The notes under the pieces were generated by a model. It had not been told where the DNA came from, made no database searches, and was given only the letters and a program-made list of their open reading frames with translations. The position numbers were made by a program, and so were the translations under genes. From positions 261,746 to 325,745 of the forward strand of contig CAJINV010000028.1 in NCBI GenBank assembly GCA_905178155.1: a stretch of DNA of 64,000 nt, read 5' to 3'. The stretch comes from Amoebophrya sp. A120 (Eukaryota > Protista > Dinoflagellata). Of this stretch, positions 1 through 64,000 are shown piece after piece; within the stretch, counting starts at the first letter, position 1; every line of letters starts with the position of its first letter.

Positions 1-305
1 TCACAATTATTATAGCCACACAATTAAGTCAGGGAAATTCAGTTTATTTTGTCGTGTTAAAGCCGCGGCGAAGCGGATATTTTTTCTTGATTCACATGTA
101 TATTTTCATTCCGTCGTGAGCAGAAAACCGAAAGCGATAGCTCTTTTGGTGGTTCACTATGTTTACTTCAAATCAATGTCTACTTCTAGTTCATCTACTT
201 AGCAGCACTCTGTTAGTAGAAATCAGATAAGCGTACGTAAATCTCCGCACATCAGAAGTAGTCAAGTGGTACTTACTACCGGTGGCTGCGTGGGTCAAAA
301 AAAAT

Positions 306-1373
306 TCACAGCCAAGAAAAGATCAGGTCCGCGTTTTCCTTCAGTTTGTTGTAGCAGGCGCGGTTCAGCGAAATGCCCTTTTTTCCCGGTCTTTTCTCGT
401 GTTCCCCGGCCTTGTCGGTGCCGTCGTAGAACTCCCGTAGATCGACGAGCTTGTTGCCCTTGAAGATGTTGTAGGTAACGCGCTTGGCGCCCCCGAGCTC
501 GCGGAATTTCCCAGCGGTCTCGTTGGTTTCGAGCCAGTCGTCGATATCCGGAAAGAACTCCATCAGCTTCTCAAAGTCCCGTTTGTTCAGGGTGAGTCCC
601 TTCCTACCCGGTTTCATTTCCCCGGTGCTGCTATCCAGGTAGTACTCGCGCACGTTGATGAACACCCGGTTTTTGTACTGCGAAAACGAGGCTCGTTTGC
701 CATTACCCAGCTCCACAACCTTGTTTTCATTTTCTGCGGGGGCCTGCTCTTCGGGTTGTTGTAGTTCATCCCCAAACGCGGCGGCGGCGGCGGCACCTGC
801 AAGAAGTTGTACATCTGGCAGCTCCACGAGCTTATTTTCATGCTCGTCCTTGTCCTCTTTAAACAACGCATCTAGCTCCGCGTCCAGCTGATCATAAACA
901 GGACCACCTCCGGCGGCAGCAGCACCTGCAAATGAGATGAAGTGAGTAGATTGATTGATTGTATATTTTCACTTCTTGTTTCCGAACAATCATGAGTGAA
1001 AGTTGCCTTGCACAACAAAAGAAGCTCACCCGCCGTCGTTATATTTTTTTGCGCGAAAGCACAAGCAGGACGTGGCAGATCTCGAAGCATGAACGATCAG
1101 AACAATTTTAGCGCCATGAATACAACAGCCGGACATGACCACGACACTTCTCTTATAGAGGACTCGTAAAAAATGCTTAGTACCATTGCCATGGCTCTCC
1201 CCGGCTGCGCCAGCTTCTTCCGCATTTTTAGGCCCATTTTTCACCTTCACGGGAAGGTCTTCTTCCGGAAGTAGCTGCTGTTCCATTTTCACCGCAACAG
1301 GGGCTGCCTTTTCTGCCCCGGCGTCGTCCTCCGGAAGCTGTTCAATTTTGACTTTCTTGCGTCGAGGCGCCAT
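306..1373 (-). CDS. PC4/Sub1-like ssDNA-binding transcriptional coactivator with two tandem PC4 domains; 2 exons (1373-1184, 925-306), ~269 aa
   Basis: Two PC4 motifs (ELGNGKRASFSQYKNRVFINVREYY..MKPGRKGLTL and ELGGAKRVTYNIFKGNKLVDLREFY..RPGKKGISL). A GT-AG intron joins the MAPRRKK exon in frame; spliced length 810 nt. Confidence 0.9.
926..1183 (-). other. Canonical GT-AG spliceosomal intron (258 nt)
   Basis: Donor G|GTACTA, acceptor CTCATTTGCAG|G; removal keeps the frame; no TIR. Confidence 0.8.
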
Positions 1374-3506
1374 CTTGCAGGGGGATAACTGACCTTTCCT
1401 TTATCACGGTCTCTGCTGGTGGTCCACGAGTGGGAAAAACTATGATGTATGTACTCGTGAAATAACAAACTCTCAAAAATTGCTCACTTGAGCTTTCCTT
1501 GTGCTGTTCTAAGAAGAGGCGGTCGGGAAAAATGACAGTGGCGTCATCGATAAATAAGTTTGTAAGTGTACTAACACGCAGTGTGCGCACAAGGATTTAC
1601 GAACAAAAAATTTGGTGGCTTCTTCCTAAAAGTTGATATCTTCGATAAACTTTCCTGCTGGTTGTAGGCAAAAAAAAAGGCATCAAAGAAAACCAAAAAC
1701 ATATGAGTAAACACGAAACACATCTCTATGGATCGAAATCGGGAAAAAAATCGAAATACCGCTATACATCTATTGTACTGACCTCAAAAAAGGATGATCC
1801 GGATCTTGAGGAACGACCAAAACCGCGAAACTGATCCAGTAGCAAGATCCGTTTGAATTTTCACCTTTCGCAGACTCGATGCTAAAGAGCTCTTCGTCGG
1901 GATAAATGCAAGCGGCCTCGTCTTCTACACATTGGCGCTGGCATGGAAGTGGGAACGGCAGAAGGTCCTGCTCAAGGAAAAATGTATTTTGAGGTACTTC
2001 TACTTGTCGGTATGTACCACGATGCGATGAAGACATTTTCTGCAGAGCTGCGTCGCGGAGTATTGGTCTCCAAATCGCGGACAGCATTCACTTAAAAGCC
2101 AGCTGAAATACAAAATCCATCGGTGAGAAAAAAATGATACTCACAATTCGATGCTTTTTCGCATCAATCGCACTACTTGTAGTTTGCTCTAGTTATAAGT
2201 GTCACAGACATCATCTCTTCGGTTGGTATTGTCGCAAGTTTTGACGGGCATACTCTTTGCGAATCTCCCGTTCCTGCAAGTCCTTTTTATGCATTGTAAA
2301 TGCCCCTGCGACGTCTGGAAGAATGCAAACTTACGAGCCTCAATTAGGACCATAGGGACTACGATCTAGCACACAAACGAGCAGAAAATCTTTATCTTGC
2401 GCAATTTTTGTTCCAATCTACAACAATACACCGAGTTTGTGATGCGGAATCATAACTTTGAAAACCATTGATCTTGCTGCTGTGAGTGTGGCAGACGTCT
2501 TTCTCTTTTTACAATTATAGACAGAGGTCCATCTGTCACTGTCTCTGTCTGTCATGGACACGGTGAACTACAGACGATAGATTTACGTTTACCTTGGTCT
2601 GGTCCTTCTAAATACACAATTTGCACGACGCCTTCTGTATTCTCCCAGACGAGCCAGACTTTTTTGCAGTTGACACCTCGCGCGACGTTGCTCTTTATAC
2701 GTTGTTTTGCATCTGCGTTGCGTTTTGACCACCTTCAGATGGCCCACCTTGGACGGAGACGATTCAGGCTTGACGGCGTACTACATCATGCGCAAAAATG
2801 CACGAGCCAATGCCAGATTAGAGTTCCTGCTGGTGACTTTGTTTTTGAATCAGTCCCTGTGCTGGCGATTGTGAGATGCTATTGACCACTACGCTAGACA
2901 TGGAAGGACGAATACTGTGCACATTTTGCAATCATGCGCATGCTATAGAATTCTACAAAATTAGAAAAATAATTTCTGTGCGATCGAAACGAGGAACTAC
3001 TTGCAGCTGCCTAATCAGAAAAATTGCGTCATATTACTAGTGCCAGCAGCAATACATACAAAGTGCTGATAAGATGATGAGATCATGCGGCTCGCAGAGT
3101 CGTCGAAATGGAAGACGCGCACATTTTCAGTATGGTAATTGTCAGCCGTAGCGGTTGCCTGTCTGAAGGTTTCATGCCGTGTAGTCGCTGTTCCACTTGG
3201 TCAACATGTGACGAGGATACGGAGGCCGACGCGAAAAAAACAGCGTTCTTGCCCATCTGCTCAACAGACGAAGCCTTCTTGTTCGGCTTTTCGTTCCCCC
3301 ATGACAGGCTTTCCGCAATGGCGTCCGTGACGAAGTGGTATTGTACGCACCTGCGGAATAGCAATGGAGGCACGGCACCGAGGTCTGGCGAAAGGTCGCC
3401 AATTTTTCCGCGAATCACTTTACGCACGGTATAGAAAGAGCAATGTCTGACCACCAAAACCAAAATCTGACGTGCTGGCAGGACATGATACAGCTGTATT
3501 ACATGT

Positions 3507-4070
3507 TCATCTGAAAGAACAAAACTGGAGAGTCACATAACAAAAGGTTTTTTGCGTCCATTGCCACAGGCTACTTTCAGTACTCATGAAAACGCATGCC
3601 CAACCACTTGGCGGATGTTTCTGTTTCTCGGCAGAAGTGCAGTATGATCTCTTTCGATAGGCCGCTTCCAGTAGATCGTTGGTGCTTGTTATCCTGCTCG
3701 GAAACCTTTTGAGAATTTGCAGCGACAGTGGCAGTGCGTTCTTCCCATCGACGCCGTGTTCGTCCACCGAGTCGCGTTTTTTGTACTCCTGCGCAGCCAG
3801 CTTTAGCAGCGGTGTCAGAACCGAAGTCTGGAAGGTTTTCCGCTCTGCCACCTGGGACGTCGTGGTTTTCGGCCCCTGGATCTGAACTTGAAAATGTGCC
3901 TCGAGGAAAATGATCCACAGCGGTATCACGGGTAACTGCAGCAGAGCTTCTTTTACGGCGGGGTCGTCGATTCGCCAGCGGCTGGCGGGAACCTCTGCAA
4001 ATGCGTTCCGCAGCAGCAGGTTGGCGTAAAAGTCGTTCGATCGCACCACCTCCTGCGGAAGTCGATTCAA
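3507..4070 (-). CDS. Hypothetical protein exon, boundaries uncertain
   Basis: 187-codon ORF with protein-like composition on the same strand as neighbouring genes; no recognised domain. Confidence 0.4.
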   Translation of the reverse strand: MNRLPQEVVRSNDFYANLLLRNAFAEVPASRWRIDDPAVKEALLQLPVIPLWIIFLEAHFQVQIQGPKTTTSQVAERKTFQTSVLTPLLKLAAQEYKKRDSVDEHGVDGKNALPLSLQILKRFPSRITSTNDLLEAAYRKRSYCTSAEKQKHPPSGWACVFMSTESSLWQWTQKTFCYVTLQFCSFR

Positions 4071-5884
4071 CGTTTTGCGAGCCTCCTTGTAGTCCTCGCT
4101 GATCTGCTCGAGGTCCTCCTTTGTGTGGTGCTGTCCGGCCCGGTTTTGGGGATAATATCAGGTGGAAATGTACCTAGGTCTACTGAAAAACAAAAAACGT
4201 GTATAGCAAAGCAGGCAAGCAAGTGTGATCTTTGTTGAGTCCTTGGATTTATAAATGTTGATGCTCTTGCTCGCACTTCTCACGACACATTACTTGCTTC
4301 GATCTACTTTTCTTGCAGATGTTCTACTTGTCTAGAAGCACGAGGGGACAATTAGACGCCGGATGTTTAAGTACGACAGAGGCCGGGACCCAGCGAAACA
4401 AAGATCTCAGACGGAGGACACCTATCTCTACAGATCTAGCAACTCAAGACCCAGCCACATATTGTGGGGCGTAGCTGCCAGTGGATCGCGACATTTGGGA
4501 TTCGCCGCGTTTCGCGAATACTTTCGGCGCCGGAATCATCATCTGCGTCAATTCTCCAGCACAGCAGCTTCGCGACGAACTGCAACACAAGCGCGACAAA
4601 CTCCGTCTTTGAAGAAATAAGTGCGGGGTAGCGGGCCGAGGGTGCGGCGCAGCGGGCAGAAGTCAAAAGCGCCATACTGTTCTAGTACTTGATGTGGGAT
4701 ACAGTACTAGTACGTGTAGATGTGCTAAGTAAAGAAGAAAGTTCAGAGAAAAAGCAGAAAAAGCAAACAAGTTCTAGTTCCTTCTGATTTTTCAACTAAT
4801 CCAACTACTTAAATCCACAGCACCAATCCAATATCAAATCGCATGTGTTTCCATGTTTGTATCACGATGTCAAGATCAAGAATGAAACAACCATGGACAA
4901 GTTGAAACTGTAAAGTGACATACGTACTTTCGTACACTCACTCACTCAAGTGTCGTCGATCGTGCTAGACTGTCAAAGCGAGTTTGGGCTCAACAACTTC
5001 AACTGATTCAGGTTCATTCTGCTCCTCCTCAAGTCTTTCTGGTGGAGACAATAGCACTGTTGCTGGCACTGTGTTCACAACAACCCCTCATCGGTCAAGA
5101 GCTTGTTTTTTCTCGCGTCATGGTCTTAGCGAGTTGGATCATATCAGATCTTCTTTACGACTAGTCGCATCAATTGCATTTGTCGCTAGAGCGTCGTCTT
5201 TGTCTGCTATCGCGAGATCGAGATTACTAGACAGACCCTAGAACCGGAAAACCGAACCTCTGAGGCTGAATCATGTACACGGGCAGTTTTGACTGAAGGG
5301 TTTGGGAAAATAAAATCATGAAGATGAGCAGTTTATTTCCCCAGAAGAACATAGTACTCGGGAGGTCAAGATCGAGATCATAAAGAGCAGCAGGCACAAT
5401 AAAGAAGATCTTTTATACTTTCATAGAGTTTCACTCTCACATGTGCACTTGCACTGTCGATTTTTCGGTCGAAAGGCTCGCGCATTTGCGTTACTCCTGA
5501 TTCGTACAGATGATGCCGCCTGCTGCGCTTTTTTTCTCAGGGGTCTCCCGAAATCTTTTTCAGGTACAGCTGCGCGAACAAACCAAAGCCTGGGCGTAGA
5601 GCAAAATCTAAATCAAAATCTTAGACCAAGTTCAAATCTTCTGCGGGGAGCTGCAGTAAATCTACGCGCTGCCATCTCACACAATGATGCTCGGAACTCA
5701 GCTAAGTACGAAACCGAAGCCGCAAGTCCAATGTAGCGATCGACTTCGGAATAAATCTGTAGGATCTGCTTCAGTGCGAGTCTGACTGTGCCCCCGGTTA
5801 GGTACCCGGATGACATCAGAAAAAAAACGAAGAAAAATGCGCTGCAGTCACTGTTGTATTTGTAGTAGCCACAAGTTTGCCGGT

Positions 5885-8800
5885 CTACTTGCCCGGGACG
5901 TCCCTCCGCCACTTGGTGGTCGGCCAATCAGCCTCAAAGCTCTCGTATCCGTCCGCCTTCATCTTCTCCCTGTGGTCGGCGCGCGCTTTCTCTGCGCCCT
6001 CCCCGCGAAGATAGAAGCTGCGCGCTGGTTTTTTTTTCCCTTTGACCGGCGCGGAATATTTGCGGCATTCGCACCACCTGAAGCAAAGAACGTGCGCAGT
6101 GGGCGGCTTGGCCAGCGGCGTGAGCATCTGTAGCCGAGAGCCCCAAGGTGAGTGCCGGAGCAACGTTAAAAAAAAAGCAGTGCGCCGCCGGCTCACCCGC
6201 AGCTCCTTGGGTGTGTTCCCCTGGTCATGCGACTCGAGCGGCCGGAAAAATTTCGTGCGCTGGTCTGCTTTCTCTCCAGAGCGGCCTGGCGGTGCGACGG
6301 CCGGGGCGGTACGAGAGAGCGGCGATCCCCAAAATTCTTCCAAGATCATGTTCAAGGCGGCGGCGGGGCCGTTGCCGGTGCTCCATACCTGGCGGTAGGT
6401 CTTCGCCGCGACTTCCTGCAACTGCTTCACTCGGTCCGCCCCCTCCTCCTCCACGACGAATACCTCCGGGCGATTGACCAGGAGCCGCAGGCCGAAAGAC
6501 ACACCGAACGAGGCGTCGTCTCCGAAGTACTCGGCAAGCTTCCTCGGTATCCAGTGCAAACGCGTCTGGGCATGGAATGATGCAGGGCTCCTAAGTGCTA
6601 TGGGCACTCGTCTACAGAAACTTCAGCTGAAAAGAAAATGCAAAATCTTTCACGTGCGTTGCAGCTCAAGGCCGCTCGCAGCTTGTCACGCAACGAATAG
6701 AAAATCATGTGTAGCAACTACGCGGCCAAGTAAAACTTGCGGGGGCGCCGCCCCGTTTTTGCGTTTGACTTTGCCCGCCATGGCCCTCATCTAATAGCTG
6801 GCCAACATTCCCCGGCCCCGGCCCGGACGCGTTTGCATTTCGTAGGCGGCGACGGCAGTGGTGCGCCATTCGGAAAATACTCCAGCGCCCAGCTCCGTTC
6901 AAAATCTTCAAGCTCCCGCGCTTCGACGTCTGCGCGCTTTTGCTCGACGGTCTGCTTCTTCGAGCGCGGAACTACTGAGCGGAAGTAGGCATATCCACTG
7001 CAAACGTGTCTGGGTCTAGAAACTTGTCATGACCAATACAGAGTACTCAGCACACGGCGCCCGTCCTGATTAAAGCCAAGCATGACAAAATCTGAAGGCG
7101 CTGCCTGATGCCGCTGCGTAGTGCGCATGGCATTCGCGGGCCCTGTGCTTTGCATGACAGCAACGGGCTCGGTTTTCCTTTTGTTGGTCAGCATGCAGCA
7201 TAGAGCAATTTACACAGGAAAGAAGCAGGAAACTGCCAGCGACCCGAGGCCCGGGCACATTTGCAATGCGTAAGACTCTCAGCCAAGCAATCCGCTCCGC
7301 GGTGGTTGCTTCTTTGCTGGCCTTGAGAAGTGCTTGCGCACTGCGGTGATCAAGGTCAGTGTCGAAGCGGCAACCCCGCCGCTCCTTCACAGCAGGGCAC
7401 CAAAACTTTTCCCGCTTTCCGGTCGCCGGGTCGTCCAATTCGCACCGCGCGCCCTTCTCGGGGCCATAGTCCCGATCGTACAGGCAAACGTAGAGCCTTT
7501 CAAACTCTCGGCATCGCTTGTTGCTCGAGTGGTCTCGGAAAGCCTTCTGCACGGCAGTGGCCTCATCACGGCACTGGTGGCATAGCAGCAGCTCCTCCGC
7601 CGGCAACCAGTGGAAGCATGGGGAAAGACTCGCCGCAGCCGGCACACGGTCCGCCTCAAGCACGCCGGCCTCACCGCCACCCGCCCAATCCCGGGCCGCC
7701 TCCCTTCCCACCACGTCCGGCATGCGCTCCGTCGCGCCTTCTACGAAGCAGAGGCAACAACGCCCCACATGGTCCGCGCGCTCCCAATGGTTTGCCCATC
7801 GCTTTCCCCTCTTCATTGACGAATCTCGACGCTTGGAGGCAGAAGACGGGCGAGCCAGCGCGCTGCTGGCCCGTGCCTGAGAGGGGTCCGCCACAATTGT
7901 TGCACGCGGGCCACCAGCAACGACAACGCTTCGGCTCCGGTTGCAATTCGTGGAGTTCGCACTTGCGGCCGGTAGTCTCATGGTCTGTACATCCGGCGCC
8001 GGGACCTTCTGTAGCTCCTCCTGTTTTTGGTCTGCTGCGGCTGATGTTCTACGTCCCGACCTGGTACCCGCAACTGCAACAGATGAGCTCCCGCTCTTGG
8101 TCTTGCCCACGGCAACTTAGATATGGACTGCAAATGTGTCTCAGTCTGGAAAGATTCAAGCTTCTCATACTTGGCTGACAGGGAAGAGAAACCTGTCATG
8201 CCAACTGCACTACAGCCTCTTCTCTTCGTCTACAATCATGCAATTTGTCACGCGGGTTTTTTTTACAGAAGATTTAGCAGGCGATACCTTTGTCATGCGT
8301 GCCTCCGTCTGTTGTAAATGTGATAGACACAGATCGTCATCCACCGATCAGCATGATAAGTCCACTCCAGACCCAGACACCAATTTCCAGTTGATAGACC
8401 GCAACGCCAGCACTGGCTTTAGAAGAAGACTGCTTTTTATTCACTGCACCTAGGTCCTTCGAAAACTTGGAAGAAGAAGATCCAGCTGCAGCTCCTTCTC
8501 CAGAACCAACTGACAATTGCTGCAACTCCTTCTCCAGAAAGTCCTCCAAGTCCGACTGCAGTTGCGATTTTCTCGCCGCTTTAGAATTCAACTTAGAGGT
8601 CAAAGCCTCCATGCGGTTGTCGTCTTTCTTTTTCACCGTTCCCGGTCTCGCGTTGCTGCAGGAGCTCGTGATAATACCCCCCTGACTCATTCTACTGGGT
8701 GCTCGTTTCATCGCTGGGGTTTTGGAAGAGCTTGACTTCGAGTGTAATATCTCCGGTTGTTGCTCTACTTCTTCTTGCAGCAGAAGTTCATGCTCATTAT

Positions 8801-10305
8801 TCGCCTGCTTTTTACTACTCTTCTTCGCCGATTGCTTCCTCACCATTCCGCTCGCTCCATCCGCGGCAGAAGGGATACTAGAGCCTCTTGGTTCTGCTAC
8901 CGAACCGGTCCGCTTTTTCGCCACGGTGGAGCTAGCGTCAGACTTTGCAGTTTTTGTTCCGGCAGCAGATGCCTCTGCCTCAAGGACTCTCTTGACGGAG
9001 GATTTCGATTTCGATTTCGCTTGCTTCATGTCAGCATCCTGTTTCTGGCGTTTCTGTTCGGCGATAGACATCTGCTTCTCACTGCGCTCTTGTTCCGCCA
9101 CGGCTTTGCTCGCGGCTTTCGAGTTGCTGTAGGTCATTTTTCGTTTCATCACTGTGCTTGAAGAGGTCGCTTTTAGTTTACCAGCGGGCTGCGCGTCTTC
9201 TGTGTCGACGTCGAGCGTGTAGTAGTTTTCGTTGGCCTTGACAGCTGACGTCTTGTTCGCGGCAAAAGTACTAGCCTCGTCCTCGACTTTTGCCTTGTTG
9301 GAGGCTGTCGTCCTCCGCTTTTTTGCGACCGGGTTAGCAAGAGCATCGGAGTTTGCTTTTTCCTGCTTCGGATTGCAGCTCTTTTCGGTTCTAACAGACG
9401 CGTCCAGGATGATCTTCTTCGTGTTGGTAGATTTCGGTTTGGATTTCGCGCTGGATTTTACGTCAGATGAATCCTGCTTCTGTTCTTGCGCGACAGACAT
9501 CACCCGCCCACTGCGAGCTTGTTCAAGAACTCCAGCCTTGTTCGTATCCTGAGTAAAAACGTACCCACCCCATAGTTGTAATGCAAATCTGCATGCTGAA
9601 AATGTTTCTCATGCGGAGCCCCATGAGAAGCATTTCATAGTCGTGTTTTGCAATTTGTCATGCTCCAATCAGCATGGTATGCTAGATCTGTGATGCTCCT
9701 GAGCTAGCTCAAACAGCACTACAATACGAGTCCAAATTTGTCATGCAAAACAGCCAAAACTTGTGGATTTGTGTAGCCGATTCCCCATCTTGACTATGGT
9801 GTGGGTACGTTTTTACTCAGGATAGTTCGCTTTCGCACTGCTGGTCGTTCTCCGTTTCGTCACTTCGCTATCACCTGCAAAAATGTCTGGGTCTGGAAGA
9901 ATGAAAGTTTCAGTTTGTCATGCTTGTCTGGCATGACTCGAGAATCTGTGCTGCATAGGCACGACAAGGCCCTCTTGGTTGTCATGCCAAAACGCAGTTT
10001 GCCATGCGGAATATATAAGACATGGCAGCCAACACATTTGTCATGCGTAGCTGCGTACTGCAATGCGTTTTTCATTCACTTTTAGCATTACAAGTTTCCA
10101 GACCCAGACATTTTTGCATTTGATATTCGCCCGAGGAAGGCAAATCTTCTTTCACCGTGCTCTTGCGCTTCAAGTTCAACTTGGAAGAAGCTTCCAGCGC
10201 GGCCGGCTTCGCGCCACTAACCTCGTACTTGTCCTTGGCGATTCCCTTGCTGGAGGTGCCTGACTCCTTCCCAGTGGCCTGGTAGTATTTGAAGAATTTG
10301 GACAT
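5885..10305 (-). CDS. Lys/Ser/Ala-rich low-complexity protein with a Cys-containing C-terminal region (paralog 1, MSKFFKYYQ...), ~1001 aa, 5 element introns
   Basis: Removing the elements at 9869, 9545, 8122, 6992 and 6548 (+5 nt each) gives 3006 nt in frame. The 8122 junction is the least certain; the gene could stop there. Confidence 0.65.
6548..6844. mobile_element. TIR intronic element, family A, decayed
   Basis: TATCCAGTGCAAACGCGTC...GACGCGTTTGCATTTCGTA; flanks CTCGG/GGCGG; frame restored. Confidence 0.75.
6992..7272. mobile_element. TIR intronic element, family A, decayed
   Basis: TATCCACTGCAAACGTGTCTGGG...GGCACATTTGCAATGCGTA; flanks AGGCA/AGACT; frame restored. Confidence 0.75.
8122..8396. 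mobile_element. TIR intronic element, family A, TSD lost
   Basis: TATGGACTGCAAATGTGTCTCAGTCTGGA...TCCAGACCCAGACACCAATTTCCAGTTGATA. Confidence 0.75.
9545..9824. mobile_element. TIR intronic element, family B
   Basis: TATCCTGAGTAAAAACGTACCCAC...GTGGGTACGTTTTTACTCAGGATA; TSD GTTCG. Confidence 0.95.
9869..10125. mobile_element. TIR intronic element, family A
   Basis: TATCACCTGCAAAAATGTCTGGGTCTGGAA...TTCCAGACCCAGACATTTTTGCATTTGATA; TSD TTCGC. Confidence 0.95.
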
Positions 10306-10481
10306 GGAACATATTTTTTTAGTAGAACAAGTAAAAATATAACCCTGATGTCTGTCGTGTGGTAAAAGCTACAACTACATAACGCCGCGGGCGGAAGTTC
10401 AGCTTTCGCTTCAGAAAGAAAAGCAAAAGAATCAATCTGGTATAATTCCCATGAGCTGCTCGTGCTCGTAACAAAATTGTT

Positions 10482-13400
10482 TTATACTTTGGCTTCCTTT
10501 CCTTTCTTGCCCTTCGTAACCGTTGGTGTTGGTTTTTCATTTTTCATTTGATTCTCCTCCAAATCCAGCTCCAGCAGGGTTTTTTTCGCCGCTTTTTTCC
10601 CGATCGCGTCTTCAGAGGAGGTGGTCTTGGTGTCGTTTCTCTTCTTCCCCAGGGCCGCGGAGGTACAACTAGAGCTCTTAGTTCTACTAATACCGCCGCC
10701 AGTACTCTTTCTAGAAGCGGCAGCGGTTTGTTTCACTGCCACCTCTGTTTTCGACGATTGCTTTGTCGCTTTTCCGCCCGCAATACCTCCTGCAAGAGGC
10801 GTGCTAGAGCCTCTTGCGCCAGACTTTGCTTCCCGTTCCGGTTTGGCCTCTTCGGCAGCAAGAAACGCCTCGAGGACTTTTTCCTTGTTGGTAGTAGATT
10901 TCGATTTTTTGGATCGCGATTGCATCAACATGTCAGCGCCCTTTTTTAGTTCCATCTGGTCTCCCCCGATAGACCTCTGCTCAAGGTGATCGTGCTATCC
11001 TGAGAAAAAACGTACCCACACCAGAGTCAGGATGGGGAATCTGCTAGACAAATCAGCCAGCTTTGGTTGTTTGGCATGACAAGTTTGTCCGCGTAGTGTA
11101 GTGCTGTTTGAGCTAGTTTAGCAGCATTACAGATCTAGTATCTCGTGCTGATTGGAGCATGACAACTATGGTGTGGGTACGTTTTTACTCAGGATACGTG
11201 CTCCAGCTTGCTCATCTTCGAGTTGTTGGCGGTCATGCTTCGTGGTCGTTTTATCACGTTGCCCGAGGATATCCTGAGTAAAAACGTACCCACACCAGAG
11301 TCAGGATGAGGATTTTGCAACACAAACCTAGGAGTTTTGTGAGTCACGCATGACAAGCTGCACTACGCAGTGTAGTGCAGGTTAGCAAGTGCAGCCGCAT
11401 CACAGATTCGTCTGCTCATCCTGTTCACAGCATCACAAATTCCAAAACACGATGGGAAATGGCTCTCATGGGGATGCGCATTACAAGTCTTCCTATCTTT
11501 GCAAATCTGCATTACAACTCTGGGGTGGGGACGTTTTTACTCAGGATAGAGGAGACCGGTGATTCTTCATTCCCCGTGGTCGTGGTCGTGACCATATTAA
11601 GAGGAAAAATCCCCCCTCCCCACATCGCAAAGGTATGCTTCCGAAAATTTGTGTTGCTGATTTGAGACCACAAATCGCCTCTGTCTTGCAAGGAGGCAAC
11701 TCCACAAGCTCCGCAGCATTGCGCAGGCGGTTTGTGATGCTGACGGGCCTCCAGTACGGACGTTCCTCATGCTAGACGCCTAGGCCAAAACCTCTCTACT
11801 TAGGCTTAGTATGGGCCTGCATTTCTCTCCAGCAAGACAGATCTGATTTGTGTACGCAAATCCTGCATCAGAAACTTCGTTTCGATATGGGGAGGGGAGA
11901 TTTTTCTTTTTGATAGACCATCACGGTGCCCGAGGTGGTCATTCTCCTTGGTCGCTTTTGTTCACCAACGAGCACGGTGGCTTGTTCAAACGGGTGCTTT
12001 TCGTTGGCCTCGAAAGTGGAAACTGACCTCTTCGAATTCTTCGTTCCGCTGGCCGCGGCACTGGTGGACTATCAAATGTAAAAATGTCTGGGTCTGGAAG
12101 AGTCCATGTTTGTCATGCGTGTCTGGCACGACTCGCAAATCTGTCATGCACGTTACCCAAGAGCGCCACTTTTCCGTCATGCAGAAACGCAGTTTGTCAT
12201 GCAGAATACAATAGGCAACACCTAGAAGCTCAGAAACTTCTCATGCTGAGCCAGCACTTGTGGCTTCCTCATGATATGCCACCCAGCATCACAAGTTTCC
12301 AGACCCAGACATTTTTACATTTGGTATTCTCCGTGGTCGTTTTATCACGTTGCCTGAGGAGCCCGGGTTTTGTTCACCTCCACCGAGCACGGTGGCTTGT
12401 TCAAGCGGGTGCTTTTCGTTGGCCTCGAAAGTGGAAACTGACTTCTTCGAATTCTTCATTCCGCTGGCCGCGGCACTGGTGGACTATCAAATGGAAAAAT
12501 GTCTGGGTCTGGAAGATGTGTCCATGTTTGTCATGCGTGTCTGGCACGACTCGCAAATCTGTCATGCACGTTCTTACCCAAGAGCGCCACTTTTCCGTCA
12601 TGCAGAAACGCAGTTTGTCATGCAGGATACAATAGGCAACACCTAGAAGCTCAGAAGCTTCTCATGCTGAGCCAGCACTTGTGGCATCCTCATGATATGC
12701 CACGACCCAGCATCACAAGTTTCCAGACCCAGACATTTTTACATTTGGTATTCTCCGTGGCCGTTTTATCACGTTGCCCGAGGAGCCCGAGTTTTGTTCA
12801 CCTCCAACAACTACGGTGGCTTCAAGCGGGTGCTTTTCGTTGGCCTCGAAAGTGGAAACTGACCTCTTCGAATTCTTCTTTCCGCTGGCCGCGGCGCTGG
12901 TGGACGAAGACTGTATCACCGGCTCTATTCTAGCAACAGACGCCTCCGCCTCGCGGCCCTTTTTGCTGGTGGATTTCGATTTTGATTTCGCTCGCCTCAA
13001 GTCAGTATCCTGCTGCTGTTCTTCATCCGCGAAGATGGGGAAGAGCTGCTCATTGCCGTTCTGTTCCAGCACCACGGCCGTGCTCGCTTTCGAGCTGTAT
13101 CAACTGGAAAATGTCTGGGTCTGGAAGAATCCAACTTGTTATGCTGATTTTGGATTCTAAAAAAATCTGTATTGCATGAGCAGCAAAGAGAGTCCAAGTT
13201 TTGCTACACGGAAAGAGCATTTGTCATGCGGCATAGGCATCAGGAAGCCCTCACAAAATCTGTGATGCTAGGGCATGCATCACAGACATCAGGAGTCATG
13301 CAAAATGTGCATGACAAACCTGGCAATCTTCCAGACCCAGACATTTTTACTTTTGATAAGCTGTTGTAGTTGTTCATTTTCCGTTTCATCGCTTTGCCGG

Positions 13401-13722
13401 AGGAGGCGAGCACGTCCTCTGCATCGAGCGCGTTGTAGTACTTTTCGTTGGCGGCGTCAACAGCGGAGACTGACGCCTTCGATTCCCTCTTTTTTCCACT
13501 GGCCGCGCCGGCGCCGATGGACTTCCTGGCCTGCTTGGATTTGGAAGCTGATGCGCCTTTGCTTCCATTGGTATCGTTCCCCAATCCCACCGTGCTCTTG
13601 CGCTTGGAAAAAACTTCGAGGCCGGCCGCCTCCGCGGGAACAGCGTCCTCCTCGTGCGTGAGTTTTGCCTTGCTGGCGGTGGCTGACTTGTTGTCGGTGG
13701 CCTGGTAGTATAATTTTGACAT
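10482..13722 (-). CDS. Lys/Ser/Ala-rich low-complexity protein (paralog 2, MSKLYYQ...), ~541 aa, 6 element introns, with an internally triplicated exon
   Basis: Removing six elements (+5 nt each) gives 1626 nt; junctions translated in frame. Confidence 0.8.
10996..11196. mobile_element. TIR intronic element, family B, internally deleted (201 bp)
   Basis: Family B TIRs; TSD CGTGC. Confidence 0.95.
11270..11548. mobile_element. TIR intronic element, family B
   Basis: Family B TIRs; TSD GAGGA. Confidence 0.95.
11595..11915. mobile_element. TIR intronic element, family C
   Basis: TATTAAGAGGAAAAATCCCCCCTCCCCA...TGGGGAGGGGAGATTTTTCTTTTTGATA; TSD GACCA. Confidence 0.95.
12070..12326. mobile_element. 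TIR intronic element, family A, between duplicated exons
   Basis: Family A TIRs; flanks TGGAC/TTCTC do not match; near-identical to 12485-12750. Confidence 0.9.
12485..12750. mobile_element. TIR intronic element, family A, tandem copy
   Basis: Same flanks as, and near-identical interior to, 12070-12326. Confidence 0.9.
13098..13358. mobile_element. TIR intronic element, family A
   Basis: Family A TIRs; TSD AGCTG. Confidence 0.95.
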
Positions 13723-13834
13723 TAATCATTGGAACATCAAGTAAAAACTGCGCAGTGTGTACTGTGGCAAAAGCCGAGGAAAGTTGAAGCTCATCTTTCG
13801 GTTTACATTTACAAAAAGAAATAAGAGCGTCATA

Positions 13835-14556
13835 TTACGTGAAGATCGTGCTGCTCGTAACGAATTTGCACTTACCTTCTTTCCCTTCTCTACTTTGCCG
13901 CTCGGATTTGAGGGTTTTTGATTCTCCAAACCCTCCTGGCGCTGTGTTTTTTTTCTGAATTGCAAAAATGTCTGGGTCTGGAAGATTCTCAGATTTGTCA
14001 TGCATGTTCTGCATGGCCCAGGATGTCTGTGATGCGCGACCGCGCATCACAGGTTTTGACCTGGCTTCCTGATGCCTACTCCGCATGACAAACGCCCTCC
14101 CCGCGTAGCACAAACTAGACTCCTCTTGCTGGTCATCCAATACAGATTTTTGTTTTTCTAGAGTCCAAAGTTAGCATCACAAGTTCCAATCTCGCAGACC
14201 CAGACATTTTTACAGTTGATATTTTTCTGTTCGCTTTTATCTTCCTCCTGTGTCACTTTTAATATTGCGGAACTTTTTCTGCCTTGTTTCGAGGACTTGG
14301 CTGCTGCACCCGTTCCGCTGGCCGCGGCACTGGTGCACGAAGACTGTATCACTGGCTTGGAAGTTGTGTTTTTGTTTCCATTGTTGTCGCTCACTCCAGT
14401 CGTGTTTCTGCGCTTGGGCTCGGGAGAAACTTCGGTGTCGGCAAGCTCCGCGGCAAATAGAGCCTCCTGCCCGTGTTCCGCTTTTGCCTTACTGGAGCTG
14501 GCGGACTCCTTGCTGGTGGCGGCGGTGGACTAGTAGTATTTTAATTCAGACGTCAT
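13835..14556 (-). pseudogene. Third Lys/Ser-rich paralog (MTSELKYY*), with an in-frame TAG at codon 9; 3' end approximate
   Basis: TAC TAC TAG where paralogs 1 and 2 read YYQ (CAG); shares the VIQSS.TSAAASG block with paralog 2. Confidence 0.5.
13954..14221. mobile_element. TIR intronic element, family A
   Basis: TCTGAATTGCAAAAATGTCTGGG...CCCAGACATTTTTACAGTTGATA; TSD TTTTT; empty paralogous site at ~15880. Confidence 0.9.
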
Positions 14557-14869
14557 TTGATGGAACAAGGAAAAACTACGATATGCGTATAAATGTAGTG
14601 CTGGCAGAACGGATTTTTACATCGCGCTGGGTTCTTACATTCTCATTCAGCCTTTGCTTTACAAAAAGAATAGAAAATAACGCGGGGTCTTTTGCTGGTA
14701 CTGACGAGTAATAAATAAATAAATACTTTCTTATCTTGCTTCCGATTGCCCTTCGGGTCTGACGATTTTTGACCCTCCAAATGGTCCCCCTGGTCCTCGT
14801 GCAGCTGCGCATTATTTCTGTGCTTGCTTCTACCTCGTGCGGAAGGTTCAGCCTGCACGGCCGTGGTTG

Positions 14870-17140
14870 TTGAATTTCTTTGCTTTCTGCTAGAAGAAGA
14901 AGCTGCATTGTTGGCGGAGGTATTGACTTTGCAATCTTCCTCCGGTGTCGCTTTTGCACAACTTTTTCTGCCTTGTCTCGAGGACTTGGCTGCTGCACTT
15001 TTGCAGCATTTCTTTATCTCGTTCCTCTTCGGCATCCTTCTTGCTTGAAACTTTTATTACGTCAGTTAGGAAATAGCAATACGTGTGTCGCTTGTAGGTC
15101 GTGATTGCTGTATCAGTCGAAATTGTAAACGATTCTGCACCTAGCAGTTGCAATGATTGTGATTCTTACAAAAAGTTAACATAATTAATAGCTGTCTTTC
15201 ACCGTGATACTTTTTTTCTTCCTAATTTTGATTGTGTCATACTAGGAAAAGGTTGAGTTGATGTAATGTCGTTTGTCTAGCTGACAAAAAAAACGCAAAA
15301 ATGTGGATCGTGTTCGCCGGTTCCCGCCGACAAGATGCTTCTCCAAAAAGCTCCAATGTTGACATCATGCCCCACGTGAGGGATCGATTTGTGTGAGACA
15401 CTTCTTCATCAAAAACAACTCGCCTGGTTCGTACCCAGAAATTGTCTGCGGTGCGGCACAACAAGAAAGCGGAACAAAGCGCAACATCCTTCACGATCTT
15501 TCTATCAGCGGAACAAAAAACAACATCCTTTCTGAAAATGAGAAACTGATGTGATCTTCTATCTTCACCGCCTTCAGCTCAAAAACAAACCAAAGAGCAG
15601 AGCAATCACAAAGAAATGATCATCGTGATTCACGAACTCGTGCTGACAAACGTGCGTGCATAAGGATAGGAACTTCGAACATCTGACAGCAGGAGCAGGT
15701 GCGTAGCTGTTGCTCGCCTCAAGCAGCAGTTGCAGGAATCGTTCGTCGACTTTTCTTTATTCTTCGATGAATGGGTACTTACTTATTACCGACATATTCT
15801 TCTATACGAGCGGAATTCATCCAGCGATAATTTGGATTTGAATGGGGCTTTTGATTCTCCAAACCCTCCTGGTGCTGCGTTTTTTTCTGTTCGCTTCTAC
15901 CCCGTCTGTTCACAAAGTGCGTGTCATTTCGCGCGGATGAAGGTTCAGTTTTACGCTTTTTCGGTCCCCGCAGCTCTTCTTGGTCGTTGTTCTCTTCCTG
16001 CGCAACAGACGCTTTGGCCTGCGCGTTGGTGGACTTCGAATTCCCTTGTTTGGAGGAGGAGGTATTGGCTTTGCAATCTTCCTCCTGTGTCGCTTTTATT
16101 GCACAACTTTTTCTGCCTTGTTTCGAGGACTTGGCTGCTGCACTTTTGCAGCACTTCTTTATCCCGTTCCTCTCCGGCATCGTTACTTGAATGAGCTTCT
16201 GGTCTACGTCAATTAGAAAAGATCATATATTATGTGTGTCGCTTGTATAAAGGTAAAAGGTGTCTTGTCGTTATACTTATAGTTGTGTCGTCTCTTCGCT
16301 ATAGTTGTACCAGTCGAAATTATGGCAAACGGTTCTGCAAGTAGCAGTCGCAATAATTCTTGAGGCACAACTTACACTTACAGTCTGAGAGCACTCAATT
16401 TATTATGTTATCTTCGAAGCGTCGATGTAGATGTACGAACGAAAAGTTAACGTAGTTACTAGTAGCTGTCTTCCATCGTGATACTTTCGCTTTTCCTTTT
16501 CCTAATCTTGATATAGTAGCGTCATTACGAAAAGTTGATACAATGTCGCTTGTCTACTAGCTCGCGTTCTACTTCACTTGCGGACAAAAAACCGCAAAAA
16601 TGTGGATCGTATTCGCTGGTTCCCGCCGACCAGACGCTTTTCCAAAAAGCTCCAATGGTGACATCATACCCCATGTGAGGGATTTGTGTGAGACACTTCT
16701 TCATCAAAAACAGCTTGCCTGGTTCGGAACTTGTCTGCGGTGCGGAACAGCAAGAAAGCGGAACAAAACGCAACTACATCCCTCACGATCCTTCTATCAG
16801 CGGAACAAAAAACAGCATCCTTTCTGAAAACGAGAAACTGCTGTGATCTTCTATCTTTACCGTCTTCTCTTCATCTCAAAAACAAACCGAATAGTAGAAC
16901 AGTCACTGATCATCATGATCCACGAACTCGCACTGACAAACGTGCGCGCATAAGGGAAGGACCTTCGAACATCTGACAGCAGGATCAGGTGCGTAGCTGT
17001 TGCTCGCCTGAAGCAGCAGTTGCAGCGATTGTTCGTCGACTTTTCTTTCTTCTTCGAATGGGTACTTACTTCTTGTTACTAGACACATCCTTCTATACGA
17101 GCGGTTTGCGTAACGATAATTTAGTTTTGAATGGGTTTTC
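14870..17140. repeat. Diverged direct duplication of ~1 kb (~14870-15850 and ~16030-17140) carrying Lys-rich paralog fragments
   Basis: Long collinear matches, e.g. CAGCGGAACAAAAAACA.CATCCTTTCTGAAAA and TTCGAACATCTGACAGCAGGA in both copies; both ORFs read MP.RN.IKKCCKSAAAKSS. Confidence 0.85.
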
Positions 17141-17554
17141 TTGAAGGGTTGCTTGCCACAGTGAAAGAATACACTGTCATTTTCAACAACAGCTGGTAGT
17201 GCATAAATCGATGCTCATTCTCTTCACACACGAGCTTCTGCGCAGCGTTGTAGTGCAACAGTAGCATTTTACTTGTTTCGTCCGGCCCTTTTTACGTACA
17301 CCTAGTCTGTTTCGCGTTTCCCGCTGCTACGGCAACCGCTTTAGCTGTTGTCACGAAGACGTAGGTCACGCGTCCATACCGACGTGGTTCATGATCTTCA
17401 ACATCAACTTCATGTTTTCGGTCTTTCAATAACTTCTTTTCTTATGCGGCAAGGAAAAGTCGCTTGTGCTGTCTTCATCAGGAGGAAGTGGAAACTGAAA
17501 CACCAGTCGAGAACGAGAAGTTGAACTTCGACAGTAGACCCAGAACAATCAGCT

Positions 17555-18223
17555 TCAATCCAGAGCGTTGACATCATATCTCGGGTCGTAATTTTCTGGT
17601 AGTACACGCGGCACAATGCTTCTACTGCTATAATTGGAGTTCCCGCTCCCTCGACTCGTGTTACCGGCGGAGGAAGCAGCAGGCGAGAACGTGCTGCCTT
17701 CTGAGCTCCGGTTGTCGCTACGCCGGAAAGTGCTATCCTTCGTGCAGAAAGAACTTGAGGATGACAACGCTTCGTGCGCGTGAGCTGGCGGTGAACGAGA
17801 AGACGAGGATGGTTGCGCGGTCGGTCGTGCGTGCGCTGACATGGAAGAACCCACTTCTCCGGTCTGCTTTCCTCGCTGGCGTCGCTCGGATTGTTCATGC
17901 GCCATCTTCTCGTTATTTTCCCGGTCATGTAAAACATCCTCCTGCTCGGATTTGTTGCTGTCAAATAACGGATGCGCAAACGGCCGCGGCTGCACGACAC
18001 CAGGCGCAAGTAGACGGTCTCTTTCTGGCTTACTCAGCTTCTCACCTCTGGCCGCCCGGTCTGCCAGTCGCTCGCGCTCGTCTCGCGACAGTGCCCCAGG
18101 GTGCAGTGCGCTGGTGCACGTACCTTCTTCGGCGAGACTCTTCCACCTTTTCAGCTCGTAGTGCTCCTTGAACTGCCGCCACTTCACCATGTCCGGCTCT
18201 CCCGGCAACACGTGAGTCCGCAT
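17555..18223 (-). CDS. Hypothetical protein exon
   Basis: 222-codon charged, Ser-rich ORF; no domain recognised; start uncertain. Confidence 0.45.
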   Translation of the reverse strand: MRTHVLPGEPDMVKWRQFKEHYELKRWKSLAEEGTCTSALHPGALSRDERERLADRAARGEKLSKPERDRLLAPGVVQPRPFAHPLFDSNKSEQEDVLHDRENNEKMAHEQSERRQRGKQTGEVGSSMSAHARPTAQPSSSSRSPPAHAHEALSSSSSFCTKDSTFRRSDNRSSEGSTFSPAASSAGNTSRGSGNSNYSSRSIVPRVLPENYDPRYDVNALD

Positions 18224-19134
18224 CCACTCTTGGTCATCCGGGTTGTTTTTTTCCCATTTCCTGCGTTCGAGCTCTCGAAAATGCTTTTGCTTCCACAGCT
18301 TCTGCTTCGTTTCTTCTGCCGTGACGGTGTTGTGAGAAAAAGCCGCCCCGGCGCAGGTTCACCAATTGTAATTCCAGCAACTTTCATCTAGTTCATTGAT
18401 TACTTGGTGCTACAAGCGGGCCTCACACGACCACCGCTGCCTTCACTCTCACAGATATTGATACTTTTATCATCGATGCTTGGGTTGCATATGATTGACA
18501 CTACAAAGCAATATCACATCAATTTCCGGGGCGACGGTTGACTCGTCTTTTTCATAGTCGACGACGCGTACGAAATTCAAGCCATCCCTTTCACACATTT
18601 CAAACCGCTGCCCCGCGCCATCTGAAAATGAATAATGCATCACTTCTTTGAGTAGTTTGGACTACAATTGTTCAAATCTTCATATCTTTGTGAAGTCACA
18701 TATCTTTTGTATATTCTACACGTTCCTGAATGCATTTGCAGGTCGACTTACCCATGAAGTTGTACCTTGAGGACTGCATCAACACCCATTGTGCGGTAAG
18801 AGAGATGAGAAAAAAAACTTCACATGACTCATAGTCATAAAACTATACGTGTTATGTCCACGCTGTTGTCACAGAGGTGCTGGATCCTCGAAGGATTTCG
18901 TTCTTCGCCGACCTCGTTGAAGAGGTCGTATACCAGGTCTATCAGGACCCACGCACTGCAGTCGAGACCATCGTCCTCGAAAGGCGGCGCCCTTTCCAAT
19001 TCTTCTTGCACCTTCCACCGTAGATAGAAGGCCATGTCCTTACTCTGTTGATTTTGCTGTGGTAGGTTTGGTGTCAGTAATTTCTTCGGCAGAAAACGCA
19101 GATGAAAAAATTTTCTTGAGAAGCAGTTTCAGGT

Positions 19135-20521
19135 TTATTTTCCTGCTCTAGAGTGAAGAAAGCCAAAGTGCGAAAATCGGAAGATTTGCAGTTTGCATAT
19201 ATAGTTCTCACACAGTCCGAATGCGATTCCGAAAAGAGCGTGTTTATGGCTACTTACATATTTCTCAAACCCGTTTGTCTCCTGTGGGGGACGCAGTCGC
19301 GCCGGAAGCTGCTGTCCCTGTTGCTTGTTTTTCGCGTCCGGTCGGTCCTTCCTTTTGTCGTTATCCTTGCGAACTTCGTATTTGGCTCCGCGAAGATGTT
19401 GGCCCGATTTGCTCGCCTTCCACTTGTTTCCGCTACTGGCCTTGTTACCTGTAGCCCACCCACGACGCCCGGCTCGTAAGTGATGAATCCGCTGGTTGTC
19501 GTACTCGAACCTGCATTGTTGGTACAGCTTGTCCCGAAGCTTTCTGGAGCGCTTTGCAGAAGAAAGCTTCTGCTTCTTCTTCTTGCTCTCGACTTGCTCC
19601 TCGTCTTCCCACGGCCAGATTTCGCGGAAGATTGCGGCTACGGCGGCTTCCGCGACATCATCGGTCACTGTCTCGTGGTCCCGAAACTTCTCCAGAGCCC
19701 CTGATACCGCGAGCAAAAGTTTCTCCGCCTCTAGCGAGCCCGCGGATCTCTTCGCATTGCTGGAACAACACTTCGTTCTCGTCGGCCCGGACTCGCGCAG
19801 ATCTTTGAGGCACCACGCCTGCACAACCGCGGGTCGGAAGAAGGGCGTACTCTTGCCCTGTTGAGGCGACAGCGCGTCGCAAATGGCGTCGTATTACAAT
19901 GAAAAATGCCCCCTCCCCATATCAAAACGGAAATCTGTGATGCAGAGTTGCGGTCACAAATCAGCTTTGTGACGCTAGAAGGGAACAGGTGCGGATTGTA
20001 GTGCTGGCTGGCGCAGGAACGCCTTGCGTCTTCAGCATGACAGGAAGCAACTGGAAAGGGGAAATAGCATAACAAATTGGCTCCAAACGAGGGAGCAACT
20101 GCGCCACTTGGCCTTCTAGCAATACACAACGATTTGTGTACTCAAATACAGAAACACAAATTTCGTTTTTGATATGGGGACGGGGGATTTTTCCTTTTGA
20201 TACGTCGATCAACGTGCTCAGATCGTCCATAACTTGCTGCTTCTGGTTCTTCTCCTGTCGCCTTTGCATGCGATGAAAATCATTTTGAAACGAGTCCCAC
20301 TGCGATCCTCCATTTGCTGTTCTCCCCTGCTCATCACGTGGACCGGCTGGTTGTGCCTGCTCTTCATGCTCGTCGATCACATCCCGCATGTCCGCGTCTT
20401 GCGAACCCAACGAACAAGAATAGCTACGTGAGCTAGAAGTGCTACGCCGCTCTCTACTTTCCTCGCGGCGTCGTGGCGGTACTACCGGGCTCTCCTTTCT
20501 ATCCATTGCGCGTCGGGGCAT
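19135..20521 (-). CDS. Hypothetical basic protein with one element intron
   Basis: Removing 19892-20202 +5 nt joins ...DDLSTLID to AICDALSPQQG...VQAWCLK in frame. Confidence 0.7.
19892..20202. mobile_element. TIR intronic element, family C
   Basis: Family C TIRs; TSD CGTCG. Confidence 0.95.
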
Positions 20522-22190
20522 CTTCCCTGCGTTTGCGACGAGGCTGCGAAGAGGCAGTCGTAAACGGAACTGCGACAGAAGAATTCAACCGACGGAATGC
20601 GACTTTCCAGTGGTTTGGAGATGTTGATGTTGCCGGAGTAGCGTTGCCAATTTGAAGTTCCTTCGCACACGAGAGCGACTTTCTTCTTCCTTGAAGCGAC
20701 GATTGCTACCCTGAAGAATCCGGCACGCAGAGCCGACCCTAAAATTTTGTGTTGATCCAAACAGCTATGCAGATGTACAGTATGCTGAGCACGAAAAAAC
20801 CATCTCTGCTATGCAAGACATCCAAATCCAACGATCAAGGGCTGACTGTGACTTGTAAAAATACTAGTGTGAACGTCAGGAACCAACCAGCTATACGTAT
20901 AGATACTTACCGTTAATCTGCCTGCACGAGCACACGAGCTTCGATAAGCTTCTGGTGCGAGAGGTCCTCCGCCTTGAAGTCCACACGATTCTGGTAGTAA
21001 CTGCGAGCGGTGAAAAAGAAACTCCGTCGTCGGCTGCAGGTGCAGCCGCAAGTAATCGCGCGTGCTTTCTGCGTAAAACTTGGACCAACTCCGGCTGTGC
21101 CTTCGTAGCACGCCGGCGCTGCTGGCTTCCCTTCCGAAGTTGGTGCTGCGAAAACGCGACGGCAACGCGAGGTTATCGCCCCGGTGGTGGTGACGATCAG
21201 GGTCACGAGAATACCCCTCCAAGGTCGATAATCCTTTCCTCACATTTGAAATTCCGCACCAATAAGTCAGGTGGTCTGCATGTGATGTCGAGTCGGAGGT
21301 CTTTCAATAATTATGTGATGTCAAGAACGAGAAGGAATTTTGAAAATATTTTGTCGTGTATGATGAGCCAGATGATCATTTTTCATCTGAGTATTCATTG
21401 TGTTCATCACAAATAATAATCAAAACACACAGGAGACTAAACAGCGCGTGCAGCAGCAACGCAATGGGACCCAGAGCATCTTGATCCGGATCTTTCTTCC
21501 TGTGAGGGAGCTCGTGACAGATCGTGAGATCGTGACAGGAAGCGAACGCTGCGGCGAGTAGTACTATGTATACACTTGTCCGTGACCTCCACCGAGATCT
21601 CTACTTATCTTGTCCAGATCTATGGTCTTGAAAACTACGTATACACCTGTCACACTCTAGTACGTGATCCGGGCTTTGAATGGGAAAGAAGACGATCGCT
21701 AGACCAGCAACATCACTTGACAACATCAACAATTTCATCGAAAAATTGGATCTTTCTGGCAATGTCACAACAACATGAAAAATCACCTTGCGCTTCGCAC
21801 CGACAGACTTATGCGGACTCAATCTGTTGCTGTGTTGATACGTATGATTGAATCATGCTGACAGGCACGAAAGTAATGGGAAATTCCTCGCGCCAGTTTT
21901 TATATTTGTGAACCTGAAGAACGCGAAGATTGATACATCTTCGTACTTAGCTTCCAAACTAAACAGCGAGCCTGCACCGTCTCGGAAAATTTTCTCCTGT
22001 GCCATCGCGTGACAAAGAGAGGGGGTCGTCAAGTGTAGTGGTTAGACAGTGTTACGCGTTGAAGATAAAGATATTGAATGAGTATACTATTTTAGTTCCA
22101 GTCAGGATCGCTCGGTTCATTTTTTCCATTGGTAAAGAATGAAAGAGTCATCAAAAATGGATCTTTTCTTTCAAAAACACGGCTCTCTTC

Positions 22191-25133
22191 TCAGTCAGAA
22201 AGACCGGCTGCGCGACGGATGACCCGCTGAGCCTTTTTCGCCAACTCCTTCTGGTGCTTCGTGGGTTTCTTGGCGTACTGTTTGATCACGAGCTTCTGCT
22301 GGCGGTTCGGAATCGACACCGCAATTTTCTTGCCGGACGCGGACATGAGAGGCCACAGGCCAAAGAGTTCTTCCAACGGAGGCGCAGTGAGGCTCTTGTC
22401 GAGGGGCTGAAGATTTGGTCCGCCCTGGGTTATCAAATGTAAAAATGTCTGGGTCTGGAAGAGGAGAAGTTTGTCATGCACATTTTCCATGATCCATGAT
22501 GTCTGTGATGTATGCCATAGCATTACAGATCTTTTGAGCGCCTATCGATGCGCATCCTGCATGACAAATGCCCTGTCCGCGTAGCCAAATTTGACTCCTC
22601 TTGCTGCTCATGCAATACAGATTTTTTTAGCATCCAAATGCAGCATCACAAGTTTGGCTCTTCCAGACCCAGAAATATTTGCATTTGATATGGGTGGCCG
22701 CCACATCAGTGGAACGCAGGTAGTGGTGCGCCTCCACGGTCTGGTATCTCTTGGTCACCTTTCAAACGAAAAAATGTCTGGGTCTGGAAGAATGCATGTT
22801 TGTCATGCTCGTCTGGCGTGACTCTTAAATCTGTCATGCACGTTACCCAAGAGCTCCATTTTTCTGTGATGCAGAAACGCAGTTTGTCATGCAGAATAGG
22901 CAACACCTAGAAGCTCAGAAACTTGTCATGCTGAGTCAGCACTTGTGGCCCCATCATGAGACGCCACCCAGCATCACAAGTTTCATCCAGACCCAGACAT
23001 TCTTACATTTGATATCACCTTGCCCAACTTTTTGTTCGTCCTGATCTGGTCCACAATGTCCGCCATATGAAGTGTAAAAATGTCTGGGTCTGGAAGAATG
23101 CAACTTGTGATGCGCATTTCAGAACACACAAAAATCTCTCATGCATAGGTAGCAAAAGCTGCGCACTTTCTGTCACCAAAATGGGGGATTTGTCATGCGG
23201 GTTCGGCATTGCGGAAGCTTCTCGAAACCTGTGATGCTAGAGCTTCCATGACAGACCTTCTGTGTCATGCAGAAACAGCATGACTCTTCCAGACCCAGAC
23301 ATTTTTACAGTTGATACGCCAAGCGCGGGCGCGAATGCTGCGGCTGGCCGACACACTCGGAAATCCAGTCTCGCCAGAACTTGGGCATCCGTATCAAGTG
23401 TAAAAATGTCTGGGTCTGGAAACTTGTGATGCTGGGTGGCGTCTCATGATGAGGCCACAAATGCTGGCTCAGCATGACAAGTTCCTCAGCTTCTAGGTGT
23501 TGCCTAATCTGCATGACAAACTGCGTTTCTGCATCACAGAAAAGTGGAGCTCTTGGGTAACGTGCATGAGAGATTTGAGGCTCATGGCAGACAAGCATGA
23601 CAAAGATGCACTCTTCCAGACCCAGTCATTTTTGCACTTGATAATCCGCTGGAGGTGCGGAAACCCGGTCCCCACGGCTTTGTCAATCGACGTGCGGAAG
23701 GCAGTCAAGTGGTGCTGCGTCACGTGTTGGGTGTCAATGTTCTCGACGTAGCGGTCCCACTTGTAGCCCAGGGCGCCTTCCCGCTTACAGTCGACGGCGT
23801 GCCAAATCTGCGCGAGAATCATGCCGACCGCAAACACGTCGTTCTTGATGGTGTCGAAGGTCGGACCTCCGGGAGAGAGAAGCGTCTCCCACGTTTTATC
23901 ACAAGAAAAAAGTGTTACAGGTACACACTTGTTGGAGTTTCTGCATCACAAACTTTCGCTGTGTGGCAGGGAAACCTTGTAATGCGAAGATCATGAGGGA
24001 AAACAGGAAGGAAACGAGGCTCCCAAGCATTTCCTGCATGAGAAAGGTTATCTGTGTTGCCGGTCTTGCAACAAAATGTTTAACTGTAAGACTTTTTTCT
24101 TGCGATACATTTCCGGGCTTCCGTAGTACAACGTGCCGGCGGCACACTTCGAAGCTTTCGTGTTTTGCTTGCCCCAAGTTGCTATCCCTTGCAAATGTGT
24201 CTGCGTCTGGAATGTTGCCGGGTTTGTCATGCATGTTTTGCATGGCCGAGGATGTCTGTAATGCACGACCTAGCATCACAGATCTTTAGAGGGCTTCCTG
24301 ATGCCGACTCCGCATGACAAATGCCCTCCCCGCGTAGCACAAACTAGACTCCTCTTGCTGGTCATGCAATACAGACTTTTTTAGAGTCCAAAGTCAGCAT
24401 CACAAGTTCCAACCCTCCAGACCCAGACATTTTTGCATTTGATAGTTGCGCATCCCCAGTCGACCAGTTTTAAATGCCTGGATCTGCTCTCGACCAGGAT
24501 GTTCTCCGGTTTCAAGTCCCCGTGCGAAATACCGTGCTGCTTATGCAACAAGGCCACACTCTCCACTAATTCACAGCTCCACTGCATCGCCATGTCCACC
24601 GGCATGTACTCCTCGTCGACTTCGAGCCACTTCTCGAGAGTCTTTCCCTCTACCGTATCAATTCTCAACCCAACTGTGACTTTCGCGAGCTGAGACGCCG
24701 CAGTCTTGATCGCATTGTTCTCTTCGTCCTCTTCGGGCGGCACCGGTAGCACAGGCTGCTCGTCCGCTTTTTTGGAAGAGGATGCCGCACCGGACATCAG
24801 TGCGGAGTCATCCGTAGAGATGTTGCGCGCCTCCATGTCGTCGTGGTCTTCAGTGTCGGCCTTTGGCACTGGGGCAGCAGCGGATTTCTTCATCACTTTC
24901 TTTAGCGGCGGAGGGACCTCCTCCGCGGCCGCACCTTCGATCAAGGCAGAGGACAAGGGGGCAATCAAGTCGATCACGTCCGGCTGCGCGCTCAGGTACT
25001 CCAAAACCACCCGCTCTACGTACGCGTGTGCGCGGTGTGGCAGGCTCGTGAGCAGGTCTGCCGCGCGGTAGAACTTCCATCCGCCCTTTCTCTCCGTGGT
25101 GAAAGTCGCGAATGCGCCCTTTTTCGCTGACAT
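22191..25133 (-). CDS. Ser/Thr protein kinase (ePK fold), ~473 aa, 6 element introns
   Basis: Spliced product (1422 nt) has HGDLKPENIL (VIb), DWG (VII), GTLYYGSPE (VIII), NDVFAVGMIL (IX) and WISECVGQPQHSRP (XI) in the correct order. Confidence 0.92.
22431..22690. mobile_element. TIR intronic element, family A
   Basis: Family A TIRs; TSD TGGGT. Confidence 0.95.
22760..23014. mobile_element. TIR intronic element, family A
   Basis: Family A TIRs; TSD TCACC. Confidence 0.95.
23066..23316. mobile_element. TIR intronic element, family A
   Basis: Family A TIRs; TSD CGCCA. Confidence 0.95.
23392..23643. mobile_element. TIR intronic element, family A, inverted relative to 22760
   Basis: TSD ATCCG; interior is the reverse complement of the 22760-23014 type. 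Confidence 0.95.
23897..24107. mobile_element. TIR intronic element, family F
   Basis: TATCACAAGAAAAAAGTGTTACAG...CTGTAAGACTTTTTTCTTGCGATA; TSD CGTTT/CATTT. Confidence 0.92.
24183..24444. mobile_element. TIR intronic element, family A
   Basis: Family A TIRs; TSD GTTGC. Confidence 0.95.
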
Positions 25134-26029
25134 AGTTTCCAATTATGAACTGTTAAATTTACAACTCTTGGACGAGGACGAAGATGAGTTGTTCCTTCTT
25201 CTGGGCGATCTTGTTTGAAAAGGTGGACACAGTACTAGAAACAGACTCAGATGATGAAAAAACGACAAGAATTTGCGGTGGTTGAAAGATGAAAGCCCCT
25301 CACTATTTGCATATATTGACGTCAATGACAAGCACATAGGAACGTTTTCTTCTACACTTGTTCTAATCTACTATGGTGTCTGGTTTATTCCAAAGAAAAC
25401 TGCGATTGCCAGTTCTACAATACTAGGCACCACCAGAACTTATAGAAGAAGTGCACAAATCCAATCTGGAACTTGATCCGTTTGATGAGTTTTGCATTTC
25501 TCGCTGCGTCAATCAAAGGCAAGAAAGTCGCGGCGAGAAAGCTCCAAATCAAAAAGTCTTGGACGCAACAAGCCGGGCAAATCATGCACTATTCGTTTTA
25601 TTAGTTGCCCGTGCATTCGTGTTGGTGTTCCTCCTGGACGTGCGCATTCTTCCTCCTTCTCACAAAAAATGGCAAGCAACACCAATGATCGCGAAACATC
25701 AAAACTCATCGATAGATGACGAAGCTCTGCTGATCAAAAGTTCCTTTCTCATGATCGGGGCTACGAACTCTAATGGAGCATGACGCTTCGTGAAGATTGC
25801 GGATCGTCCGGGGTTCTTGATGTGGATGGACATGGATCATTGGATCTTCCTCTACGACATCCTGAAATAAAAGTTGGAACCTAGTCGGCTGGTTCGGCCA
25901 CGGGAACTCGCAAGGCAAAATCCGCATGTTCTGGGCGGCACAAAAAATCGCTCCTCAGAGCAAAACCTTCTCCTGATCTGATTATTGCTGCCGCAAGATC
26001 CCCAGGAAGATCCCCTGGAGACATTGCGA

Positions 26030-27062
26030 TAGCAATAATTAGGTGCGCGATGCACCGCATTTTCTGGGCCGCCCAAAAAAGCGACTCTGCGAGCAAAACC
26101 TTCTCCCGGTCTAATTTTTGCTGCCGCAAGGTCCCCAGAGGAGCTTGCGGCAGCAATAATTAGGTGCGGGAAGCGCCGATGTTCTGGGCGGCCCAAAAGA
26201 TCGGCCCTGCGAGCAAAACCTTCTCCCGGTCTAATTTTTGCTGCCGCAAGGTCCCCAGAGGAGCTTGCGGCAGCAATAATTAGGTGCGGGAAGCGCCGAT
26301 GTTCTGGGCGGCCCAAAAGATCGGCCCTGCGAGCAAAACCTTCTCCCGGTCTAATTTTTGCTGCCGCAAGGTCCCCAGAGGAGCTTGCGGCAGCAATAAT
26401 TAGGTGCGGGAAGCGCCGATGTTCTGGGCGGCCCAAAAGATCGGCCCTGCGAGCAAAACCTTCTCCCGGTCTAATTTTTGCTGCCGCAAGGTCCCCAGAG
26501 GAGCTTGCGGCAGCAATAATTAGGTGCGGGAAGCGCCGCATGTTCTGGGCGGCCCAAAAGATCGGCCCTGCGAGCAAAACCTTCTCCCGGTCTAATTTTT
26601 GCTGCCGCAAGGTCCCCAGAGGAGCTTGCGGCAGCAATAATTAGGTGCGGGAAGCGCCGATGTTCTGGGCGGCCCAAAAGATCGGCCCTGCGAGCAAAAC
26701 CTTCTCCCGGTCTAATTTTTGCTGCCGCAAGGTCCCCAGAGGAGCTTGCGGCAGCAATAATTAGGTGCGGGAAGCGCCGCATGTTCTGGGCGGCCCAAAA
26801 GATCGGCCCTGCGAGCAAAACCTTCTCCCGGTCTAATTTTTGCTGCCGCAAGGTCCCCAGAGGAGCTTGCGGCAGCAATAATTAGGTGCGGGAAGCGCCG
26901 ATGTTCTGGGCGGCCCAAAAGATCGGTCCTGCGAGCAAAACCAAAAAGGTCTAATTTTTGCTGCCGCAAGGTCCCCAGAGGAGCTTGCGGCAGCAATAAT
27001 CAGGTGCGGGAAGCGCCGCATGTTCTGGACGACCCAAAAGATCGGCCCTGCGAGCAAAACCT
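26030..27062. repeat. 120-bp tandem repeat, ~8 near-identical units with degenerate flanking units; each unit contains a 20-bp-stem hairpin
   Basis: CTAATTTTTGCTGCCGCAAG recurs at 26111, 26231, 26351, 26471, 26592, 26712, 26833 and 26951. Confidence 0.97.
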
Positions 27063-30000
27063 TCAACGACCTGCTAAATTTCTGCTATCACGAGGCCTTG
27101 CGATAGCAATAATTAGCTGGGGGATGTGCCGCATTTTCTGGGCGTTTTCTCGGGAGCTGAAAAAATTGGCTTGTTTGCGAGCAAAACCTCCGCAGACTTG
27201 ACTATATTTCTGCTACCACAAGGTACCCAGGGAGGTCCCCTTGGGCACTTGCGGAAGCAATAAATATTTAGGCGCGGGATGCGCCCCTCTTTCTTGGTGG
27301 GCCAAAGAATCGGCTTTGCGAGAAAAGCCTTAACCTGATTGAATTTTTGCGTATCGCAAGGTCCCCGGGCGGGTCCTCTTGGGTCCTTGCAACAGCCATA
27401 ATTAGGTGGAATAATAATGCAGCTTGACATTGGAGCAACCGCCCTAAACCCGCAGACAGTGGCAATGCCCTCAACGACGCGCTGTGTTCACAGTTCATTC
27501 TGACCTGTCTCAATGTAACAATGTACCCCCAAGTGAGGCCGCATTTCCAGGCAGCTAAGTATACACCATCATCCATACCACGACTTGCTGAAGGACTCTT
27601 CGTTGCAGCTAAAGCTTTCTTGCATGTTGCTACCGACCAAGTCATCTTTTTTAGTTCCTGTTAAAACTTCCTTGGCATACCGAATGGGCAACACCAACAT
27701 CGGCACAAACCGAGAACCGACTCGTCTTTTCGTAGAGTTGGAGCGCTGCTTTCGATGGCAGACACGATGATGTTCCGGTCACGATTTCAATGGGAGACAC
27801 GCTAATGGTCAATACCAGGCCTCGAACGTTGTGGAAAATAAAAGGAGAGAAGAAAACCATCGAAAAAACGCATCATCATCATGGCACTGCAAACGATGTG
27901 AATGGAACATGGACTACAGTAAACCGAGCCTGTGTTTGGGCATGCGTCCCGAAAGAATTGGGAAACAAGGCGGGCATCGCGACCATAGACGATTTGCGTG
28001 ATCTTTCTGGGGAACATCCACGGAACATTTGTGCATAAACGGACATTTGTGCATATCGGCGCTCAACATGGGACATGCAGATCGACATGCCGTTCTTTTC
28101 CATCTAGCTCAACATGGGAGGGGGCACACCAAAAGGGACATTCCTTATTTGCGATTTGTCAAAACTGTGGGTGATTTTTTTTCGAGGGCAACCACTCTGC
28201 GATACTAGTTCTTGTAACAACGTGTTAACGCGGAAGCATCCAACTTCCCTTGCTCAGTGGGTAGAGCGACATAAATATTTTTCCGTGTAAGTAGTTGTAA
28301 GACGGCCAATTGGTGAAAGCGTTCGAGTGTGTAACTGTTGAGATTAATAGGCAATTACTCATAGTAGAAACACAGTGATAGAAGAGTGGGCGTAAAAATC
28401 AGTTGGCGGAGAAACTTGCGCACAGTTGCTGCTAAACTATAAGCGCAGCATCGGCCAGCTAGTTACTCTCCGGAAGGAACGGTGTGGGGTAGCTGTCCGA
28501 ACTCATCAATGCACCAGTCGCCTCGCTCGATGAGGATGCATCCGTATTTGAGGAAACCTTCTGATCCGGCATCTTGTGGACGAACCTGCAGTTGTTTTTT
28601 TCTGGTTCTCATGGTTTTTGAACGGAAGACAAAATCCGGATGACAGCGCATGCACAAAAATGCAAAGGACACGTATGGAGAAGAAATCAGAAACAGAATT
28701 ACATCCGCAATATTATACTCTTCCCACATCTCGTTCGTGATGTTGATGACCGTAGTTGTCTCCTCGCTCTACTTTTCCTGTCCTCTACCGCCTTTCGGCT
28801 TTTTGGCATTGCGGTAGATCTTCAAAAACCCCCTCTGGGATGCGTCGTCCAACGCCTTGTTTGCCTCCTCCTTCGTGATGCCATGTTCGAGTGCGATGGA
28901 TTCCCACTTGGACTTTTCGATCATGATGCTCCCGGCAGCGAACACCGTCTCGTTGGCCCGCCCTTGCAAAATCTTCGTATGCAGTGCGAGTGAGCGACCC
29001 CCGAGATAGGCGGCACAAGTCCATCAACATGATATGTTTATTAGTAATGTAAAATTTCTGGCAGTGTTGATGATCCCAACGTAGTTCTGACGAAGTGTAA
29101 AGCAATACGCACAGGTGGGGGCGGCTCGCAGTGGCACGCGAACGTGATCACCGATGGCAGGGACCAAAGAACCCTTCGTGAGGCCCGCCACAGCAATGTC
29201 TTCTACCAAAGTGCCTCTACCTATCTTCCATATATTATACTGTAAGTATGAAATCAATAGGGTGCTCGCTGCTTCAGGCGAGCGCCGAACTGCTTAACAT
29301 AATATCTATGATGTTCCTGCTTGTAAATAGCTGGTGAATAGTGTTTCAATATAGGTATCTAAATAAAATCAAAACAGGAACCTTAAAACCCTTTGAACCC
29401 TCTAAACCCTTTCGGCTCCGGGTCGGAACAGGGGCGGAGAAGCGGGGGAAGAAACGCAGGACGCGGCACGGGAAAAGCCCGTTTCAGGTCCGAAGCTGGC
29501 GCGAAAAGATGCATGGTATGCAAATTCAAAGTGGAAAAGCAATGCCATAAAATAGGAATGATGAAGAAAAAAAAAAAAGAAGGACACCCTAGAAACTGAT
29601 TCCCAACCCAAAAAAAAACTGCTTGGTGCCAGCAGGGCCCAGGGAAAGCAAAAAGGGAGCAGCAACAGGAGAAGATAGTAAGAGTGAGTAGAAAATCAGT
29701 CGTGTGCTCGCTTCTTCAGGCAAGCGAGTGACCGTCTAACGTACTATCTATATTCCTGAGTAAAAAATCAAAAAGCGCTGAGCAAAGACAAAGACTTGTG
29801 CTCTGATCCGTATCTACAACTATAGCATCGTCTAGTAAAACACTCTATGACCTAAAAAGCGTCGATTAAAACATCACTCTATAAATATGTACGTATAAAA
29901 AAACACGAGACTGCTAGCAGAATGTCGTGCTCGAGAGTATCGTTTTCAACTATATAAACAAAGAGGGCGGGCCGGGGACAGGAACGGGCAAGGTAGCAAG

Positions 30001-30403
30001 GAATCGTGAGGAGAGGCGAAAGTGATGGAGCAGGCAAGCAATTCGATGTGACTCGATCCGATCGTCAGGGGCTTGTTGTGAACGTAGCTTTACACATTAC
30101 ACAGCAGCTCCCGTGAAGGTATAATATATCTTGCATTGATATGCCATAAAGGGGCAGCGTACACTGTGCAAAAAATATTGTTCATGGCGGTCGCGGTACG
30201 ACGAGCTTCCCGGACTAGAATAACTGTTCGAGGGGGGTCGCGCACTGCACTTTCTTACCGTTTCACACCGGTGCCGACTGGCTTCTTTTCGTCTTGTTCG
30301 ACGAGCCATTTCTTATTGGCGGCTCGCGATTTCACAACCTGTTTTACTTATGTGCAATGCGAGTTGTAATCTGTGCGCAGCTGCATTGCGCGGCGCCAGT
30401 GCA

Positions 30404-30647
30404 TATTCACTGCAACTATGTCTGGGTCTGGAAGAGCGCAGTTCTGTAATGCTTGTCTCGCATGAGTCTTGAAAATTTAATACGTGAGCATCTTGTCTGT
30501 CATGCAACCACGCAGTTTGTCATGCGGAGAACGAAACACAAAGGAGCTCAGATACTTCTCAAGCATGGCAGTGTACTGCAGTCGCGCGCCCACCATTCAC
30601 ACACTAGCATCACAACTTTCCAGATCAAAACATATTTGCAATGCATG
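30404..30647. mobile_element. TIR intronic element, family A
   Basis: Diverged TIRs; TSD GTGCA. Confidence 0.85.
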
Positions 30648-30743
30648 GTGCAATGAATGCGTGCCGCGTCAAACCAAATTAATACACAACAAAGTCGCCG
30701 CGAAGTAATTTCATCAACGTCATCATTATCATCATCTTTGTGT

Positions 30744-33240
30744 TTATTGTCCTAGTCCTTGAAATTGTATTGTAAAGTTGTGGTCTTTTCTCATCTTTTT
30801 CTGACTGGCACTGGACGTACATTCGCAGAGATAAAAAAACGCCAAGAAGCCAAAGAGCGGCGCAAAGCCAAAAAGTACTCTGAGCATCGCCTGTAGATGG
30901 CCATCCGGACGGTGGCTGATGTCTGGTTTGCGGTCCTCCTTCACGTCGACTGGCAACCGGCCCTCCCGTTCCCTTTTTTGGTCCAGCAGGAGAGCGTCCC
31001 TTTTAGCATATCAAATGCAAATATGTCTGATTCTGGAAGGTTCTGAGACTTGTCACGCACGTTTTGCATGAGCCATGTATGATGTCTGTGGTGCATGCCC
31101 TAACATCACAGATTTTTGAGGGATTCGCAAGCGCGATGTTTATTCTGCATGACAAATGCTATGCCCTCTCCGCGTAGCAAAAATTATCTGCCCTTTGCTG
31201 CTCATGCAGTACAGACTTTTTTGGAATCCACAGGCAGCTGCAGCACCACAAGCTGCATTCTTCCAGACCCAGACATAGTTGCATTTCGTATTGCGGTGGA
31301 GTAGACAATTCCGATGTCCAAGAGGAGGCGCTCCCGCGCTTCGATGCAGTTATGGAGTGCAAATATGTCTTGATCTGGAAGACTTGCGGTTTGTCATCCA
31401 TGCACACTTTGCATCACCCGTGAATTGATTCTGTGATGCAGGTCCTAGCATCATAACTGTTTTTGCGGGCTTCTCGATGCCTATTACGCATGAAAAATTC
31501 CCTCTCCGCGTAGCAAAAAGTACATTCCCTCTGCTGCTCATGCAATAGTACAGATTTCTTTCTCTTTGGAATCCAAGTGCAGCATTACAAGTTCTGTCTT
31601 CCAGAACCAGGCATATTTGCATTTGATAGCAGTCTCGGGTGTACGACGCCGCGGTGCCTGCCGCCGTTCGTTTATGCAACGAAAAAAGTGCTACAGTTAC
31701 ACACTTTGCTACAAGACATGTAAGACAGACGACCTCTGTCATGCGCAAAATGCTTGCGCGTCTCGTTTCGTGTGTGGTTTCCCTTGTGATCTCTGCATGG
31801 CAAGTTTTCTCTTTCGTGATGCGAGGCAATTTTTTCTGCTGACTTCACTACAAGCGTGTAACTGTAGCACTTTTGTCCTTGGATATCGTTCGGCGTCGTG
31901 ATAGTATTCGAGCGCCTCCGCGATGGCCGCCTTTTGATCCTTCACGACCAAACCCGTACACGGCATCGCACTGCAGTAGTGGTTAATATTGATGATGATG
32001 TAATAGTAAAGCTCCAGAGGGGCGCCGCGCGCTTGTGCAGCTATCTGCCACGAGCCAATGCTGACTTCTGCTGCCCATGCACTTGCGCAAAACATTGCCA
32101 CCCGAGGTTTCGAAACTGTGAAAACTCACCAAGAACGAAAAATGCGCCCAACCTAAAAAAATGGACTACTCTACTTCTATACCTAATCTGGAACGCCGAA
32201 GGAGCATGCGCCCCCAAAGTGCTCAGCGCTTCGGCCGCCGTGGGCCGTTTTCCGGGCGCACCATTTAAGGACGCCAGGACCACCTTCCGCATCCTCGACC
32301 CCGGTGCCTGGAGGATATCAAAAGGAAAAATCCCCCCTCCCCACATCGAAAAGGAAGTCTGTGATGCTGGATTTGCGTACACAAAACCAGCAGTTCGAGT
32401 ATTGCAGTAGAGGACTGCACGCAAATCGCGAGCCTAGCTAGGCGCCTTTTAGTGTAGCCGCCTAGAATGGTAGTAGCCGGCTGCGTGCCCTGTCGTCCAC
32501 CTTACAGCATTACAAATCGCCACCTGCATAACGTGGCGGACATCCTGCGTTTAGCTTCCTGCAAGACACGCGCGATTTGCGGTCACAAATCTGCATCGAA
32601 AATCAATTTTGAGGCGTATGCGTTTTCAATATGGGAAGGGGGGATTTTTCCTTGCGATAGAGGAACTGGTTAATTTCCAACGCTTTCTCCCGTAGTTTAT
32701 TCACTCGTTCTCCGGACCATCCCTTAACCTATACAGTGCAAATATGCCTGGGTGTGGAACGAAAACTGCAAGATTTGTCATGCTGGACAAGGATAGCTCG
32801 CAAGTTACTTACCCGTAGGCCACGCTTTGCTGCCATGCAGAAATGTTCTTAGTCATCATACTCCAGTAGATGCAACCGAGCTATTCGAAACCTCGTCATG
32901 CTTGGCCGTCAATTGAGGCCTCCTCGTGATTGATCCATCAGTGTCGCGAGGAGGTTCCAGCTGCAGACATATTTGCATTGCATATGACGGCTAAATTATC
33001 CCGCGGCATGTTCGGGGACACGATCAACGCTTGCAGGGCGTTGGATTCCCGCTCAGCCTCCAGGAAGCGCATCGACCCCCACGCAGCGGCGGGCAGGACC
33101 TGCGGCCAGGTACGGTCTGCTTCCTTCGCGAGGAGATGATCTTTTCCCGCTGCGAGAAGAAGCAGTTCTAAGGCGACCAATCCACACACGCCCACATCGT
33201 GTTTACGGAGGTCGATAAGTGTTGCTGGCTGAGCATTCAT
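30744..33240 (-). CDS. Multi-exon coding region (one or two genes); upstream part resembles a kinase C-lobe
   Basis: All five element junctions are in frame; KHDVGVCGLVALEL resembles subdomain IX and PGKRPTAAEAL resembles XI; no N-lobe found. Confidence 0.45.
31009..31290. mobile_element. TIR intronic element, family A
   Basis: Family A TIRs; flanks TAGCA/TTGCG. Confidence 0.85.
31351..31628. mobile_element. TIR intronic element, family A
   Basis: Family A TIRs; TSD GCAGT. Confidence 0.92.
31673..31885. mobile_element. TIR intronic element, family F
   Basis: TATGCAACGAAAAAAGTGCTACAG...CTGTAGCACTTTTGTCCTTGGATA; TSD TCGTT. Confidence 0.92.
32316..32659. mobile_element. TIR intronic element, family C
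   Basis: Family C TIRs; TSD GAGGA. Confidence 0.95.
32730..32984. mobile_element. TIR intronic element, family A, decayed
   Basis: TATACAGTGCAAATATG...CATATTTGCATTGCATA; flanks TAACC/TGACG; frame restored. Confidence 0.8.
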
Positions 33241-36200
33241 AGTTTTATTCAAAAGTGTACATTCACACTTTATTTACTTATTTTCTATACATGACATCAC
33301 ATTGTTATTGATGAAAGTGAAACAAAAGCAGTGTTCGTGAGGAAAAAAAAACGAAAACCGGATAGAGGAGAAAAACATAAAAATAAACTCACCCCGCCGG
33401 CCTTCAACGCGTTCCATAAACTCTTGGCGTAGTCGTCCTTTGTCAGCAGTTTCAACATATGGCCAGCTCAAGCGGGACAACCGCACGGCAAGGGACGTCG
33501 TGCTGCATTAAAAATGGACAAGATGCAAATTGATATGCCTTTTGTTAGTTTGTGGCCATCACAATTTCCGACATCAAATACAGGTTGCGCGGACCAACTG
33601 TCGGGCGCGCAGTTTCAATTTTCTGGCACGTAGAAGCTGTCTCGCGTTGCCAATCTCGACTTGGTGCTTCCTGGATGAGATCCGTTTAAGTACTACGTAA
33701 GAAAAGTCATCAAGGCCGGCTCCTCAGCCTTGCCACGGCAGACGTTGTCACATTTGCAGATGTCATAGTCTTCCTTATCCTTATCCCCTTCTTCCTCCGC
33801 CTGCAACATCTGATCAATGGCGACGCTCGTGCCTGGGAATCGCATCTCCTTTTGCAACTCCTGCAGCGTATATCTGTTCACAATTTTATTTGCTTTGAAT
33901 CTGAAGACTGGGCTTGTGGTTATCATGGTGCTGATCCTGATGGTCTGACTAATATCCGTGCGAGACCGGCTTATTGTTCAAGTAGTACTGGAAACACATG
34001 AGAGAAAAGCAGACTTTCGCTCACACAATCCGTACACCCAATATGAAAAAAACTACGACGCCAAGCAAATTTGCGACGGCGAGAAAATCACAGTACCCCC
34101 CTGGAAACGGCGGAAATTCCTTCTCTGTGGCCCTCTGCGTCGCTTTGCACGCGTTTCCGATTAGGGGAGAAAAATTTTGCACTCCCATCAGATAGAAAAT
34201 GGACCCCACCAGAGCAAGCAAAAAAAAGGTTGGTTTTTGGAGGTCTAAACTTTTTGGTTTATTTTTGAGGCCGCTAACGGCTGCACACAAACAGCGCGAA
34301 GCGTTTGGGCCCGCCTTGGCAGCAATAGTTTGCGGCTACTTCGAATGTCGGGGCGCTCTTTAGTCTTGCTCCACTTGAGCCGGTCGCGCAAGGCCTAGGC
34401 ATTCCTACTGTGGGCACGCAGCCCATGGCACGGCTTCTAGATTTCTGCTCCTCGCCAATGTCGATGGCGCCTGCGGTTTCCGGAAGAAAAAGCGCTGGAA
34501 AGAACAAGAATGAAAGCCCCCCCAGATTTCGTTCTGCCCGGCCTCGAAGGGGGGTGACCAGGGGGGTCGGTTTTTGGGGGTGCTTCAAGTCGCCGGAGTC
34601 TAAGTAGGGGGTGAAGGGGGTCGCTTTTGCGAGTGGCTTCTAGGGCTCTTGCTCTTGGCGTGTGTGAGCTCCTAGGCCAGAGGCCTCCCTCCAGGTGGGG
34701 CGGGCCACAACAGGCCTGGACCTGATGCGCCCGCCGGGCTGCGTCGGGCCTGGGACCGGGCCAACTTCCTGGCCGCTTACCTGGGAAACACGGGAGGACG
34801 AGCGCCCGGCGGCGCTGTTCGCCCCTTCCCAATGGCTTCCGGCCGAAGTTCCTATTATGTGAAACGCAAAGGCCGCCAGCCAAATTTGCAGGCTCTCAAA
34901 TACATCAAGACACCTAAAAGCCCGTCTTTTTTTTTTGCGTGTTCTGGTGGTGTCCATTTTTTGACGAGATGGCAAAACTTTTCTCCCGTAGCCCGAAATC
35001 TCCGAGGTAGACGCGCAGAACTCCATACGAGTCGAATTCCAAGTACAAGTTATCCGGTTTACCTGTGCAAGAATTTTGATGGTAAGGTTGAGGGCGTTCC
35101 CTACTACGTTGCGGCAGTTAGTTATCCGCGAAAACGTATCTAAACCAACAAAGCAGTACAAAAGTGATACGCCCAATACAATCGTTCGAGCTTATGTCGC
35201 TCTGGTGGAGGAAGTGTAACCCGTGCAAAATCTCGACGTAAGAATGCTCCACGAAATTTGTCTCGTCACCAGATATATCGGAGAAAGCGTCGCCGGACAT
35301 CACGTGCTTCCCAATATGCATAGGAAAAAAACAAGTCGACATCAGGCTTGCTCACCATCTTAGAACAAAGTTATTTGGTGTTCGCGATACACTGCAAGTA
35401 GTAGTTTTAGAGTCACCGCCAGTCAGTAGTAATTCATTTACACTTACGCAACATGTCCACTCGAGCCTATCCTATTCCTACTGTACCGAGCTGCTACAGC
35501 AAAACAAACAATGGCAAGCCGATGCTAAGGTCGATCTTGGTTCTGAATTCGTAAATGCACATTTTACGAGAATAGTGCAAGTGAATTTTTTTAAGGTCGT
35601 TTGTCTCCGCATAGACCTCCAACGGTGCCATCAACCTGCGTTTTAATTTTGGGTGTTCGCAAAATGGTAGAGGATTCGCGAATGGAAGGAAACACGCAGC
35701 CAGACTGACGAAAAATCAATGACCGAGTGTGGGTCTCATGCCCGGTCCTACCCATGAAGTCAAATAAATACCCTCTTGGGGGCTTTGATAGCTTGCCGAG
35801 GACCACCGAAATCGCGATTTCGTTCACGGATCGGGGTTCGCTTGCATCCACAATTTTCCCGATACACTCCCCCGTCTCTTGGGTTTGCGGATTCTCGGTC
35901 TTGGCTGATCGCAGTGAAAATAGTCGTCCCAATCTTCATGCACAAATGCTTGTGTGGCGGAGTAGGTGCAAAAAAAAAATCTGGGAACAAATTTTCATGA
36001 AGGCAAGCTGCCTCCACAAAAAACGCGGAGGCGGACACAGCCTTGCGTCTGAAAAAGAAGGCCCAAACGCTTGCAGCGCCAACGTCGTACTTCGGCACCA
36101 TGCTATACACAAATTCTCGAGAACCAAAAGCAGGAAAACCATAACAGGAATAATGACTCAGGATTGGGAGTGGTATTTCCAGTGTGATACGTACCGAAAG

Positions 36201-37414
36201 ACCGTTCCGAACGACCCCGAGTTTGCCTGTTGTTGTATTCATTGGAGTACGAAATATAGACATTTGCGCGACAACTTCTACTTCAACGAGAGCGATGCAT
36301 ATCAAACAGCGCAGCAAAGAGCAAGCAACCGGCGCTCACTCCTCCCAAACGCTGCAAAAACACCCAGCAGAAATCTAGCCCTTCGGGCGTTTCCATAATT
36401 CTATTGAACATATCAAAAATCAAATAGAAGCTTAAGAAGGTACCGCAGAGAGTGGCTGAAAATCCACACACAGCAGCTTCCGTGGCGGTAAATAAACCGG
36501 CCCCGTGATGTGCGGTAAATTCGCCTCAATTCCGCACAAAACGTGCTCGCTGGTCGCCGAATTGCCCTTCAGAGTGGGGATAAGTGGCGCTTGCCGTTCG
36601 AATATCCCAGGGGAAAAGCGCTACAGTGACATCACACTACACTGAAATAAAATGCATGAGTTCCTTCGGTGGACAAGTCAGATCTTTTTCGAGCTATCTG
36701 AAGAAATCGTATAAGTATAAAACTTAATCGTATAAATCCTCATTGCAGGCAAGTAAAACACCAATCCTGTAGCTTTGCGTCAGAAGAGTTTTCGTATTAG
36801 GCAAGACAGAATTCTATGGAATCTAAGCGAGCTCGTCACTGTAGCACTTTTTTTCTGTTCGATATCGAAGCAGTCGGTGTCGTGTAGCAGGCTGTGGCGC
36901 CGATTCCTCGGCAGAGCAGCGTACTGGAACGGCAAACTGGTGAACGTATCGACCGATGAGTGCGCACGGAGCCTCGTATTCGCCGTGGTGGAAGTAGTGG
37001 TGCCGGACCCTGTGGCCGAAGTATACCCAGCGTCATCCTCGTTGGGGGACTCGTACGGCTTTTGTCGCTTCTTCGCGTTGGCGTTTGCGCGAGCAGCCAT
37101 GTCGTGCGACAGGAAGTGGGGTGTAGGTGTTTCGGGCCAGAAAAATAAAGATAATTACAGCACAGTTTATAGCCCCCTTTTTCCTGGGTTGGGAGAGCCT
37201 GGGAGAGGAAAATCAGCAACGCCAACACGTCACAAAAAAAAAACTCGCTGGATTATCTAATCCCCCGCGTATGGTGTTGATTATTATACTTTAATAGGGA
37301 GAGCCATAGAACCAAAAAAAATTTCGCGCGCGCGCTGCGCGCGCGCATTCACTCACCCCATACGCAGCCAATGGCGTTGCATCGATTCGAAGGCAAACGA
37401 GCACCGCGCGCCCG

Positions 37415-37890
37415 CTCATCGAAGGACATTTGAAGTGGCCACCTCAACTTCCCCCCATCGAAGGAAATTTGAAATGGCCATTTCAACTTTCCCTCATCGA
37501 AGGAAAATCGAAGTGCCCACTTCAACGCTCCCTCATCAAAGGAAGCTCGCAGTTGCCATTTCAACTTTCCCTCATCGAAGCAAGGAAATTTGGGATGGCC
37601 GCTTCAACTTTCCCTCTTCGAAGGAAATTTGAAGTGGCCACTTCGCCTTTCCCTCATCGAAGGAAAATCGACGTTACCGCTTCAACCTTCCCTCATCGAA
37701 GGAAATTTGAAATGGCCCCGTCAACTTTCCCTCATCGAAGGAAATTCGAAGTGGCCACTTCAACTTTCCATCATCGAAGGAAAATTGAAGTGACCACTTC
37801 AACCTTCCCTCATCGAAGGAAATTTGAATTGGCCACTTCAGCTTTCCCTCATCGAAGGAAAATCGAAGTGCCCGCTTCAACTTTCCCTGA
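37415..37890. repeat. 39-bp minisatellite, ~12 copies, internally palindromic
   Basis: Consensus TTCAACTTTCCCTCATCGAAGGAAATTTGAAGTGGCCAC. Confidence 0.95.
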
Positions 37891-39905
37891 TGGATAACGA
37901 CAGCAGCGCCCCAGGGGCCGCCCGCGTGGAGGACACGCATGCAGGAATTTTTCGCCCCCTAGATGCCACCTGTCGGCGGCATCCGCCATCCCAAAAACTG
38001 CGCCGAGTAGTCACAAATAGAAATACGCCACAGGGGCGCCGTCCAAACCGCTTACATATATATAAAAAGAACTGCAGTAAAATAGACATCATACCATCGA
38101 GCCTGAAGCAAATTTACAAAACGAGTCGCGCTGTTCCTTCTAATTTGCGGAAGCTCTCCCAGCCTCTCCCAGCCTCTCCCGGGCTCTCCCCTCTCCCAGC
38201 TTATAAACTTAACTGTAATTATTATTGTACAAGAGAATTATAGTAAGAAGCGCACTTTCCAGGTGCAGCTTCAGAGAAGTCAAACGTCGTTTAGCAAAGG
38301 TCGTTTTTAGGAAAAATTTTATTGTTAGTTGTCCGAATTATAACCACAAATAACTTAATGACTCGGGTATTTTTACAGGATTTGAAATTCGAAATTGATT
38401 TGACACAGCTGTCGAAACTTTAAAACAAAGCCACAGCGCAAACCAGGCGCTTTTGGTGTGGCTTGAATGCTCCAAGTAGCTAACGTAAGGATAAAATAAA
38501 TTGTCACTACTCTACTGGTACTGACGTACCAAGATCTTACAGAAAAAATGAAGGTCGTCTTATCGCTTTCCAGAAGTAGAGGGGACTACCAAAGTACTAA
38601 CGTATCGATTCTTGTATCAAATCACCCAAAATCTAAATGGGTAAGCGCAACAATAGCCCTAAGGACTTTTTATAGCAATAGCTCTTTCTTTCTTTACAAT
38701 ATATAAATATATCCACCCCGGCAGCACAATAATAAATATTTATTCGATGAAGATTATTGATTTAAACACTGGTAGTATAAATCTTTGTTTACAACTACCT
38801 GCTTAAGCTGTTTTCCCTCAGCACAATTTCGCCTGCTAAAGATTGATTGATGAAGCAAACAGAAATTGCGTGAAATTTCGTCGGTCTGATCATGAAGATG
38901 TTCGTGACACAATTCCTATTTCCCTTTGTCTGCTTCTGTTTTGAAGTGTAGCCCTCCATTTTTGCCTTCCGAAGACAGTTCGCGTCTGCCTAGCAATCTG
39001 GTGACAAGCCTGTCGTACCTTGTACTGGATCTTTTTCTCATCATTCCCTGAATCATGCACAATCTTCATACATACTTAGTTCGTGCACCACACACAGCAA
39101 AAAAACCACCCACATCAGTTTGTCAGATCCCTTCTCGCTGCACCCATTGGTCGGGAAAAAAAGAGTTCTGCGCGCCGGCTCAAAAAACAAAAAAAGAACC
39201 GAGTGTGCGCGTTGGGGTATTCCTCTATTCTTGCAAAAACGCATTTGATGTCCTGCAAGCACACTAATCTCCTTGCTAGGGCGGTTTGTCTTCAGCAATC
39301 CATTTTTTCTTTGCGCGCCTAGCAATAGTCCCTTTCCTTTTCCGAAACAAAAAACAGCTCGCTCTTTTGAGATGTAGCCACACAGAGAACAACAACTTTG
39401 TTTTGCAGGCAAACTTCTTTGTCGGACGAAACGAAACCGCATTGCACTTTGTGTAGGATGTTTCCTTCGGAACAAAAACATCGTCTCAGTTCGGTGTCAG
39501 GTCTCTAACATTGCAAGCAGAATCCACTATGCTTTGTTCCGACCCAGAGTAACCAAACTGTCGTCCTTGAATTGTTATCAAAAAACTGCCTTTGTCGTTA
39601 TTTGTATCTTCCAAAGCCAGTAGTTTACAACCTTGTATTTGTTGTTTAGATTAGAGAAGCGAGTCACGTTTGTTCCAGCATTCAGTGCTCTACATTTCTC
39701 CACAACACAGGAGGCATTTCGAGGTGTTTCCTCACGGATTCACAGCCGACAGCAGAGACCCGACGTTGACTCCCCTGCCCGTGCAACTTTAAAATCTGTC
39801 GTGAAAAACTGCAGGGCCTCGAGACACGACGATCTTCTTCTTTTTTTAGAATGAGCTCGTCGTAGTTGCCGGAACATATTTCATCTAAATCATAAAGGAA
39901 GCACG

Positions 39906-42900
39906 TCATCGCGTTGGCGCCATTTCAAACGCCCACAGTGAAGCCTTCCCCGGGTAAGCGTGAGTCCGCATTTGGTGTACGATCAGACTCGGCGCCGAGC
40001 AAAAACCGGCGACGATACCATCCCCGTAGCCGATGAACGTTGGCGCAGTTGTATGGAACTGCAAATGTGCCTGGGACTGGAAAAATCCAACTTGTGATGC
40101 GTCCTGCTGTAAACTCACAGAAAAATTTGTCTTGAGCGGCTAGGAAGAGGTGCTCCGTTTGGGTCAATATACTGCAACGGTAATTCTCATGCGGGGTAGC
40201 AGTATGCATTTTTCTATAAGCCCTTCTCAAATCTGTGATGCTATGACCTGCACTCCAGTCCAAAAGGTGCATTCAGAATGGCTGATCGCATTCAGAATCT
40301 GCTGCATGAGAAACTTCTGCACTCGGCCAGACGCAGACCTAGATTTAGATACATTTGCATTCCATAAGTCGCCGCAAGGTACATCTCCAGCGCAAGGAAC
40401 TATCGTACGAAAAAACTGTCTCAGTCTCAACCCCTTGCAGTTTCAGCAAGACAAATTGGCAAACTGTGCAATGGAGATTTTTTGTTTTTTGCTTTGCCAA
40501 AGCAAGAAACAAGAAATCTCTATATGCGTTCAGACAGCAAAAGAAAACACATGACATGTGAAAGACATGTCACGCATGACAAAAAACCGTCTCAAGGTCG
40601 TCAAGGTGTCAAGGTGGAAGTTGCGCATTACTACTTAGCTGAGACTGAGACAGTTTTATCTCACGATACAAGCTCGACCGGATGCAGTGGCTGCTCCAAA
40701 TAACCAGCTCCAATTCGGATAACTGTCATCGGACCTTCACTGCGTTCTTCTTTAGAAGCGGATGATAAATATCCGCTATCTTCGTCTTCATCCGCACGAC
40801 GTGCGGCTGATCCTACCTCGTCGTGGCCGCTTTCAGTGACTCCTCGTTCTGGCGCGCTTACTGCCCGCGCCAGTCGTCCTGGTGGCGGTGAATTTACGGG
40901 AGGGAACGCCGCAATGGCGAGTTGGCCCGCGCTGTCCAGGTAGGCGCGAACGGTAGGGCGGCCGTACTTCGCGTGCATGCGCTGCGCGAAATGCAACATG
41001 TCACGGCTGAAAGGGTCTTCGTTTGACATCACGTAGAGCGCCTGGCGAGGCTGTGCAACAGAATCCGGATCAAATACTGGGGCCTTGTGTTCTCCATTGT
41101 CGTGGTGGGTCTTTGTCTTTGCAGTATTACTTCTAGCGCCAGTCGCAGCTTCTGAAGATTTTGCCGGGCGCTGATCGATGACTTTTTCCAGCTGGCGAGG
41201 CCGGGTCGTGGTGGTGTTCTGAACTAGGAGTGGTCCCTCATATGCGAGTTTCGTTCCCACCAGCTCAGCGAAGCGAATGGGCGTAGCTTCGCGATACTGG
41301 TCAAGTTTCCGCGGTTGTGAGCCGAGTTCGCGGTCTCCGCGGCGCCAGTGTACCGCCGCGTCGAGGTGAACTCCCCGAGCTGCGAGTTTTGCCCGCACTT
41401 CCTCCCCGAGAAAACGCACCTTTTTGCTGAACCGCAAGGCAGACCAAATACTCGGACCGAGGAGCTCCGCACGAAGCCCGCCGTACCGCGCAAAGTGCAG
41501 GCGGACACTTTCGTATTCCTCCAGGAAATAAAAGTACAAACCAATGTGCACAGCGGATTTGAAAAGACCACCGATAGAGGTACTACTTGGCGGATGAATT
41601 ATATCATGATGACCTTCGCGCACAGCAGCAGCTCCCACTCCCTGTGCGTCCACCACAATTTTTTCCGTCTCGTCGACGTCGCCACCGCGTTCATCTGAAA
41701 GGGCGGCGCTAGTAGCGCGCAGGGGGACCCAAGAAGCTGTTGCAATTCTATTTTTATCCTCGCCGGTGCCCTCAGAAGCTGTAGGAGCATCCTCGAAGTC
41801 CCGTAATTGACCCGTTCTTTCTTCGGCTGACGAAATAAATGTATCCGAAAAAGTAACCTCGTCCTCTCGATTCGCGCGCAGCTCCGCCCGCCGGACCGCT
41901 TGCTGGACTGCCATGGAAACCGCCGTTTCGTTCACCTTCCCCGGTTTGGAAAAGTCCTTGGCGCAGGAGAGCTGGCCGATCCGGCTTTTCTCCTTCGACC
42001 CGAAAAATGCGTAGGAGTACGATTCGGAGTTTTCTTGGTCATCGTGCTGTAACGTGGGTGCAACTTGTCTGGCGACGTCTGAAGAGGAGACAACAAAGTT
42101 TTCGCAAACGAATTCTGCAGCCGTGTCGTTCTCCAGCGGCAGATCATCTGTGAGAATCACAGCATCAAATTGTTGCAACTGCTGGTCGGAGTTGTGACCA
42201 GCCTCCTCGAGGAGCCGCATCAACCCGTCGTCCGCAGCCGCACCAGTAGAGCTGTCACCCTTTATTGCATTTCCTCCCGCCACCAAACCGCCCATGCCCC
42301 AGCGTTCCCGCAAGAACCTGTCTAGAAACTGGAGGTCGAAAAGCGCGGAAAGTGGTACGCTTCCACCATTTTTCACGTCGCAGGCCGTGCTATCAGGAGA
42401 AAATCTTCACCATCTTCACAACGTTGTCTTTTGTATTCTGAATCACAACTTTGAGTTGTTTCAAGTTGACATTGTCCAGCATCTGTATCTTCAGGTGTAA
42501 GTAGTCAACAGTCTTCATCACATTGACAGCCTTGCCTTGCAGGTCCAGCATAGAAAATAAGTACGTACATAAAAAACAGCAGGAATCTGTACTTATTCGG
42601 CCTCGATGCTGCATGTTCCCCTCCGTTCTCCATCTCCGTTGACCAGATGCATTTGTTCTTTCTTCAAAGTCGTAACAAGCTACGTAGTTTTGTTACCAAA
42701 TAAACCTTGTGCTTGTGGTGGCAAAAGTAGCCTTGTAAATTTCTTTTCCGTACCTGCCCATCTGGTTCCAGTATTCCCCTGGGTCTTCGTGCGTGCAAGT
42801 CGTGCAGTCGGCCGGGTCGAAGGGATGGTGCTCTGTGTAGCTGAGCCGCGGCAGCTGGAGAAACGCAGTCGGGCCCTGAGCGGCCACGAAACGCAGGGTT

Positions 42901-45894
42901 TCTACGAAATCAAACAACTGGTTACCGAACAATTCTCGGCAAGGCCCCACGATGCCCAGGTAGGAGAATACCACGCGGGGAGAGGAACTAGCCGCTTCGA
43001 CCACGGGTTCGCTTGGTTGATCTCCTCGTGCTCGTGTCGACGAAAGCCGAGCCAAGAACGACCCACTCAGCCAGTTCCGCGGTAGCCAGGAGGTCGTTGA
43101 ACTGCTACTGTCTCGTACAACTTCAGGTTGTTGTAGTTCTTGTGCCGCATGATCTACTGCGGTACTACCAGGTAGTTCTTCACCGCTATAGTCAACCTTT
43201 GTCACGGGTGTCGCGGCGACTGAACTACTTGTCCGCCAAGCGTCGGGATTGAGAAATCCTGGAGCAAGGGCAACGGGCATCAAAGCGTCGGTTGTTCCGG
43301 AAATCACCGCCCTATTGCCTTGTTCTTCCGGAGCTTGTTCTTCAACCTCTTCCGTACTAAGTCGGCCACAGGCGGCAACCACCGCGGCCAAATTGCGTAT
43401 GAAAAATGCGTCCTCTCGCTGGCGCAGCCGCTTTTCTAGCCCAACGCACCTGAGCTTCGAGAGGAAATGACCCGGGGAAAAATTTTCGTCTGGATCGATG
43501 TCTTTCTTCTGGAGATAATGCCTTCCAGCCTCGAGAAAGTCGGCTGCGTAAGCTTCATCGACAGCACCCGCAACCAGGCTGCGGGAGAGGTGTTCCTCCG
43601 ATGCGAAAACCGAGGTCGACTTCTGCGCAACGCTGACTAACGTGAAACTCGCACTAGTGTGGTCCGACAAAAGAAGCTCAAGGAGTTCACTACGCCCAGC
43701 ATCGACGCTCCCTGCGGGGAACGCGGTCGCGGGTAAAAGCAGTGTAGCACCACATTCGCGTGGGTCGAAAAATTTCCTCGGGCACTGCGCTTTGACCTCT
43801 TCGCTGAGAAGAGGCTCGTCGACTGTCGAATGGTGCGCTTTGACCTCTTTGCTGAGAAGAGGCTCGCCGCCCGAATTATGCTGCGGCATCTCGACAAGAC
43901 AGAGGTTGCCGGGTCGTGTGTCACCTTGCGGCCCAGGAGGTCCACTTACTTCAACAGGCACCCCTGTCAACAAACGCAATGTCGCACGAATATTGCGCAG
44001 TTCCTGCTCCTTCAGCCGATGAAGAAGCTCTTCTTGCTCTGGCAGCTCTTGCGTAGTTCCAGTGTGGCCGTCTGCTTCATGCGCCACCGGTAGTTGTTCT
44101 GAGCTCGAGAGGACGGCAACGGTACACAGCGTGTTCAATAAAACGGCGGCGCGTCGCTGTGGCTGTGCGACGTCGAACGGGGACCAATTCCAATAATCAT
44201 ATGCAGCCGCAGGAGCTGCAGATGGTGGGTGGTGCTGTCGTGACCCGCGGTAAAAACTTTTTTTCGTCAAGTACTCCAGGGCCTCTCTGTAGGCCTCGAG
44301 TAGCTCTTGCAAACTGGAGCTAACGAGATGTTGAGAGGAGGACAAGTGTGTCCGATACGGATTTATTTCGGTCTTGTAGTTCCGCTCCGAGACGATTATG
44401 CTGATTTGGCGGGCCTGGAGGTTCTTCTCCTGGTCGGAGGACGCGACTTTGAACTCCCCGGGCCCGGGCCCGGCTGAAAAAGGAAGAGTTTCTGGTATAG
44501 ATTCACTCAAAGGTAGTTCTTCACGAAGATCTGCTTGCCCATCACCCCCATGATCTTCACGCACTAGTACCGCTACAAGCACTTGCGGCCACCGTAAACC
44601 TAAGCTCTGCCGGCGAAGAAAGATGGTCTCCCGGTAGGCTGGCCAGAGCTCTAGCGCGTCTCGGAAGTAGGACGCCAGCAGGCCCAATTGGATGGTATCA
44701 AATGTAAAAATGTCTGGGTCTGGAAACTTGTGATGCTGTGTGGCATATCATGAGGAGGCCACAATTGCTGGCTCAGCATGACAAGTTTCTGAGCTTCTAG
44801 GTGTTGCCTATTCTGCATGACAAACTACGTTTCTGCATGACAGAAAAGTGGGGCTCTTTGTTAATGTGCATGACAGATTTAAGAGTCATGCCAGACAAGC
44901 ATGACAAACTTGCATTCTTCCAGACCCAGACATTTTTACTTTTGATAGATGGCGTCCAGATGCCACGCGCTCCGCTCCAGGTACGCGGCGACATCCCGAG
45001 AAAATTCGGCCTATCCTAAGCAAAAACGTACCCACCCCATAGTCAAGTTGGGAATCTAGCAACACAAATCTCCAAGTTTTGGGAGCTGTGCATGACAAGT
45101 TTTCCTCTGCAGTGTAGTGCTGGTTGGCAGGGGAAGCCGCATGAGAAAGCCATTCTCTCGTCCCGTTTGCAGCAGTACAAATTCCAAAACACGACTGAAA
45201 ATGCCTCTCATGGAGGCGCGCACTACAACTGTTCCTGTCAGTGCGCATTTGCATGACAACTCTGGGGTGGGGATGTTTTTACTGAGGATACGGCCCCGCA
45301 GTGCGTTATGTACTCCAGCAAATGATCGACCACTAGTTCAGATCCTCGTCTCCCAGCAGGGATCACTCGCTGTCGCGTGTTCCCGATAACCCAGTTTGCC
45401 GTGGCGTCGCGGCGGGAGAGATCTTCTTCCCCGCCGTCGCCGCTGCTGGTGGCACGGTAGTGTTTCCACGAAGCTGCTGCACGACCTGCAGCGCCGGCCG
45501 ACGTGGCCGAACCGTCGGGATGTAGTTGACCTGCAGCTGCAAAAATGGCCACATCTTCTGGACCATTCTCCAAAGCGGTACAGACGGTCCTTGCGTCAAC
45601 GACCGTCGCTTCATTCTCGGATCCTTGTGGGGCGGTCGCATTGATTTTTTTGCCAGGGTAATTAGCGAAACGGGATTTATTCCCTGCCCTTCTCGCGCCT
45701 GCCACTTCATCTTGCGAAACCTCGGATCGTGCGTAATCCTCCTGGTCATGCTTGGCCGCCGTACTACTGGACCACGACGAGGTAGTGGACCACGACGAGG
45801 GGGAAAAGACAACATGAGCGTTCGGTCCTGCACGCCACCAGACATCGCAGAAAGCTTGGTGGTCAAGCAAGCACGTTGTCAGAGGGCTTGGCAT
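39906..45894 (-). CDS. Large protein (~1512 aa) with a C-terminal GT-B O-fucosyltransferase-like domain; start uncertain
   Basis: Motifs AVHWRRGD, LYVMSNE and, only after removing two elements, ALEMYLAATAPTFIGYG...S..SLIVHQMR. Four element introns plus one GT-AG intron give 4539 nt in frame. Confidence 0.7.
40052..40366. mobile_element. TIR intronic element, family A
   Basis: Family A-like TIRs; TSD AGTTG/AGTCG. Confidence 0.88.
40401..40668. mobile_element. TIR intronic element, family E
   Basis: TATCGTACGAAAAAACTGTCTCAGTCTCA...TGAGACTGAGACAGTTTTATCTCACGATA; TSD decayed; frame restored. Confidence 0.88.
42390..42705 (-). other. GT-AG intron (316 nt) whose 3' end looks like an element terminus
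   Basis: AG|GTTTAT...TTTTCTCCTGATAG|C; joins two long ORFs in frame. Confidence 0.65.
44696..44947. mobile_element. TIR intronic element, family A
   Basis: Family A TIRs; TSD GATGG. Confidence 0.95.
45012..45290. mobile_element. TIR intronic element, family B
   Basis: Family B TIRs; TSD CGGCC. Confidence 0.95.
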
Positions 45895-47174
45895 GAAGCG
45901 CCGAGGAAGCTGGTGGAGGACACCGCTCTTGCTAGTTTTGCTGATCTTCTTTTCAACATGTTCGTGTGGATCTGCTGGAGTCTTACTTTGCTCTTTTATG
46001 AACAGTGGACATCGTCTACTTCAAACTCTCAACATCTTGATTGCAGCCACCACTTTTTTATTATGCCCTTGTTGTGGCCATACTGCGACGCGCCCTTCGC
46101 AATACGATCACAAGCACACGCACCAAAAAAGAAAAAGCATTTAAGTATAGTATGCTGCACCAGACCGATGAAGAAAAATTGGATCAAAAAGCTTATTTTC
46201 GGTCACTCCCACATGACATCGCTTGGTAACAAGGTATGAGCCCAGTGTATCTGCTTTTCACAAGATCCTCTGTTTCGTCAGGAACCAAAGCTTGAGCGGT
46301 CAGATCGATTCGGATAACAACTGATCCTTCGTTATTCACCTTCACGGAGACACAGTCTTGCCATGCTCACACAATTATCATCACAACCTTTCAGCGGTAC
46401 CTTACTAGGCAAGAGGGATTTCAATTTGCATGTTTGGCTGCTGATCTAACTCCGGAACATCTTTTTTTTCCTGAATGGCTAGCACAGCAGTCATCCCCCT
46501 TCGTGGGCTTTCAATTCGCATAGGCACAGTGTTCGATGGACGCGAGACAAGAACAATGAGTTTCGTATTCCCTCCTGCTCCGATGGGCATGGCACCTACG
46601 TAATGTCTATCAAGTACATTCTTTGTTGTTTGAATCCTGTGTTGTGTTGTACTCGAGCAACTGCACACTGAGATAAAAAACGATTTCCGTAATTATATTG
46701 TATCCAAACAAACAGGAAACGCCTCCCGTTTGCGCAGCGCGATCAAGTCGCGTAGAATGACATTCATGTTGATAAAAGCCGGACAGTAGTTGTAGGTGTC
46801 CGTTGTAGATGCCCGTGGAGAACAATCAATCTGTGTCTATTACAACCTTCTCCGCTAAACTTCCAAAACCTCCACTCCCGCTGGGAAGATAGCGGCGAAA
46901 ATACATCAAAGCGTCGTTGTTGTGCTAAAAGTATTCATTGGCTGTTGCTCATGCTGAGTTGTATTATATCTAGCATTTTGCGTCGAAAGAAACTAGGTGA
47001 GATGTTGTGATACATGATACACTTATCGACAAAAATCAAAAATAGTTCACCGAGCGAGTTGCTGTTCCTCTGTTTCGTTAATAAGCTCGAAGCTCGTCTT
47101 AGCTCTTGCGCGCAACTTGTGCAGTCAAAGTAAGTAGCAGACCTAGCTAGTCCTTGTTGAAGAGTCGAACCAAC

Positions 47175-50110
47175 CTACTTGCTGCTGCAGCCGGAGGGAT
47201 TGGCACTGGTGCCACTGCAGCCCTTAGACGAATATCCTGAGTAAAAACGTCCGCGCACCAGAATCAAGATGGCAAATCTGCTAGACAAATGAGCAAGAGC
47301 CAGCTTTGGTTGTTTCGCATGACAAGTTTGTCCTCGTAGTGTAATCCTGTTTAGGTATTTCAGAAGCATCACAGATCTAGCATATCATGCTGATTGTAGC
47401 ATCACAAGTTCCAAAATACCATTAGAAAATGGTTCTCATGTGGTTTCGCGTGAGAAACCTTTTTGGAGTGCAGATTTGCATAACAGCTCTGGGGTGGGGA
47501 CGTTTTTACACAGGATAGCGAAGAAATCGTGGTCATTTCCGCTAGCAGTTTCTCCACCTTCGCGTCGCTCAGGCGGCAGTTCGCGCTACTATCAAATGCA
47601 AATATGCCTGGGTCTGGATGAGTACAAGGTTTGTCATGCATATTTTCCATGAGGCATGATGTCTGTGATGCACGCCTAGCATCACAGATTCTGGGAGAGC
47701 TTTCTGATGCTCCTGCCGCATGAGAAATTCCCTCTTTGCGAAGCAACAGCTGGACCTCTTTTCCTGCTCATGCAGTACAGATTTTATGTAGAATCCAAAG
47801 GCAGCACTAAAAGTTGGATCTTTCCAGACCCAGACATGTTTGCATTTGATAGTTACGATGTGGCTGCAATTCCCGCGCAAACTTGTCATCCACGAATCCG
47901 CGGCACCTGACCACCCGGTGCGGAATGCCCATGCGGTAGACGGGCTCTTGCTCTACCACCTTCATGACCCAGGAAAAGAACCTGACATGCGTTATTTTCA
48001 AAGGGAATCTGAATCTATCACGAACATCACTGCCAGAGTATGTTTTCTTCAGACTCCGAAAATTTTCGGCGCGCGGCCGAGACCACACCGAAACTGCAGA
48101 GCGGGCGCGTTACTTCACGAGGAAGCACCCGCTGAGAGTAGAAATAGAAGAACAGGCGCGAGCGTGTGAGCTTGCTGGAAATAATTTGTAGTGCCAGTAC
48201 ATGAAAAGCCTGGGGCGCGTAATCAAAAAAAAAGATCGATGGGCTCGCTTCTACCTGTGTGTCCCCCCCTCGGATTTTCTGGCTTTGAGCAGTATGCAAC
48301 TGCCTACCGGTTGGGCGAACTCCCGCCAGAATGCTTGCTATCAATTGCGAAATGTCTGGGTCTGGAAAATTGCAAAATTTGTCATGCATCTCGCGGACCA
48401 GAAGGAACCATATCCACACTCATGGTCTGCAATGCACGCAGAAGCATCACAGATTTTTTGAGACCTTCCTCATGCCTATGTATTCCGCATGAGAAATTCG
48501 GTTTCTGCCTAGCGAGCATTGGGTGCTCAATTATTGGCGTTCATGAAACACAGATCTTTTTGAGATCCAAATTTCGCATGAGAAGCTTCATTCTTTCAGA
48601 CCCAGACATAACTGCGCTTGATACTTGGAGCCACTTCGCGAATGCGCCCAGGCTGCGGGACGTTTTCCACGATTTCTCGCGGAGGTTATCAAATGCAAAA
48701 ATGTCTGGGTCTGGGAGGATGGAACTTGTGATGCGTCCTGTGGGTCACACAAAAATCTGTGTTGCGCGATCACCAAAAAATGTCCCTTTAGGACCAACGT
48801 GAGCGGGAGTTTAACATGCAGGAGAGGCATGATAGAGACTCCGCAGAATCTGTCACGCTAGGTCCTGCATTCCAGACCTCATGGAGCATCGGCATGGAAA
48901 ATATGCATGACAAGTCTGCACTCCTCCAGACCCAGACACTTTTGCATTTGATAGAGGTCGGGCAACTTCAGATCTTTCACGGATTGCTTCCAAGAAGCTC
49001 TCATGGCGGCGGTGGAGTTCTCTAAAAACGCGACAGCTAACTCACGGCGCGCTATGGCGTTCTCAAATGTTACACTCTCAACTGTTACATGATTTGTCAT
49101 GCAAAACTCTCGTCAGAATCTACACCATCAAGCTGCTTCGCAAGACAAATTTCCGAAGGGCTAAACAACAGGTAAATCTGTGCTGCCAAACCTGTGTTGC
49201 AAGAGGCGCAATCTTCCGCCTTTCTCTCTTGCTATTTTTGCATCACTAATTCATGTAACAATTGAGAATGTAACGCTTGAGAAGTCCATACCCGCGATCA
49301 CGACCTTCGGCAATCCTTCGGGGGTAAAGAAGCGCAAATCTTTCTTCAGATAGTTGAGCAGTTCCTCCATGAACGGGAGCGGGTGGGTCAGTGCGAGGAC
49401 GATGGTTTCGCCGAGCATGAAGGTACTAATAAGTCTACTCTGGTTCCAATACCACATCGTCACCGCGTTTTTGTTATCGAAGGCAAATATCTCTGGGTCG
49501 AGAAAGGACTCGTCATGCTGCGAAGGGAGCCACAGAAAATAAATCAGCACTGTGTGAGTTGCAATAAAACAAATGAGCTGCCCACTGAATAAATATTCTT
49601 GCTCCGCAAAGAACAACGAACTAGAGTTCTCTCATGCGTGATCAACCGGTGTCGCACAGTTCTAGCCCCTGACATGTTTGCGCTTGATACCTGTGGAAAG
49701 TCTTGGGCACGTTAGGTTCCGCAACAACTTCGTCTATCCTTACGAAAAACGTCTCCACCCCGGCACCCCAGTCTTAACATTGATTCAAACTTGCCTGCTC
49801 AGCAAGTCTCTCGTCCTCCTGCGGCTTCGCATTGGAGGCATTTTCTATTTGTGTGTGGGCGGGATCTGAAATGCGGTAATCAGACTAAGACGGTGGATTT
49901 AGGATGCATCTTCCGCACAACTAGCTAGGCATGACTACAATGTAGAGCGCAAGAGCCTCTCATGCGTGGTCAGCCCCGAAAGCCCTAGCCTTGTATTGCA
50001 AATCAAGTCCAATCTCAATAACCATGGGGAGCGAGGTGGGGAGGATTTTGCTGAGGATATCTTCGTCCTCCTCCATGTCGTCCTGTTGATCCGCTGCTAC
50101 CAACAACTGG
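47175..50110 (-). CDS. Hypothetical multi-exon protein with six element introns; further introns unresolved
   Basis: Junctions at 49735, 49475 and 48687 are in frame (..MEEDEDEVVAEPNVPKTFHKNAVTMWYWNQ..; ..LPDLREKSWK..). Both ends approximate. Confidence 0.5.
47233..47517. mobile_element. TIR intronic element, family B
   Basis: Family B TIRs; TSD ACGAA/GCGAA. Confidence 0.92.
47590..47851. mobile_element. TIR intronic element, family A
   Basis: Family A TIRs; TSD GCTAC/GTTAC. Confidence 0.92.
48339..48623. mobile_element. TIR intronic element, family A
   Basis: Family A TIRs; TSD CTTGC/CTTGG. Confidence 0.9.
48687..48953. mobile_element. TIR intronic element, family A
   Basis: Family A TIRs; TSD GAGGT. 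Confidence 0.95.
49475..49689. mobile_element. TIR intronic element, family A, decayed
   Basis: TATCGAAGGCAAATAT...ATGTTTGCGCTTGATA; flanks TTTGT/CCTGT. Confidence 0.78.
49735..50059. mobile_element. TIR intronic element, family B-like, decayed
   Basis: TATCCTTACGAAAAACGTCTCCACC...GGTGGGGAGGATTTTGCTGAGGATA; TSD TCGTC/TCTTC. Confidence 0.82.
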
Positions 50111-50278
50111 AGTTTTTAGTCGATAGAGACATGATGTAATTTTAAACCTTTTCTTATTCTTGCGTGTCCGATTTATTTCTGTCTTGTGCAGCATTTCTCT
50201 TTTACACGAATTTCCAATTTCAAAATCAAGCAGGTAGAGTAAGTTCTTCCACGACAGTGATGACAGGAATACTGAAAC

Positions 50279-51395
50279 TTAAAACAACTCTACTATGCTA
50301 TACCTGCTGCTGCTGGCCGCTATGTTCTTGGGGTTCTTGCTGCACATCCTCTACTTTCTTCCCCGCTCCGTGATCTTCGTCGACTTTCGCACGTTTGCAT
50401 TTCGGTATCAAATGCAAATATGTCGGGGTCTGGAAGATTGCCAGGCTCGTCATGCATGTTTTGTAGGATCCATGATGCCTACGCTACGAATATGCATGCT
50501 CTAGCATCACAGATTTTTGGCGGACCTGCTACAGCTAATGCCTACTACGCATGAGAAATGCCCTCTCCGCGTAACACAAACTGGAATGCTGTTGCTGGTC
50601 ATGCAATACAAATTTTGTTGAAGTCCAAAGACAGCATTACAAGTTGCAACCCTCCAGCACCACACATATTTGCAATCCATATTCGGCACCGGCAGGCTAC
50701 TGCAACAGGGGTCGTCCTCCTTCATCTTCTTGTGCTCGTCTTGGTCGGTGGAATTCGCTTGACACGAAATCTGATTTTTTTGCAAAAAAAGATGAAGTCC
50801 ACTTCTCCCCGACCTCACTTGCCGCTCGCGCTTCGTGCAGGAGGATGGGCTACAAACTTACTATACCCTCTTTAAAACAGCATGCTTAAGCAAAAGTTTT
50901 TCTGTGTAGGCGCAAAGAAGATAACATGCAGAAACAAAAGTGAAAAGGAGAAGCAACAGTAAAAAATACCTGCACATAATCTTCCGCCGGCTTTGCGGCA
51001 CAATTCTGGTTGTCCGCTGCGTCCACTTTGGGGACTGCTTCTTCCACCGCGGGTTGGCCAGTTTGGGGGCTGGTCCGAAATCCCAAGCCAGTCATGAAGG
51101 TCTGAACAATCCGCTCCATTGTTTCGGTCGTGGTCGTGGAATACTAGAGGCCTCCAGAGTAATGACGATCCAGGATGTAAGCACGTTGTGATTTCGATTT
51201 GTTTTTGTCGTCAAGGATATTTTTATATTCGCGATTTTTCAAAAATATTGTCGCCAGTTGCGATCGCAACGGTGTCGTCGGGGATACAATAAGAAATAAA
51301 CCTTCAGTCGTCGATGTCGCCGGGTACTTCTTGTAGTCGCTTTTTGTTATTGCTAGACAGCTTGTCTTTGTAGTTTTATTTTTCTTCTCTACCAA
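50279..51395 (-). CDS. Hypothetical multi-exon protein; 5' structure uncertain
   Basis: Element junction in frame (..SLPVPKCKRAKVDEDHG..) through to a TAA at 50279. Confidence 0.4.
50406..50681. mobile_element. TIR intronic element, family A
   Basis: Family A TIRs; TSD TTCGG. Confidence 0.92.
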
Positions 51396-52398
51396 TCTAA
51401 AAACCGTATTCCCTTGTTCCTACGGTTGTTTTTCATGAGCAACTGCGTTGAAGTTTTGACGCACTTTTCTTCGCACACGTTTCTTCTGCGATCCATGAGC
51501 TGCGGCACAGATCCCGGGCTACTTAAGCGGGGCCGCGATGGACGATGACGATCAACATGCGAAATAAAACAGAGCTGATCTTCATATATCAAAACATGAT
51601 CCTCCGTAGCTGCAACTGAGTCATGCTCATGCTTTGCCAGCATCGTATCATCTACTTCTTGCAGCCAAAACCAGGGCACGAAAAACCTTGGTTCGTGAAA
51701 GTACCGTTGCGGTCACGGTTTCCAGAGTGAAAACAGGATCGACTGCGCACGAAAGATCATTTTCGAGGCCAACAAGTGCTCCTTCAACACTGTGATCAAA
51801 GACTTTACCAGCAGCAGAAAGTGAGTTTTAGGTTACTCACTACCAGGACGAGAACACACGAGCACAGCTACGGTCAAAAATCTCGCTCGTCGCACACACC
51901 CATACTTTTCCGGTCGGATTGAAAAAGATCCGACCTCGGTGTACCGAATTTTCTTTGCGGCTTGGACAAGCGTTTGCGTTTCGTTAACCGCACGGGGCGC
52001 AATAACCATATCACTCATGTGATGCGCAATAAGAACTGCCGCTACTCCTACTTTGATGAAGAAAGGAAATTCTCCTCTGATCCGATGCAGCCAAAAATCT
52101 GCTGCTGTAATTAAGTGATACACCCAGATGACTAAAATGACAATGAGCCAAGTGCTGCATGACTTCGCCCGCGTTGCAACAGCTAAGAATGTGCTGCTCG
52201 AGCTGCAACTACTGTAGTGAAAACGTATAAAAAAGAACAGTATCAATCACGTGAATTTGAATGAACCAGATAAAACCTTTTTCCTATATTCTCGAGAGGC
52301 AATATTCGCTCGCACTTGAAATTAAATAAAGACATGTTCCCTTTTTATCTCTAAAAAAGTACACAGAGCGCCTTCACTTAATTTTTCCACTTTCATAT

Positions 52399-55300
52399 TC
52401 ATTCCGCCTCGGCAGGAGCGCCATGCAGTTCGCGATATCGGTTGGAGTACTGCTGCCGGAGCAGCCCCCGCCACGTTTGCATGGTGGCCGCCCGCTTTTC
52501 CGCGTTTGCGTTCCGCATGACCGCCCGCTTTTCCGTGAGCAACTGCCGGTCTGACACCAGCTTGCACAATTCCAGGATGGTCCGGAACACGATGATGCCC
52601 GGCGATTTCTCAGCGTCGTACATGGAGCTGGTCTGCAGCCACTGGAGTTTTTTGACCCGGGTGGAGAAGTCCAGGGCACCCGCGGACCCCGTGGATCCGA
52701 GGTTCCCGTCGTCATTGAAGACCAGGTCCGCCAGGTACCTCTATGGATTGCAAAAGTGTCTGGGTCTGGAAAGTTGTAATGCTGGGTGGCGTATCATGAG
52801 GATTGCACAAGTGCTGGCTCAGCATGACAAGTTTCTGAGCTTATAGGTGTTGCTTATTCTGCATGACAAACTGCAGCTCTGCATGACCGAAAAATGGAGC
52901 TCTTGGGTAACGCGCGTGACAGATTTAAGAGTCATGCCAGACTAGCATGACAAATCTCGCAATCTCCCCGACCCAGACATTTTTGCAATTGATAACCTCC
53001 GGCTCGGCACGAACATGGCCAGCGACAGGGAGTTATCCTGTGCAAAAGTATCGCACTCGTACTAATTGCCTTTATGCATTACAAATCTCCATCCCAAGGT
53101 AAAACAGCATGACAAAATCCATTTGTCATGCTGAGCTAATTTGTATTGCAATTTATACTACTACGATGCTTTTGCAGTTCATAGGAGTACAGCTCGTGAA
53201 AGGCGTAGGTTTCGAACTCGTGCGGCACGTACACGATGGCTGTAAAGCGCCGCTTGATTTCTGCGAAACTCATGCCCTTGCCCGTCACCAGGTGTGCCTG
53301 TTTGCCGCACGAAGGTGTGCTGCGCAGCAGGAGCACGATCTGGAGCCCCAACCGGAGGGCATTGTTCCCCCGCGCCCAAATGCCGACGTCCTCCAGGTCA
53401 GCGGAAGCGGAAGATTTCTTGAGGTTGTTTGGTATGTCCGCAGCAATGGAAACGGCATACTGCTCTCCGTTGGCGTCCCGTGTCAGTACGGTGACGCGGT
53501 CACGAGGGCCGCTGGTTGTGCTACTTTCCGGCGTGCTATTCATTTTACTGGAAGCCTCGTCGCGGTCACCAGGCTCTCCCGGAGCGTTCTCCCCTGGAGG
53601 GAGTCGTAGTCGTTCTTGTGAGGATATAATTTCACCATCGGGTCGTGCTGGAGCCGACGATTGTTCACTAGTCTCCTGCCCACGCAGTGCTTCCTCCGCT
53701 GGTCGGAAAAGAAGATCGCCCTCGGCATTCCGTACTGCGATGCTGGATCGGCTTGGCGATGTACTAGTTGACGCAGACGCTGCGTTTTTGATACTATTTC
53801 CGCCTTCATCCTCTTCCATCTCTGCAAACCTTGTGTCGTCCAAGTGTAGCATCAGTGGCTGCAGTATCCAAGAAAAAAACTGTGTAAGTGTAAATTTGTG
53901 TTGCAGAAAATGCCAAACTGTTACACTTGTCGTGCTGGACATGCATCAGAGGCAATTTTCGTGCGTGTTTTCACGTACTAGCCACGCATGACAAGTTTTC
54001 TGTGTTATGCAGAGCAAACTTGTGATGCTATTCCTCAAAGAAACTTACACTTACACAGTTTTTTGCCTGGATATGCAGCACCGGGACAAGGGCCGGAGAT
54101 GAGGTAGCCGCGTCTTTCAGTTGCTCGGTCTCCTGCAAAATCCGCGACAAAATCAGGTTCGAAGTGGAGACGATGGCCGTACCCGCGGCTCCGCTGTGCA
54201 CCAAGGTTCGGCCTAAGCTCCAAAAGCGTCGCCATATCCCGAGTAAAAACGTGTCCATCCGATAGTCAAGATGGGAAATCTGCTAGACAAATCAACAAGC
54301 CCTGGTTGTTGCGCATGACAAATTTGGGCGCGCAGTGTAGTCGTGTTTACCTAGTGCAGCGACATCACAGATCTTGCACATCATGCTGATTCGGGCATCA
54401 CAAATCTCAAAACACAACTAGAGAGTGCTTGTCATGGGTCTCCGCACGAGAAGCGCTTTGAGGATGAATGCAGATTTGCATTACAACTCATCTGCAATCG
54501 AGGTGACGTTTTTACTCTGGATACGCCAGGCCGCAGATTCGCCGGCTGCGGCAGACGCGTCCGTGGCGGAGTTGAGAAAAACCGCCTTCGTGCACCGGCC
54601 TTCCACGAAGCACGGGGATACAGTGGCTTCTCTTTCTGGTATTATAGTAGCTGACTCAGATGCAGCTCCTGGGTATACGTCGTTTGGGGCGAGAAAGTTT
54701 GGCGAAATTCCAAACCAATTCGACTGGATTAGCAAGACTGTGTTAGTTCTACCTCCACTGGTGCCGTGCTGCTGGCTCTGCTTGTTTTTAACCGCCGTCT
54801 GTTGCTGGAAATGTTGCAGCAGGTATTTGTTCCAGACCTTGTTCAACTCCTGTTGTAATAACGCACACAAAAAGAACGGCGTGCTGCAGGAGGTAACCAC
54901 GAGCAGCTCAATAAAGGTCGTGCTGGTGCTGTTGGCGTCCTTAATCATAGAAGTATCCCTTGCGCGAGACATGACTTCGTCTTCCCACCAGTTTTCGATG
55001 ATTCTGCTTACGTGTGTTTCCACCACGTCCAACTGTGACAATCCGTTATGGAAGTGTCAGGATTGAAATCGACGAAGTTGAAATAACTTGTAATGCATAA
55101 TATCCATACAAATTGGACCCGCATTTTCTAGTCGGTGCATGACAAATTTTGTCCATGCCGGAAGCCAGTTTGTCATGCTGTTCAGGGCAAAGGGGCTCCG
55201 CTCTGTGATGCTAATCAGCAGCCCAAGTCCCGACCCTTACCAGCACTACAATCTGCCTCCCTTGCGTCCTCTGCAATAGAGGCAATCTTTGCGTTGCATT

Positions 55301-58300
55301 TTCTGCATGACAACCTATTTGAATTTTGACGATTTCAATCCTGACACTCCCATAACCGTGGTTTCCGCCGTAGTGCGGATCGTTTACGCTTTCGTCCTAT
55401 TAAGAGGAAAAATACCCCCTCCCCATATCGAAAAGGTATGTTTCCGGAAATTTGTGTTGCTGATTTGAGACCTCAAATCACGTCTGTCTTGCAAGAAGGC
55501 AACTCCACAAGCTCCGTAGCATTGTGCAGGCGGTTTGTGATGCTGATGGGCCTACAGTGCGGACGTTTCTCATGCTAGACGCCTAGGCCAGAACCTCTCT
55601 ACTTAGGCTTAGTACGGGGCTGCATTCCTCTCCAGCAAGACAGATCTTATTTGTGTACGCAAATCCTGCATCAGAAACTTCGTTTTGATATGGGGAGGGG
55701 GGATTTTTCCTTTTGATACGTCCACCTCGACAAACAAGGCCCCCAAGTCGTCCAGTTCGTTGCCGCAAAACCGGGGGTTGGGGTTCACGCAGCGACAGAC
55801 CTCCGGCGCGTTATGACAGTGCACAACTACTCCCCCTCCCTCTCATTTGTCATGCATACTCGCCGACTGCACCACATCAAAAACCTTTGCACCGTTGCCG
55901 CAAGCAGCTTCGGACGCAGACGATCTAGTCATGCAAAATCCTAACTCCAGTCCCTGCCTTGCCCTTGTGGCACTGTTTGCACGACAAATTCTGGAGGCCC
56001 AGACAGTACTAGACTAGGCACACAAATTTCCCCTGCATAGGCTCCACTATTGCTGTTCATGCAATGCAAATGAGGGGGAGGGGAGTTGTGAATTGTCATA
56101 GGCATGGCGGCACTGGTAAAACCCACCCCAGAACTGCTCCTCGTCGCGGCCCTCGACAAAGACCTGCTCTTCCACTAATGCCCGTCGCACCGCCAAATGT
56201 GCCTCCTGGGCGAAGGGCGCGTGCGTGCCGAAGCTGGCAAGCAGGGTCCTTCGATTCTTCGCAGTATTGATCGACCGGTGGCGACCACTGCTTTCTTCAC
56301 CGTAATTCGCCGTTCCACGACCACGGACCTCAGAATTCTTATTATCCACAGCATATCCTTGTGCCGCGGAAGTAGATGGTCCAGCAGAAGTGCGAAATAA
56401 GCTAGAAGTTTCTCCCCTGGCTAGCGCCGCATTGTACTCCGTAGCGGTCATGGGCCAAACGATGCCCGGGACTAGCGTGAGGCGGAAGAAAGAACCAGTG
56501 CGCGACGCTGGGACCATTTCGGAAATCGAGGAAGCTGCAGCAGTGCTTAAAGACAATAAGTAATCTGGCTCTTTATCTTCGGCACTTCTCGAGCCACCTG
56601 CACCTTCCGGGAGTGGCCCAGCACTTCTGCATAATCTCTTCGTTTCACGCGGCGGCAAAGCGTAGTTGGTACTACTATCCGCGACACGCAGACTACTCCC
56701 TTTTTCCCCGTGGACTAGCGCGCCACGGCTCACTGAGGTAGCGTTTTTCCGCAGCATCGCCGCTCCCCTCTCCTCAACGTCTGCTGTGGTCCCCGTCAAA
56801 TCTTCACCCGCTGCATTCGCGGACAACATCCCAGCATCTTCGCCCTCTTGCCGCTTTTCCTCAGGGGGGACGGGCTGCAGTACTTGGTACGATTTGTCGA
56901 AAAACAGCGCGCCGGCCCGCGTAGCTGCGCGGACTACGTGAGTGCTTTTTTCTGCTATAGCACTGGTCGCCGCACGACTACCGTCGCAGGTGATTGAGGC
57001 AGAAACGGTGCCGTCTCCAACATCTACTCCGGTAGACGTTTCACTGGTTGTACTGGTGGCATCACCAGCTGCGGTTCCGTCGCCGGCACCCCCACCGCTG
57101 CTCAGCCACACTAGGTCGAAGTGTGCCTGCATATGAACTGCAAAAGTATCGTACTCGTACAAATGCATGACAAATTGTCTCAGCATGAGAAACAAAATTT
57201 GTAATGCGGATTTACGTTGAGAAAAAAATTTGTAATGCATGATTGCAATACGAGTACGATACTTTTGCACAGGATACTGCAAGTACCGCTGCAAAACCGT
57301 GAGGTCCGCCGAGTCCGCAGGGTGGTCGCGGTCTCGGTGCATCGCCCAGAGGCTGTAGAACGTGCCCTATTGTAAGGAAAAATCCTCCCTCCCCATATCG
57401 AAAAGGCAAGCCGCAGAAAATTTGCAATGCTGATTTGTGACCGCAAATCGCTTCTGTCTTGCAAGAAGGCAAGTCCGCAGGCTCCGCCGCATTACGCCGG
57501 CGGCTTGTGATGCTGTTGGTCCTACAGCGTAGACTTTTGCCATGCTGGGGGCCTACGTCAAAACCTCGCTGCCCCGGGTTGGCGTATGCCTGCGGTTCTC
57601 TACTGCAAGACAAATCTGATTTGTGTACGCAAATCCAGCATCACAAACTTCCTTTTCGGTATGGGGAGGGGGGATTTTTACTCACGATATGCCCTGCAGC
57701 GTGTTCTCATGGAACAGCTGCTTCGGCACGAACCCCTTCTCCCGCCACCACTCAAAAAGGTATTTACCGTCCATTTGAAGCTGCTGCAGGTTCGGACTTT
57801 GATGCGGGGCTCCCGTGTAGTCGGATATCAACTGTACAAATGTCTGGGTCTGGCAGAGTGCCAGACTTGTCATGCAGGTTTTCCATGACCCATAAGGTCT
57901 GGTATGTAGGACATAGCATGACAGATTCTGTGAGAATTCTATCATGCCTATCCTGCATGAGAAACTGCCTCTCGATCAGGTCAAAAGTTGACAGCTTTTG
58001 GTAATCATGCAACACAGATTTCTACATGATTCAGATTTAGCATGGGAAGTTCCTTTGTTCCAGACCCAGACATTTTTGCATTTGATATCGGATTCCGCTT
58101 CGCGAACATCAAACACCGCGGCACCGTAGAGGCGCTCCACGCGCAGCCTGTGTTCGTGTTGCAGCAAGTGCGCAAAACTGGAGTGAATCAGGTACGCATT
58201 GGGAAAGTGGTCGTCCGCGTGCAGGCGGAACAGCACGTACCCGTATCCTGTGCAAAAGTATCGTTGTACTCGTATTGCAGACATGCATTTACCAATCTTT

Positions 58301-61300
58301 TTTTTGAGGTCAATCTCCATTACAAATTTTATTTCTCATGCTGAGGAAATTTGTAATGCATTTATACGAGTACGATACTTTTTCAATTCATAACCCGTAG
58401 GGCGTCGCGATGCGCAGAATCTCCCCGAGAGAGCAGCCCCGGATCATGTTCTTGAGCAAGGAGGAATACTGCGAGCCCACATCCGTGTACACCGTGGGGA
58501 GCCAGGAACCAAACCCGATATCCGGAGGCAGAAAATAGGCTATGATTTCCATGGCGATCAGCAGAGTTCTCGTGCGCATCTCCGTGTGCAGCTTGTGCAG
58601 AATCTTTGACAGATACTCACAATCGCGGTTGTCGAGATCAATCTTCAACAGCGTGATGGGTGCGGCACTATGGAGCTGCGCCGGCGTAGTTCCTTTGATA
58701 TTCACAGAAAACGCGTCGTGGTTCTTCTGCGTCGTGGCCGCGGTGGTCGTCCTCAACGCGGTCCTGCGGAAGAGCGGGTGCTCGTTCAGAAAGCTGTCCA
58801 CCGTCTCCGGACTCACGTAGTCCGTCACGAGATGAAGGAGCTTACGTTCTTGCGACGAAGATGACGTCTTTGCGGTCTTCGCATCTCGTGCCGGTCCTGC
58901 TTGCTGGTGTACAAGAACATCTGTGGTTCCGCTAGATGAAGAAGTTGTAGCTTCTTTAGTACCTCCTGTTGCTTCAGATGACACAAAGGTCCGGCTTTTG
59001 AAGATCTGATCGCGCAACACCGACACGCGATCGGGGTCGCCTTCGAACAAAACGCCCCCGGCGCCAGCGAATTCCACCATGGTGTGTGCTTATCGTACGA
59101 AAAAAGTGTTTCACTGTAAGGATTTTGCAGGTTTTGCATCACAAGTTTGTTCTACATGACAGAGAAAATTTGCCATGCAAGGTTCCTGAGGGAAAACACA
59201 GCTAAAAATCCCCTGTCTTGCATGTGTAGCAAGACAAACACTTGTGACTGTGAGATGCAATTTCTGCATTACAAGTTTCCAGTGAAACAGTTTTTTCTGG
59301 CGATAGTGCTGGATCCACGTCCCAGTCGGATCGGTCGTCCTCTTCCATCACTCCATATCATGAGTAAAACATCTCCACACCAGAGTCAAGATGCGGATTT
59401 TGCAACACAAACCTAGGAGTTTTAGGAGTCACGCATGACATAAACAGACTGTGCTACTACGCATGACAAGTTTCAGTCCGTAAGGTAGTGCAAGTTAGCA
59501 AGGAAAGCCGCATCACAAATCGACCTTCTCATCCTGTTTACAACATTACAAGTTCCCAAACACGATTGAAAATGCCTGTCATGGGGTTGCGCATCACAAA
59601 TGTTCCTGTCATGGCAAATCTGCATGACAACTCTGGGGTGGGGACGTTGTTACTTAGGATACTCCAGCCCCCAGATTTATCACGAACCGGTCCGCCGCGC
59701 GGGTCGCACCAGCGTCCTCCGCGGCCCTGACAATGTCGAACAAGTTTTGCTGCTTCTGTAGAAGTTGTAATCCGCCTCGCTGCAAGGTTGATGCTGCGCC
59801 CGCGCCCTGTTTCCTCGTCGTGTGCGGTTCTTGCGCTGGTGCCTCGTTTTCAACAGTAGACGGAGTAGTTGTTGACCAGTCAATCAGCTCTCGATACACG
59901 TCGGAGGGAGGAGCGGCAGGAGGAGCACCCCGAGCTACAGGTGGCTCCTGCTCAGGACCGCTTATCATTCCTGTCGCATTTTGATTTTCTTCTTCCACCT
60001 CCGCGCCTGCTGTGCCATTCTTCGGCAGACCGAGAAAGTCCTCGACGATCGTGGCCGCGTCGGCCTCGGTGAGGAACTGAAAGTGCTTTCTGCTGGGCAA
60101 CACGGCGTATCGTACGGCTTCCAGAATGTTCCACAGCAGCTCCTTGCGGTGCGGAAACCGCTCGCTTTCGAACCGGTCGTGCTCTAGCACCGAGGGGAGC
60201 AGGAACCCCGCGCAGCTCGGCGGGCTGACGGCGTGCGAGGCCCAGAACTCCTCCCACGGGTTGGGCAACCCCGACTGGCGCTCGTACTCATCCAGCGCCT
60301 CGTTTTCGCCTTCCTGCTCCGCGGCTTCTAGCGGGTCCTCGCTTCTCCGCTCCACCTATGAATTGCAAAAGTAGTATCGTACTCGTATCAATGCATTACA
60401 AATTTCCTCAGCATGAGGGATAAAATTCGTATATGCTGATTTACCTTAAGAGAAAGCTTTGTCGTGATGCATGATTGCAATACGAGTAAGTACGATACTT
60501 CTGCACAGGATACCACCTCCCGTAGCCGGTGGGGGACCTGCACCAGTGCCTTCTGGACGTGCCGGTTCTGCTCCCCGTGCTCGAAGAGGCGCGCAAACGC
60601 CCGGATGGAGGCCGTTTCCGGCGCGCGGGGGCCATGGTGGCGAAAGAAGGCCGCCAGCTCGTCATACAGTGCGGTGCACACGTGGTGCAGGTGCGTCAGC
60701 ACCTGCTTCTTCTCGTTGCGGACCGCGTGCTCCTCCGTGAGCACCGTGGCTCCGTCCAACCGGTCCAGGATCGCTTCGTTGCGGAGAATGATTTCTATGT
60801 TGGTCTCGCCAACCTCGTTCAAAACTTCGTCAAAGGACAGGGAGCTGAAATAGGTCATGTTGCTCTTTCGCTTCTCGTATGAAATGCAAAAGTATCGCAG
60901 TCGTATAAATGCATTACAAATTTCTTCAGCATGAAAAATGAAACTTGTAATGCTGAGTTTCCTTGAGAACAAGATTTGTAATGCATGACTACAATACGAG
61001 TACGATACTTTTGCACAGGATATCTCGTCCATCAGGTCGTGGTGTTCGTCGACCAGGTCGTCCAAGTGCGTTAGCTGCACGTTCCAGTGCATTTTCAGAC
61101 ACACGTACTGCCCGAGCCAGCAGGTAAGCTCGAACACCAGCTGTGCGATCTTCTCCAGAAATTGCCTCGCCCGCGGGTACACCTGGATCTGATGATGAAG
61201 ACTGGAAAACTCGAAAAACTCGTTCGAACAAACCATATCGTCCCCCTCCGGATCCAGTATCTCGCTGGCGTTCTCTTCCCCGCGCAAGTCAATTTGGGCG

Positions 61301-62380
61301 GCAATGCGCCTCCGCTCCTCCTCATCGCCGTTCAGCGCGCGGCTATCAAATGCAAATATGTCTCGGTCTCTCTGGAACTTTGCTAGACTCGCCATGCAGG
61401 TTTTCCATGACCCATGAGGTCTGTAATGGAGGACCTAGCATGACAGATTCCGGGAGATCATCACTATCATGATGCCTATCCTGCACGAGAAACTGCCTCT
61501 CAACTTGATCAAAAGTGGACAGCATTTGGCAATCATGCAACACAGATTTTTGCATGATTCAGGTTTGACATGACAAGTTCCAACCTTCCGGACCCAGACA
61601 TTTTTGCAGTGCATAGCGGTCCCACAATTGCCAGGACCGCTTGGCGCAGTGCAGGAGGATGTCGGAGCCCAGCGCCAAAGGCACGCGGACGGTTCTCAAA
61701 AGCTGCCTGTCCCTTGCGAGCCCGTCCTCCTGCTCGTCCTCTCCTGCCTCCGTCGTGCCCTCCAGAAAAGTGGCCGGATCCTGTTCCATCAACATCTCCC
61801 CGGCCTCGTCGACCATGAACCGCGTGTGCGTGAGCGTCACTTTCTTGGTCTCAAGCTCCTGCAGCGTGTCCAACATGTTGCGGACCAACCAGCTCTCACG
61901 GTAGACGTTGTCGCTCGCCAAAATGGTGTTTCCCGAAGCGTGCGGCTCCTTGGCATTCGGAAGGCAAATTTGCAGTTCCGCGGGCTGCAGAGCCTCAAAC
62001 AGCCACGGCACGGGGCAGCTGTGGACATCGGAGTCGACCAGCCGGACGGGATCGTAATCCTTTGTGTGCTGCAGCAGCACTTGCTCATTGCTTCGCTGGT
62101 ACCGAAAATTGAAATTTCGGCTGGCTTTGGACGGCACCGCAGTGGATTTTTTCCGCCGGTGCTGGGGGTCTTGCCTTTCTCCAAAGATCGTCGAGTGCGC
62201 GGGCGCCTCCGGAAAAACCTCGCTCCTCTCCCGACGGTCCCGGAGCCATGCGATGTAGTCTGGAATAACATGGGCAAAGATGTCCCAGCGGTTCTGGTAG
62301 CAGCTGGCGCGGTCAGGGAGAAAAAGCAGATGGCATGTGACGATGAGAACACCTCCAGGGACGAGACGAGCACGGGACAT
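52399..62380 (-). CDS. Large protein (~2036 aa) with a hydrophobic N-terminus and a central FkbM/Methyltransf_21-like SAM methyltransferase domain; 16 element introns
   Basis: 9982 nt minus 3871 nt = 6111 nt; all 16 junctions in frame. Motifs FVINLGAG...GGVLFEGDP, LLKIDLDNRDCEYL, IAMEI and GCSLGEILRIATPYGYVL. Confidence 0.82.
52742..52994. mobile_element. TIR intronic element, family A
   Basis: Family A TIRs; TSD ACCTC. Confidence 0.95.
53034..53183. mobile_element. TIR intronic element, family D (short)
   Basis: TATCCTGTGCAAAAGTATCG...CGATGCTTTTGCAGTTCATA; TSD GGAGT. Confidence 0.93.
53865..54073. mobile_element. TIR intronic element, family G
   Basis: TATCCAAGAAAAAAACTGTGTAAGTGTAA...TTACACTTACACAGTTTTTTGCCTGGATA; TSD TGCAG. 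Confidence 0.95.
54235..54523. mobile_element. TIR intronic element, family B
   Basis: Family B TIRs; TSD CGCCA. Confidence 0.93.
55047..55354. mobile_element. TIR intronic element, family H
   Basis: TATGGAAGTGTCAGGATTGAAATCG...CGATTTCAATCCTGACACTCCCATA; TSD TCCGT/ACCGT. Confidence 0.93.
55398..55718. mobile_element. TIR intronic element, family C
   Basis: TSD CGTCC; closely similar to 11595-11915. Confidence 0.95.
55812..56100. mobile_element. TIR intronic element, family J
   Basis: TATGACAGTGCACAACTACTCCCCCTCCC...GGGGGAGGGGAGTTGTGAATTGTCATA; flanks CGCGT/GGCAT; frame restored. Confidence 0.88.
57132..57276. mobile_element. TIR intronic element, family D
   Basis: Family D TIRs; TSD CTGCA. 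Confidence 0.95.
57368..57689. mobile_element. TIR intronic element, family C
   Basis: Family C TIRs; TSD TGCCC. Confidence 0.93.
57826..58087. mobile_element. TIR intronic element, family A
   Basis: Family A TIRs; TSD TCGGA. Confidence 0.95.
58244..58392. mobile_element. TIR intronic element, family D, inverted relative to 57132
   Basis: Family D TIRs; TSD ACCCG. Confidence 0.95.
59091..59305. mobile_element. TIR intronic element, family E
   Basis: TATCGTACGAAAAAAGTGTTTCACTG...CAGTGAAACAGTTTTTTCTGGCGATA; TSD GTGCT. Confidence 0.93.
59356..59661. mobile_element. TIR intronic element, family B
   Basis: Family B TIRs; TSD CTCCA. Confidence 0.93.
60357..60512. mobile_element. TIR intronic element, family D
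   Basis: Family D TIRs; TSD CCACC. Confidence 0.93.
60878..61022. mobile_element. TIR intronic element, family D
   Basis: Family D TIRs; TSD TCTCG. Confidence 0.95.
61344..61615. mobile_element. TIR intronic element, family A
   Basis: Family A TIRs; TSD GCGGC/GCGGT. Confidence 0.92.
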
Positions 62381-63239
62381 AATGTTGGCGCCGCAACTAC
62401 GGAATCACCTACCTCATACCAGGCTTCATATTCTCTGTTTACTAGGATGCTCCACCAGCAAAACGTGAGTGAACTACCCTAGAAGGATCCAAAGCGCTAA
62501 ACTTATTCGTATGCGAGAGCTAGAATTACAATCTCGTCTAAGTACCAGATCGAGTTCTGAATTGTCTCCGGGGGATCAACAGCCAGAAGATCACTTGTGT
62601 GCAAAGTGCAAAGCACTTGAAGATCAACACTTACCAGAAGACGCAGAGTATGTATAAATATGCAAAAGCTAAAGCATGGTGATGGTACTGCTGCTGACGG
62701 TCCTCGAAGTAGAAACGTAAAGCAGAGGAAAGAGGCGGGCGCCGTCATCTTCGCGATGTTTCATAATGTTGGACGACAGGGCAAAACACTGAACAACATC
62801 CTGTGTGTCCCGAGAGCGTTTCGCTTCAGATAGATGGCGCGAAACACCTGCGCAAATCAAACGAACTCCGTTCGTCCATTACTCTGCTTCTGTCCTATGA
62901 CTTGTGGCGGGCCATGTTCAGAAACCTTTGGTTTCTGACTCAGCCATCGGCCCCGACTCAGTTTCAAAGAGTGTGGCGAACCTCTGTAACAAATAGATAC
63001 AGAGAAAACGAAAACCGCGCGTATAATTGGAAAAGTTCCGGAAGTGGCTCCGGCTGCCGATCAATTTAGTGATACGGCAGCGGATGCGTCAACGCGATGA
63101 CACTATCCGCCGCGACGCCCATCACACATGTCTAATGCCTCAGAGCTTCGGTCCGTGTGCTTTGCCAACCTGGTCCGCCGATACCGCGCCCCTCTGTTTT
63201 ACTGTTAGGAAAGCCGTCGCAAGAACTGCGAACGCTTCC

Positions 63240-64000
63240 AATTTTGCCAACCTGGTCCGCCGGGTTTAGAGGAAGCGGGGAGCCCAACCGGAAAACGGCC
63301 GCCGCCTCCGATCGGCCCCGGGCCTGTTTTGCCTGTAAAAAGGGGCCGCCCTGACATCCCCGGAGCCTTTCAGGTTTTCGCGGTGGCTTTGGAGCCTGCC
63401 TAGGTCCCCGGAACTTTTCCACTTTTGCCAACCTGGTCCGCCGAGTTGGGAGGAAGTGGGGAGCCCACCCAGAAAACGGCCGCCGCCTCCGATCGGCGCA
63501 GAGCCTGTTTTACCTGTAAAGCGGGGCCGTCTTGCCATCCCCGGAACTTTTCAGGTTTTCGTGGTGGGTTTAGGGCCTGCCTAGATCCCCGGAGCCTTTC
63601 CACTTTTGCCAACCTGGTCCGCCGAGTTGGGAGGACATGGGGAGCCCACGCAGAAAACGGCCGCCGCCTCCGATCGGTGCAGAGCCTGCTCTACCAGTAA
63701 AAAGGGGCCGCCTTGCCATCCCCGGAACTTTTCAGGTTTTCGGGGTGGATTTAGAGCCTGCCCAGATCCCCGGAACTTTTCCACTTTTGCCAACCTGGTC
63801 CGCCGAGCTGGGTGGAAGTGGGGAGCCCACCCAGAAAGCGGCCGCCTCCCCCGATCGACTCCGAGCCTTTTTCTAACTGTAAAAAGGGGCCGCCTTGCCA
63901 TCCCCGGAACTTTTCAGGTTTTCGTGGTGGGTTTAGAGCCTGCCTGGATCCCCGGAACTTTTCCACTTTTGCCAACCTGGTCCGCCGAGTTGGGAGGAAG
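63240..64000. repeat. 181-bp GC-rich tandem satellite, more than 4 copies, running off the end of the window
   Basis: GCCAACCTGGTCCGCCG at 63246, 63427, 63608, 63789 and 63971. Confidence 0.97.

Follow-up and report, generated by a model that had tools for sequence, protein, structure and literature searches.

The stretch of DNA that we analysed (64,000 nucleotides, the window) belongs to the genome of Amoebophrya sp. A120, a parasite of algae: two annotated A120 proteins, P0001 (product of GSA120T00024451001) and P0002 (product of GSA120T00024453001), match genes spliced in silico from it. Between positions 6548 and 61615 we found 54 elements of 145–344 bp with terminal inverted repeats (TIRs, TAT...ATA) and 5-bp target site duplications (TSDs). 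The scan ignored TSDs and returned 57 candidates, while four shuffled versions of the window gave 0, 1, 1 and 0; six were then dropped (four units of a tandem array at 26 kb, one match in a repeat at 37.6 kb and a chance pair at 46445), one start was corrected and three elements were added by eye. The features up to position 45894 are listed here, and those beyond it in the next section; k is the number of left-TSD bases kept upon removal.

6548..6844, minus: element; 2 TSD mismatches; frame restored
6992..7272, minus: element; 2 TSD mismatches
8122..8396, minus: element; without a discernible TSD; stop codon appears once k reaches 3
9545..9824, minus: element; perfect TSD
9869..10125, minus: element; perfect TSD
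10996..11196, minus: element; perfect TSD
11270..11548, minus: element; perfect TSD
11595..11915, minus: element; perfect TSD
12070..12326, minus: element; flanks differ at 3/5 positions
12485..12750, minus: element; tandem duplicate of the 12070 element
13098..13358, minus: element; perfect TSD
13954..14221, minus: element; perfect TSD; one end TCT
19892..20202, minus: element; perfect TSD
22194..25133, minus: protein kinase gene GSA120T00024451001; 6 elements; 473/473 residues identical to P0001
22431..22690, minus: element, kinase gene; perfect TSD
22760..23014, minus: element, kinase gene; perfect TSD; one end TTT
23066..23316, minus: element, kinase gene; perfect TSD
23392..23643, minus: element, kinase gene; perfect TSD
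23897..24107, minus: element, kinase gene; 1 TSD mismatch; k 0–1 required by annotated residue M253
24183..24444, minus: element, kinase gene; perfect TSD
30404..30647, strand not assigned: element; decayed end; outside any restored frame
31009..31290, minus: element; 2 TSD mismatches
31351..31628, minus: element; perfect TSD
31673..31885, minus: element; perfect TSD
32316..32659, minus: element; perfect TSD; longest, 344 bp
32730..32984, minus: element; 2 TSD mismatches
36603..36864, minus: element; perfect TSD
39909..45894, minus: gene GSA120T00024453001, 1495 aa; 4 elements; 5' end approximate
40052..40366, minus: element, GSA120T00024453001; 1 TSD mismatch (silent)
40401..40668, minus: element, GSA120T00024453001; 3 TSD mismatches; k 1–3 required by annotated residues
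44696..44947, minus: element, GSA120T00024453001; perfect TSD
45012..45290, minus: element, GSA120T00024453001; perfect TSD

The element at 12070 is likely a recombinant of two insertions. The TSDs carry no mismatch in 35 elements, one in 9, two in 6, three in 3 and five in 1, with no pattern seen in the direction of the mismatches; a perfect direct repeat of 5 nt occurs in 35/54 elements, and one of length 6–9 in 0/54. A preliminary description of this DNA had counted 52 elements, 34 with perfect TSDs and 8 with one mismatch. Its length range, TIRs and 5-bp TSDs are retained here, while the counts become 54, 35 and 9. It had also held that the TSDs are arbitrary and the ends not conserved as GT/GC-AG, and indeed only 5/54 elements offer any GT/GC..AG register within -3..+8.

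Column counts over both arms of the 54 elements gave the TIR consensus TAT-N7-AAA. This is the A120 motif of Farhat et al. 2021 (PMC7789003), an inverted repeat of TAT, seven variable bases and an A-run, and the 5-bp TSDs agree with the direct repeats of 3–5 nt given there (5 bp in the legend of Fig. S19). The same paper describes the A120 elements as hairpins lacking GT-AG, with a mean length of about 240 nt and removal backed by RNA-seq. The window elements are thus almost certainly those published introners, in the same genome and the same genes and with nothing different in kind from what that source reports; the earlier guess of Amoebophrya introners was right even to the strain. Elements, 5-bp repeats and hairpin having been published for A120 in 2021, the point added here is a probable fixed cut offset.

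The TIRs, fixed-length TSD and high copy number are those of MITEs. Window elements fall into clusters of 19, 7, 5, 4 and 2, plus 17 singletons, and family members occur in either orientation (48 same-orientation pairs, 37 opposite); 307 further elements in another assembly carry the same 5-bp duplication, and summed depth over elements was very high in a DNA-like sequencing run. The window elements are too short for a transposase gene, a search of the window and of 144 loci found none, and the 7 longer elements among those loci contain no stop-free stretch over 149 aa. Predicted folding gave z below -2 in 49/54 elements (median -6.4), with a predicted mean pairing of 0.69–0.75 for the first three TIR bases. 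Neither a match to viral contigs for the elements nor an Rfam family in the window was found.

Absence of the elements from transcript contigs

Deleting each element plus 5 nt opened minus-strand frames free of stops, 2044 aa long over 16 elements, 1022 aa over 5, 542 aa over 6 and 476 aa over 6. Removal of length+5 gave the longest downstream frame at 44/52 elements, and the 8 exceptions are found close to a GT-AG intron or to the end of a gene. Retention of any single element broke the frame in 38/40 tests, kinase domain included. The product of GSA120T00024451001 matches Pfam Pkinase (E 2.5e-12), and P0002 is matched across the four elements of its gene and also to either side of an additional intron. 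A Pfam search of 17 exons named only the kinase and PC4 families; two protein searches with window exons gave no match, and one found no outside match for the gene that holds the elements at 6548, 6992 and 8122. The features beyond the two annotated genes are as follows ("skipped" refers to transcript contigs).

47233..47517, minus: element; 1 TSD mismatch; k at least 1, from the end of a transcript piece at 47228
47590..47851, minus: element; 1 TSD mismatch; transcript length consistent with removal
47982..48254, minus: GT-AG intron, inferred from transcript length
48339..48623, minus: element; 290 nt skipped; k 0–4
48687..48953, minus: element; 272 nt skipped
49053..49290, minus: element; 243 nt skipped; k 0–1
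49475..49689, minus: element; 220 nt skipped; k=1 exactly; joint without shared base
49735..50059, minus: element; 330 nt skipped; k 0–2
50107..50303, minus: GT-AG intron, removed in transcript contigs that skip elements
50406..50681, minus: element; 281 nt skipped
50771..50969, minus: GT-AG intron, removed in transcript contigs that skip elements
52402..62404, minus: stop-free frame of 2044 codons, restored by deleting 16 elements
52742..52994, minus: element; 258 nt skipped
53034..53183, minus: element; 155 nt skipped
53865..54073, minus: element; 214 nt skipped
54235..54523, minus: element; 294 nt skipped
55047..55354, minus: element; 313 nt skipped; k 1–5
55398..55718, minus: element; 326 nt skipped
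55812..56100, minus: element; 294 nt skipped; k 1–3
57132..57276, minus: element; perfect TSD; 145 bp
57368..57689, minus: element; perfect TSD
57826..58087, minus: element; perfect TSD
58244..58392, minus: element; perfect TSD
59091..59305, minus: element; removal fits transcript pieces
59356..59661, minus: element; removal fits transcript pieces
60357..60512, minus: element; perfect TSD
60878..61022, minus: element; perfect TSD; 145 bp
61344..61615, minus: element; 1 TSD mismatch

In the transcript contigs, 13/13 element joints skip exactly length+5, with no inserted letters left by the contig coordinates, and the same contigs also lack two GT-AG introns. Eight elements are jointly absent from one contig, and for 4 more elements removal of length+5 fits the arithmetic of the transcript pieces. 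The contigs derive from one sample, presumed to be RNA, and show presence and not proportion; one raw-read RNA run gave 6 partial reads aligned to the window, which carry no joint information. The rule of element plus 5 nt, proposed earlier from the frames, holds in all 13 transcript joints. Removal very probably occurs at the RNA level.

Position of the cuts

The value of k was derived from mismatched TSDs, at 9 junctions whose ranges are given in the lists above (2/9 come from published annotation rather than reads). Only k=1 is common to all nine, which corresponds to N-TAT...ATA-NNNN in the mRNA sense, and the junction at 49475 alone fixes it exactly. A common k would arise under independent uniform cuts with P=0.055, which is not significant, and over the 9 junctions a single fixed k is favoured over uniform k by a Bayes factor of 124. 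The frame of the element at 8122 excludes k of 3 or more. Codon scores at 45 mismatched junctions peak weakly at the k=1 register (54.0 versus 53.5, 50.5 and lower), and a stop-codon register test at the 45 mismatched junctions in the loci was nearly blind, with 1 stop, at one extreme register. We infer that the cut probably falls, for the most part, at a fixed offset, 1 nt before TAT and 4 nt after ATA, and other elements may show a narrow spread, e.g. k 1–2.

The text sections and legends of Farhat et al. 2021 drawn on here (PMC7789003) give neither a single 1-nt/4-nt offset nor an internal 8-nt motif, and the legends of Fig. 3 and S23 leave the cut position variable or unknown. Table S4 of that paper lists nine top A120 motifs with T second in all of them, and Gozashti 2025 (PMC12130899), which reports 58 A120 introner families, has GT plus AT as common in A120 families. 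Both fit k=1 but were left out of account, since where an aligner puts a joint within a perfect repeat is arbitrary. In the 22 A120 family rows of the latter dataset, most families are TIR DNA elements of unknown superfamily, many with non-canonical ends, and the automated calls of splice-site origin vary by family, with both sites, the 5' site or the 3' site co-opted; here, in contrast, every informative junction is compatible with a single offset that places both cuts within the TSDs.

Candidate mechanism and alternatives

Our preferred reading, to which we give a probability of about 0.55 as a whole, is that A120 introners are cut from pre-mRNA at a fixed offset from the stem by a relaxed spliceosome. 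A transposase encoded elsewhere would put the elements into exons in either orientation, with 5 bp duplicated. The element ends are predicted to pair in the transcript, leaving the TSD bases mostly unpaired. Judging from the nine junctions, the RNA would then be cut 1 nt ahead of TAT on the 5' side and 4 nt past ATA on the 3' side; such cuts would take out one TSD's worth of bases, of any sequence, and so restore the original exon. In the candidate relaxed spliceosome, the TA of the element would sit at intron +2/+3, as in ordinary GTA donors, and G+1 and the 3' AG would no longer be required.

The ordinary introns of the window start with GTA in 3/3 cases, and 53/54 elements give NTA at k=1. 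At this register 14/54 elements start with GT, 2/54 end with AG and 0/54 do both, so the GT/GC-AG ends of U2 introns are lacking. Selection for a GT donor was considered and rejected: G stands at intron +1 in 79/256 cases, as at other TSD positions, with no enrichment. The free +1 base and the arbitrary 3' ends fit poorly with a normal second splicing step. The TA at +2/+3 is also a plain transposon end, and its likeness to GTA may be coincidence. As to the machinery of A120 itself, Farhat et al. 2021 (PMC7789003) identified the majority of spliceosome components, U1 snRNA not being among them. Taken by itself, the spliceosomal nature of the removal is evenly poised in our judgement, and we slightly favour the relaxed spliceosome over a non-spliceosomal route like that of Euglena.

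According to this latter alternative, which we consider possible and less probable, the fixed offset is real but the cuts at 1 and 4 nt from the stem are made without a spliceosome, either by an endonuclease that measures structure and acts with a ligase or by some novel RNP. It would accommodate the freedom of both intron end positions and the working of the elements in either orientation with nearly symmetric arms. In transcript orientation only arm positions 3 (13 versus 2 of 310, p=0.007) and 4 (6 versus 19, p=0.013) differ, neither value being corrected for the 15 positions compared or for relatedness within families. We know of no candidate enzyme for stem-measuring removal. The offset places the T and A of the element exactly at +2/+3 of a GTA-like donor, which speaks against such a route, as does, without reaching significance, the lower variation of the first two bases of the 5' arm (3/620, compared with 10/620 for the 3' arm).

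Other lineages offer precedents on both sides. The nonconventional introns of Euglena (PMC12501133; PMC6221363) share with the A120 elements a MITE-like origin, a terminal stem joining the ends, the lack of GT-AG and cuts at set distances from a paired motif. The Euglena motif is CDG/CHG with spacers of 3 and 5–6 and a purine at the start of the next exon (PMC12501133), whereas the window shows TAT/ATA, spacers of 1 and 4 and no purine rule, in an unrelated lineage; its ends, N-TAT...ATA-N4, thus differ from the euglenid signature N3CDG...CHGN5-6 followed by R. That code is nevertheless also a stem with fixed spacers, for which the authors favour distinct factors (PMC12501133), and a review states that euglenid introns are released as circles (PMC11282704). 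For the A120 elements, the head-to-tail rows observed come from the DNA-like run and contain letters between the joined ends. The same review points the other way for Fritillaria borealis, whose introns share the TIR/TSD transposon origin and the lack of GT-AG and are removed by the spliceosome; preferred AG-AC and AG-AT ends and spliceosome dependence are reported there (PMC11282704). Introners of Aureococcus/Micromonas and Symbiodinium are likewise non-autonomous DNA transposons, spliced out together with one TSD copy, but they carry or co-opt GY/AG sites and need particular targets, which the A120 elements do not (PMC9860276).

It is also conceivable, although improbable, that removal at the RNA level uses a cut whose place in the TSD varies among elements, as drawn by Farhat et al., and that the shared k=1 is chance. 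The P of 0.055 leaves room for this, the legend of their Fig. 3 calls the sites variable (PMC7789003), and calls made from annotation vary from one A120 family to another (PMC12130899, dataset rows 548–569). The Bayes factor and the weak codon-score peak favour instead a fixed k, and the published variability would be expected from aligner ambiguity inside perfect repeats.

Reverse-transcriptase slippage across the hairpin ("falsitrons"), with the real RNA retaining the elements, is very unlikely. A hairpin with short direct repeats is its textbook substrate (PMC8240250), and the transcript data are probably all cDNA-based. However, the joints at 49475, 49053 and 23897 have 0–1 shared bases although an adjoining 3-nt repeat was available, which argues against slippage and also against microhomology-based DNA excision, as do, for slippage, the joint absence of eight elements from one contig and the frames broken by retention.

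We give equally little credence to excision from DNA in some life-cycle stage, with transcription from element-free templates, despite the resemblance of the elements to cut-and-paste transposons and the different samples behind the transcript and DNA-like runs. In the DNA-like run an unbranched contig (49254–50433, depth 44, 0 differences), at single-copy depth, spans two whole elements; the 15 joints listed of 684 in that run are repeat-derived and speak neither for nor against rare element-free DNA. Microhomology repair would take the longest repeat, which the three joints do not, and loose ends in the RNA-like runs are element ends joined to the flanks of other loci, as would be expected from unspliced precursors or carried-over DNA. 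To our knowledge, Amoebophrya's group has no separate somatic nucleus. Of the two routes offered in the preliminary description, RNA-level removal is supported, and programmed DNA excision is not, given the DNA-like contig that keeps two elements; excision that is rare or confined to one stage would still be compatible with the contigs.

Implications of a probable fixed offset

At least 60% of Amoebophrya introns lack GT-AG, and the 1-nt/4-nt offset is a candidate clue to the machinery that removes them. If it held genome-wide, one rule would take the place of "variable splice sites", up to about 30,000 repeated introns would have their annotated borders corrected, the exact ends of the excised RNAs would be predicted and a minimal reporter substrate would be defined. 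It would also explain how an element can insert harmlessly anywhere and in either orientation. More tentatively, a ruler-like non-spliceosomal RNA cutter, independent of the Euglena system, might remove tens of thousands of A120 insertions by reading the terminal stem only, with no repeat, G or AG needed. If this doubtful but possible reading were true, any TAT...ATA hairpin would serve as an intron usable everywhere and leaving no scar, and exons would be shuffled by elements that had recombined between two insertion sites, such as those at 12070 and 12485.

Element census and published class

We searched the window for paired element ends, ignoring the flanks, and obtained 57 candidates, against 0–1 in each of four shuffled windows. 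Six were discarded as tandem-repeat or chance pairs, one start was corrected and three elements were added by eye, leaving 54 elements of 145–344 bp whose ends are TAT-N7-AAA and its reverse complement. Flank identity is restricted to five positions (43–49 of 54 inside, 5–18 outside). This target site duplication (TSD) is perfect in 35 elements and has one mismatch in 9, confirming the preliminary description of coding exons interrupted by elements with terminal inverted repeats (TIRs) and 5-bp TSDs. The distance from an element to its nearest copy is greater where the TSD is mismatched than where it is perfect (p = 0.0003), as expected if mismatched TSDs mark older insertions.

A search with the kinase exon returned one protein, from Amoebophrya sp. 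A120, identical at 473/473 residues to the gene spliced in silico; a second exon returned a 1495-aa A120 protein matching across four more elements, and both proteins are encoded on one 325,745-bp contig. According to the accessible text of Farhat et al. 2021 (PMC7789003), the 29,850 repeated introns of A120 have inverted repeats that begin with TAT and carry an A-run, direct repeats of 3–5 nt, hairpins and removal supported by RNA-seq; U1 snRNA was not found, and the removal mechanism is given as unknown. Since our elements show all the testable defining features of A120 introner elements, the finding is already known as a class, as had been guessed.

A pattern scan of metagenome contigs, covering 16 of 64 parts, matched a single other assembly within 144 loci. 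It holds 307 distinct elements with the same 5-bp duplication (265–275 of 286 identical inside, 53–65 outside), of which only the duplication length is informative because the finder demanded some TSD match. Seven longer TIR-bounded stretches (L005, L019, L039, L040, L062, L064 and L077; 457–1255 bp) have a longest stop-free stretch of 149 aa; some contain inner element ends and may be nested or mis-paired. An 8-nt motif, TGT[CGA]ATGC or its reverse complement, has 140 matches in the 13,981 bp of window elements and 2 in the remaining 50,019 bp. It occurs in 301/310 elements, head-to-head close to both ends, peaking in the second decile (forward) and the ninth (reverse) in the window and the metagenome loci alike; it may be a subterminal site for a transposase, or one for a splicing factor.

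Removal from transcripts

The prediction that each element is removed with 5 further nucleotides was recorded ahead of the alignment of transcript contigs (four runs of one sample, RNA label guessed) to positions 48255–56200. All 15 joints listed there are real, comprising 13 elements and two GT-AG introns, and all 13 elements are skipped by exactly their length plus 5 nt; three runs show every element joint and one shows 10. The GT-AG joints in the same contigs indicate that these derive from spliced mRNA, and record coordinates at the joints sum without inserted letters. One contig has 879 nt between 47228 and 50970, corresponding to removal of eight elements at +5 and three GT-AG introns, and a further contig fits removal of the elements at 59091 and 59356. 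A DNA-like run (even intergenic cover, depth about 43) includes one contig that spans the elements at 49475 and 49735 in full. The elements are thus present in DNA and absent from transcript contigs, the proposed excision rule holds at the 13 element joints, and retention in mature mRNA is not what the contigs show.

Once each element plus 5 nt is deleted, frames on the minus strand open again for as many as 2044 codons, bearing out the original claim. Intron lengths modulo 3 are distributed 17/16/21, and retention of a single element disrupts the frame in 38/40 tests. Other features of the window are:

309–968, element-free gene with two PC4 domains
5888–16250, minus strand, cluster of paralogous Lys/Ser/Ala-rich genes with N-terminal and C-terminal motifs in common (no Pfam match in three exons scanned)
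11915–12930, 51-codon exon and element in tandem duplicate
25983–27100, tandem array, unit of about 120 bp with an internal inverted repeat
30404–30647, sole element outside a restored frame and sole one without T at its mRNA-sense 5' end
37400–37900 and 63150–64000, two more tandem arrays
37911–38221, adjoining the 37400–37900 array, 92% copy in metagenome locus L008

For the elements at 12070 and 12485, the two flanks correspond to separate paralogous sites in the gene that carries them, both lacking an element, a pattern suggestive of recombination between two insertions and so of exon shuffling. The changed end at 30404 may reflect release from a splicing constraint, depending on the strand of this element.

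Position of the cut

A perfect TSD leaves six equivalent placements of the joint, a range that mismatches narrow. Expressed as k, the left-TSD bases kept in mRNA, seven read-based junctions allow at least 1, 0–4, 0–1, exactly 1, 0–2, 1–5 and 1–3, and two annotated proteins allow 0–1 and 1–3. Only k=1 is compatible with all nine, giving an mRNA-sense intron N-TAT...ATA-NNNN; the exact case, 49475, yields an mRNA chimeric for both TSD copies with zero shared bases at the joint. If cuts were independent and uniform, all nine would have some position in common with a probability of 0.055, or 0.19 when only the seven read-based junctions are counted; a fixed k is favoured by a Bayes factor of 124. 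A fixed offset at k=1 is therefore suggestive, not settled.

We did not find this offset in the parts covered of Farhat 2021 (PMC7789003), Gozashti 2022 and Gozashti 2025, including 22/58 A120 dataset rows (the other rows, or figures, may show it), or in two reviews and literature searches naming Amoebophrya, Roy et al. 2023 lying outside that coverage. The candidate offset is a modest addition to the published class, with the 8-nt motif and the flanks at 12070 and 12485 as side observations. In strain A25, the accessible literature describes inverted repeats that begin TTA and overlap the direct repeat, and nine top motifs all beginning TT (Farhat); such starts would likewise put T and A at +2/+3.

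Candidate removal machinery

We infer that a transposase inserts the elements in either orientation and that the cuts fall a fixed number of bases away from the terminal stem. As the machinery we narrowly prefer a relaxed spliceosome, which would no longer require G+1 or the final G. These two bases touch each other in the second splicing step, and their joint release favours this reading. So does the offset: it sets the TA of the element in positions +2/+3, in line with the three ordinary introns of the window, which all begin with GTA. The presence of most spliceosome parts, reported in the accessible text of PMC7789003, is a further point in favour. Against it, G bias at +1 is absent, 3' ends are arbitrary, and the arms are nearly symmetric in 310 oriented elements (strand calls agreed in 49/51 loci). 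Folding is predicted to be strong (median z −6.4; below −2 in 49/54), pairing the terminal bases and, to a lesser extent, those of the TSD; the element at 49475, whose k is exact, is one of those that fold weakly (z −0.4).

Removal of a non-spliceosomal kind, guided by a stem with fixed spacers, seems to us less likely, if the nearest competitor. Euglena introns, in the portion of that work covered, combine these features and are thought non-spliceosomal by their authors; the geometry is alike, but the Euglena sequence code is absent from our elements, which fail those sequence tests and the U2 intron tests as well. The joints at 49475, 49053 and 23897 bypass an adjacent 3-nt repeat, a course that would be favoured neither by reverse-transcriptase slippage (PMC8240250, as far as covered) nor by microhomology repair.

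The finding turns the question of removal into a precise test.

Follow-up and report, generated by a model that had tools for sequence, protein, structure and literature searches.

The closest described relatives of the elements considered here are the introners of Amoebophrya sp. A120 itself. In the portions of the original description that we draw on (Farhat et al. 2021, PMC7789003), these number 29,850 copies with a mean length of about 240 nt and make up 17% of the assembly, they end in TAT, then seven nucleotides of weaker conservation and at least three As, and they are bordered by direct repeats of 3–5 nt whose exact border is given as unknown. The same portions report that no transposase was found in A120 and argue against mobilization by one. 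A 2025 PNAS paper (PMC12130899), in the 58 A120 rows of its classification table, classes the families mostly as TIR DNA elements of unknown superfamily, 145–350 bp long, with target site duplications (TSDs) of 2–11 bp called automatically; one 808-bp family (fam38), labelled Ginger, carries the remark "5-bp TSD, TA/TA Termini."

Outside Amoebophrya, the published portions consulted describe three comparable systems. The introners of Aureococcus and Micromonas (PMC9860276, PMC7789003) are likewise non-autonomous DNA transposons turned introns that are removed with one copy of the TSD, although they carry or co-opt canonical GT/AG ends. The nonconventional introns of euglenids (PMC11282704), likely derived from MITEs, also have terminal inverted repeats, TSDs, non-canonical junctions and ends offset from the paired region, and they are marked by CAG/CTG at +4..6/−8..−6 and by a pyrimidine/purine border. 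Finally, the IS3EU/GingerRoot transposons (PMC10045372), with an integrase-like DDE enzyme, share TA..TA termini with the elements studied here, but their TSD is usually 6 bp.

We curated 54 elements in a window of A120 DNA, the whole 64-kb stretch that was analyzed (Table 1), where they occupy 13,981 nt, or 22%. They are 145–345 bp long and non-coding, have inverted repeats, are flanked by 5-bp direct repeats, mostly within coding exons, and fall into 10 families with 5–100 members each in the window plus related loci. The host is supported by 100% matches to proteins assigned to Amoebophrya sp. A120. Host, end motif, direct repeat, removal as non-canonical introns and organization in repeated families all agree with the published account, and we conclude that these inserts are the A120 introners already described; the end motif was therefore known, and our analysis brings modest refinements. 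Being short, non-coding and abundant, with terminal inverted repeats and a TSD of fixed length, the elements also have the properties of MITEs. In sequencing run X6, summed contig depth, which is not a copy number, was 44–64 in element-free bins versus 8,000–190,000 in element bins. A preliminary description of this window had placed the elements between 9545 and 61022; they do occur throughout that range, but more lie outside it, at 6548, 6992, 8122 and 61344. The most decayed TSDs belong to the elements within 6548–8396. The gene at 8400–9503 had no match among 50% representative sequences, and the masked window had no unique sequence in common with 141 loci.

Table 1. Introner elements and host genes in the window. 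TSD n/5, matching bases of the two copies; skipped +5 nt, element and 5 nt absent from RNA-like contigs; P0043, element missing from that protein.
Feature	Position	Strand	Remarks
Old A-type element	6548..6844		TSD 3/5; one end TAC; in 1,022-aa minus-strand ORF after excision
Old A-type element	6992..7272		TSD 3/5; one end TAC
Old A-type element	8122..8396		TSD 0/5
Family B element	9545..9824		TSD GTTCG
Family A element, 253-nt group	9869..10125		TSD TTCGC
Short family B element	10996..11196		TSD CGTGC
Family B element	11270..11548		TSD GAGGA
Family C element	11595..11915		TSD GACCA
Family A element	12070..12326		TSD 2/5; one end TAC
Family A element	12485..12750		tandem duplicate of 12070, identical flanks
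Family A element, 262-nt group	13098..13358		TSD AGCTG
Family A element	13954..14221		TSD TTTTT; one end TCT
C-like element	19892..20202		TSD CGTCG; RNA-like contig joins 19886 to 20203 (316 = 311 + 5)
Family A element, kinase gene	22431..22690		RNA-like contig, by length arithmetic
Family A element	22760..23014		one end TTT
Family A element	23066..23316		
Family A element	23392..23643		
Family F element	23897..24107		TSD 4/5
Family A element	24183..24444		
A-type element	30404..30647		only one outside any 150-aa ORF after excision
Family A element	31009..31290		TSD 3/5
Family A element	31351..31628		
Family F element	31673..31885		
Family C element	32316..32659		
Old A-type element	32730..32984		TSD 3/5
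Old F-type element	36603..36864		TSD TCGAA
Old A-type element	40052..40366		TSD 4/5
E-type element	40401..40668		TSD 2/5
Young family A element	44696..44947		97.6% to copy in locus L085
Family B element	45012..45290		
Family B element	47233..47517		skipped +5 nt
Family A element	47590..47851		skipped +5 nt
A-type element	48339..48623		skipped +5 nt
Family A element	48687..48953		skipped +5 nt
AAA-less family (TCA at 11–13)	49053..49290		skipped +5 nt
Old A-type element	49475..49689		decayed TSD; joint 49470/49691, no slack, fixes cut
Old B-type element	49735..50059		skipped +5 nt
Family A element	50406..50681		skipped +5 nt
Family A element	52742..52994		skipped +5 nt; P0043
Family D element	53034..53183		skipped +5 nt; P0043
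Family G element	53865..54073		skipped +5 nt; P0043
Family B element	54235..54523		P0043
Family H element, AAA-less (TCA)	55047..55354		P0043; RNA-like piece stops at 55042
Family C element	55398..55718		skipped +5 nt; P0043
Family J element, AAA-less (CAC)	55812..56100		P0043
Family D element	57132..57276		P0043
Family C element	57368..57689		P0043
Family A element	57826..58087		P0043
Family D element	58244..58392		P0043
Family E element	59091..59305		P0043
Family B element	59356..59661		P0043
Family D element	60357..60512		within host frame after excision
Family D element	60878..61022		within host frame after excision
Family A element	61344..61615		TSD 4/5; within host frame after excision
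Host reading frame, 2,044 codons	52402..62404	−	16 elements removed with 5 nt each; last 1,428 residues = P0043
Host transcript	46517..51444	−	introns: 8 elements, 3 canonical GT-AG
Protein-kinase gene, 476 codons	22194..25142	−	6 element introns

The preliminary description had proposed that unrelated families share one terminal code, TAT-N7-AAA. The ends that it quoted are present at 9545 (TAT CCTGAGT AAA), 23897 (TAT CACAAGA AAA), 53865 (TAT CCAAGAA AAA), 59091 (TAT CGTACGA AAA) and 61022 (TAT CCTGTGC AAA), and families H (55047) and J (55812) do keep TAT without AAA, with TCA and CAC at positions 11–13; the family at 49053 is a third of this kind. Among the 108 ends of the curated set, TAT occurs in 100, AAA in 90 and both in 83, and the full motif occurs 122 times on both strands, versus 34.7 ± 5.7 in 30 order-2 Markov simulations. 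A blind detector, which required an exact 5-bp duplication and an arm match at positions 14–35 while ignoring positions 1–13, returned 271 candidates from 618 kb of related loci, 209 of which had TAT at both ends. The N7 segment often differs between the two ends of one element, as had been noted: the arms differ there in 49 of 54 elements, and mean arm mismatch is 31% in N7, 5% at positions 1–3, 8% at 11–13 and 23% at 14–30.

The code is thus common, but the families that bear it are not unrelated, because nearly all families, the AAA-less ones among them, contain the same internal repeat. The motif TGT(C/G/A)ATGC has 140 matches inside elements (13,981 nt) versus 2 outside (50,019 nt), and it is present in 50 of 54 elements and in all 10 family consensuses. 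Its distance from the ends does not vary among the 10 families, and it is conserved at 92% against a comparison value of 78%, and is arranged, like the ends, in mirror symmetry. The consensus pairs C/C-like and E/F also have interior stretches in common (E about 1e-10), while the interiors of the main families have no long alignable stretches between them.

Insertion is uniform as well. The TSD is exact at 5 bp in 35 of 54 elements, versus 9 of 54 at 2 bp and 0–1 at 3, 4 and 6–9 bp. The target site shows no base preference and no GT/AG bias, and elements lie in both orientations relative to the gene (116 vs 85). A staggered cut in DNA characteristically leaves a duplication of this kind, fixed at 5 bp and random in sequence. 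This uniform length differs from the 3–5 nt and 2–11 bp reported for A120, and no 6-bp TSD of the kind usual in IS3EU/GingerRoot was found among the 54 elements. The uniform TSD and the internal motif support a common mobilizer, as had been suggested; the transposase itself we infer, since none was found.

The alternative suggestion of a common "excision factor" had been left vague, and the intron nature of the elements had been missed. We found that excision is RNA splicing, which removes each element plus 5 nt without a scar. In RNA-like contigs of sequencing runs, whose RNA origin is our guess and not on record, 12 of the 15 joints listed skip an element and exactly 5 nt, and the other three are GT-AG introns; raw-read run X9 contributed no more than 7 reads. 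Excising 13 elements in this way yields the annotated 1,428-aa A120 protein P0043 with 0 mismatches. Across the window, removal with 5 nt places 53 of 54 elements within minus-strand ORFs of at least 150 aa, versus 33–41 when wrong lengths are used, and the longest ORF reaches 2,044 aa versus about 700 aa. In the RPB1 gene of locus L047, +5 is the top-scoring length at each of 3 sites, and the alignments displayed there are gapless. Since the AAA-less element at 49053 is skipped, AAA is dispensable for removal.

Where the cut falls within the repeat can be read at joints with decayed duplications. The joint 49470/49691, which fixes the register exactly, cuts the element at 49475 on the transcript one base before TAT and four after ATA, giving an intron with the two ends GT...AA. 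An intron of the form N+TAT...ATA+NNNN (k=4) is compatible with all 7 informative joints, which come from two minus-strand genes in one sample, one of them read from a piece end; random cuts would agree on one register with P=0.196. These joints weakly point to a single register. P0043 is uninformative here, the changes in its two decayed TSDs being synonymous. Published dinucleotide counts (6,681 of 9,716 fam2 introns start NT; 6,598 end AN; also table S4) we rejected as evidence on the register, since the two excesses, taken jointly, are in line with junctions placed within the repeat by the aligner. The elements lack canonical U2-type GT...AG ends, and the target bases are unbiased. In this register TAT/ATA would sit at +2..4/−7..−5 without a border preference, unlike the CAG/CTG and pyrimidine/purine border of euglenid introns.

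We asked how the parts of the ends decay, using 421 copies that were recognized solely from interior sequence. The preliminary description had held that its code would be undermined if TAT and AAA decayed like the interior, yet both are better kept: TAT matches the consensus at 97% and positions 11–13 at 96%, whereas N7 reaches 78% and the interior 81%; among the most diverged 181 copies, the four values are 96%, 95%, 74% and 74%, respectively. With mismatch between TSD copies as a clock (70/1395, 5.0%), arm mismatch is lower in TAT (23/837, 2.7%; p=0.009), no different in AAA (44/835; p=0.84), and 390/1577 in N7; old and young copies showed no significant difference in any class. Given that TAT changes more slowly than the TSD and AAA does not, TAT is likely a splicing signal and AAA likely a feature of the time of transposition.

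Pfam searches found no transposase or integrase in 39 window ORFs or in the longest 130 of 201 ORFs (≥200 aa) of the related loci, and no long autonomous element was recognized in the window plus 618 kb of related loci. Among the long candidates, TAT-ended pairs with an exact TSD in related loci, L045:3331-9527 proved to be two internal pieces of family D, L043:6001-7031 three adjoining elements, and those in L047, L030, L031 and L018 pairs containing inserted non-coding sequence; further such pairs lie in L007, L054 and L075. Three family-end patterns had 0 matches in viral contigs, and an Rfam search gave 0 matches. Judging from the likeness of the ends, IS3EU/GingerRoot may be the best superfamily lead for the transposase.

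We consider it highly probable that the inserts are the published introners, which leave the RNA together with one of the two repeat copies and are likely spread by one DDE transposase. Such an enzyme would require TAT at the tip and bind the repeated (AAA)YTTGTSATGC, often 31–33 nt apart; in most families it would also need the A-run at 11–13, with N7 a free spacer. The splicing machinery may read the same TAT...ATA, identical in either orientation, and its cuts probably fall one base ahead of TAT and four past ATA, with neither G nor AG required from the target; the intron would start N-U-A-U, resembling a GUAU donor. TAT would thus be read twice, at the DNA and the RNA step, and AAA once. 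More tentatively, and short of calling it probable, we propose a joint reading: all major A120 introner families, with AAA or lacking it, may descend as non-autonomous elements from a single integrase-family transposase of the IS3EU/GingerRoot-like kind, which would make 5-bp duplications and bind TTGTSATGC repeats three helical turns apart, while a U1-less splicing machinery would read the tip N-UAU...AUA-NNNN in a fixed register, any insertion being a finished intron from birth whatever its sequence or orientation.

It is also conceivable, though unlikely, that TAT and AAA are features of the transposase or master copy only, and that an inverted-repeat hairpin guides splicing with cuts at any point of the 5-bp duplication. 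In the portions cited, Farhat et al. (PMC7789003) depict a hairpin whose splice sites vary, the register test is not significant, and slack would be harmless because most duplications are intact. The terminal arms do pair in the single element that we folded, with a stability not above that of its shuffles (z 0.78). However, the arms show about as many G-U as A-C mismatches (263 vs 260), which gives no hint of selection for a long RNA stem, and TAT mismatches fall below the TSD clock. In addition, only 26 of the 68 mismatches between TSD copies are synonymous, and at k=0 two of them would create stops, a pattern to be expected when one of the copies is reliably intronic.

Two further explanations strike us as improbable. 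Self-propagating introns, spreading by reverse splicing or another RNA route without a DNA transposase and with common motifs that bind splicing factors, are hard to reconcile with insertion in both orientations to the transcript, with mirror-symmetric ends and internal motifs, and with a duplication indicative of a staggered DNA cut. The reported 808-bp family with its 5-bp TSD, TA/TA termini and Copia/Gypsy-like ORF homology (PMC12130899, in part) also argues against them, whereas the location of 53 of 54 elements in coding frames, the failure to detect U1 snRNA or a transposase in A120 in the portions cited (PMC7789003), and our own ORF searches would fit such a route. Equally doubtful is convergence, in which TAT ends arose separately in several unrelated transposon lineages because no other ends are spliced. 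Main families without long interior alignments and the assignment of A120 introners to several TE classes in the rows available (PMC12130899) are consistent with convergence, but TSD length, internal motif and its distance from the ends are the same in all 10 families, and C/C-like and E/F share interior stretches.

Relative to the available portions of the published accounts, the additions made here are the common internal repeat and the unequal decay of TAT and AAA; literature searches for a later mechanism or the internal motif found none among the papers listed. These refinements bear on how A120 introners move and are spliced without GT-AG ends or a detected U1 snRNA. With the constant 5-bp TSD and the internal repeat, the missing autonomous element can be probed for, and from decayed duplications, present in about 24% of the copies here, existing RNA-seq could reveal the true splice register. 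Apparent splice-site diversity in the annotation can stem from junctions being placed freely within the 5-bp repeat, and a fixed register, if true, would correct much of it.

Between 6548 and 61615 we curated 54 inverted-repeat elements, each 145-344 bp long and together totaling 13,981 nt (22% of the window). TAT stands at 100/108 ends, AAA (positions 11-13) at 90/108, and both at 83/108, while TAT-N7-AAA occurs 122 times in the window versus ~35 expected; the end sequences quoted in the preliminary description are all present exactly as given. The flanking target duplication (TSD) is 5 bp, with an exact match in 35/54 elements and a mean identity of 0.87; lengths of 3, 4, and 6-9 bp matched in 0-1/54, and 2 bp in 9/54. 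The same families, up to 97.6% identical to window copies, occur in 618 kb of related loci (JACKZZ01 contigs retrieved with one family A end pattern), where a detector blind to positions 1-13 returned 271 candidates, of which 209 have TAT at each end. Two ORFs of the window match proteins assigned to Amoebophrya sp. A120 at 100% identity. The terminal pattern is real and already known, a rediscovery given that Farhat et al. describe this motif (PMC7789003).

The families sharing these ends had been described as unrelated, which was not borne out. TGT[ACG]ATGC appears in 10/10 family consensuses, including both that lack AAA; its first copy usually lies 33-45 nt in from the end and is oriented inward. 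It is present in 50/54 window elements, matches 140 times within elements versus 2 in the remaining 50 kb of the window, and is 92% conserved, against 78% elsewhere in the interior; the extended context is AAA-YT-TGT-S-ATGC, most often at a spacing of 31-33 nt. On sequence grounds, the families are related to one another, and this internal repeat serves better than AAA as their common code. Cut-and-paste transposases usually bind repeated subterminal motifs. We found no description of the repeat in the papers and searches consulted, including PMC7789003 (for figures S19-S25, the legends).

We assessed decay in 421 distinct copies recruited by interior similarity alone (699 ends, excluding seed-matching ends). 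Consensus match was 97.1% for TAT, 96.1% for positions 11-13, 77.9% for N7, and 81% for the interior; in the 181 most diverged copies it was 96.4, 94.5, 74.0, and 74.2%, respectively, such that TAT and AAA did not decay as fast as the interior in old copies. Since consensus match mixes constraint before and after insertion, we used the TSD pair, itself partly under coding constraint, as a post-insertion clock in 279/421 copies (excluding those with a TSD match below 3/5 or a seed-matching end). TSD pairs mismatched at 70/1,395 positions (5.0%), and arms at 23/837 for TAT (2.7%; p=0.009 versus TSD), 44/835 for positions 11-13 (5.3%; p=0.84), 24.7% for N7, and 15.1% for positions 14-30; old and young copy classes did not differ significantly in this comparison. 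These values suggest that TAT is retained after insertion, as fits a splicing signal, that AAA was matched between arms at insertion and thereafter drifts at the TSD pace, and that most N7 mismatches predate insertion.

RNA-like contigs (four runs presumed to be RNA, one sample) were placed on 42400-62300; among 15 joints listed of 29, the sequence left out is an element and exactly 5 nt more in 12 cases, and the other 3 correspond to ordinary GT-AG introns in a gene on the minus strand. An RNA-like contig connects 19886 to 20203 (311+5 nt removed), and by length arithmetic another fits loss of all six elements from a kinase gene. Excising each element plus 5 nt in silico left 53/54 in minus-strand frames of at least 150 codons, the longest of 2,044 codons across 16 elements, compared with 33-41/54 and at most ~700 codons for wrong lengths. 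The annotated protein P0043 equals the final 1,428 residues of that frame, with 0 mismatches over 13 excisions; its annotation may be truncated or split. In an RPB1 gene of related locus L047, +5 excision scored best against a homologue at 3/3 sites. Elements without AAA are also excised (49053, by an RNA-like joint; 55047 and 55812, absent from P0043), and AAA is therefore dispensable for splicing. By a codon model, 52/54 window elements lie in minus-strand genes, which agrees with reports of unidirectional gene clusters in Amoebophrya.

Among 220 elements, targets showed no GT or AG bias in transcript orientation, and elements lay either way round relative to the transcript (116 versus 85); the splice signal must therefore lie within the element and be symmetric. 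Joints with decayed TSDs were compatible in 7/7 cases with four upstream bases being kept (k=4, a cut one base before TAT and four after ATA), and the joint at 49475-49689 permits k=4 alone, which hints at an intron of the form N + TAT...ATA + NNNN; random cuts would share a register with P=0.196 across these seven joints from two genes and one sample. Canonical introns in the minus-strand gene that contains 49475-49689 start GTAT, GTAT, and GTAG, and N-UAU thus resembles a donor minus its G. TSD mismatches were synonymous in 26/68 cases, and two would create stops at k=0, a pattern that fits reliable removal of one TSD copy with the intron. Arm mismatches gave no indication of selection for RNA stem pairing (G-U 263 versus A-C 260). 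TAT became TAC six times at intron 5' ends and never at 3' ends among the 220 elements (two are duplicates), which may reflect GUAY-like donor tolerance.

Features in the window and in related loci (L-numbers)
Feature	Coordinates	Strand	Remark
Tandem array	25900-27400		unit ~120 bp, inverted sub-repeats
Tandem array	37376-37938		unit ~39 bp, inverted sub-repeats
Tandem array	63236-64000		unit ~181 bp
PC4/Sub1-type coactivator	306-866	-	two PC4 domains
C-5 cytosine DNA methylase ORF	L013:591-2090	+	related locus
TAT to TAC ends	6844, 7272, 12326, 12750, 31290		also in related loci
Two near-identical elements	12070-12750		identical flanks, same decayed TSD; apparent tandem exon-plus-intron duplication, post-insertion
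Spliced frame upstream of P0043 start	59968-62404	-	616 codons, via three more elements
Family A intron in RPB1 gene	L047:6001-6972		710-nt insert with 19-nt direct repeat flanks and A-rich tail at end, resembling a retro-insertion inside the introner
Elements with 200-300 nt unique interior	L030:571-1051, L031:3862-4492, L018:6314-6770		normal ends and TSD; interior probably captured or replaced

No transposase was found among the window ORFs or the 130 longest of 201 ORFs of related loci, none of the long candidates checked in those loci proved to be an autonomous element, and there was no match to three end patterns searched in viral contigs. Farhat et al. report finding no transposase in A120 (PMC7789003), and PMC12130899 classes most of the 58 A120 families as TIR DNA elements of unknown superfamily; one, fam38 (808 bp, 5-bp TSD, TA/TA termini), has Copia/Gypsy-like ORF homology. 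TA..TA ends define IS3EU/GingerRoot (PMC10045372) and resemble those in A120, although TSDs are usually 6 bp there and 5 bp here. Our best guess, at roughly even chances, is an integrase-like DDE enzyme from the IS3EU/GingerRoot neighborhood; we do not claim membership, because TSD length fails. The proposal that a common factor reads the ends holds in part: a single transposase would likely recognize the internal repeat together with TAT and AAA, and TAT would also be read in splicing.

What the first reader, a model, noticed from the sequence alone, without database searches (positions are those of the whole stretch)
22760..23643. The same element works as an intron in both orientations
Within one gene, the 23392 element is the reverse complement of the 22760 type. 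The same holds for 44696 and 52742 versus 12070, and for family D 53034 and 58244 versus 57132 and 60878. All host genes are on the minus strand. Spliceosomal donor, branch and acceptor signals are directional, so this argues that the symmetric TIR stem is the recognition signal.
Basis: partly seen in the sequence, partly recalled or inferred. Interest (0 to 1): 0.85.

Follow-up and report, generated by a model that had tools for sequence, protein, structure and literature searches.

The report
Parasite's mobile introns work both ways
In a marine parasitic dinoflagellate, small transposon-like inserts already known as odd introns are cleanly missing from the RNA whichever way round they sit, likely because their two matching ends offer the same motif and hairpin to a splicing machine that likely still reads in one direction.

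Summary
Observation confirmed. The window is Amoebophrya A120-type DNA. The repeats are the known TAT...ATA introner elements with 5-bp direct repeats (PMC7789003). 23392 is 89.8% identical to the reverse complement of 22760. One RNA contig lacks both elements and four neighbours: spliced length 1623 = contig length 1623, giving a 476-codon kinase frame. RNA joints also remove family D both ways. All 7 families occur both ways among 236 of 265 strand-called copies.

The inference does not follow: an inverted repeat shows the same end sequence as well as the same stem in either orientation. Either-orientation introners are already known in Polarella with GT/GC/GA-type sites. I found no G.U bias, stability bias or compensatory excess. 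Four imperfect direct repeats share one asymmetric cut, 1 nt before TAT and 4 nt after ATA, which would mean a directional machine like Euglena's motif-plus-stem code. 22760 itself has a GT-AG option. The scan noted similar hairpin introns on other DNA.

The parts
22191..25142 (-). Host protein-kinase gene, 476-codon stop-to-stop frame after removal of six elements
   Evidence: PF00069 E 5.9e-13 on the first exon frame; RNA contig X3 record 12
22760..23014 (.). Family A element, 255 bp, 5-bp direct repeat on both sides; GT-AG cut possible in the repeat
   Evidence: absent from the RNA contig by length sum
23392..23643 (.). Family A element, 252 bp, opposite orientation to 22760; no GT-AG option
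   Evidence: RNA piece starts at 23644
22431..22690 (.). Family B element, 260 bp, no GT-AG option
   Evidence: RNA piece ends at 22425
23066..23316 (.). Family B-related element, 251 bp, opposite orientation to 22431 and 24183; no GT-AG option
   Evidence: absent from RNA by length sum
23897..24107 (.). Family G element, 211 bp, imperfect direct repeat; RNA keeps 4-5 nt of the upstream copy
   Evidence: Piece end 23890 matches simulated k=4-5 only
24183..24444 (.). Family B element, 262 bp
12070..12326 (.). Family A element, same orientation as 22760; flanks do not match; tandem copy at 12485-12750
   Evidence: 542-codon frame after removing length+5; no RNA joint seen
44696..44947 (.). Family A element, same orientation as 23392
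   Evidence: removed in deposited protein P0026
52742..52994 (.). Family A element, same orientation as 23392; GT-AG cut possible
   Evidence: RNA joint skips 258 = 253+5
53034..53183 (.). Family D element, 150 bp
   Evidence: RNA joint skips 155
58244..58392 (.). Family D element, same orientation as 53034
   Evidence: RNA joint skips 154
60878..61022 (.). Family D element, opposite orientation; frame-neutral yet removed
   Evidence: RNA joint skips 150
60357..60512 (.). Family D element, same orientation as 60878; GT-AG cut possible
   Evidence: RNA joint skips 161
57132..57276 (.). Family D element, same orientation as 60878; removal not shown
   Evidence: no joint; frame-neutral and open in one frame
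55812..56100 (.). Element with imperfect direct repeat; RNA places the cut inside the repeat (k=2-4), no GT-AG
   Evidence: Joint 55807 to 56102, both=2
55047..55354 (.). Element missed by my first scan; imperfect repeat; k at most 4
   Evidence: Joint 55042 to 55356 skips 313
40401..40668 (.). Element with imperfect repeat; deposited protein fits k=2-4 only

Best explanation
These are Amoebophrya introner elements (TAT...ATA inverted ends, 5-bp direct repeat) that are removed from the RNA together with one repeat copy in either orientation, likely by a directional machine that reads the shared end motif held together by the hairpin and likely cuts 1 nt before TAT and 4 nt after ATA. SHOWN: element anatomy; both orientations at no significant bias; removal of element length + 5 from RNA contigs; retention in the DNA run; mostly no GT-AG option. 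INFERRED: (1) copies spread as non-autonomous DNA transposons, which insert either way; (2) the interior is irrelevant, and the ends supply a motif (TAT, G at position 9, AAA at 11-13) plus a sequence-diverse inner helix that bridges the two ends; (3) the cuts fall in host sequence at a fixed asymmetric distance from TAT/ATA, so the machine is directional although its substrate is symmetric; (4) the machine is somewhat more likely a modified U2/U5/U6 spliceosome in which the helix stands in for U1 than a separate Euglena-like system (my judgement, about 55:45, untested).
For: RNA: contig X3 record 12 lacks six elements and the spliced length equals the contig length, 1623. All 11 joints listed skip element length + 5. 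An X3 piece also stops at a canonical GTAAGT donor at 19257 on the minus strand, so the run behaves as RNA. Orientation counts among 236 family-assigned of 265 strand-called copies: A 29:16 (p 0.07), B 41:46, C 18:16, D 13:17, E 8:11, F 6:7, G 3:5. 247 of 265 have no GT-AG at any of six cut positions. Register k (nt of the upstream repeat kept in the exon): 23897 k=4-5, 55812 k=2-4, 55047 k=0-4, 40401 k=2-4; only k=4 fits all four. All 9 predominant A120 non-canonical motifs in Table S4 begin with N-T, and the text places the commonest direct repeat 4 nt upstream of the 5' end (PMC7789003). Positions 1-3 and 11-13 are 92-100% conserved, while positions 4-10 vary about as much as the interior (families A-D). 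Inner arms are 73-91% complementary across unrelated arm sequences, and the inner helix is predicted with P>0.5 in 97.5% of 120 sampled copies. In Euglena, motif, pairing and asymmetric spacers are all required (PMC12501133 sections 7, 8, 10).
Against: k=4 rests on four junctions: one read from a contig piece end rather than a listed joint, one from a gene model. The paper calls the splice position relative to the hairpin variable (Fig. 3 legend), and aligner placement inside a perfect repeat is arbitrary. The 5' and 3' end logos are symmetric overall. Two directional hints did not replicate in 102 further copies with weaker strand calls: GT-AG options 18 sense vs 3 antisense became 2 vs 8, and position-3 changes 14 vs 3 became 1 vs 1. 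No sign of selection on RNA pairing was found, so the helix may be only a by-product of transposon ends. Conservation of the end motif may serve a transposase rather than splicing. The RNA contigs come from one sample, and the runs are only guessed to be RNA.
Confidence: 0.55

Rival explanations
1. One reading: the symmetric stem alone is the recognition signal, and sequence does not matter.
For: Six unrelated inner-arm sequences are all self-complementary. Strong hairpins form in both orientations (z -6.4 and -4.9). End logos are symmetric. Arms match within elements more than in shuffles within family and orientation (1160 vs 1077+/-15 at positions 4-10), though subfamilies can explain that.
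Against: All families keep TAT, G9 and AAA whatever the inner arm. G.U 114 vs A.C 121 on the sense strand at positions 1-13 (p 0.70), and 79 vs 100 at positions 14-24. Sense and antisense duplex energies are equal (-38.98 vs -39.06, p 0.38). There is no compensatory excess in 43 near-neighbour pairs. Family D pairs only 111 of 210 positions at 4-10, and its terminal triplet is predicted mostly unpaired, yet it is cut exactly. In 9 of 127 A/B copies the arms have unequal spacing yet still fit length+5.
Confidence: 0.2
2. Sequence only: a relaxed spliceosome reads N-U-A-U as a donor and the A three bases from the element end as a branch point 6 nt from the 3' cut, and the stem is incidental.
For: With k=4 the intron starts N-T-A-T, like the U of GU and the yeast donor GUAUGU (motif recalled). 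Family A/B/E 3' ends TTGAT fit the yUnAy branch consensus (motif recalled). Position-3 changes total 14 at the 5' end vs 4 at the 3' end in 366 copies (p 0.03), the opposite of what pairing would favour. Nearly all spliceosome subunits are present, but U1 was not found (PMC7789003 section 10).
Against: Many ends read GGATA or CCATA, which do not fit yUnAy. The putative branch A is predicted paired in most copies. The position-3 bias did not replicate. A 3-4 nt motif alone carries too little information to mark an intron.
Confidence: 0.2
3. The elements are removed from DNA (like ciliate internal eliminated sequences), or the contigs come from element-free alleles, so no RNA splicing is involved.
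For: The ends are TA-bounded inverted repeats, and X3-X6 are only guessed to be RNA.
Against: Contigs of the DNA-like run X1 go unbroken from unique sequence into the elements, e.g. record 7, 20173-22456, depth 28. X3 also skips from a canonical donor. The listed pieces of X3 records 10 and 12 have 0 other letters, so they are not a diverged strain.
Confidence: 0.03

Closest known systems
Introner elements among the non-canonical introns of Amoebophrya A120 (Farhat et al. 2021, PMC7789003; read: abstract, passages, sections 10, 11, 12, 16, supplement legends, rows of Tables S4 and S7)
   Same: TAT + 7 variable nt + at least three A; 3-5 nt direct repeats; about 240 nt; hairpin proposed to join the exon ends; co-oriented genes. 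A window protein is 100% identical to a protein named Amoebophrya sp. A120. These are the same elements.
   Different: The paper does not report element orientation against gene strand: all 4 main-text and 3 supplement hits for 'orientation' concern genes. It calls the splice position variable, whereas four junctions here share one asymmetric register. Figures S19-S25 are images I could not see and may bear on both points.
Either-orientation introners of Polarella glacialis and Aureococcus anophagefferens (Roy et al. preprint 10.1101/2020.10.14.339549, passages; Huff et al. 2016 not held, known only through that preprint)
   Same: DNA-transposon-like elements with target duplications that create introns in either orientation.
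   Different: They recruit GT/GC/GA donors and AG-type acceptors from the element or the duplication, and some classes are biased to one orientation. Here 247 of 265 have no GT-AG option and no family is significantly biased.
Euglena nonconventional introns (Nomura et al. 2025, PMC12501133; abstract, passages, sections 7, 8, 10)
   Same: Self-complementary end triplet (CAG/CTG there, TAT/ATA here), inner pairing, and cuts at asymmetric spacers outside the motif (3 and 5-6 nt there; likely 1 and 4 here).
   Different: Different motif and lineage. No purine rule is evident at the start of the 3' exon here: repeat position 5 is mixed. The Euglena code is shown by knock-in; here it is only inferred.
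Fritillaria borealis transposon-derived non-canonical introns (seen only through review PMC11282704 passages and the search listing of PMC13326754)
   Same: MITE-like origin with inverted and direct repeats, and non GT-AG ends.
   Different: It has dominant AG-AC/AG-AT ends and is reported to be spliceosomal. Here no dinucleotide dominates except the T at +2 under k=4.

Membership tests
Amoebophrya A120 introner elements | Inverted repeat starting TAT, 7 variable nt, at least three A | tested here: met
   End logos of 265 copies: TAT 95-100%, A at 11-13 94-99%
Amoebophrya A120 introner elements | 3-5 nt direct repeat at the boundaries | tested here: met
   Perfect 5-bp repeat in 218 of 265; the repeat was part of my detection score
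Amoebophrya A120 introner elements | Repeated families removed from RNA at non GT-AG ends | tested here: met
   7 families; 18 window elements absent from RNA contigs, 15 of them without a GT-AG option
Amoebophrya A120 introner elements | Organism | tested here: met
   PC4 frame 306-968 is 100% identical over 94% to a protein named Amoebophrya sp. A120
Canonical U2 spliceosomal introns | GT/GC-AG ends | tested here: not met
   GT-AG possible in 18 and GC-AG in 5 of 265; excluded at 55812 and 55047 by the RNA junction
Spliceosomal introns (any) | Lariat with 2'-5' branch, snRNP dependence | not testable with these tools
   Only contigs covered the loci
Euglena-type nonconventional introns | CAG/CTG-type motif with 3 and 5-6 nt spacers | tested here: not met
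   The motif is TAT/ATA; it works like this class at most
Euglena-type nonconventional introns | Pairing of the ends required for splicing | tested here: inconclusive
   Helix predicted; no wobble bias or compensatory excess
MITE / non-autonomous TIR transposon | Short, no coding capacity, inverted ends, target duplication, either orientation | tested here: met
MITE / non-autonomous TIR transposon | Autonomous partner with a transposase | not tested
   No whole genome held; PMC7789003 section 16 reports putative transposases only in A25, not in A120

The most novel reading that the evidence does not exclude
Amoebophrya has a second, orientation-blind splicing code, 5'-N-TAT...helix...ATA-NNNN-3', with a fixed asymmetric ruler that exactly undoes a 5-bp target duplication in any host sequence. 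It would be convergent with Euglena's N3-CAG...CTG-N5 code and run without U1, making every insertion of tens of thousands of elements a perfect intron whichever way it lands.
Probability: 0.35. Interest if true: 0.75.

Novelty: already known. Interest (0 to 1): 0.45.

Why it matters
How Amoebophrya removes the 60% or more of its introns that lack GT-AG is stated as open (PMC7789003 section 16). Two additions make it testable with existing RNA data. First, near-equal use of both orientations removes the interior from the list of signals. Second, imperfect direct repeats can read out the true cut register, here pointing to 1 nt/4 nt. If that holds, it explains why these elements can saturate coding sequence (11 in one 1518-codon frame) and gives a gene-finding rule. 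The elements, the hairpin idea and either-orientation introners in general are already in print.

Tried and rejected
No whole genome was held, so the statistics use 131 loci from one metagenome scan. The 80 loci listed lie on contigs with one accession prefix, share no long unique DNA with the window and carry copies of the same families at up to 97.6% identity. They gave 382 unique elements: 222 strand-called, 160 not. Of those 160, 102 got weaker calls and 58 none. In the window 43 of 51 elements were used; 8 without a clear frame were dropped (30404, 47233, 47590, 48339, 48687, 49475, 49735, 50406). Viral contigs: 0 matches. Rfam: 0 matches in the window. No listed holder is on record as RNA. 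Raw-read RNA runs X12 and X13 laid only 10 and 127 reads, almost all only partly on the stretch, so excision efficiency by orientation could not be measured. X1 joints were swamped by repeat artefacts. No joint was listed for 57132, 57368, 59091, 59356 or 61344 (low cover). Two protein searches for gene models over other imperfect repeats found nothing. Stop-codon test of the register: L020:4888 excludes k=0; L015:945 excludes k=2-5, but it is another kind of element (repeat match 1 of 5, different ends) and was set aside. This is the one row against k=4. GT-AG enrichment (18 vs 9.5 expected, p 0.008) and the position-3 bias were not replicated and are not relied on. Unequal arm spacing lay in the 3' arm in 8 of 9 cases, too few to use. 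Literature searches that found no statement on orientation of Amoebophrya elements; in-text look-ups. Most subscription papers are not held.

Full report
What is there. The window holds at least 53 elements of 145-344 bp (51 catalogued, plus 55047 and about 49053 found later). They begin TAT and end ATA, carry about 30-bp inverted ends, and are mostly flanked by a 5-bp direct repeat. A PC4-domain frame at 306-968 is 100% identical to a protein named Amoebophrya sp. A120. The end motif is the one described for A120 introner elements: TAT, seven variable bases, three or more A (PMC7789003 section 11). So the elements are a known system, and that paper already proposes that the inverted repeats form hairpins joining the exon ends.

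Orientation check. 23392 is 89.8% identical to the reverse complement of 22760 against 58.8% forward. The other named pairs behave alike (alignments). Interiors are not palindromic (self reverse-complement score 18-90 against 150-548 forward), so orientation is well defined. Removing each element plus one repeat copy opens long minus-strand frames: 476 codons over six elements at 22191-25142, 1518 over eleven at 55211-62404, 928 over 44696, 578 over 52742 and 53034, and 542 over 12070. Removing one base more or less shortens the open stretch at most junctions but not at all (not at 52742 or 53034).

RNA evidence. In run X3 (guessed RNA), one contig of 1623 nt lies in pieces at 21972-22425, 23644-23890 and 24444-25115 with no other letters. 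The gaps of 180 and 70 nt equal what is left after removing four and two elements plus one repeat each, and the predicted total is 1623. The individual joints of 22760 and 23066 were not displayed, so compensating offsets are not formally excluded. In 52200-62600, all 11 listed joints skip element length + 5, including family D in both orientations (53034 and 58244 against 60357 and 60878). X3 also has a piece ending at a canonical GTAAGT donor, and the DNA-like run X1 continues into the elements, so removal is at the RNA level. X3-X6 are one sample, and contigs give no efficiency. Deposited protein P0026 removes 44696, 45012, 40401 and 40052 in the same way. 57132 is not shown to be removed, and 12070 rests on frame only.

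How general. From 131 loci I found 382 unique elements (0 found in 126,815 shuffled bases). 222 could be strand-called with a codon model trained on this window, and no locus of 74 had mixed calls. With 43 window copies, 236 of 265 fell into seven families, each present both ways with no significant bias. 247 of 265 allow no GT-AG cut. The cleanest non-canonical both-way cases are therefore 23066 against 22431/24183 and 53034/58244 against 60878.

Does this prove stem recognition? No. An inverted repeat gives the same end sequence as well as the same stem in both orientations, so a directional reader would also work both ways. This is known for Polarella and Aureococcus introners with GT/GC/GA-type sites (preprint 10.1101/2020.10.14.339549, passages). 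I tested for selection on RNA pairing and found none. Sense-strand G.U versus A.C mismatches were 114 to 121, and interior substitution counts in families A-D leaned at most slightly toward wobble-forming changes. Duplex energies were equal on both strands. Compensatory changes among 43 near-neighbour pairs did not exceed within-pair swaps. Arms do match better than in family-wide shuffles, but subfamilies and transposon biology explain that. Positions 4-10 are about as variable as the interior. In family D the two ends differ constitutively at positions 4-7, and the terminal triplet is predicted mostly unpaired, yet excision is exact. In favour of a stem role, unrelated inner arms are all 73-91% self-complementary and both orientations of the focal pair fold strongly (z -6.4 and -4.9).

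Where the cut falls. A perfect repeat hides the cut, but imperfect ones reveal it. Simulated joints reproduce all 11 listed joints and the five piece ends compared. They restrict the number k of upstream-repeat bases kept in the exon to 4-5 at 23897, 2-4 at 55812 and 0-4 at 55047. The gene model gives 2-4 at 40401. No cut flush with an element end fits all four; k=4 does. The intron would then read N-TAT...ATA-NNNN, asymmetric about the stem. The paper's Table S4 lists nine predominant A120 motifs, all starting N-T, which agrees but may reflect aligner choice. At 23897, k=4 also gives Met rather than Thr after the kinase SPE motif; that a hydrophobic residue is usual there is recalled. Against this: four junctions are few, one locus of another element type excludes k=2-5, and the paper describes the position as variable. 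Two other hints of direction, GT-AG options on the sense strand and changes at position 3, appeared in the 265 set but not in 102 further copies.

Mechanism and comparison. The best fit is motif plus helix read by a directional machine with a fixed ruler. This parallels Euglena, where knock-ins show that the CAG/CTG motif, inner pairing and asymmetric 3 and 5 nt spacers are each needed (PMC12501133 sections 7, 8, 10). Whether the machine is a U1-less spliceosome (subunits present, U1 not detected) or a separate system cannot be told here. I give 0.55 to this model, 0.2 to stem only, 0.2 to sequence only, and 0.03 to DNA-level removal.

Verdict. The system is already described, and either-orientation introners are known elsewhere. 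My searches found no statement of orientation independence or of a fixed register for Amoebophrya, but the paper's supplementary figures S19-S25 were not visible to me. Earlier scan notes on hairpin introns in other genomes were not checked and are not counted as support. Interest 0.45.

Noticed in passing
window 11956-12924: Tandem duplication carrying elements 12070 and 12485, whose two flanks do not form a direct repeat, yet length+5 keeps a 542-codon frame. Likely recombination between elements; if spliced, a matching repeat is not needed for removal.
   Followed up: partly
window about 49053-49290: Element of a further family with different inner arms, missed by my scan; copies occur in several loci at 69-88% identity.
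   Followed up: partly
window 25922-27408: Tandem array of about 120-bp units with an internal inverted repeat, between genes.
   Followed up: no
window 37376-37938: Array of 39-bp units in two opposite-facing halves.
   Followed up: no
window 63230-64000: Tandem array of 181-bp units.
   Followed up: no
window 306-968: Gene with two PC4 (PF02229) domains on the minus strand.
   Followed up: partly
elements 22760, 23392, 53034, 57132: A short internal motif of about 8 nt recurs several times in both directions inside the elements, like subterminal transposase-binding repeats.
   Followed up: partly
L015:945-1271: A different element with long perfect inverted ends and no 5-bp repeat.
   Followed up: no
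window 15168-15886 and 16439-17135: A roughly 700-bp direct duplication inside the repetitive Lys/Ser/Ala-rich gene region.
   Followed up: no

Follow-up and report, generated by a model that had tools for sequence, protein, structure and literature searches.

In this study, we have described a minus-strand gene of Amoebophrya sp. A120 (positions 52399–62380 of the window, the whole 64,000-nt stretch of contig CAJINV010000028.1 that was analysed), which a window scan shows to be broken up by 16 elements of 145–322 nt. These elements very probably belong to the A120 introner class, and they are likely to have been inserted as transposons and to be spliced out together with one copy of a 5-nt repeat, thereby restoring the reading frame. 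The elements sum to 3791 nt. When each is cut out with 5 nt more, 17 exons join into an ORF of 6111 nt, running from an ATG at 62380 to a TGA at 52399, with a predicted product of 2036 residues. The 16 insertions and the roughly 17 fragments joining into a protein of about 2036 residues, as put forward in a preliminary description of this DNA, are thus borne out, as are its several exons of less than 50 nt, of which there are three (45, 38, and 34 nt).

The reconstruction depends on the length removed: cutting out the element plus 0, 1, 3, 4, 6, or 7 nt leaves 26–31 stops, while element plus 2 and element plus 8 are likewise stop-free, because the frame tests only the length modulo three. Only 384 of the 43,046,721 combinations of junction phases are free of stops, and 192 of these end on the TGA at 52399. 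The scan for elements returned 44 candidates in the window versus none in each of five shuffled windows. If retained, 14 of the 16 elements would bring in a stop within 3–49 codons, and elements 8 and 15 would be read through in frame. Third-position GC (GC3) of the exons is 0.65–0.78, versus a GC content of 0.43 in the elements. Judging from the 2036 codons without a stop, the GC3, and the conserved motifs, it is plausible that the gene is under continued selection.

Most of the product is already in the databases. Residues 609–2036 (52399–59968, minus strand) are identical to the public A120 protein CAD7974382.1 (GSA120T00024455001) at 1428 of 1428 positions, with no mismatch and across 13 of the 16 junctions, and the junction peptide TPYGYVLF predicted earlier is present in it. 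The A120 annotation combines transcript alignments with non-canonical sites confirmed by RNA-seq, as described by Farhat et al. (2021, PMC7789003, in the parts consulted), and removal at the RNA level is likely at these 13 junctions, given this transcript-based public model. Homologue scores prefer removal of 5 nt over 2 or 8 nt at junctions 13 and 12, both by profile and by pairwise alignment, and at junction 11 by pairwise alignment alone, the profile there placing 8 slightly above 5 (191.5 versus 190.9); the homologues had been collected with the 5-nt query, which makes this comparison partly circular.

All 16 elements are bounded by TAT...ATA as inverted ends, with inverted arms that reach 62 nt. 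The TAT present at 32 of 32 ends is the search criterion itself; further inside, position 4 is C or G at 30 ends, position 9 is G at 26, and positions 11–14 are A at 28–29 each, with AAA at 11–13 in 25 of the 32. Both copies of the 5-nt direct repeat agree fully in 13 elements, at four of five positions in two and at three in one (76 of 80 positions), and no other repeat length (2–4 or 6–9 nt) gave a systematic match at the 16 elements. Folding z-scores range from −3.2 to −13.5 (25 shuffles per element), as expected of any inverted-repeat element, and are no proof of a role in splicing. In 15 elements, the two ends are predicted to pair with each other over at least 10 of 20 nt; element 2, in its sequence context, is predicted to do so poorly (1.3 of 20), and for elements 2, 11, and 14 the probability of the outermost three pairs is near zero. 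An Rfam search found no match in the window.

Relatives within the window exist for 14 of the 16 elements. One short family is formed by elements 2 (150 nt, 53034–53183), 8 (145 nt, 57132–57276), 11 (149 nt, 58244–58392), 14 (156 nt, 60357–60512), and 15 (145 nt, 60878–61022), with 2 oriented as 11 and 8 opposite to both. Elements 3 (209 nt, 53865–54073) and 12 (215 nt, 59091–59305) are partners in opposite orientations, and elements 6 (321 nt, 55398–55718) and 9 (322 nt, 57368–57689) are also partners. Element 10 (262 nt, 57826–58087) is 81% identical to element 16 (272 nt, 61344–61615), and element 1 (253 nt, 52742–52994) is weakly linked to both. Elements 5 (308 nt, 55047–55354) and 7 (289 nt, 55812–56100) are single in the window; the remaining two are element 4 (289 nt, 54235–54523) and element 13 (306 nt, 59356–59661). 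The repeats are imperfect in elements 5 and 16 (4/5) and in element 7 (3/5); residue 254, at element 16, is G or D depending on the cut register. The family count of the preliminary description, eight, is also that of pairwise blastn among the 16 elements; it falls to seven when copies elsewhere in the window are allowed to bridge them. Both orientations occur in all six multi-member groups of the window and, within the annotated part of the gene, in two of them (2 and 11 versus 8; 3 versus 12), while all 42 securely framed elements of the window sit in minus-strand genes. Across these 42 elements (10 of 52 having been dropped for an unclear frame or a repeat match below 3/5), a wobbling cut register that would constrain both repeat copies found no support, 7 of 14 mismatches being synonymous versus a fraction of 0.41 expected under a fixed register (P=0.32). 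An insertion hot spot was rejected: the 2.6 elements per kb of the gene exceed the 1.42 introns per kb averaged over the genome (Poisson P=0.016), but its neighbours are similar, with two reconstructed ORFs at 3.7 and 4.2 and two others at 1.4 and 0.7.

As regards splice sites, a GT-AG, GC-AG, GA-AG, or AT-AC register is impossible in 13 of the 16 elements; GT-AG is available in elements 1 and 14 and GA-AG in element 6, and there is no common dinucleotide unless the cut is placed at the TAT or ATA edge. Frame-keeping GT/GC-AG pairs lie at most 12 nt away at 10 of the 16 elements but, except for the in-repeat registers of elements 1 and 14, they would alter the protein, and no such altered protein is shown by the public model at elements 1–13.

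We propose that the elements were inserted as non-autonomous DNA transposons by a trans-acting transposase or integrase, whose 5-bp staggered cut would have created the direct repeat; at 145–322 nt they are too short to encode a transposase, and none was identified in this analysis. Each element would then be removed from the pre-mRNA with one 5-nt repeat copy, the RNA level being taken from published RNA-seq work. The shared end motif (TAT, then C or G, four unspecified bases, G, a further unspecified base, and AAAA) occurs in inverted form, and the two ends are predicted to form a long hairpin by base pairing, which would bring the repeats together; provided that both ends are cut in one and the same register, any position within the repeat would yield an identical mRNA encoding the predicted 2036-residue protein with its one class I SAM-methyltransferase-fold domain. 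Internal family and orientation would be irrelevant, because the signal is symmetric and terminal. In this regard, the family-independent removal claimed earlier stands insofar as removal is precise whatever the internal family (at the 13 junctions of the public model, with homologue scores at two or three), but the ends share one signal; this signal therefore accounts for family-wide removal, which is end-guided rather than signal-free. Efficiency is another matter: an open frame requires merely some full-length mRNA, and over 16 introns a removal of 0.95 per intron leaves 44% full-length and one of 0.90 leaves 19%.

For the enzyme, we prefer a structure-guided, non-lariat cut-and-join reaction, to which we give roughly an even chance. 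Its model is the nonconventional introns of euglenids, which share the pairing of inverted-repeat ends, the junction repeats, the lack of GT-AG, and a probable MITE origin, and which differ in their CAG/CTG end motif and their lineage; the euglenid introns are excised as circles (PMC11282704, in the parts consulted). More specifically, and more tentatively, a spliceosome-independent, hairpin-guided endonuclease-ligase might read the symmetric TAT...AAAA ends, ignore strand and interior, and always leave one 5-nt repeat. A U1-less modified U2-type spliceosome, in which the hairpin substitutes for recognition of the 5' site, is a serious competitor, although we place it below an even chance. According to the consulted parts of PMC7789003, A120 retains 83 of 89 spliceosomal proteins together with U2, U4, U5, and U6, with U1 not detected; a GT-AG register is possible in two of the elements and a GA-AG one in a third, and the non-canonical introns of Fritillaria have, in the account consulted, been ascribed to the U2 spliceosome. 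However, the retention of a spliceosome is explained by the need to process canonical introns, the other 13 elements offer no canonical register and no common dinucleotide away from the TAT/ATA edges, and a strand-specific branch point or pyrimidine tract is hard to reconcile with copies that work in either orientation.

Upstream of the public protein, we predict a 5' extension of 608 codons (59969–62380, minus strand) across elements 16, 15, and 14, which is absent from the public model, as are these three junctions, the first three of the gene, which are predicted from frame and codon evidence. In exons 1–4, the only open combination of phases out of 27 is the one given by the 5-nt rule, the predicted frame has the better codon log-odds in each of the four exons of the extension, GC3 is 0.78, and residues 4–22 are hydrophobic (mean 1.62), as in a signal or anchor. 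This evidence suggests that some 608 residues are missing from the N-terminus of the public gene model. It is unlikely that the true protein is instead the 1428-residue public one, carrying the same introners, with the upstream codons separate or untranslated or with element 14 mostly retained. That reading would account for the start of the public protein at M609, and it is compatible with domain homologues of 95–675 residues and with the lack of a database protein containing exon 2, in a search that the tool itself notes as weak; a search for a metagenome locus with exon 1 also found none. Against it, no stop separates the two parts, and the single open phase combination, the codon scores, and the hydrophobic start all fit a longer protein. 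Moreover, M609 is the first Met in the translation of exon 4, and a longest-ORF selector would pick it if the transcript alignment had missed junction 14.

The 2036-residue protein is predicted to contain a class I SAM-methyltransferase-fold domain at about residues 696–985 (58153–59707, approximate ends, minus strand), interrupted by elements 13, 12, and 11. As described earlier, its INLGAG...FEGDP region is spread over three exons, with INLG/AG cut by element 13 and VD/PA by element 12. The predicted structure (pLDDT 71, pTM 0.76) has long low-confidence insertions. Methyltransferases occupy the top rows of VIA-align (best Z 10.3, rmsd 3.2, 147 aligned), with RsmD-like proteins as the best matches (Z 10.3) and FkbM 2py6 at rank 32 (Z 8.1); the best Foldseek hit has an E of 0.013, none reaching 0.001. 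Sixteen domain homologues were found at E<=0.001, P0008 being excluded from their alignment as a repetitive and probably spurious match. The Methyltransf_21 match expected for the spliced protein failed to appear: residues 609–2036 match no Pfam family at E<=0.1, and NCBIfam and Pfam give nothing above noise on the A120 protein and the 5' exons. PF05050 (gathering score 22.7) does not match the A120 protein and reaches sub-threshold scores of 16.7, 20.7, and 15.9 bits in 3 of 18 homologue sequences. The domain profile found no solved-structure sequence at E<=1, and residues 800–1428 of the public protein have no shorter relatives among 7995 candidates. With FkbM and other class I SAM methyltransferases, the domain shares a predicted Rossmann-type fold, a glycine-rich motif after strand 1, an acidic residue after strand 2, and a conserved KID-D motif; it differs from FkbM in the absent PF05050 match and in its long insertions. 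SAM binding and methyl transfer are putative.

Excision at the DNA level, removing the element and one repeat in an expressed copy of the genome as with the internal eliminated sequences of ciliates, is very improbable, although symmetric, orientation-free ends and the loss of exactly one repeat would also suit a recombinase. To our knowledge, no germline/soma dimorphism exists in dinoflagellates. Farhat et al. (PMC7789003) nowhere use the words 'excision' or 'genomic reads' in their main text, but the assembly, for which long as well as short DNA reads were used, includes the elements, and 66,565 A120 introns are reported in that paper as supported by RNA-seq. Finally, a pseudogene, or an ORF that arose by chance from freedom in placing the junctions, is hardly conceivable, since, even if short exons are open in two or three frames and the protein has no Pfam or NCBIfam family, a single fixed rule hits about 1 in 100,000 phase combinations, the independent annotation is identical (refuting this for residues 609–2036), and the homologues at E<=0.001 number 16, with a coherent fold predicted across the junctions.

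As a carrier of such introns the gene is unexceptional, and both their class and intron-packed genes with many families are already in print. The consulted parts of Farhat et al. (PMC7789003) report 29,850 A120 introners making up 17% of the assembly, without a transposase, with an inverted motif of TAT, seven variable bases, and at least three As, and with direct repeats of 3–5 nt. The present elements lie in that host genome and share the TAT-N7-AAA inverted ends, the hairpin, the many repeated families, the short direct repeats (5 bp in the legend of Fig. S19), the mean length of about 240 nt, the lack of an internal transposase, and the absence of a fixed splice dinucleotide, 14 of 16 having no GT-AG register. 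With GT-AG possible in only two of the 16, they do not fit the canonical GT/GC-AG introners of the Micromonas and Aureococcus type, whose splice sites are brought along by the element or recruited from the target duplication. The gene is itself in that annotation and nothing of substance differs; what we add is the predicted 608-residue extension and the explicit observation of both orientations, which we did not encounter in the main text of PMC7789003, where 'orientation' is used of genes alone. Gozashti et al. (2025, PMC12130899), in the parts consulted, report that a single Amoebophrya gene can owe tens of introns to introners, and they list a different A120 gene, AMSPA120_T00014092001, that also has 16, of seven families. 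Of 19 of their 58 A120 rows, most read 'TIR DNA, unknown' and show a mixture of splice sites, and the automated repeat lengths are 2 to 5 or missing, whereas here all 16 elements fit 5.

In the open-licence literature, we found no paper that solves the removal machinery of A120 introners, a question posed in the consulted parts of PMC7789003. With one family in both orientations, the gene offers a compact locus and test substrate for how these introners are spliced, and the mismatched repeats of elements 5, 7, and 16 would reveal the cut register. If the endonuclease-ligase proposed here is real, any transposon with such ends that duplicates 5 bp would be harmless in coding sequence.

The gene lies on the minus strand at 52399–62380 and is interrupted by 16 elements (from element 1 at 52742 to element 16 at 61344), which measure 145–322 nt each and 3791 nt summed, begin with TAT and end with ATA. 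They are surrounded by 5-nt direct repeats that are perfect in 13 cases, match at 4/5 positions in two and at 3/5 in one. Excision of every element together with 5 nt, that is, one copy of the repeat (+5), yields a 6111-nt frame running from the ATG at 62380 to the TGA at 52399 and encoding 2036 aa. Excision with 0, 1, 3, 4, 6 or 7 additional nucleotides leaves 26–31 stops in the gene, while +2 and +8 are also open, because the frame tests only length modulo three. The excised lengths are not multiples of three in 9/16 cases, and only 384 of 43,046,721 junction-phase combinations are free of stops. Retention of an element leads to a stop within 3–49 codons for 14 of the 16, elements 8 and 15 being read through if kept in the transcript. 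By pairwise blastn among the 16, the elements fall into eight groups (1/10/16, 2/8/11/14/15, 3/12 and 6/9, with 4, 5, 7 and 13 as singles), or seven when linked via other copies within the window. The preliminary description, with its 16 insertions, eight families and 6111-nt ORF, was accurate on all these counts, and the several exons under 50 nt that it mentioned are three (45, 38 and 34 nt).

A query with exon 6 retrieved a single protein among 2720 candidates, CAD7974382.1 (GSA120T00024455001) of Amoebophrya sp. A120, at 100% identity. This protein corresponds to residues 609–2036 of the reconstruction with no mismatches, spanning the junctions of elements 1–13; the A120 annotation was made from transcript alignments because non-canonical sites are numerous (PMC7789003). 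The introners described in A120, transposon-derived non-canonical introns, carry 3–5-nt direct repeats and inverted repeats composed of TAT, seven less conserved bases and then at least three As, and they amount to 29,850 copies in 1954 families, or 17% of the assembly (PMC7789003). In the gene, AAA occupies positions 11–13 in 25/32 element ends. The window holds 52 such elements covering 13,528 of its 64,000 bases, a count that is the union of two scans; for the second of these, elements with perfect repeats served as the training set. Gozashti et al. 2025 (PMC12130899) report that these introners have produced tens of introns in single genes and list, in their supplement, an A120 gene with 16 introners of seven families. 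The element class, its host, the last 13 junctions of the gene and the many-families-per-gene pattern are all already published or annotated.

Residues 1–608 are absent from the public model, and we have not found this extension in print. Exons 1–4 have one open frame each, and the sole phase combination joining them (1/27) is that of the +5 rule. A codon model built from the annotated exons prefers the predicted frame in all four 5' exons; GC3 in this part is 0.78, and residues 4–22 are hydrophobic. M609 is the first methionine of exon 4, and a model lacking junction 14 would therefore start there. Against the extension, no protein containing exon 2 was present among 44 candidates, and no metagenome locus was found for exon 1. 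We consider it likely that the full-length 2036-aa ORF is real.

No Pfam or NCBIfam family matches residues 609–2036 at E≤0.1. Residues 696–1091 retrieve 16 other proteins at E≤0.001; nine homologues were looked up, and all those with an organism name are from dinoflagellates (Fugacium, Symbiodinium). Their alignments run through junctions 13, 12 and 11, several of them gap-free. With these homologues, themselves found with the +5 query, +5 outscores +2 and +8 at all three junctions in pairwise comparison, and at junctions 13 and 12, not at 11, in profile comparison. A structure model of the domain from a 16-row alignment (pLDDT 71, pTM 0.76) matches class I SAM-dependent methyltransferases, with 2esr at the top (Z 10.3; 147 residues aligned at rmsd 3.2) and the FkbM structure 2py6 at Z 8.1. 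The best Foldseek match had E 0.013, with none reaching E≤0.001, and PF05050 matches three homologue sequences under its cut-off. The domain is thus predicted to work like a SAM methyltransferase; no assignment was obtained for the remainder of the protein.

With 2.6 elements per kb of coding sequence, the gene stands above the genome-wide average (1.42 introns per kb, PMC7789003; Poisson P=0.016), but two neighbouring reconstructed ORFs are denser still (3.7 and 4.2 per kb). The figure of 4.2 per kb belongs to a 476-codon reconstructed ORF at 22194–25142, which holds six elements. Two reconstructed ORFs of 474 and 542 codons adjoin each other on the minus strand at 8120–13725; they are Ser/Lys/Ala-rich, weakly similar and probably tandem paralogues. 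Within this region, a 421-bp tandem duplication (11965–12905, 94% match) copies an exon and its element; both element copies (12070–12326 and 12485–12750) end in GTA instead of ATA with repeats matching at 2/5, and +5 excision of six elements, this pair included, keeps the 542-codon frame (10485–13725). Judging from the sequence of this pair, it may be that neither the repeat nor the end has to be perfect. Three further elements (13954–14221, 22760–23014 and 30404–30647) have an altered terminal triplet (TCT or TTT start, or ATG end) and perfect 5-nt repeats. Tandem arrays occupy 26024–27064 (120-nt unit, 8.7 copies, 96% match), 37415–37888 (39-nt unit, 12 copies, 79% match) and 63236–64000 (181-nt unit, at least 4.2 copies, continuing past the window end). 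At 40664–46020 lie two long minus-strand ORFs, which before splicing have 581 and 684 codons; the latter extends to 928 once two elements are removed, and neither matches a Pfam family.

Insertion would involve a transposase or integrase acting in trans through a 5-bp staggered cut. No such enzyme was identified for the elements within this analysis, nor was one found in A120 by Farhat et al. (PMC7789003); an A120 family that has inverted ends and contains ORFs resembling LTR-element proteins (PMC12130899) is a lead only. A wobbling cut register was considered and is not supported, 7/14 repeat mismatches being synonymous (P=0.32, not significant).

On removal, the element would be taken out with one repeat copy. 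The elements have no common splice dinucleotide: GT-AG is possible in 2/16, GA-AG in 1/16 and neither in 13/16. Within the annotated part, single families occur in both orientations (2 and 11 versus 8; 3 versus 12), as do 6/6 groups with several members across the window, even though all 42 securely framed elements of the window lie in minus-strand genes. This shared strand agrees with the long co-oriented gene blocks of A120 (PMC7789003). No explicit mention that removal is independent of orientation was found in the main text of PMC7789003 or in open-licence literature; figures, supplement and subscription papers (e.g., Roy et al. 2023) may cover it. What the elements do have in common is their end motif, together with a predicted hairpin (folding z = −3.2 to −13.5 across the 16) in which 10 or more of the 20 end bases are predicted to be paired in 15/16.

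As to the machinery, we lean, with confidence evenly balanced, towards a non-lariat endonuclease-ligase route, by analogy with euglenid introns, which are excised as circles (PMC11282704). Somewhat less probable is a spliceosome lacking U1, for which it speaks that U1 is undetected in A120 while 83/89 spliceosomal proteins are present (PMC7789003). Excision of the elements at the DNA level is highly improbable. End-guided, symmetric RNA splicing is the best reading, and the family-independent removal proposed earlier is correct, being accounted for by the ends common to all elements.
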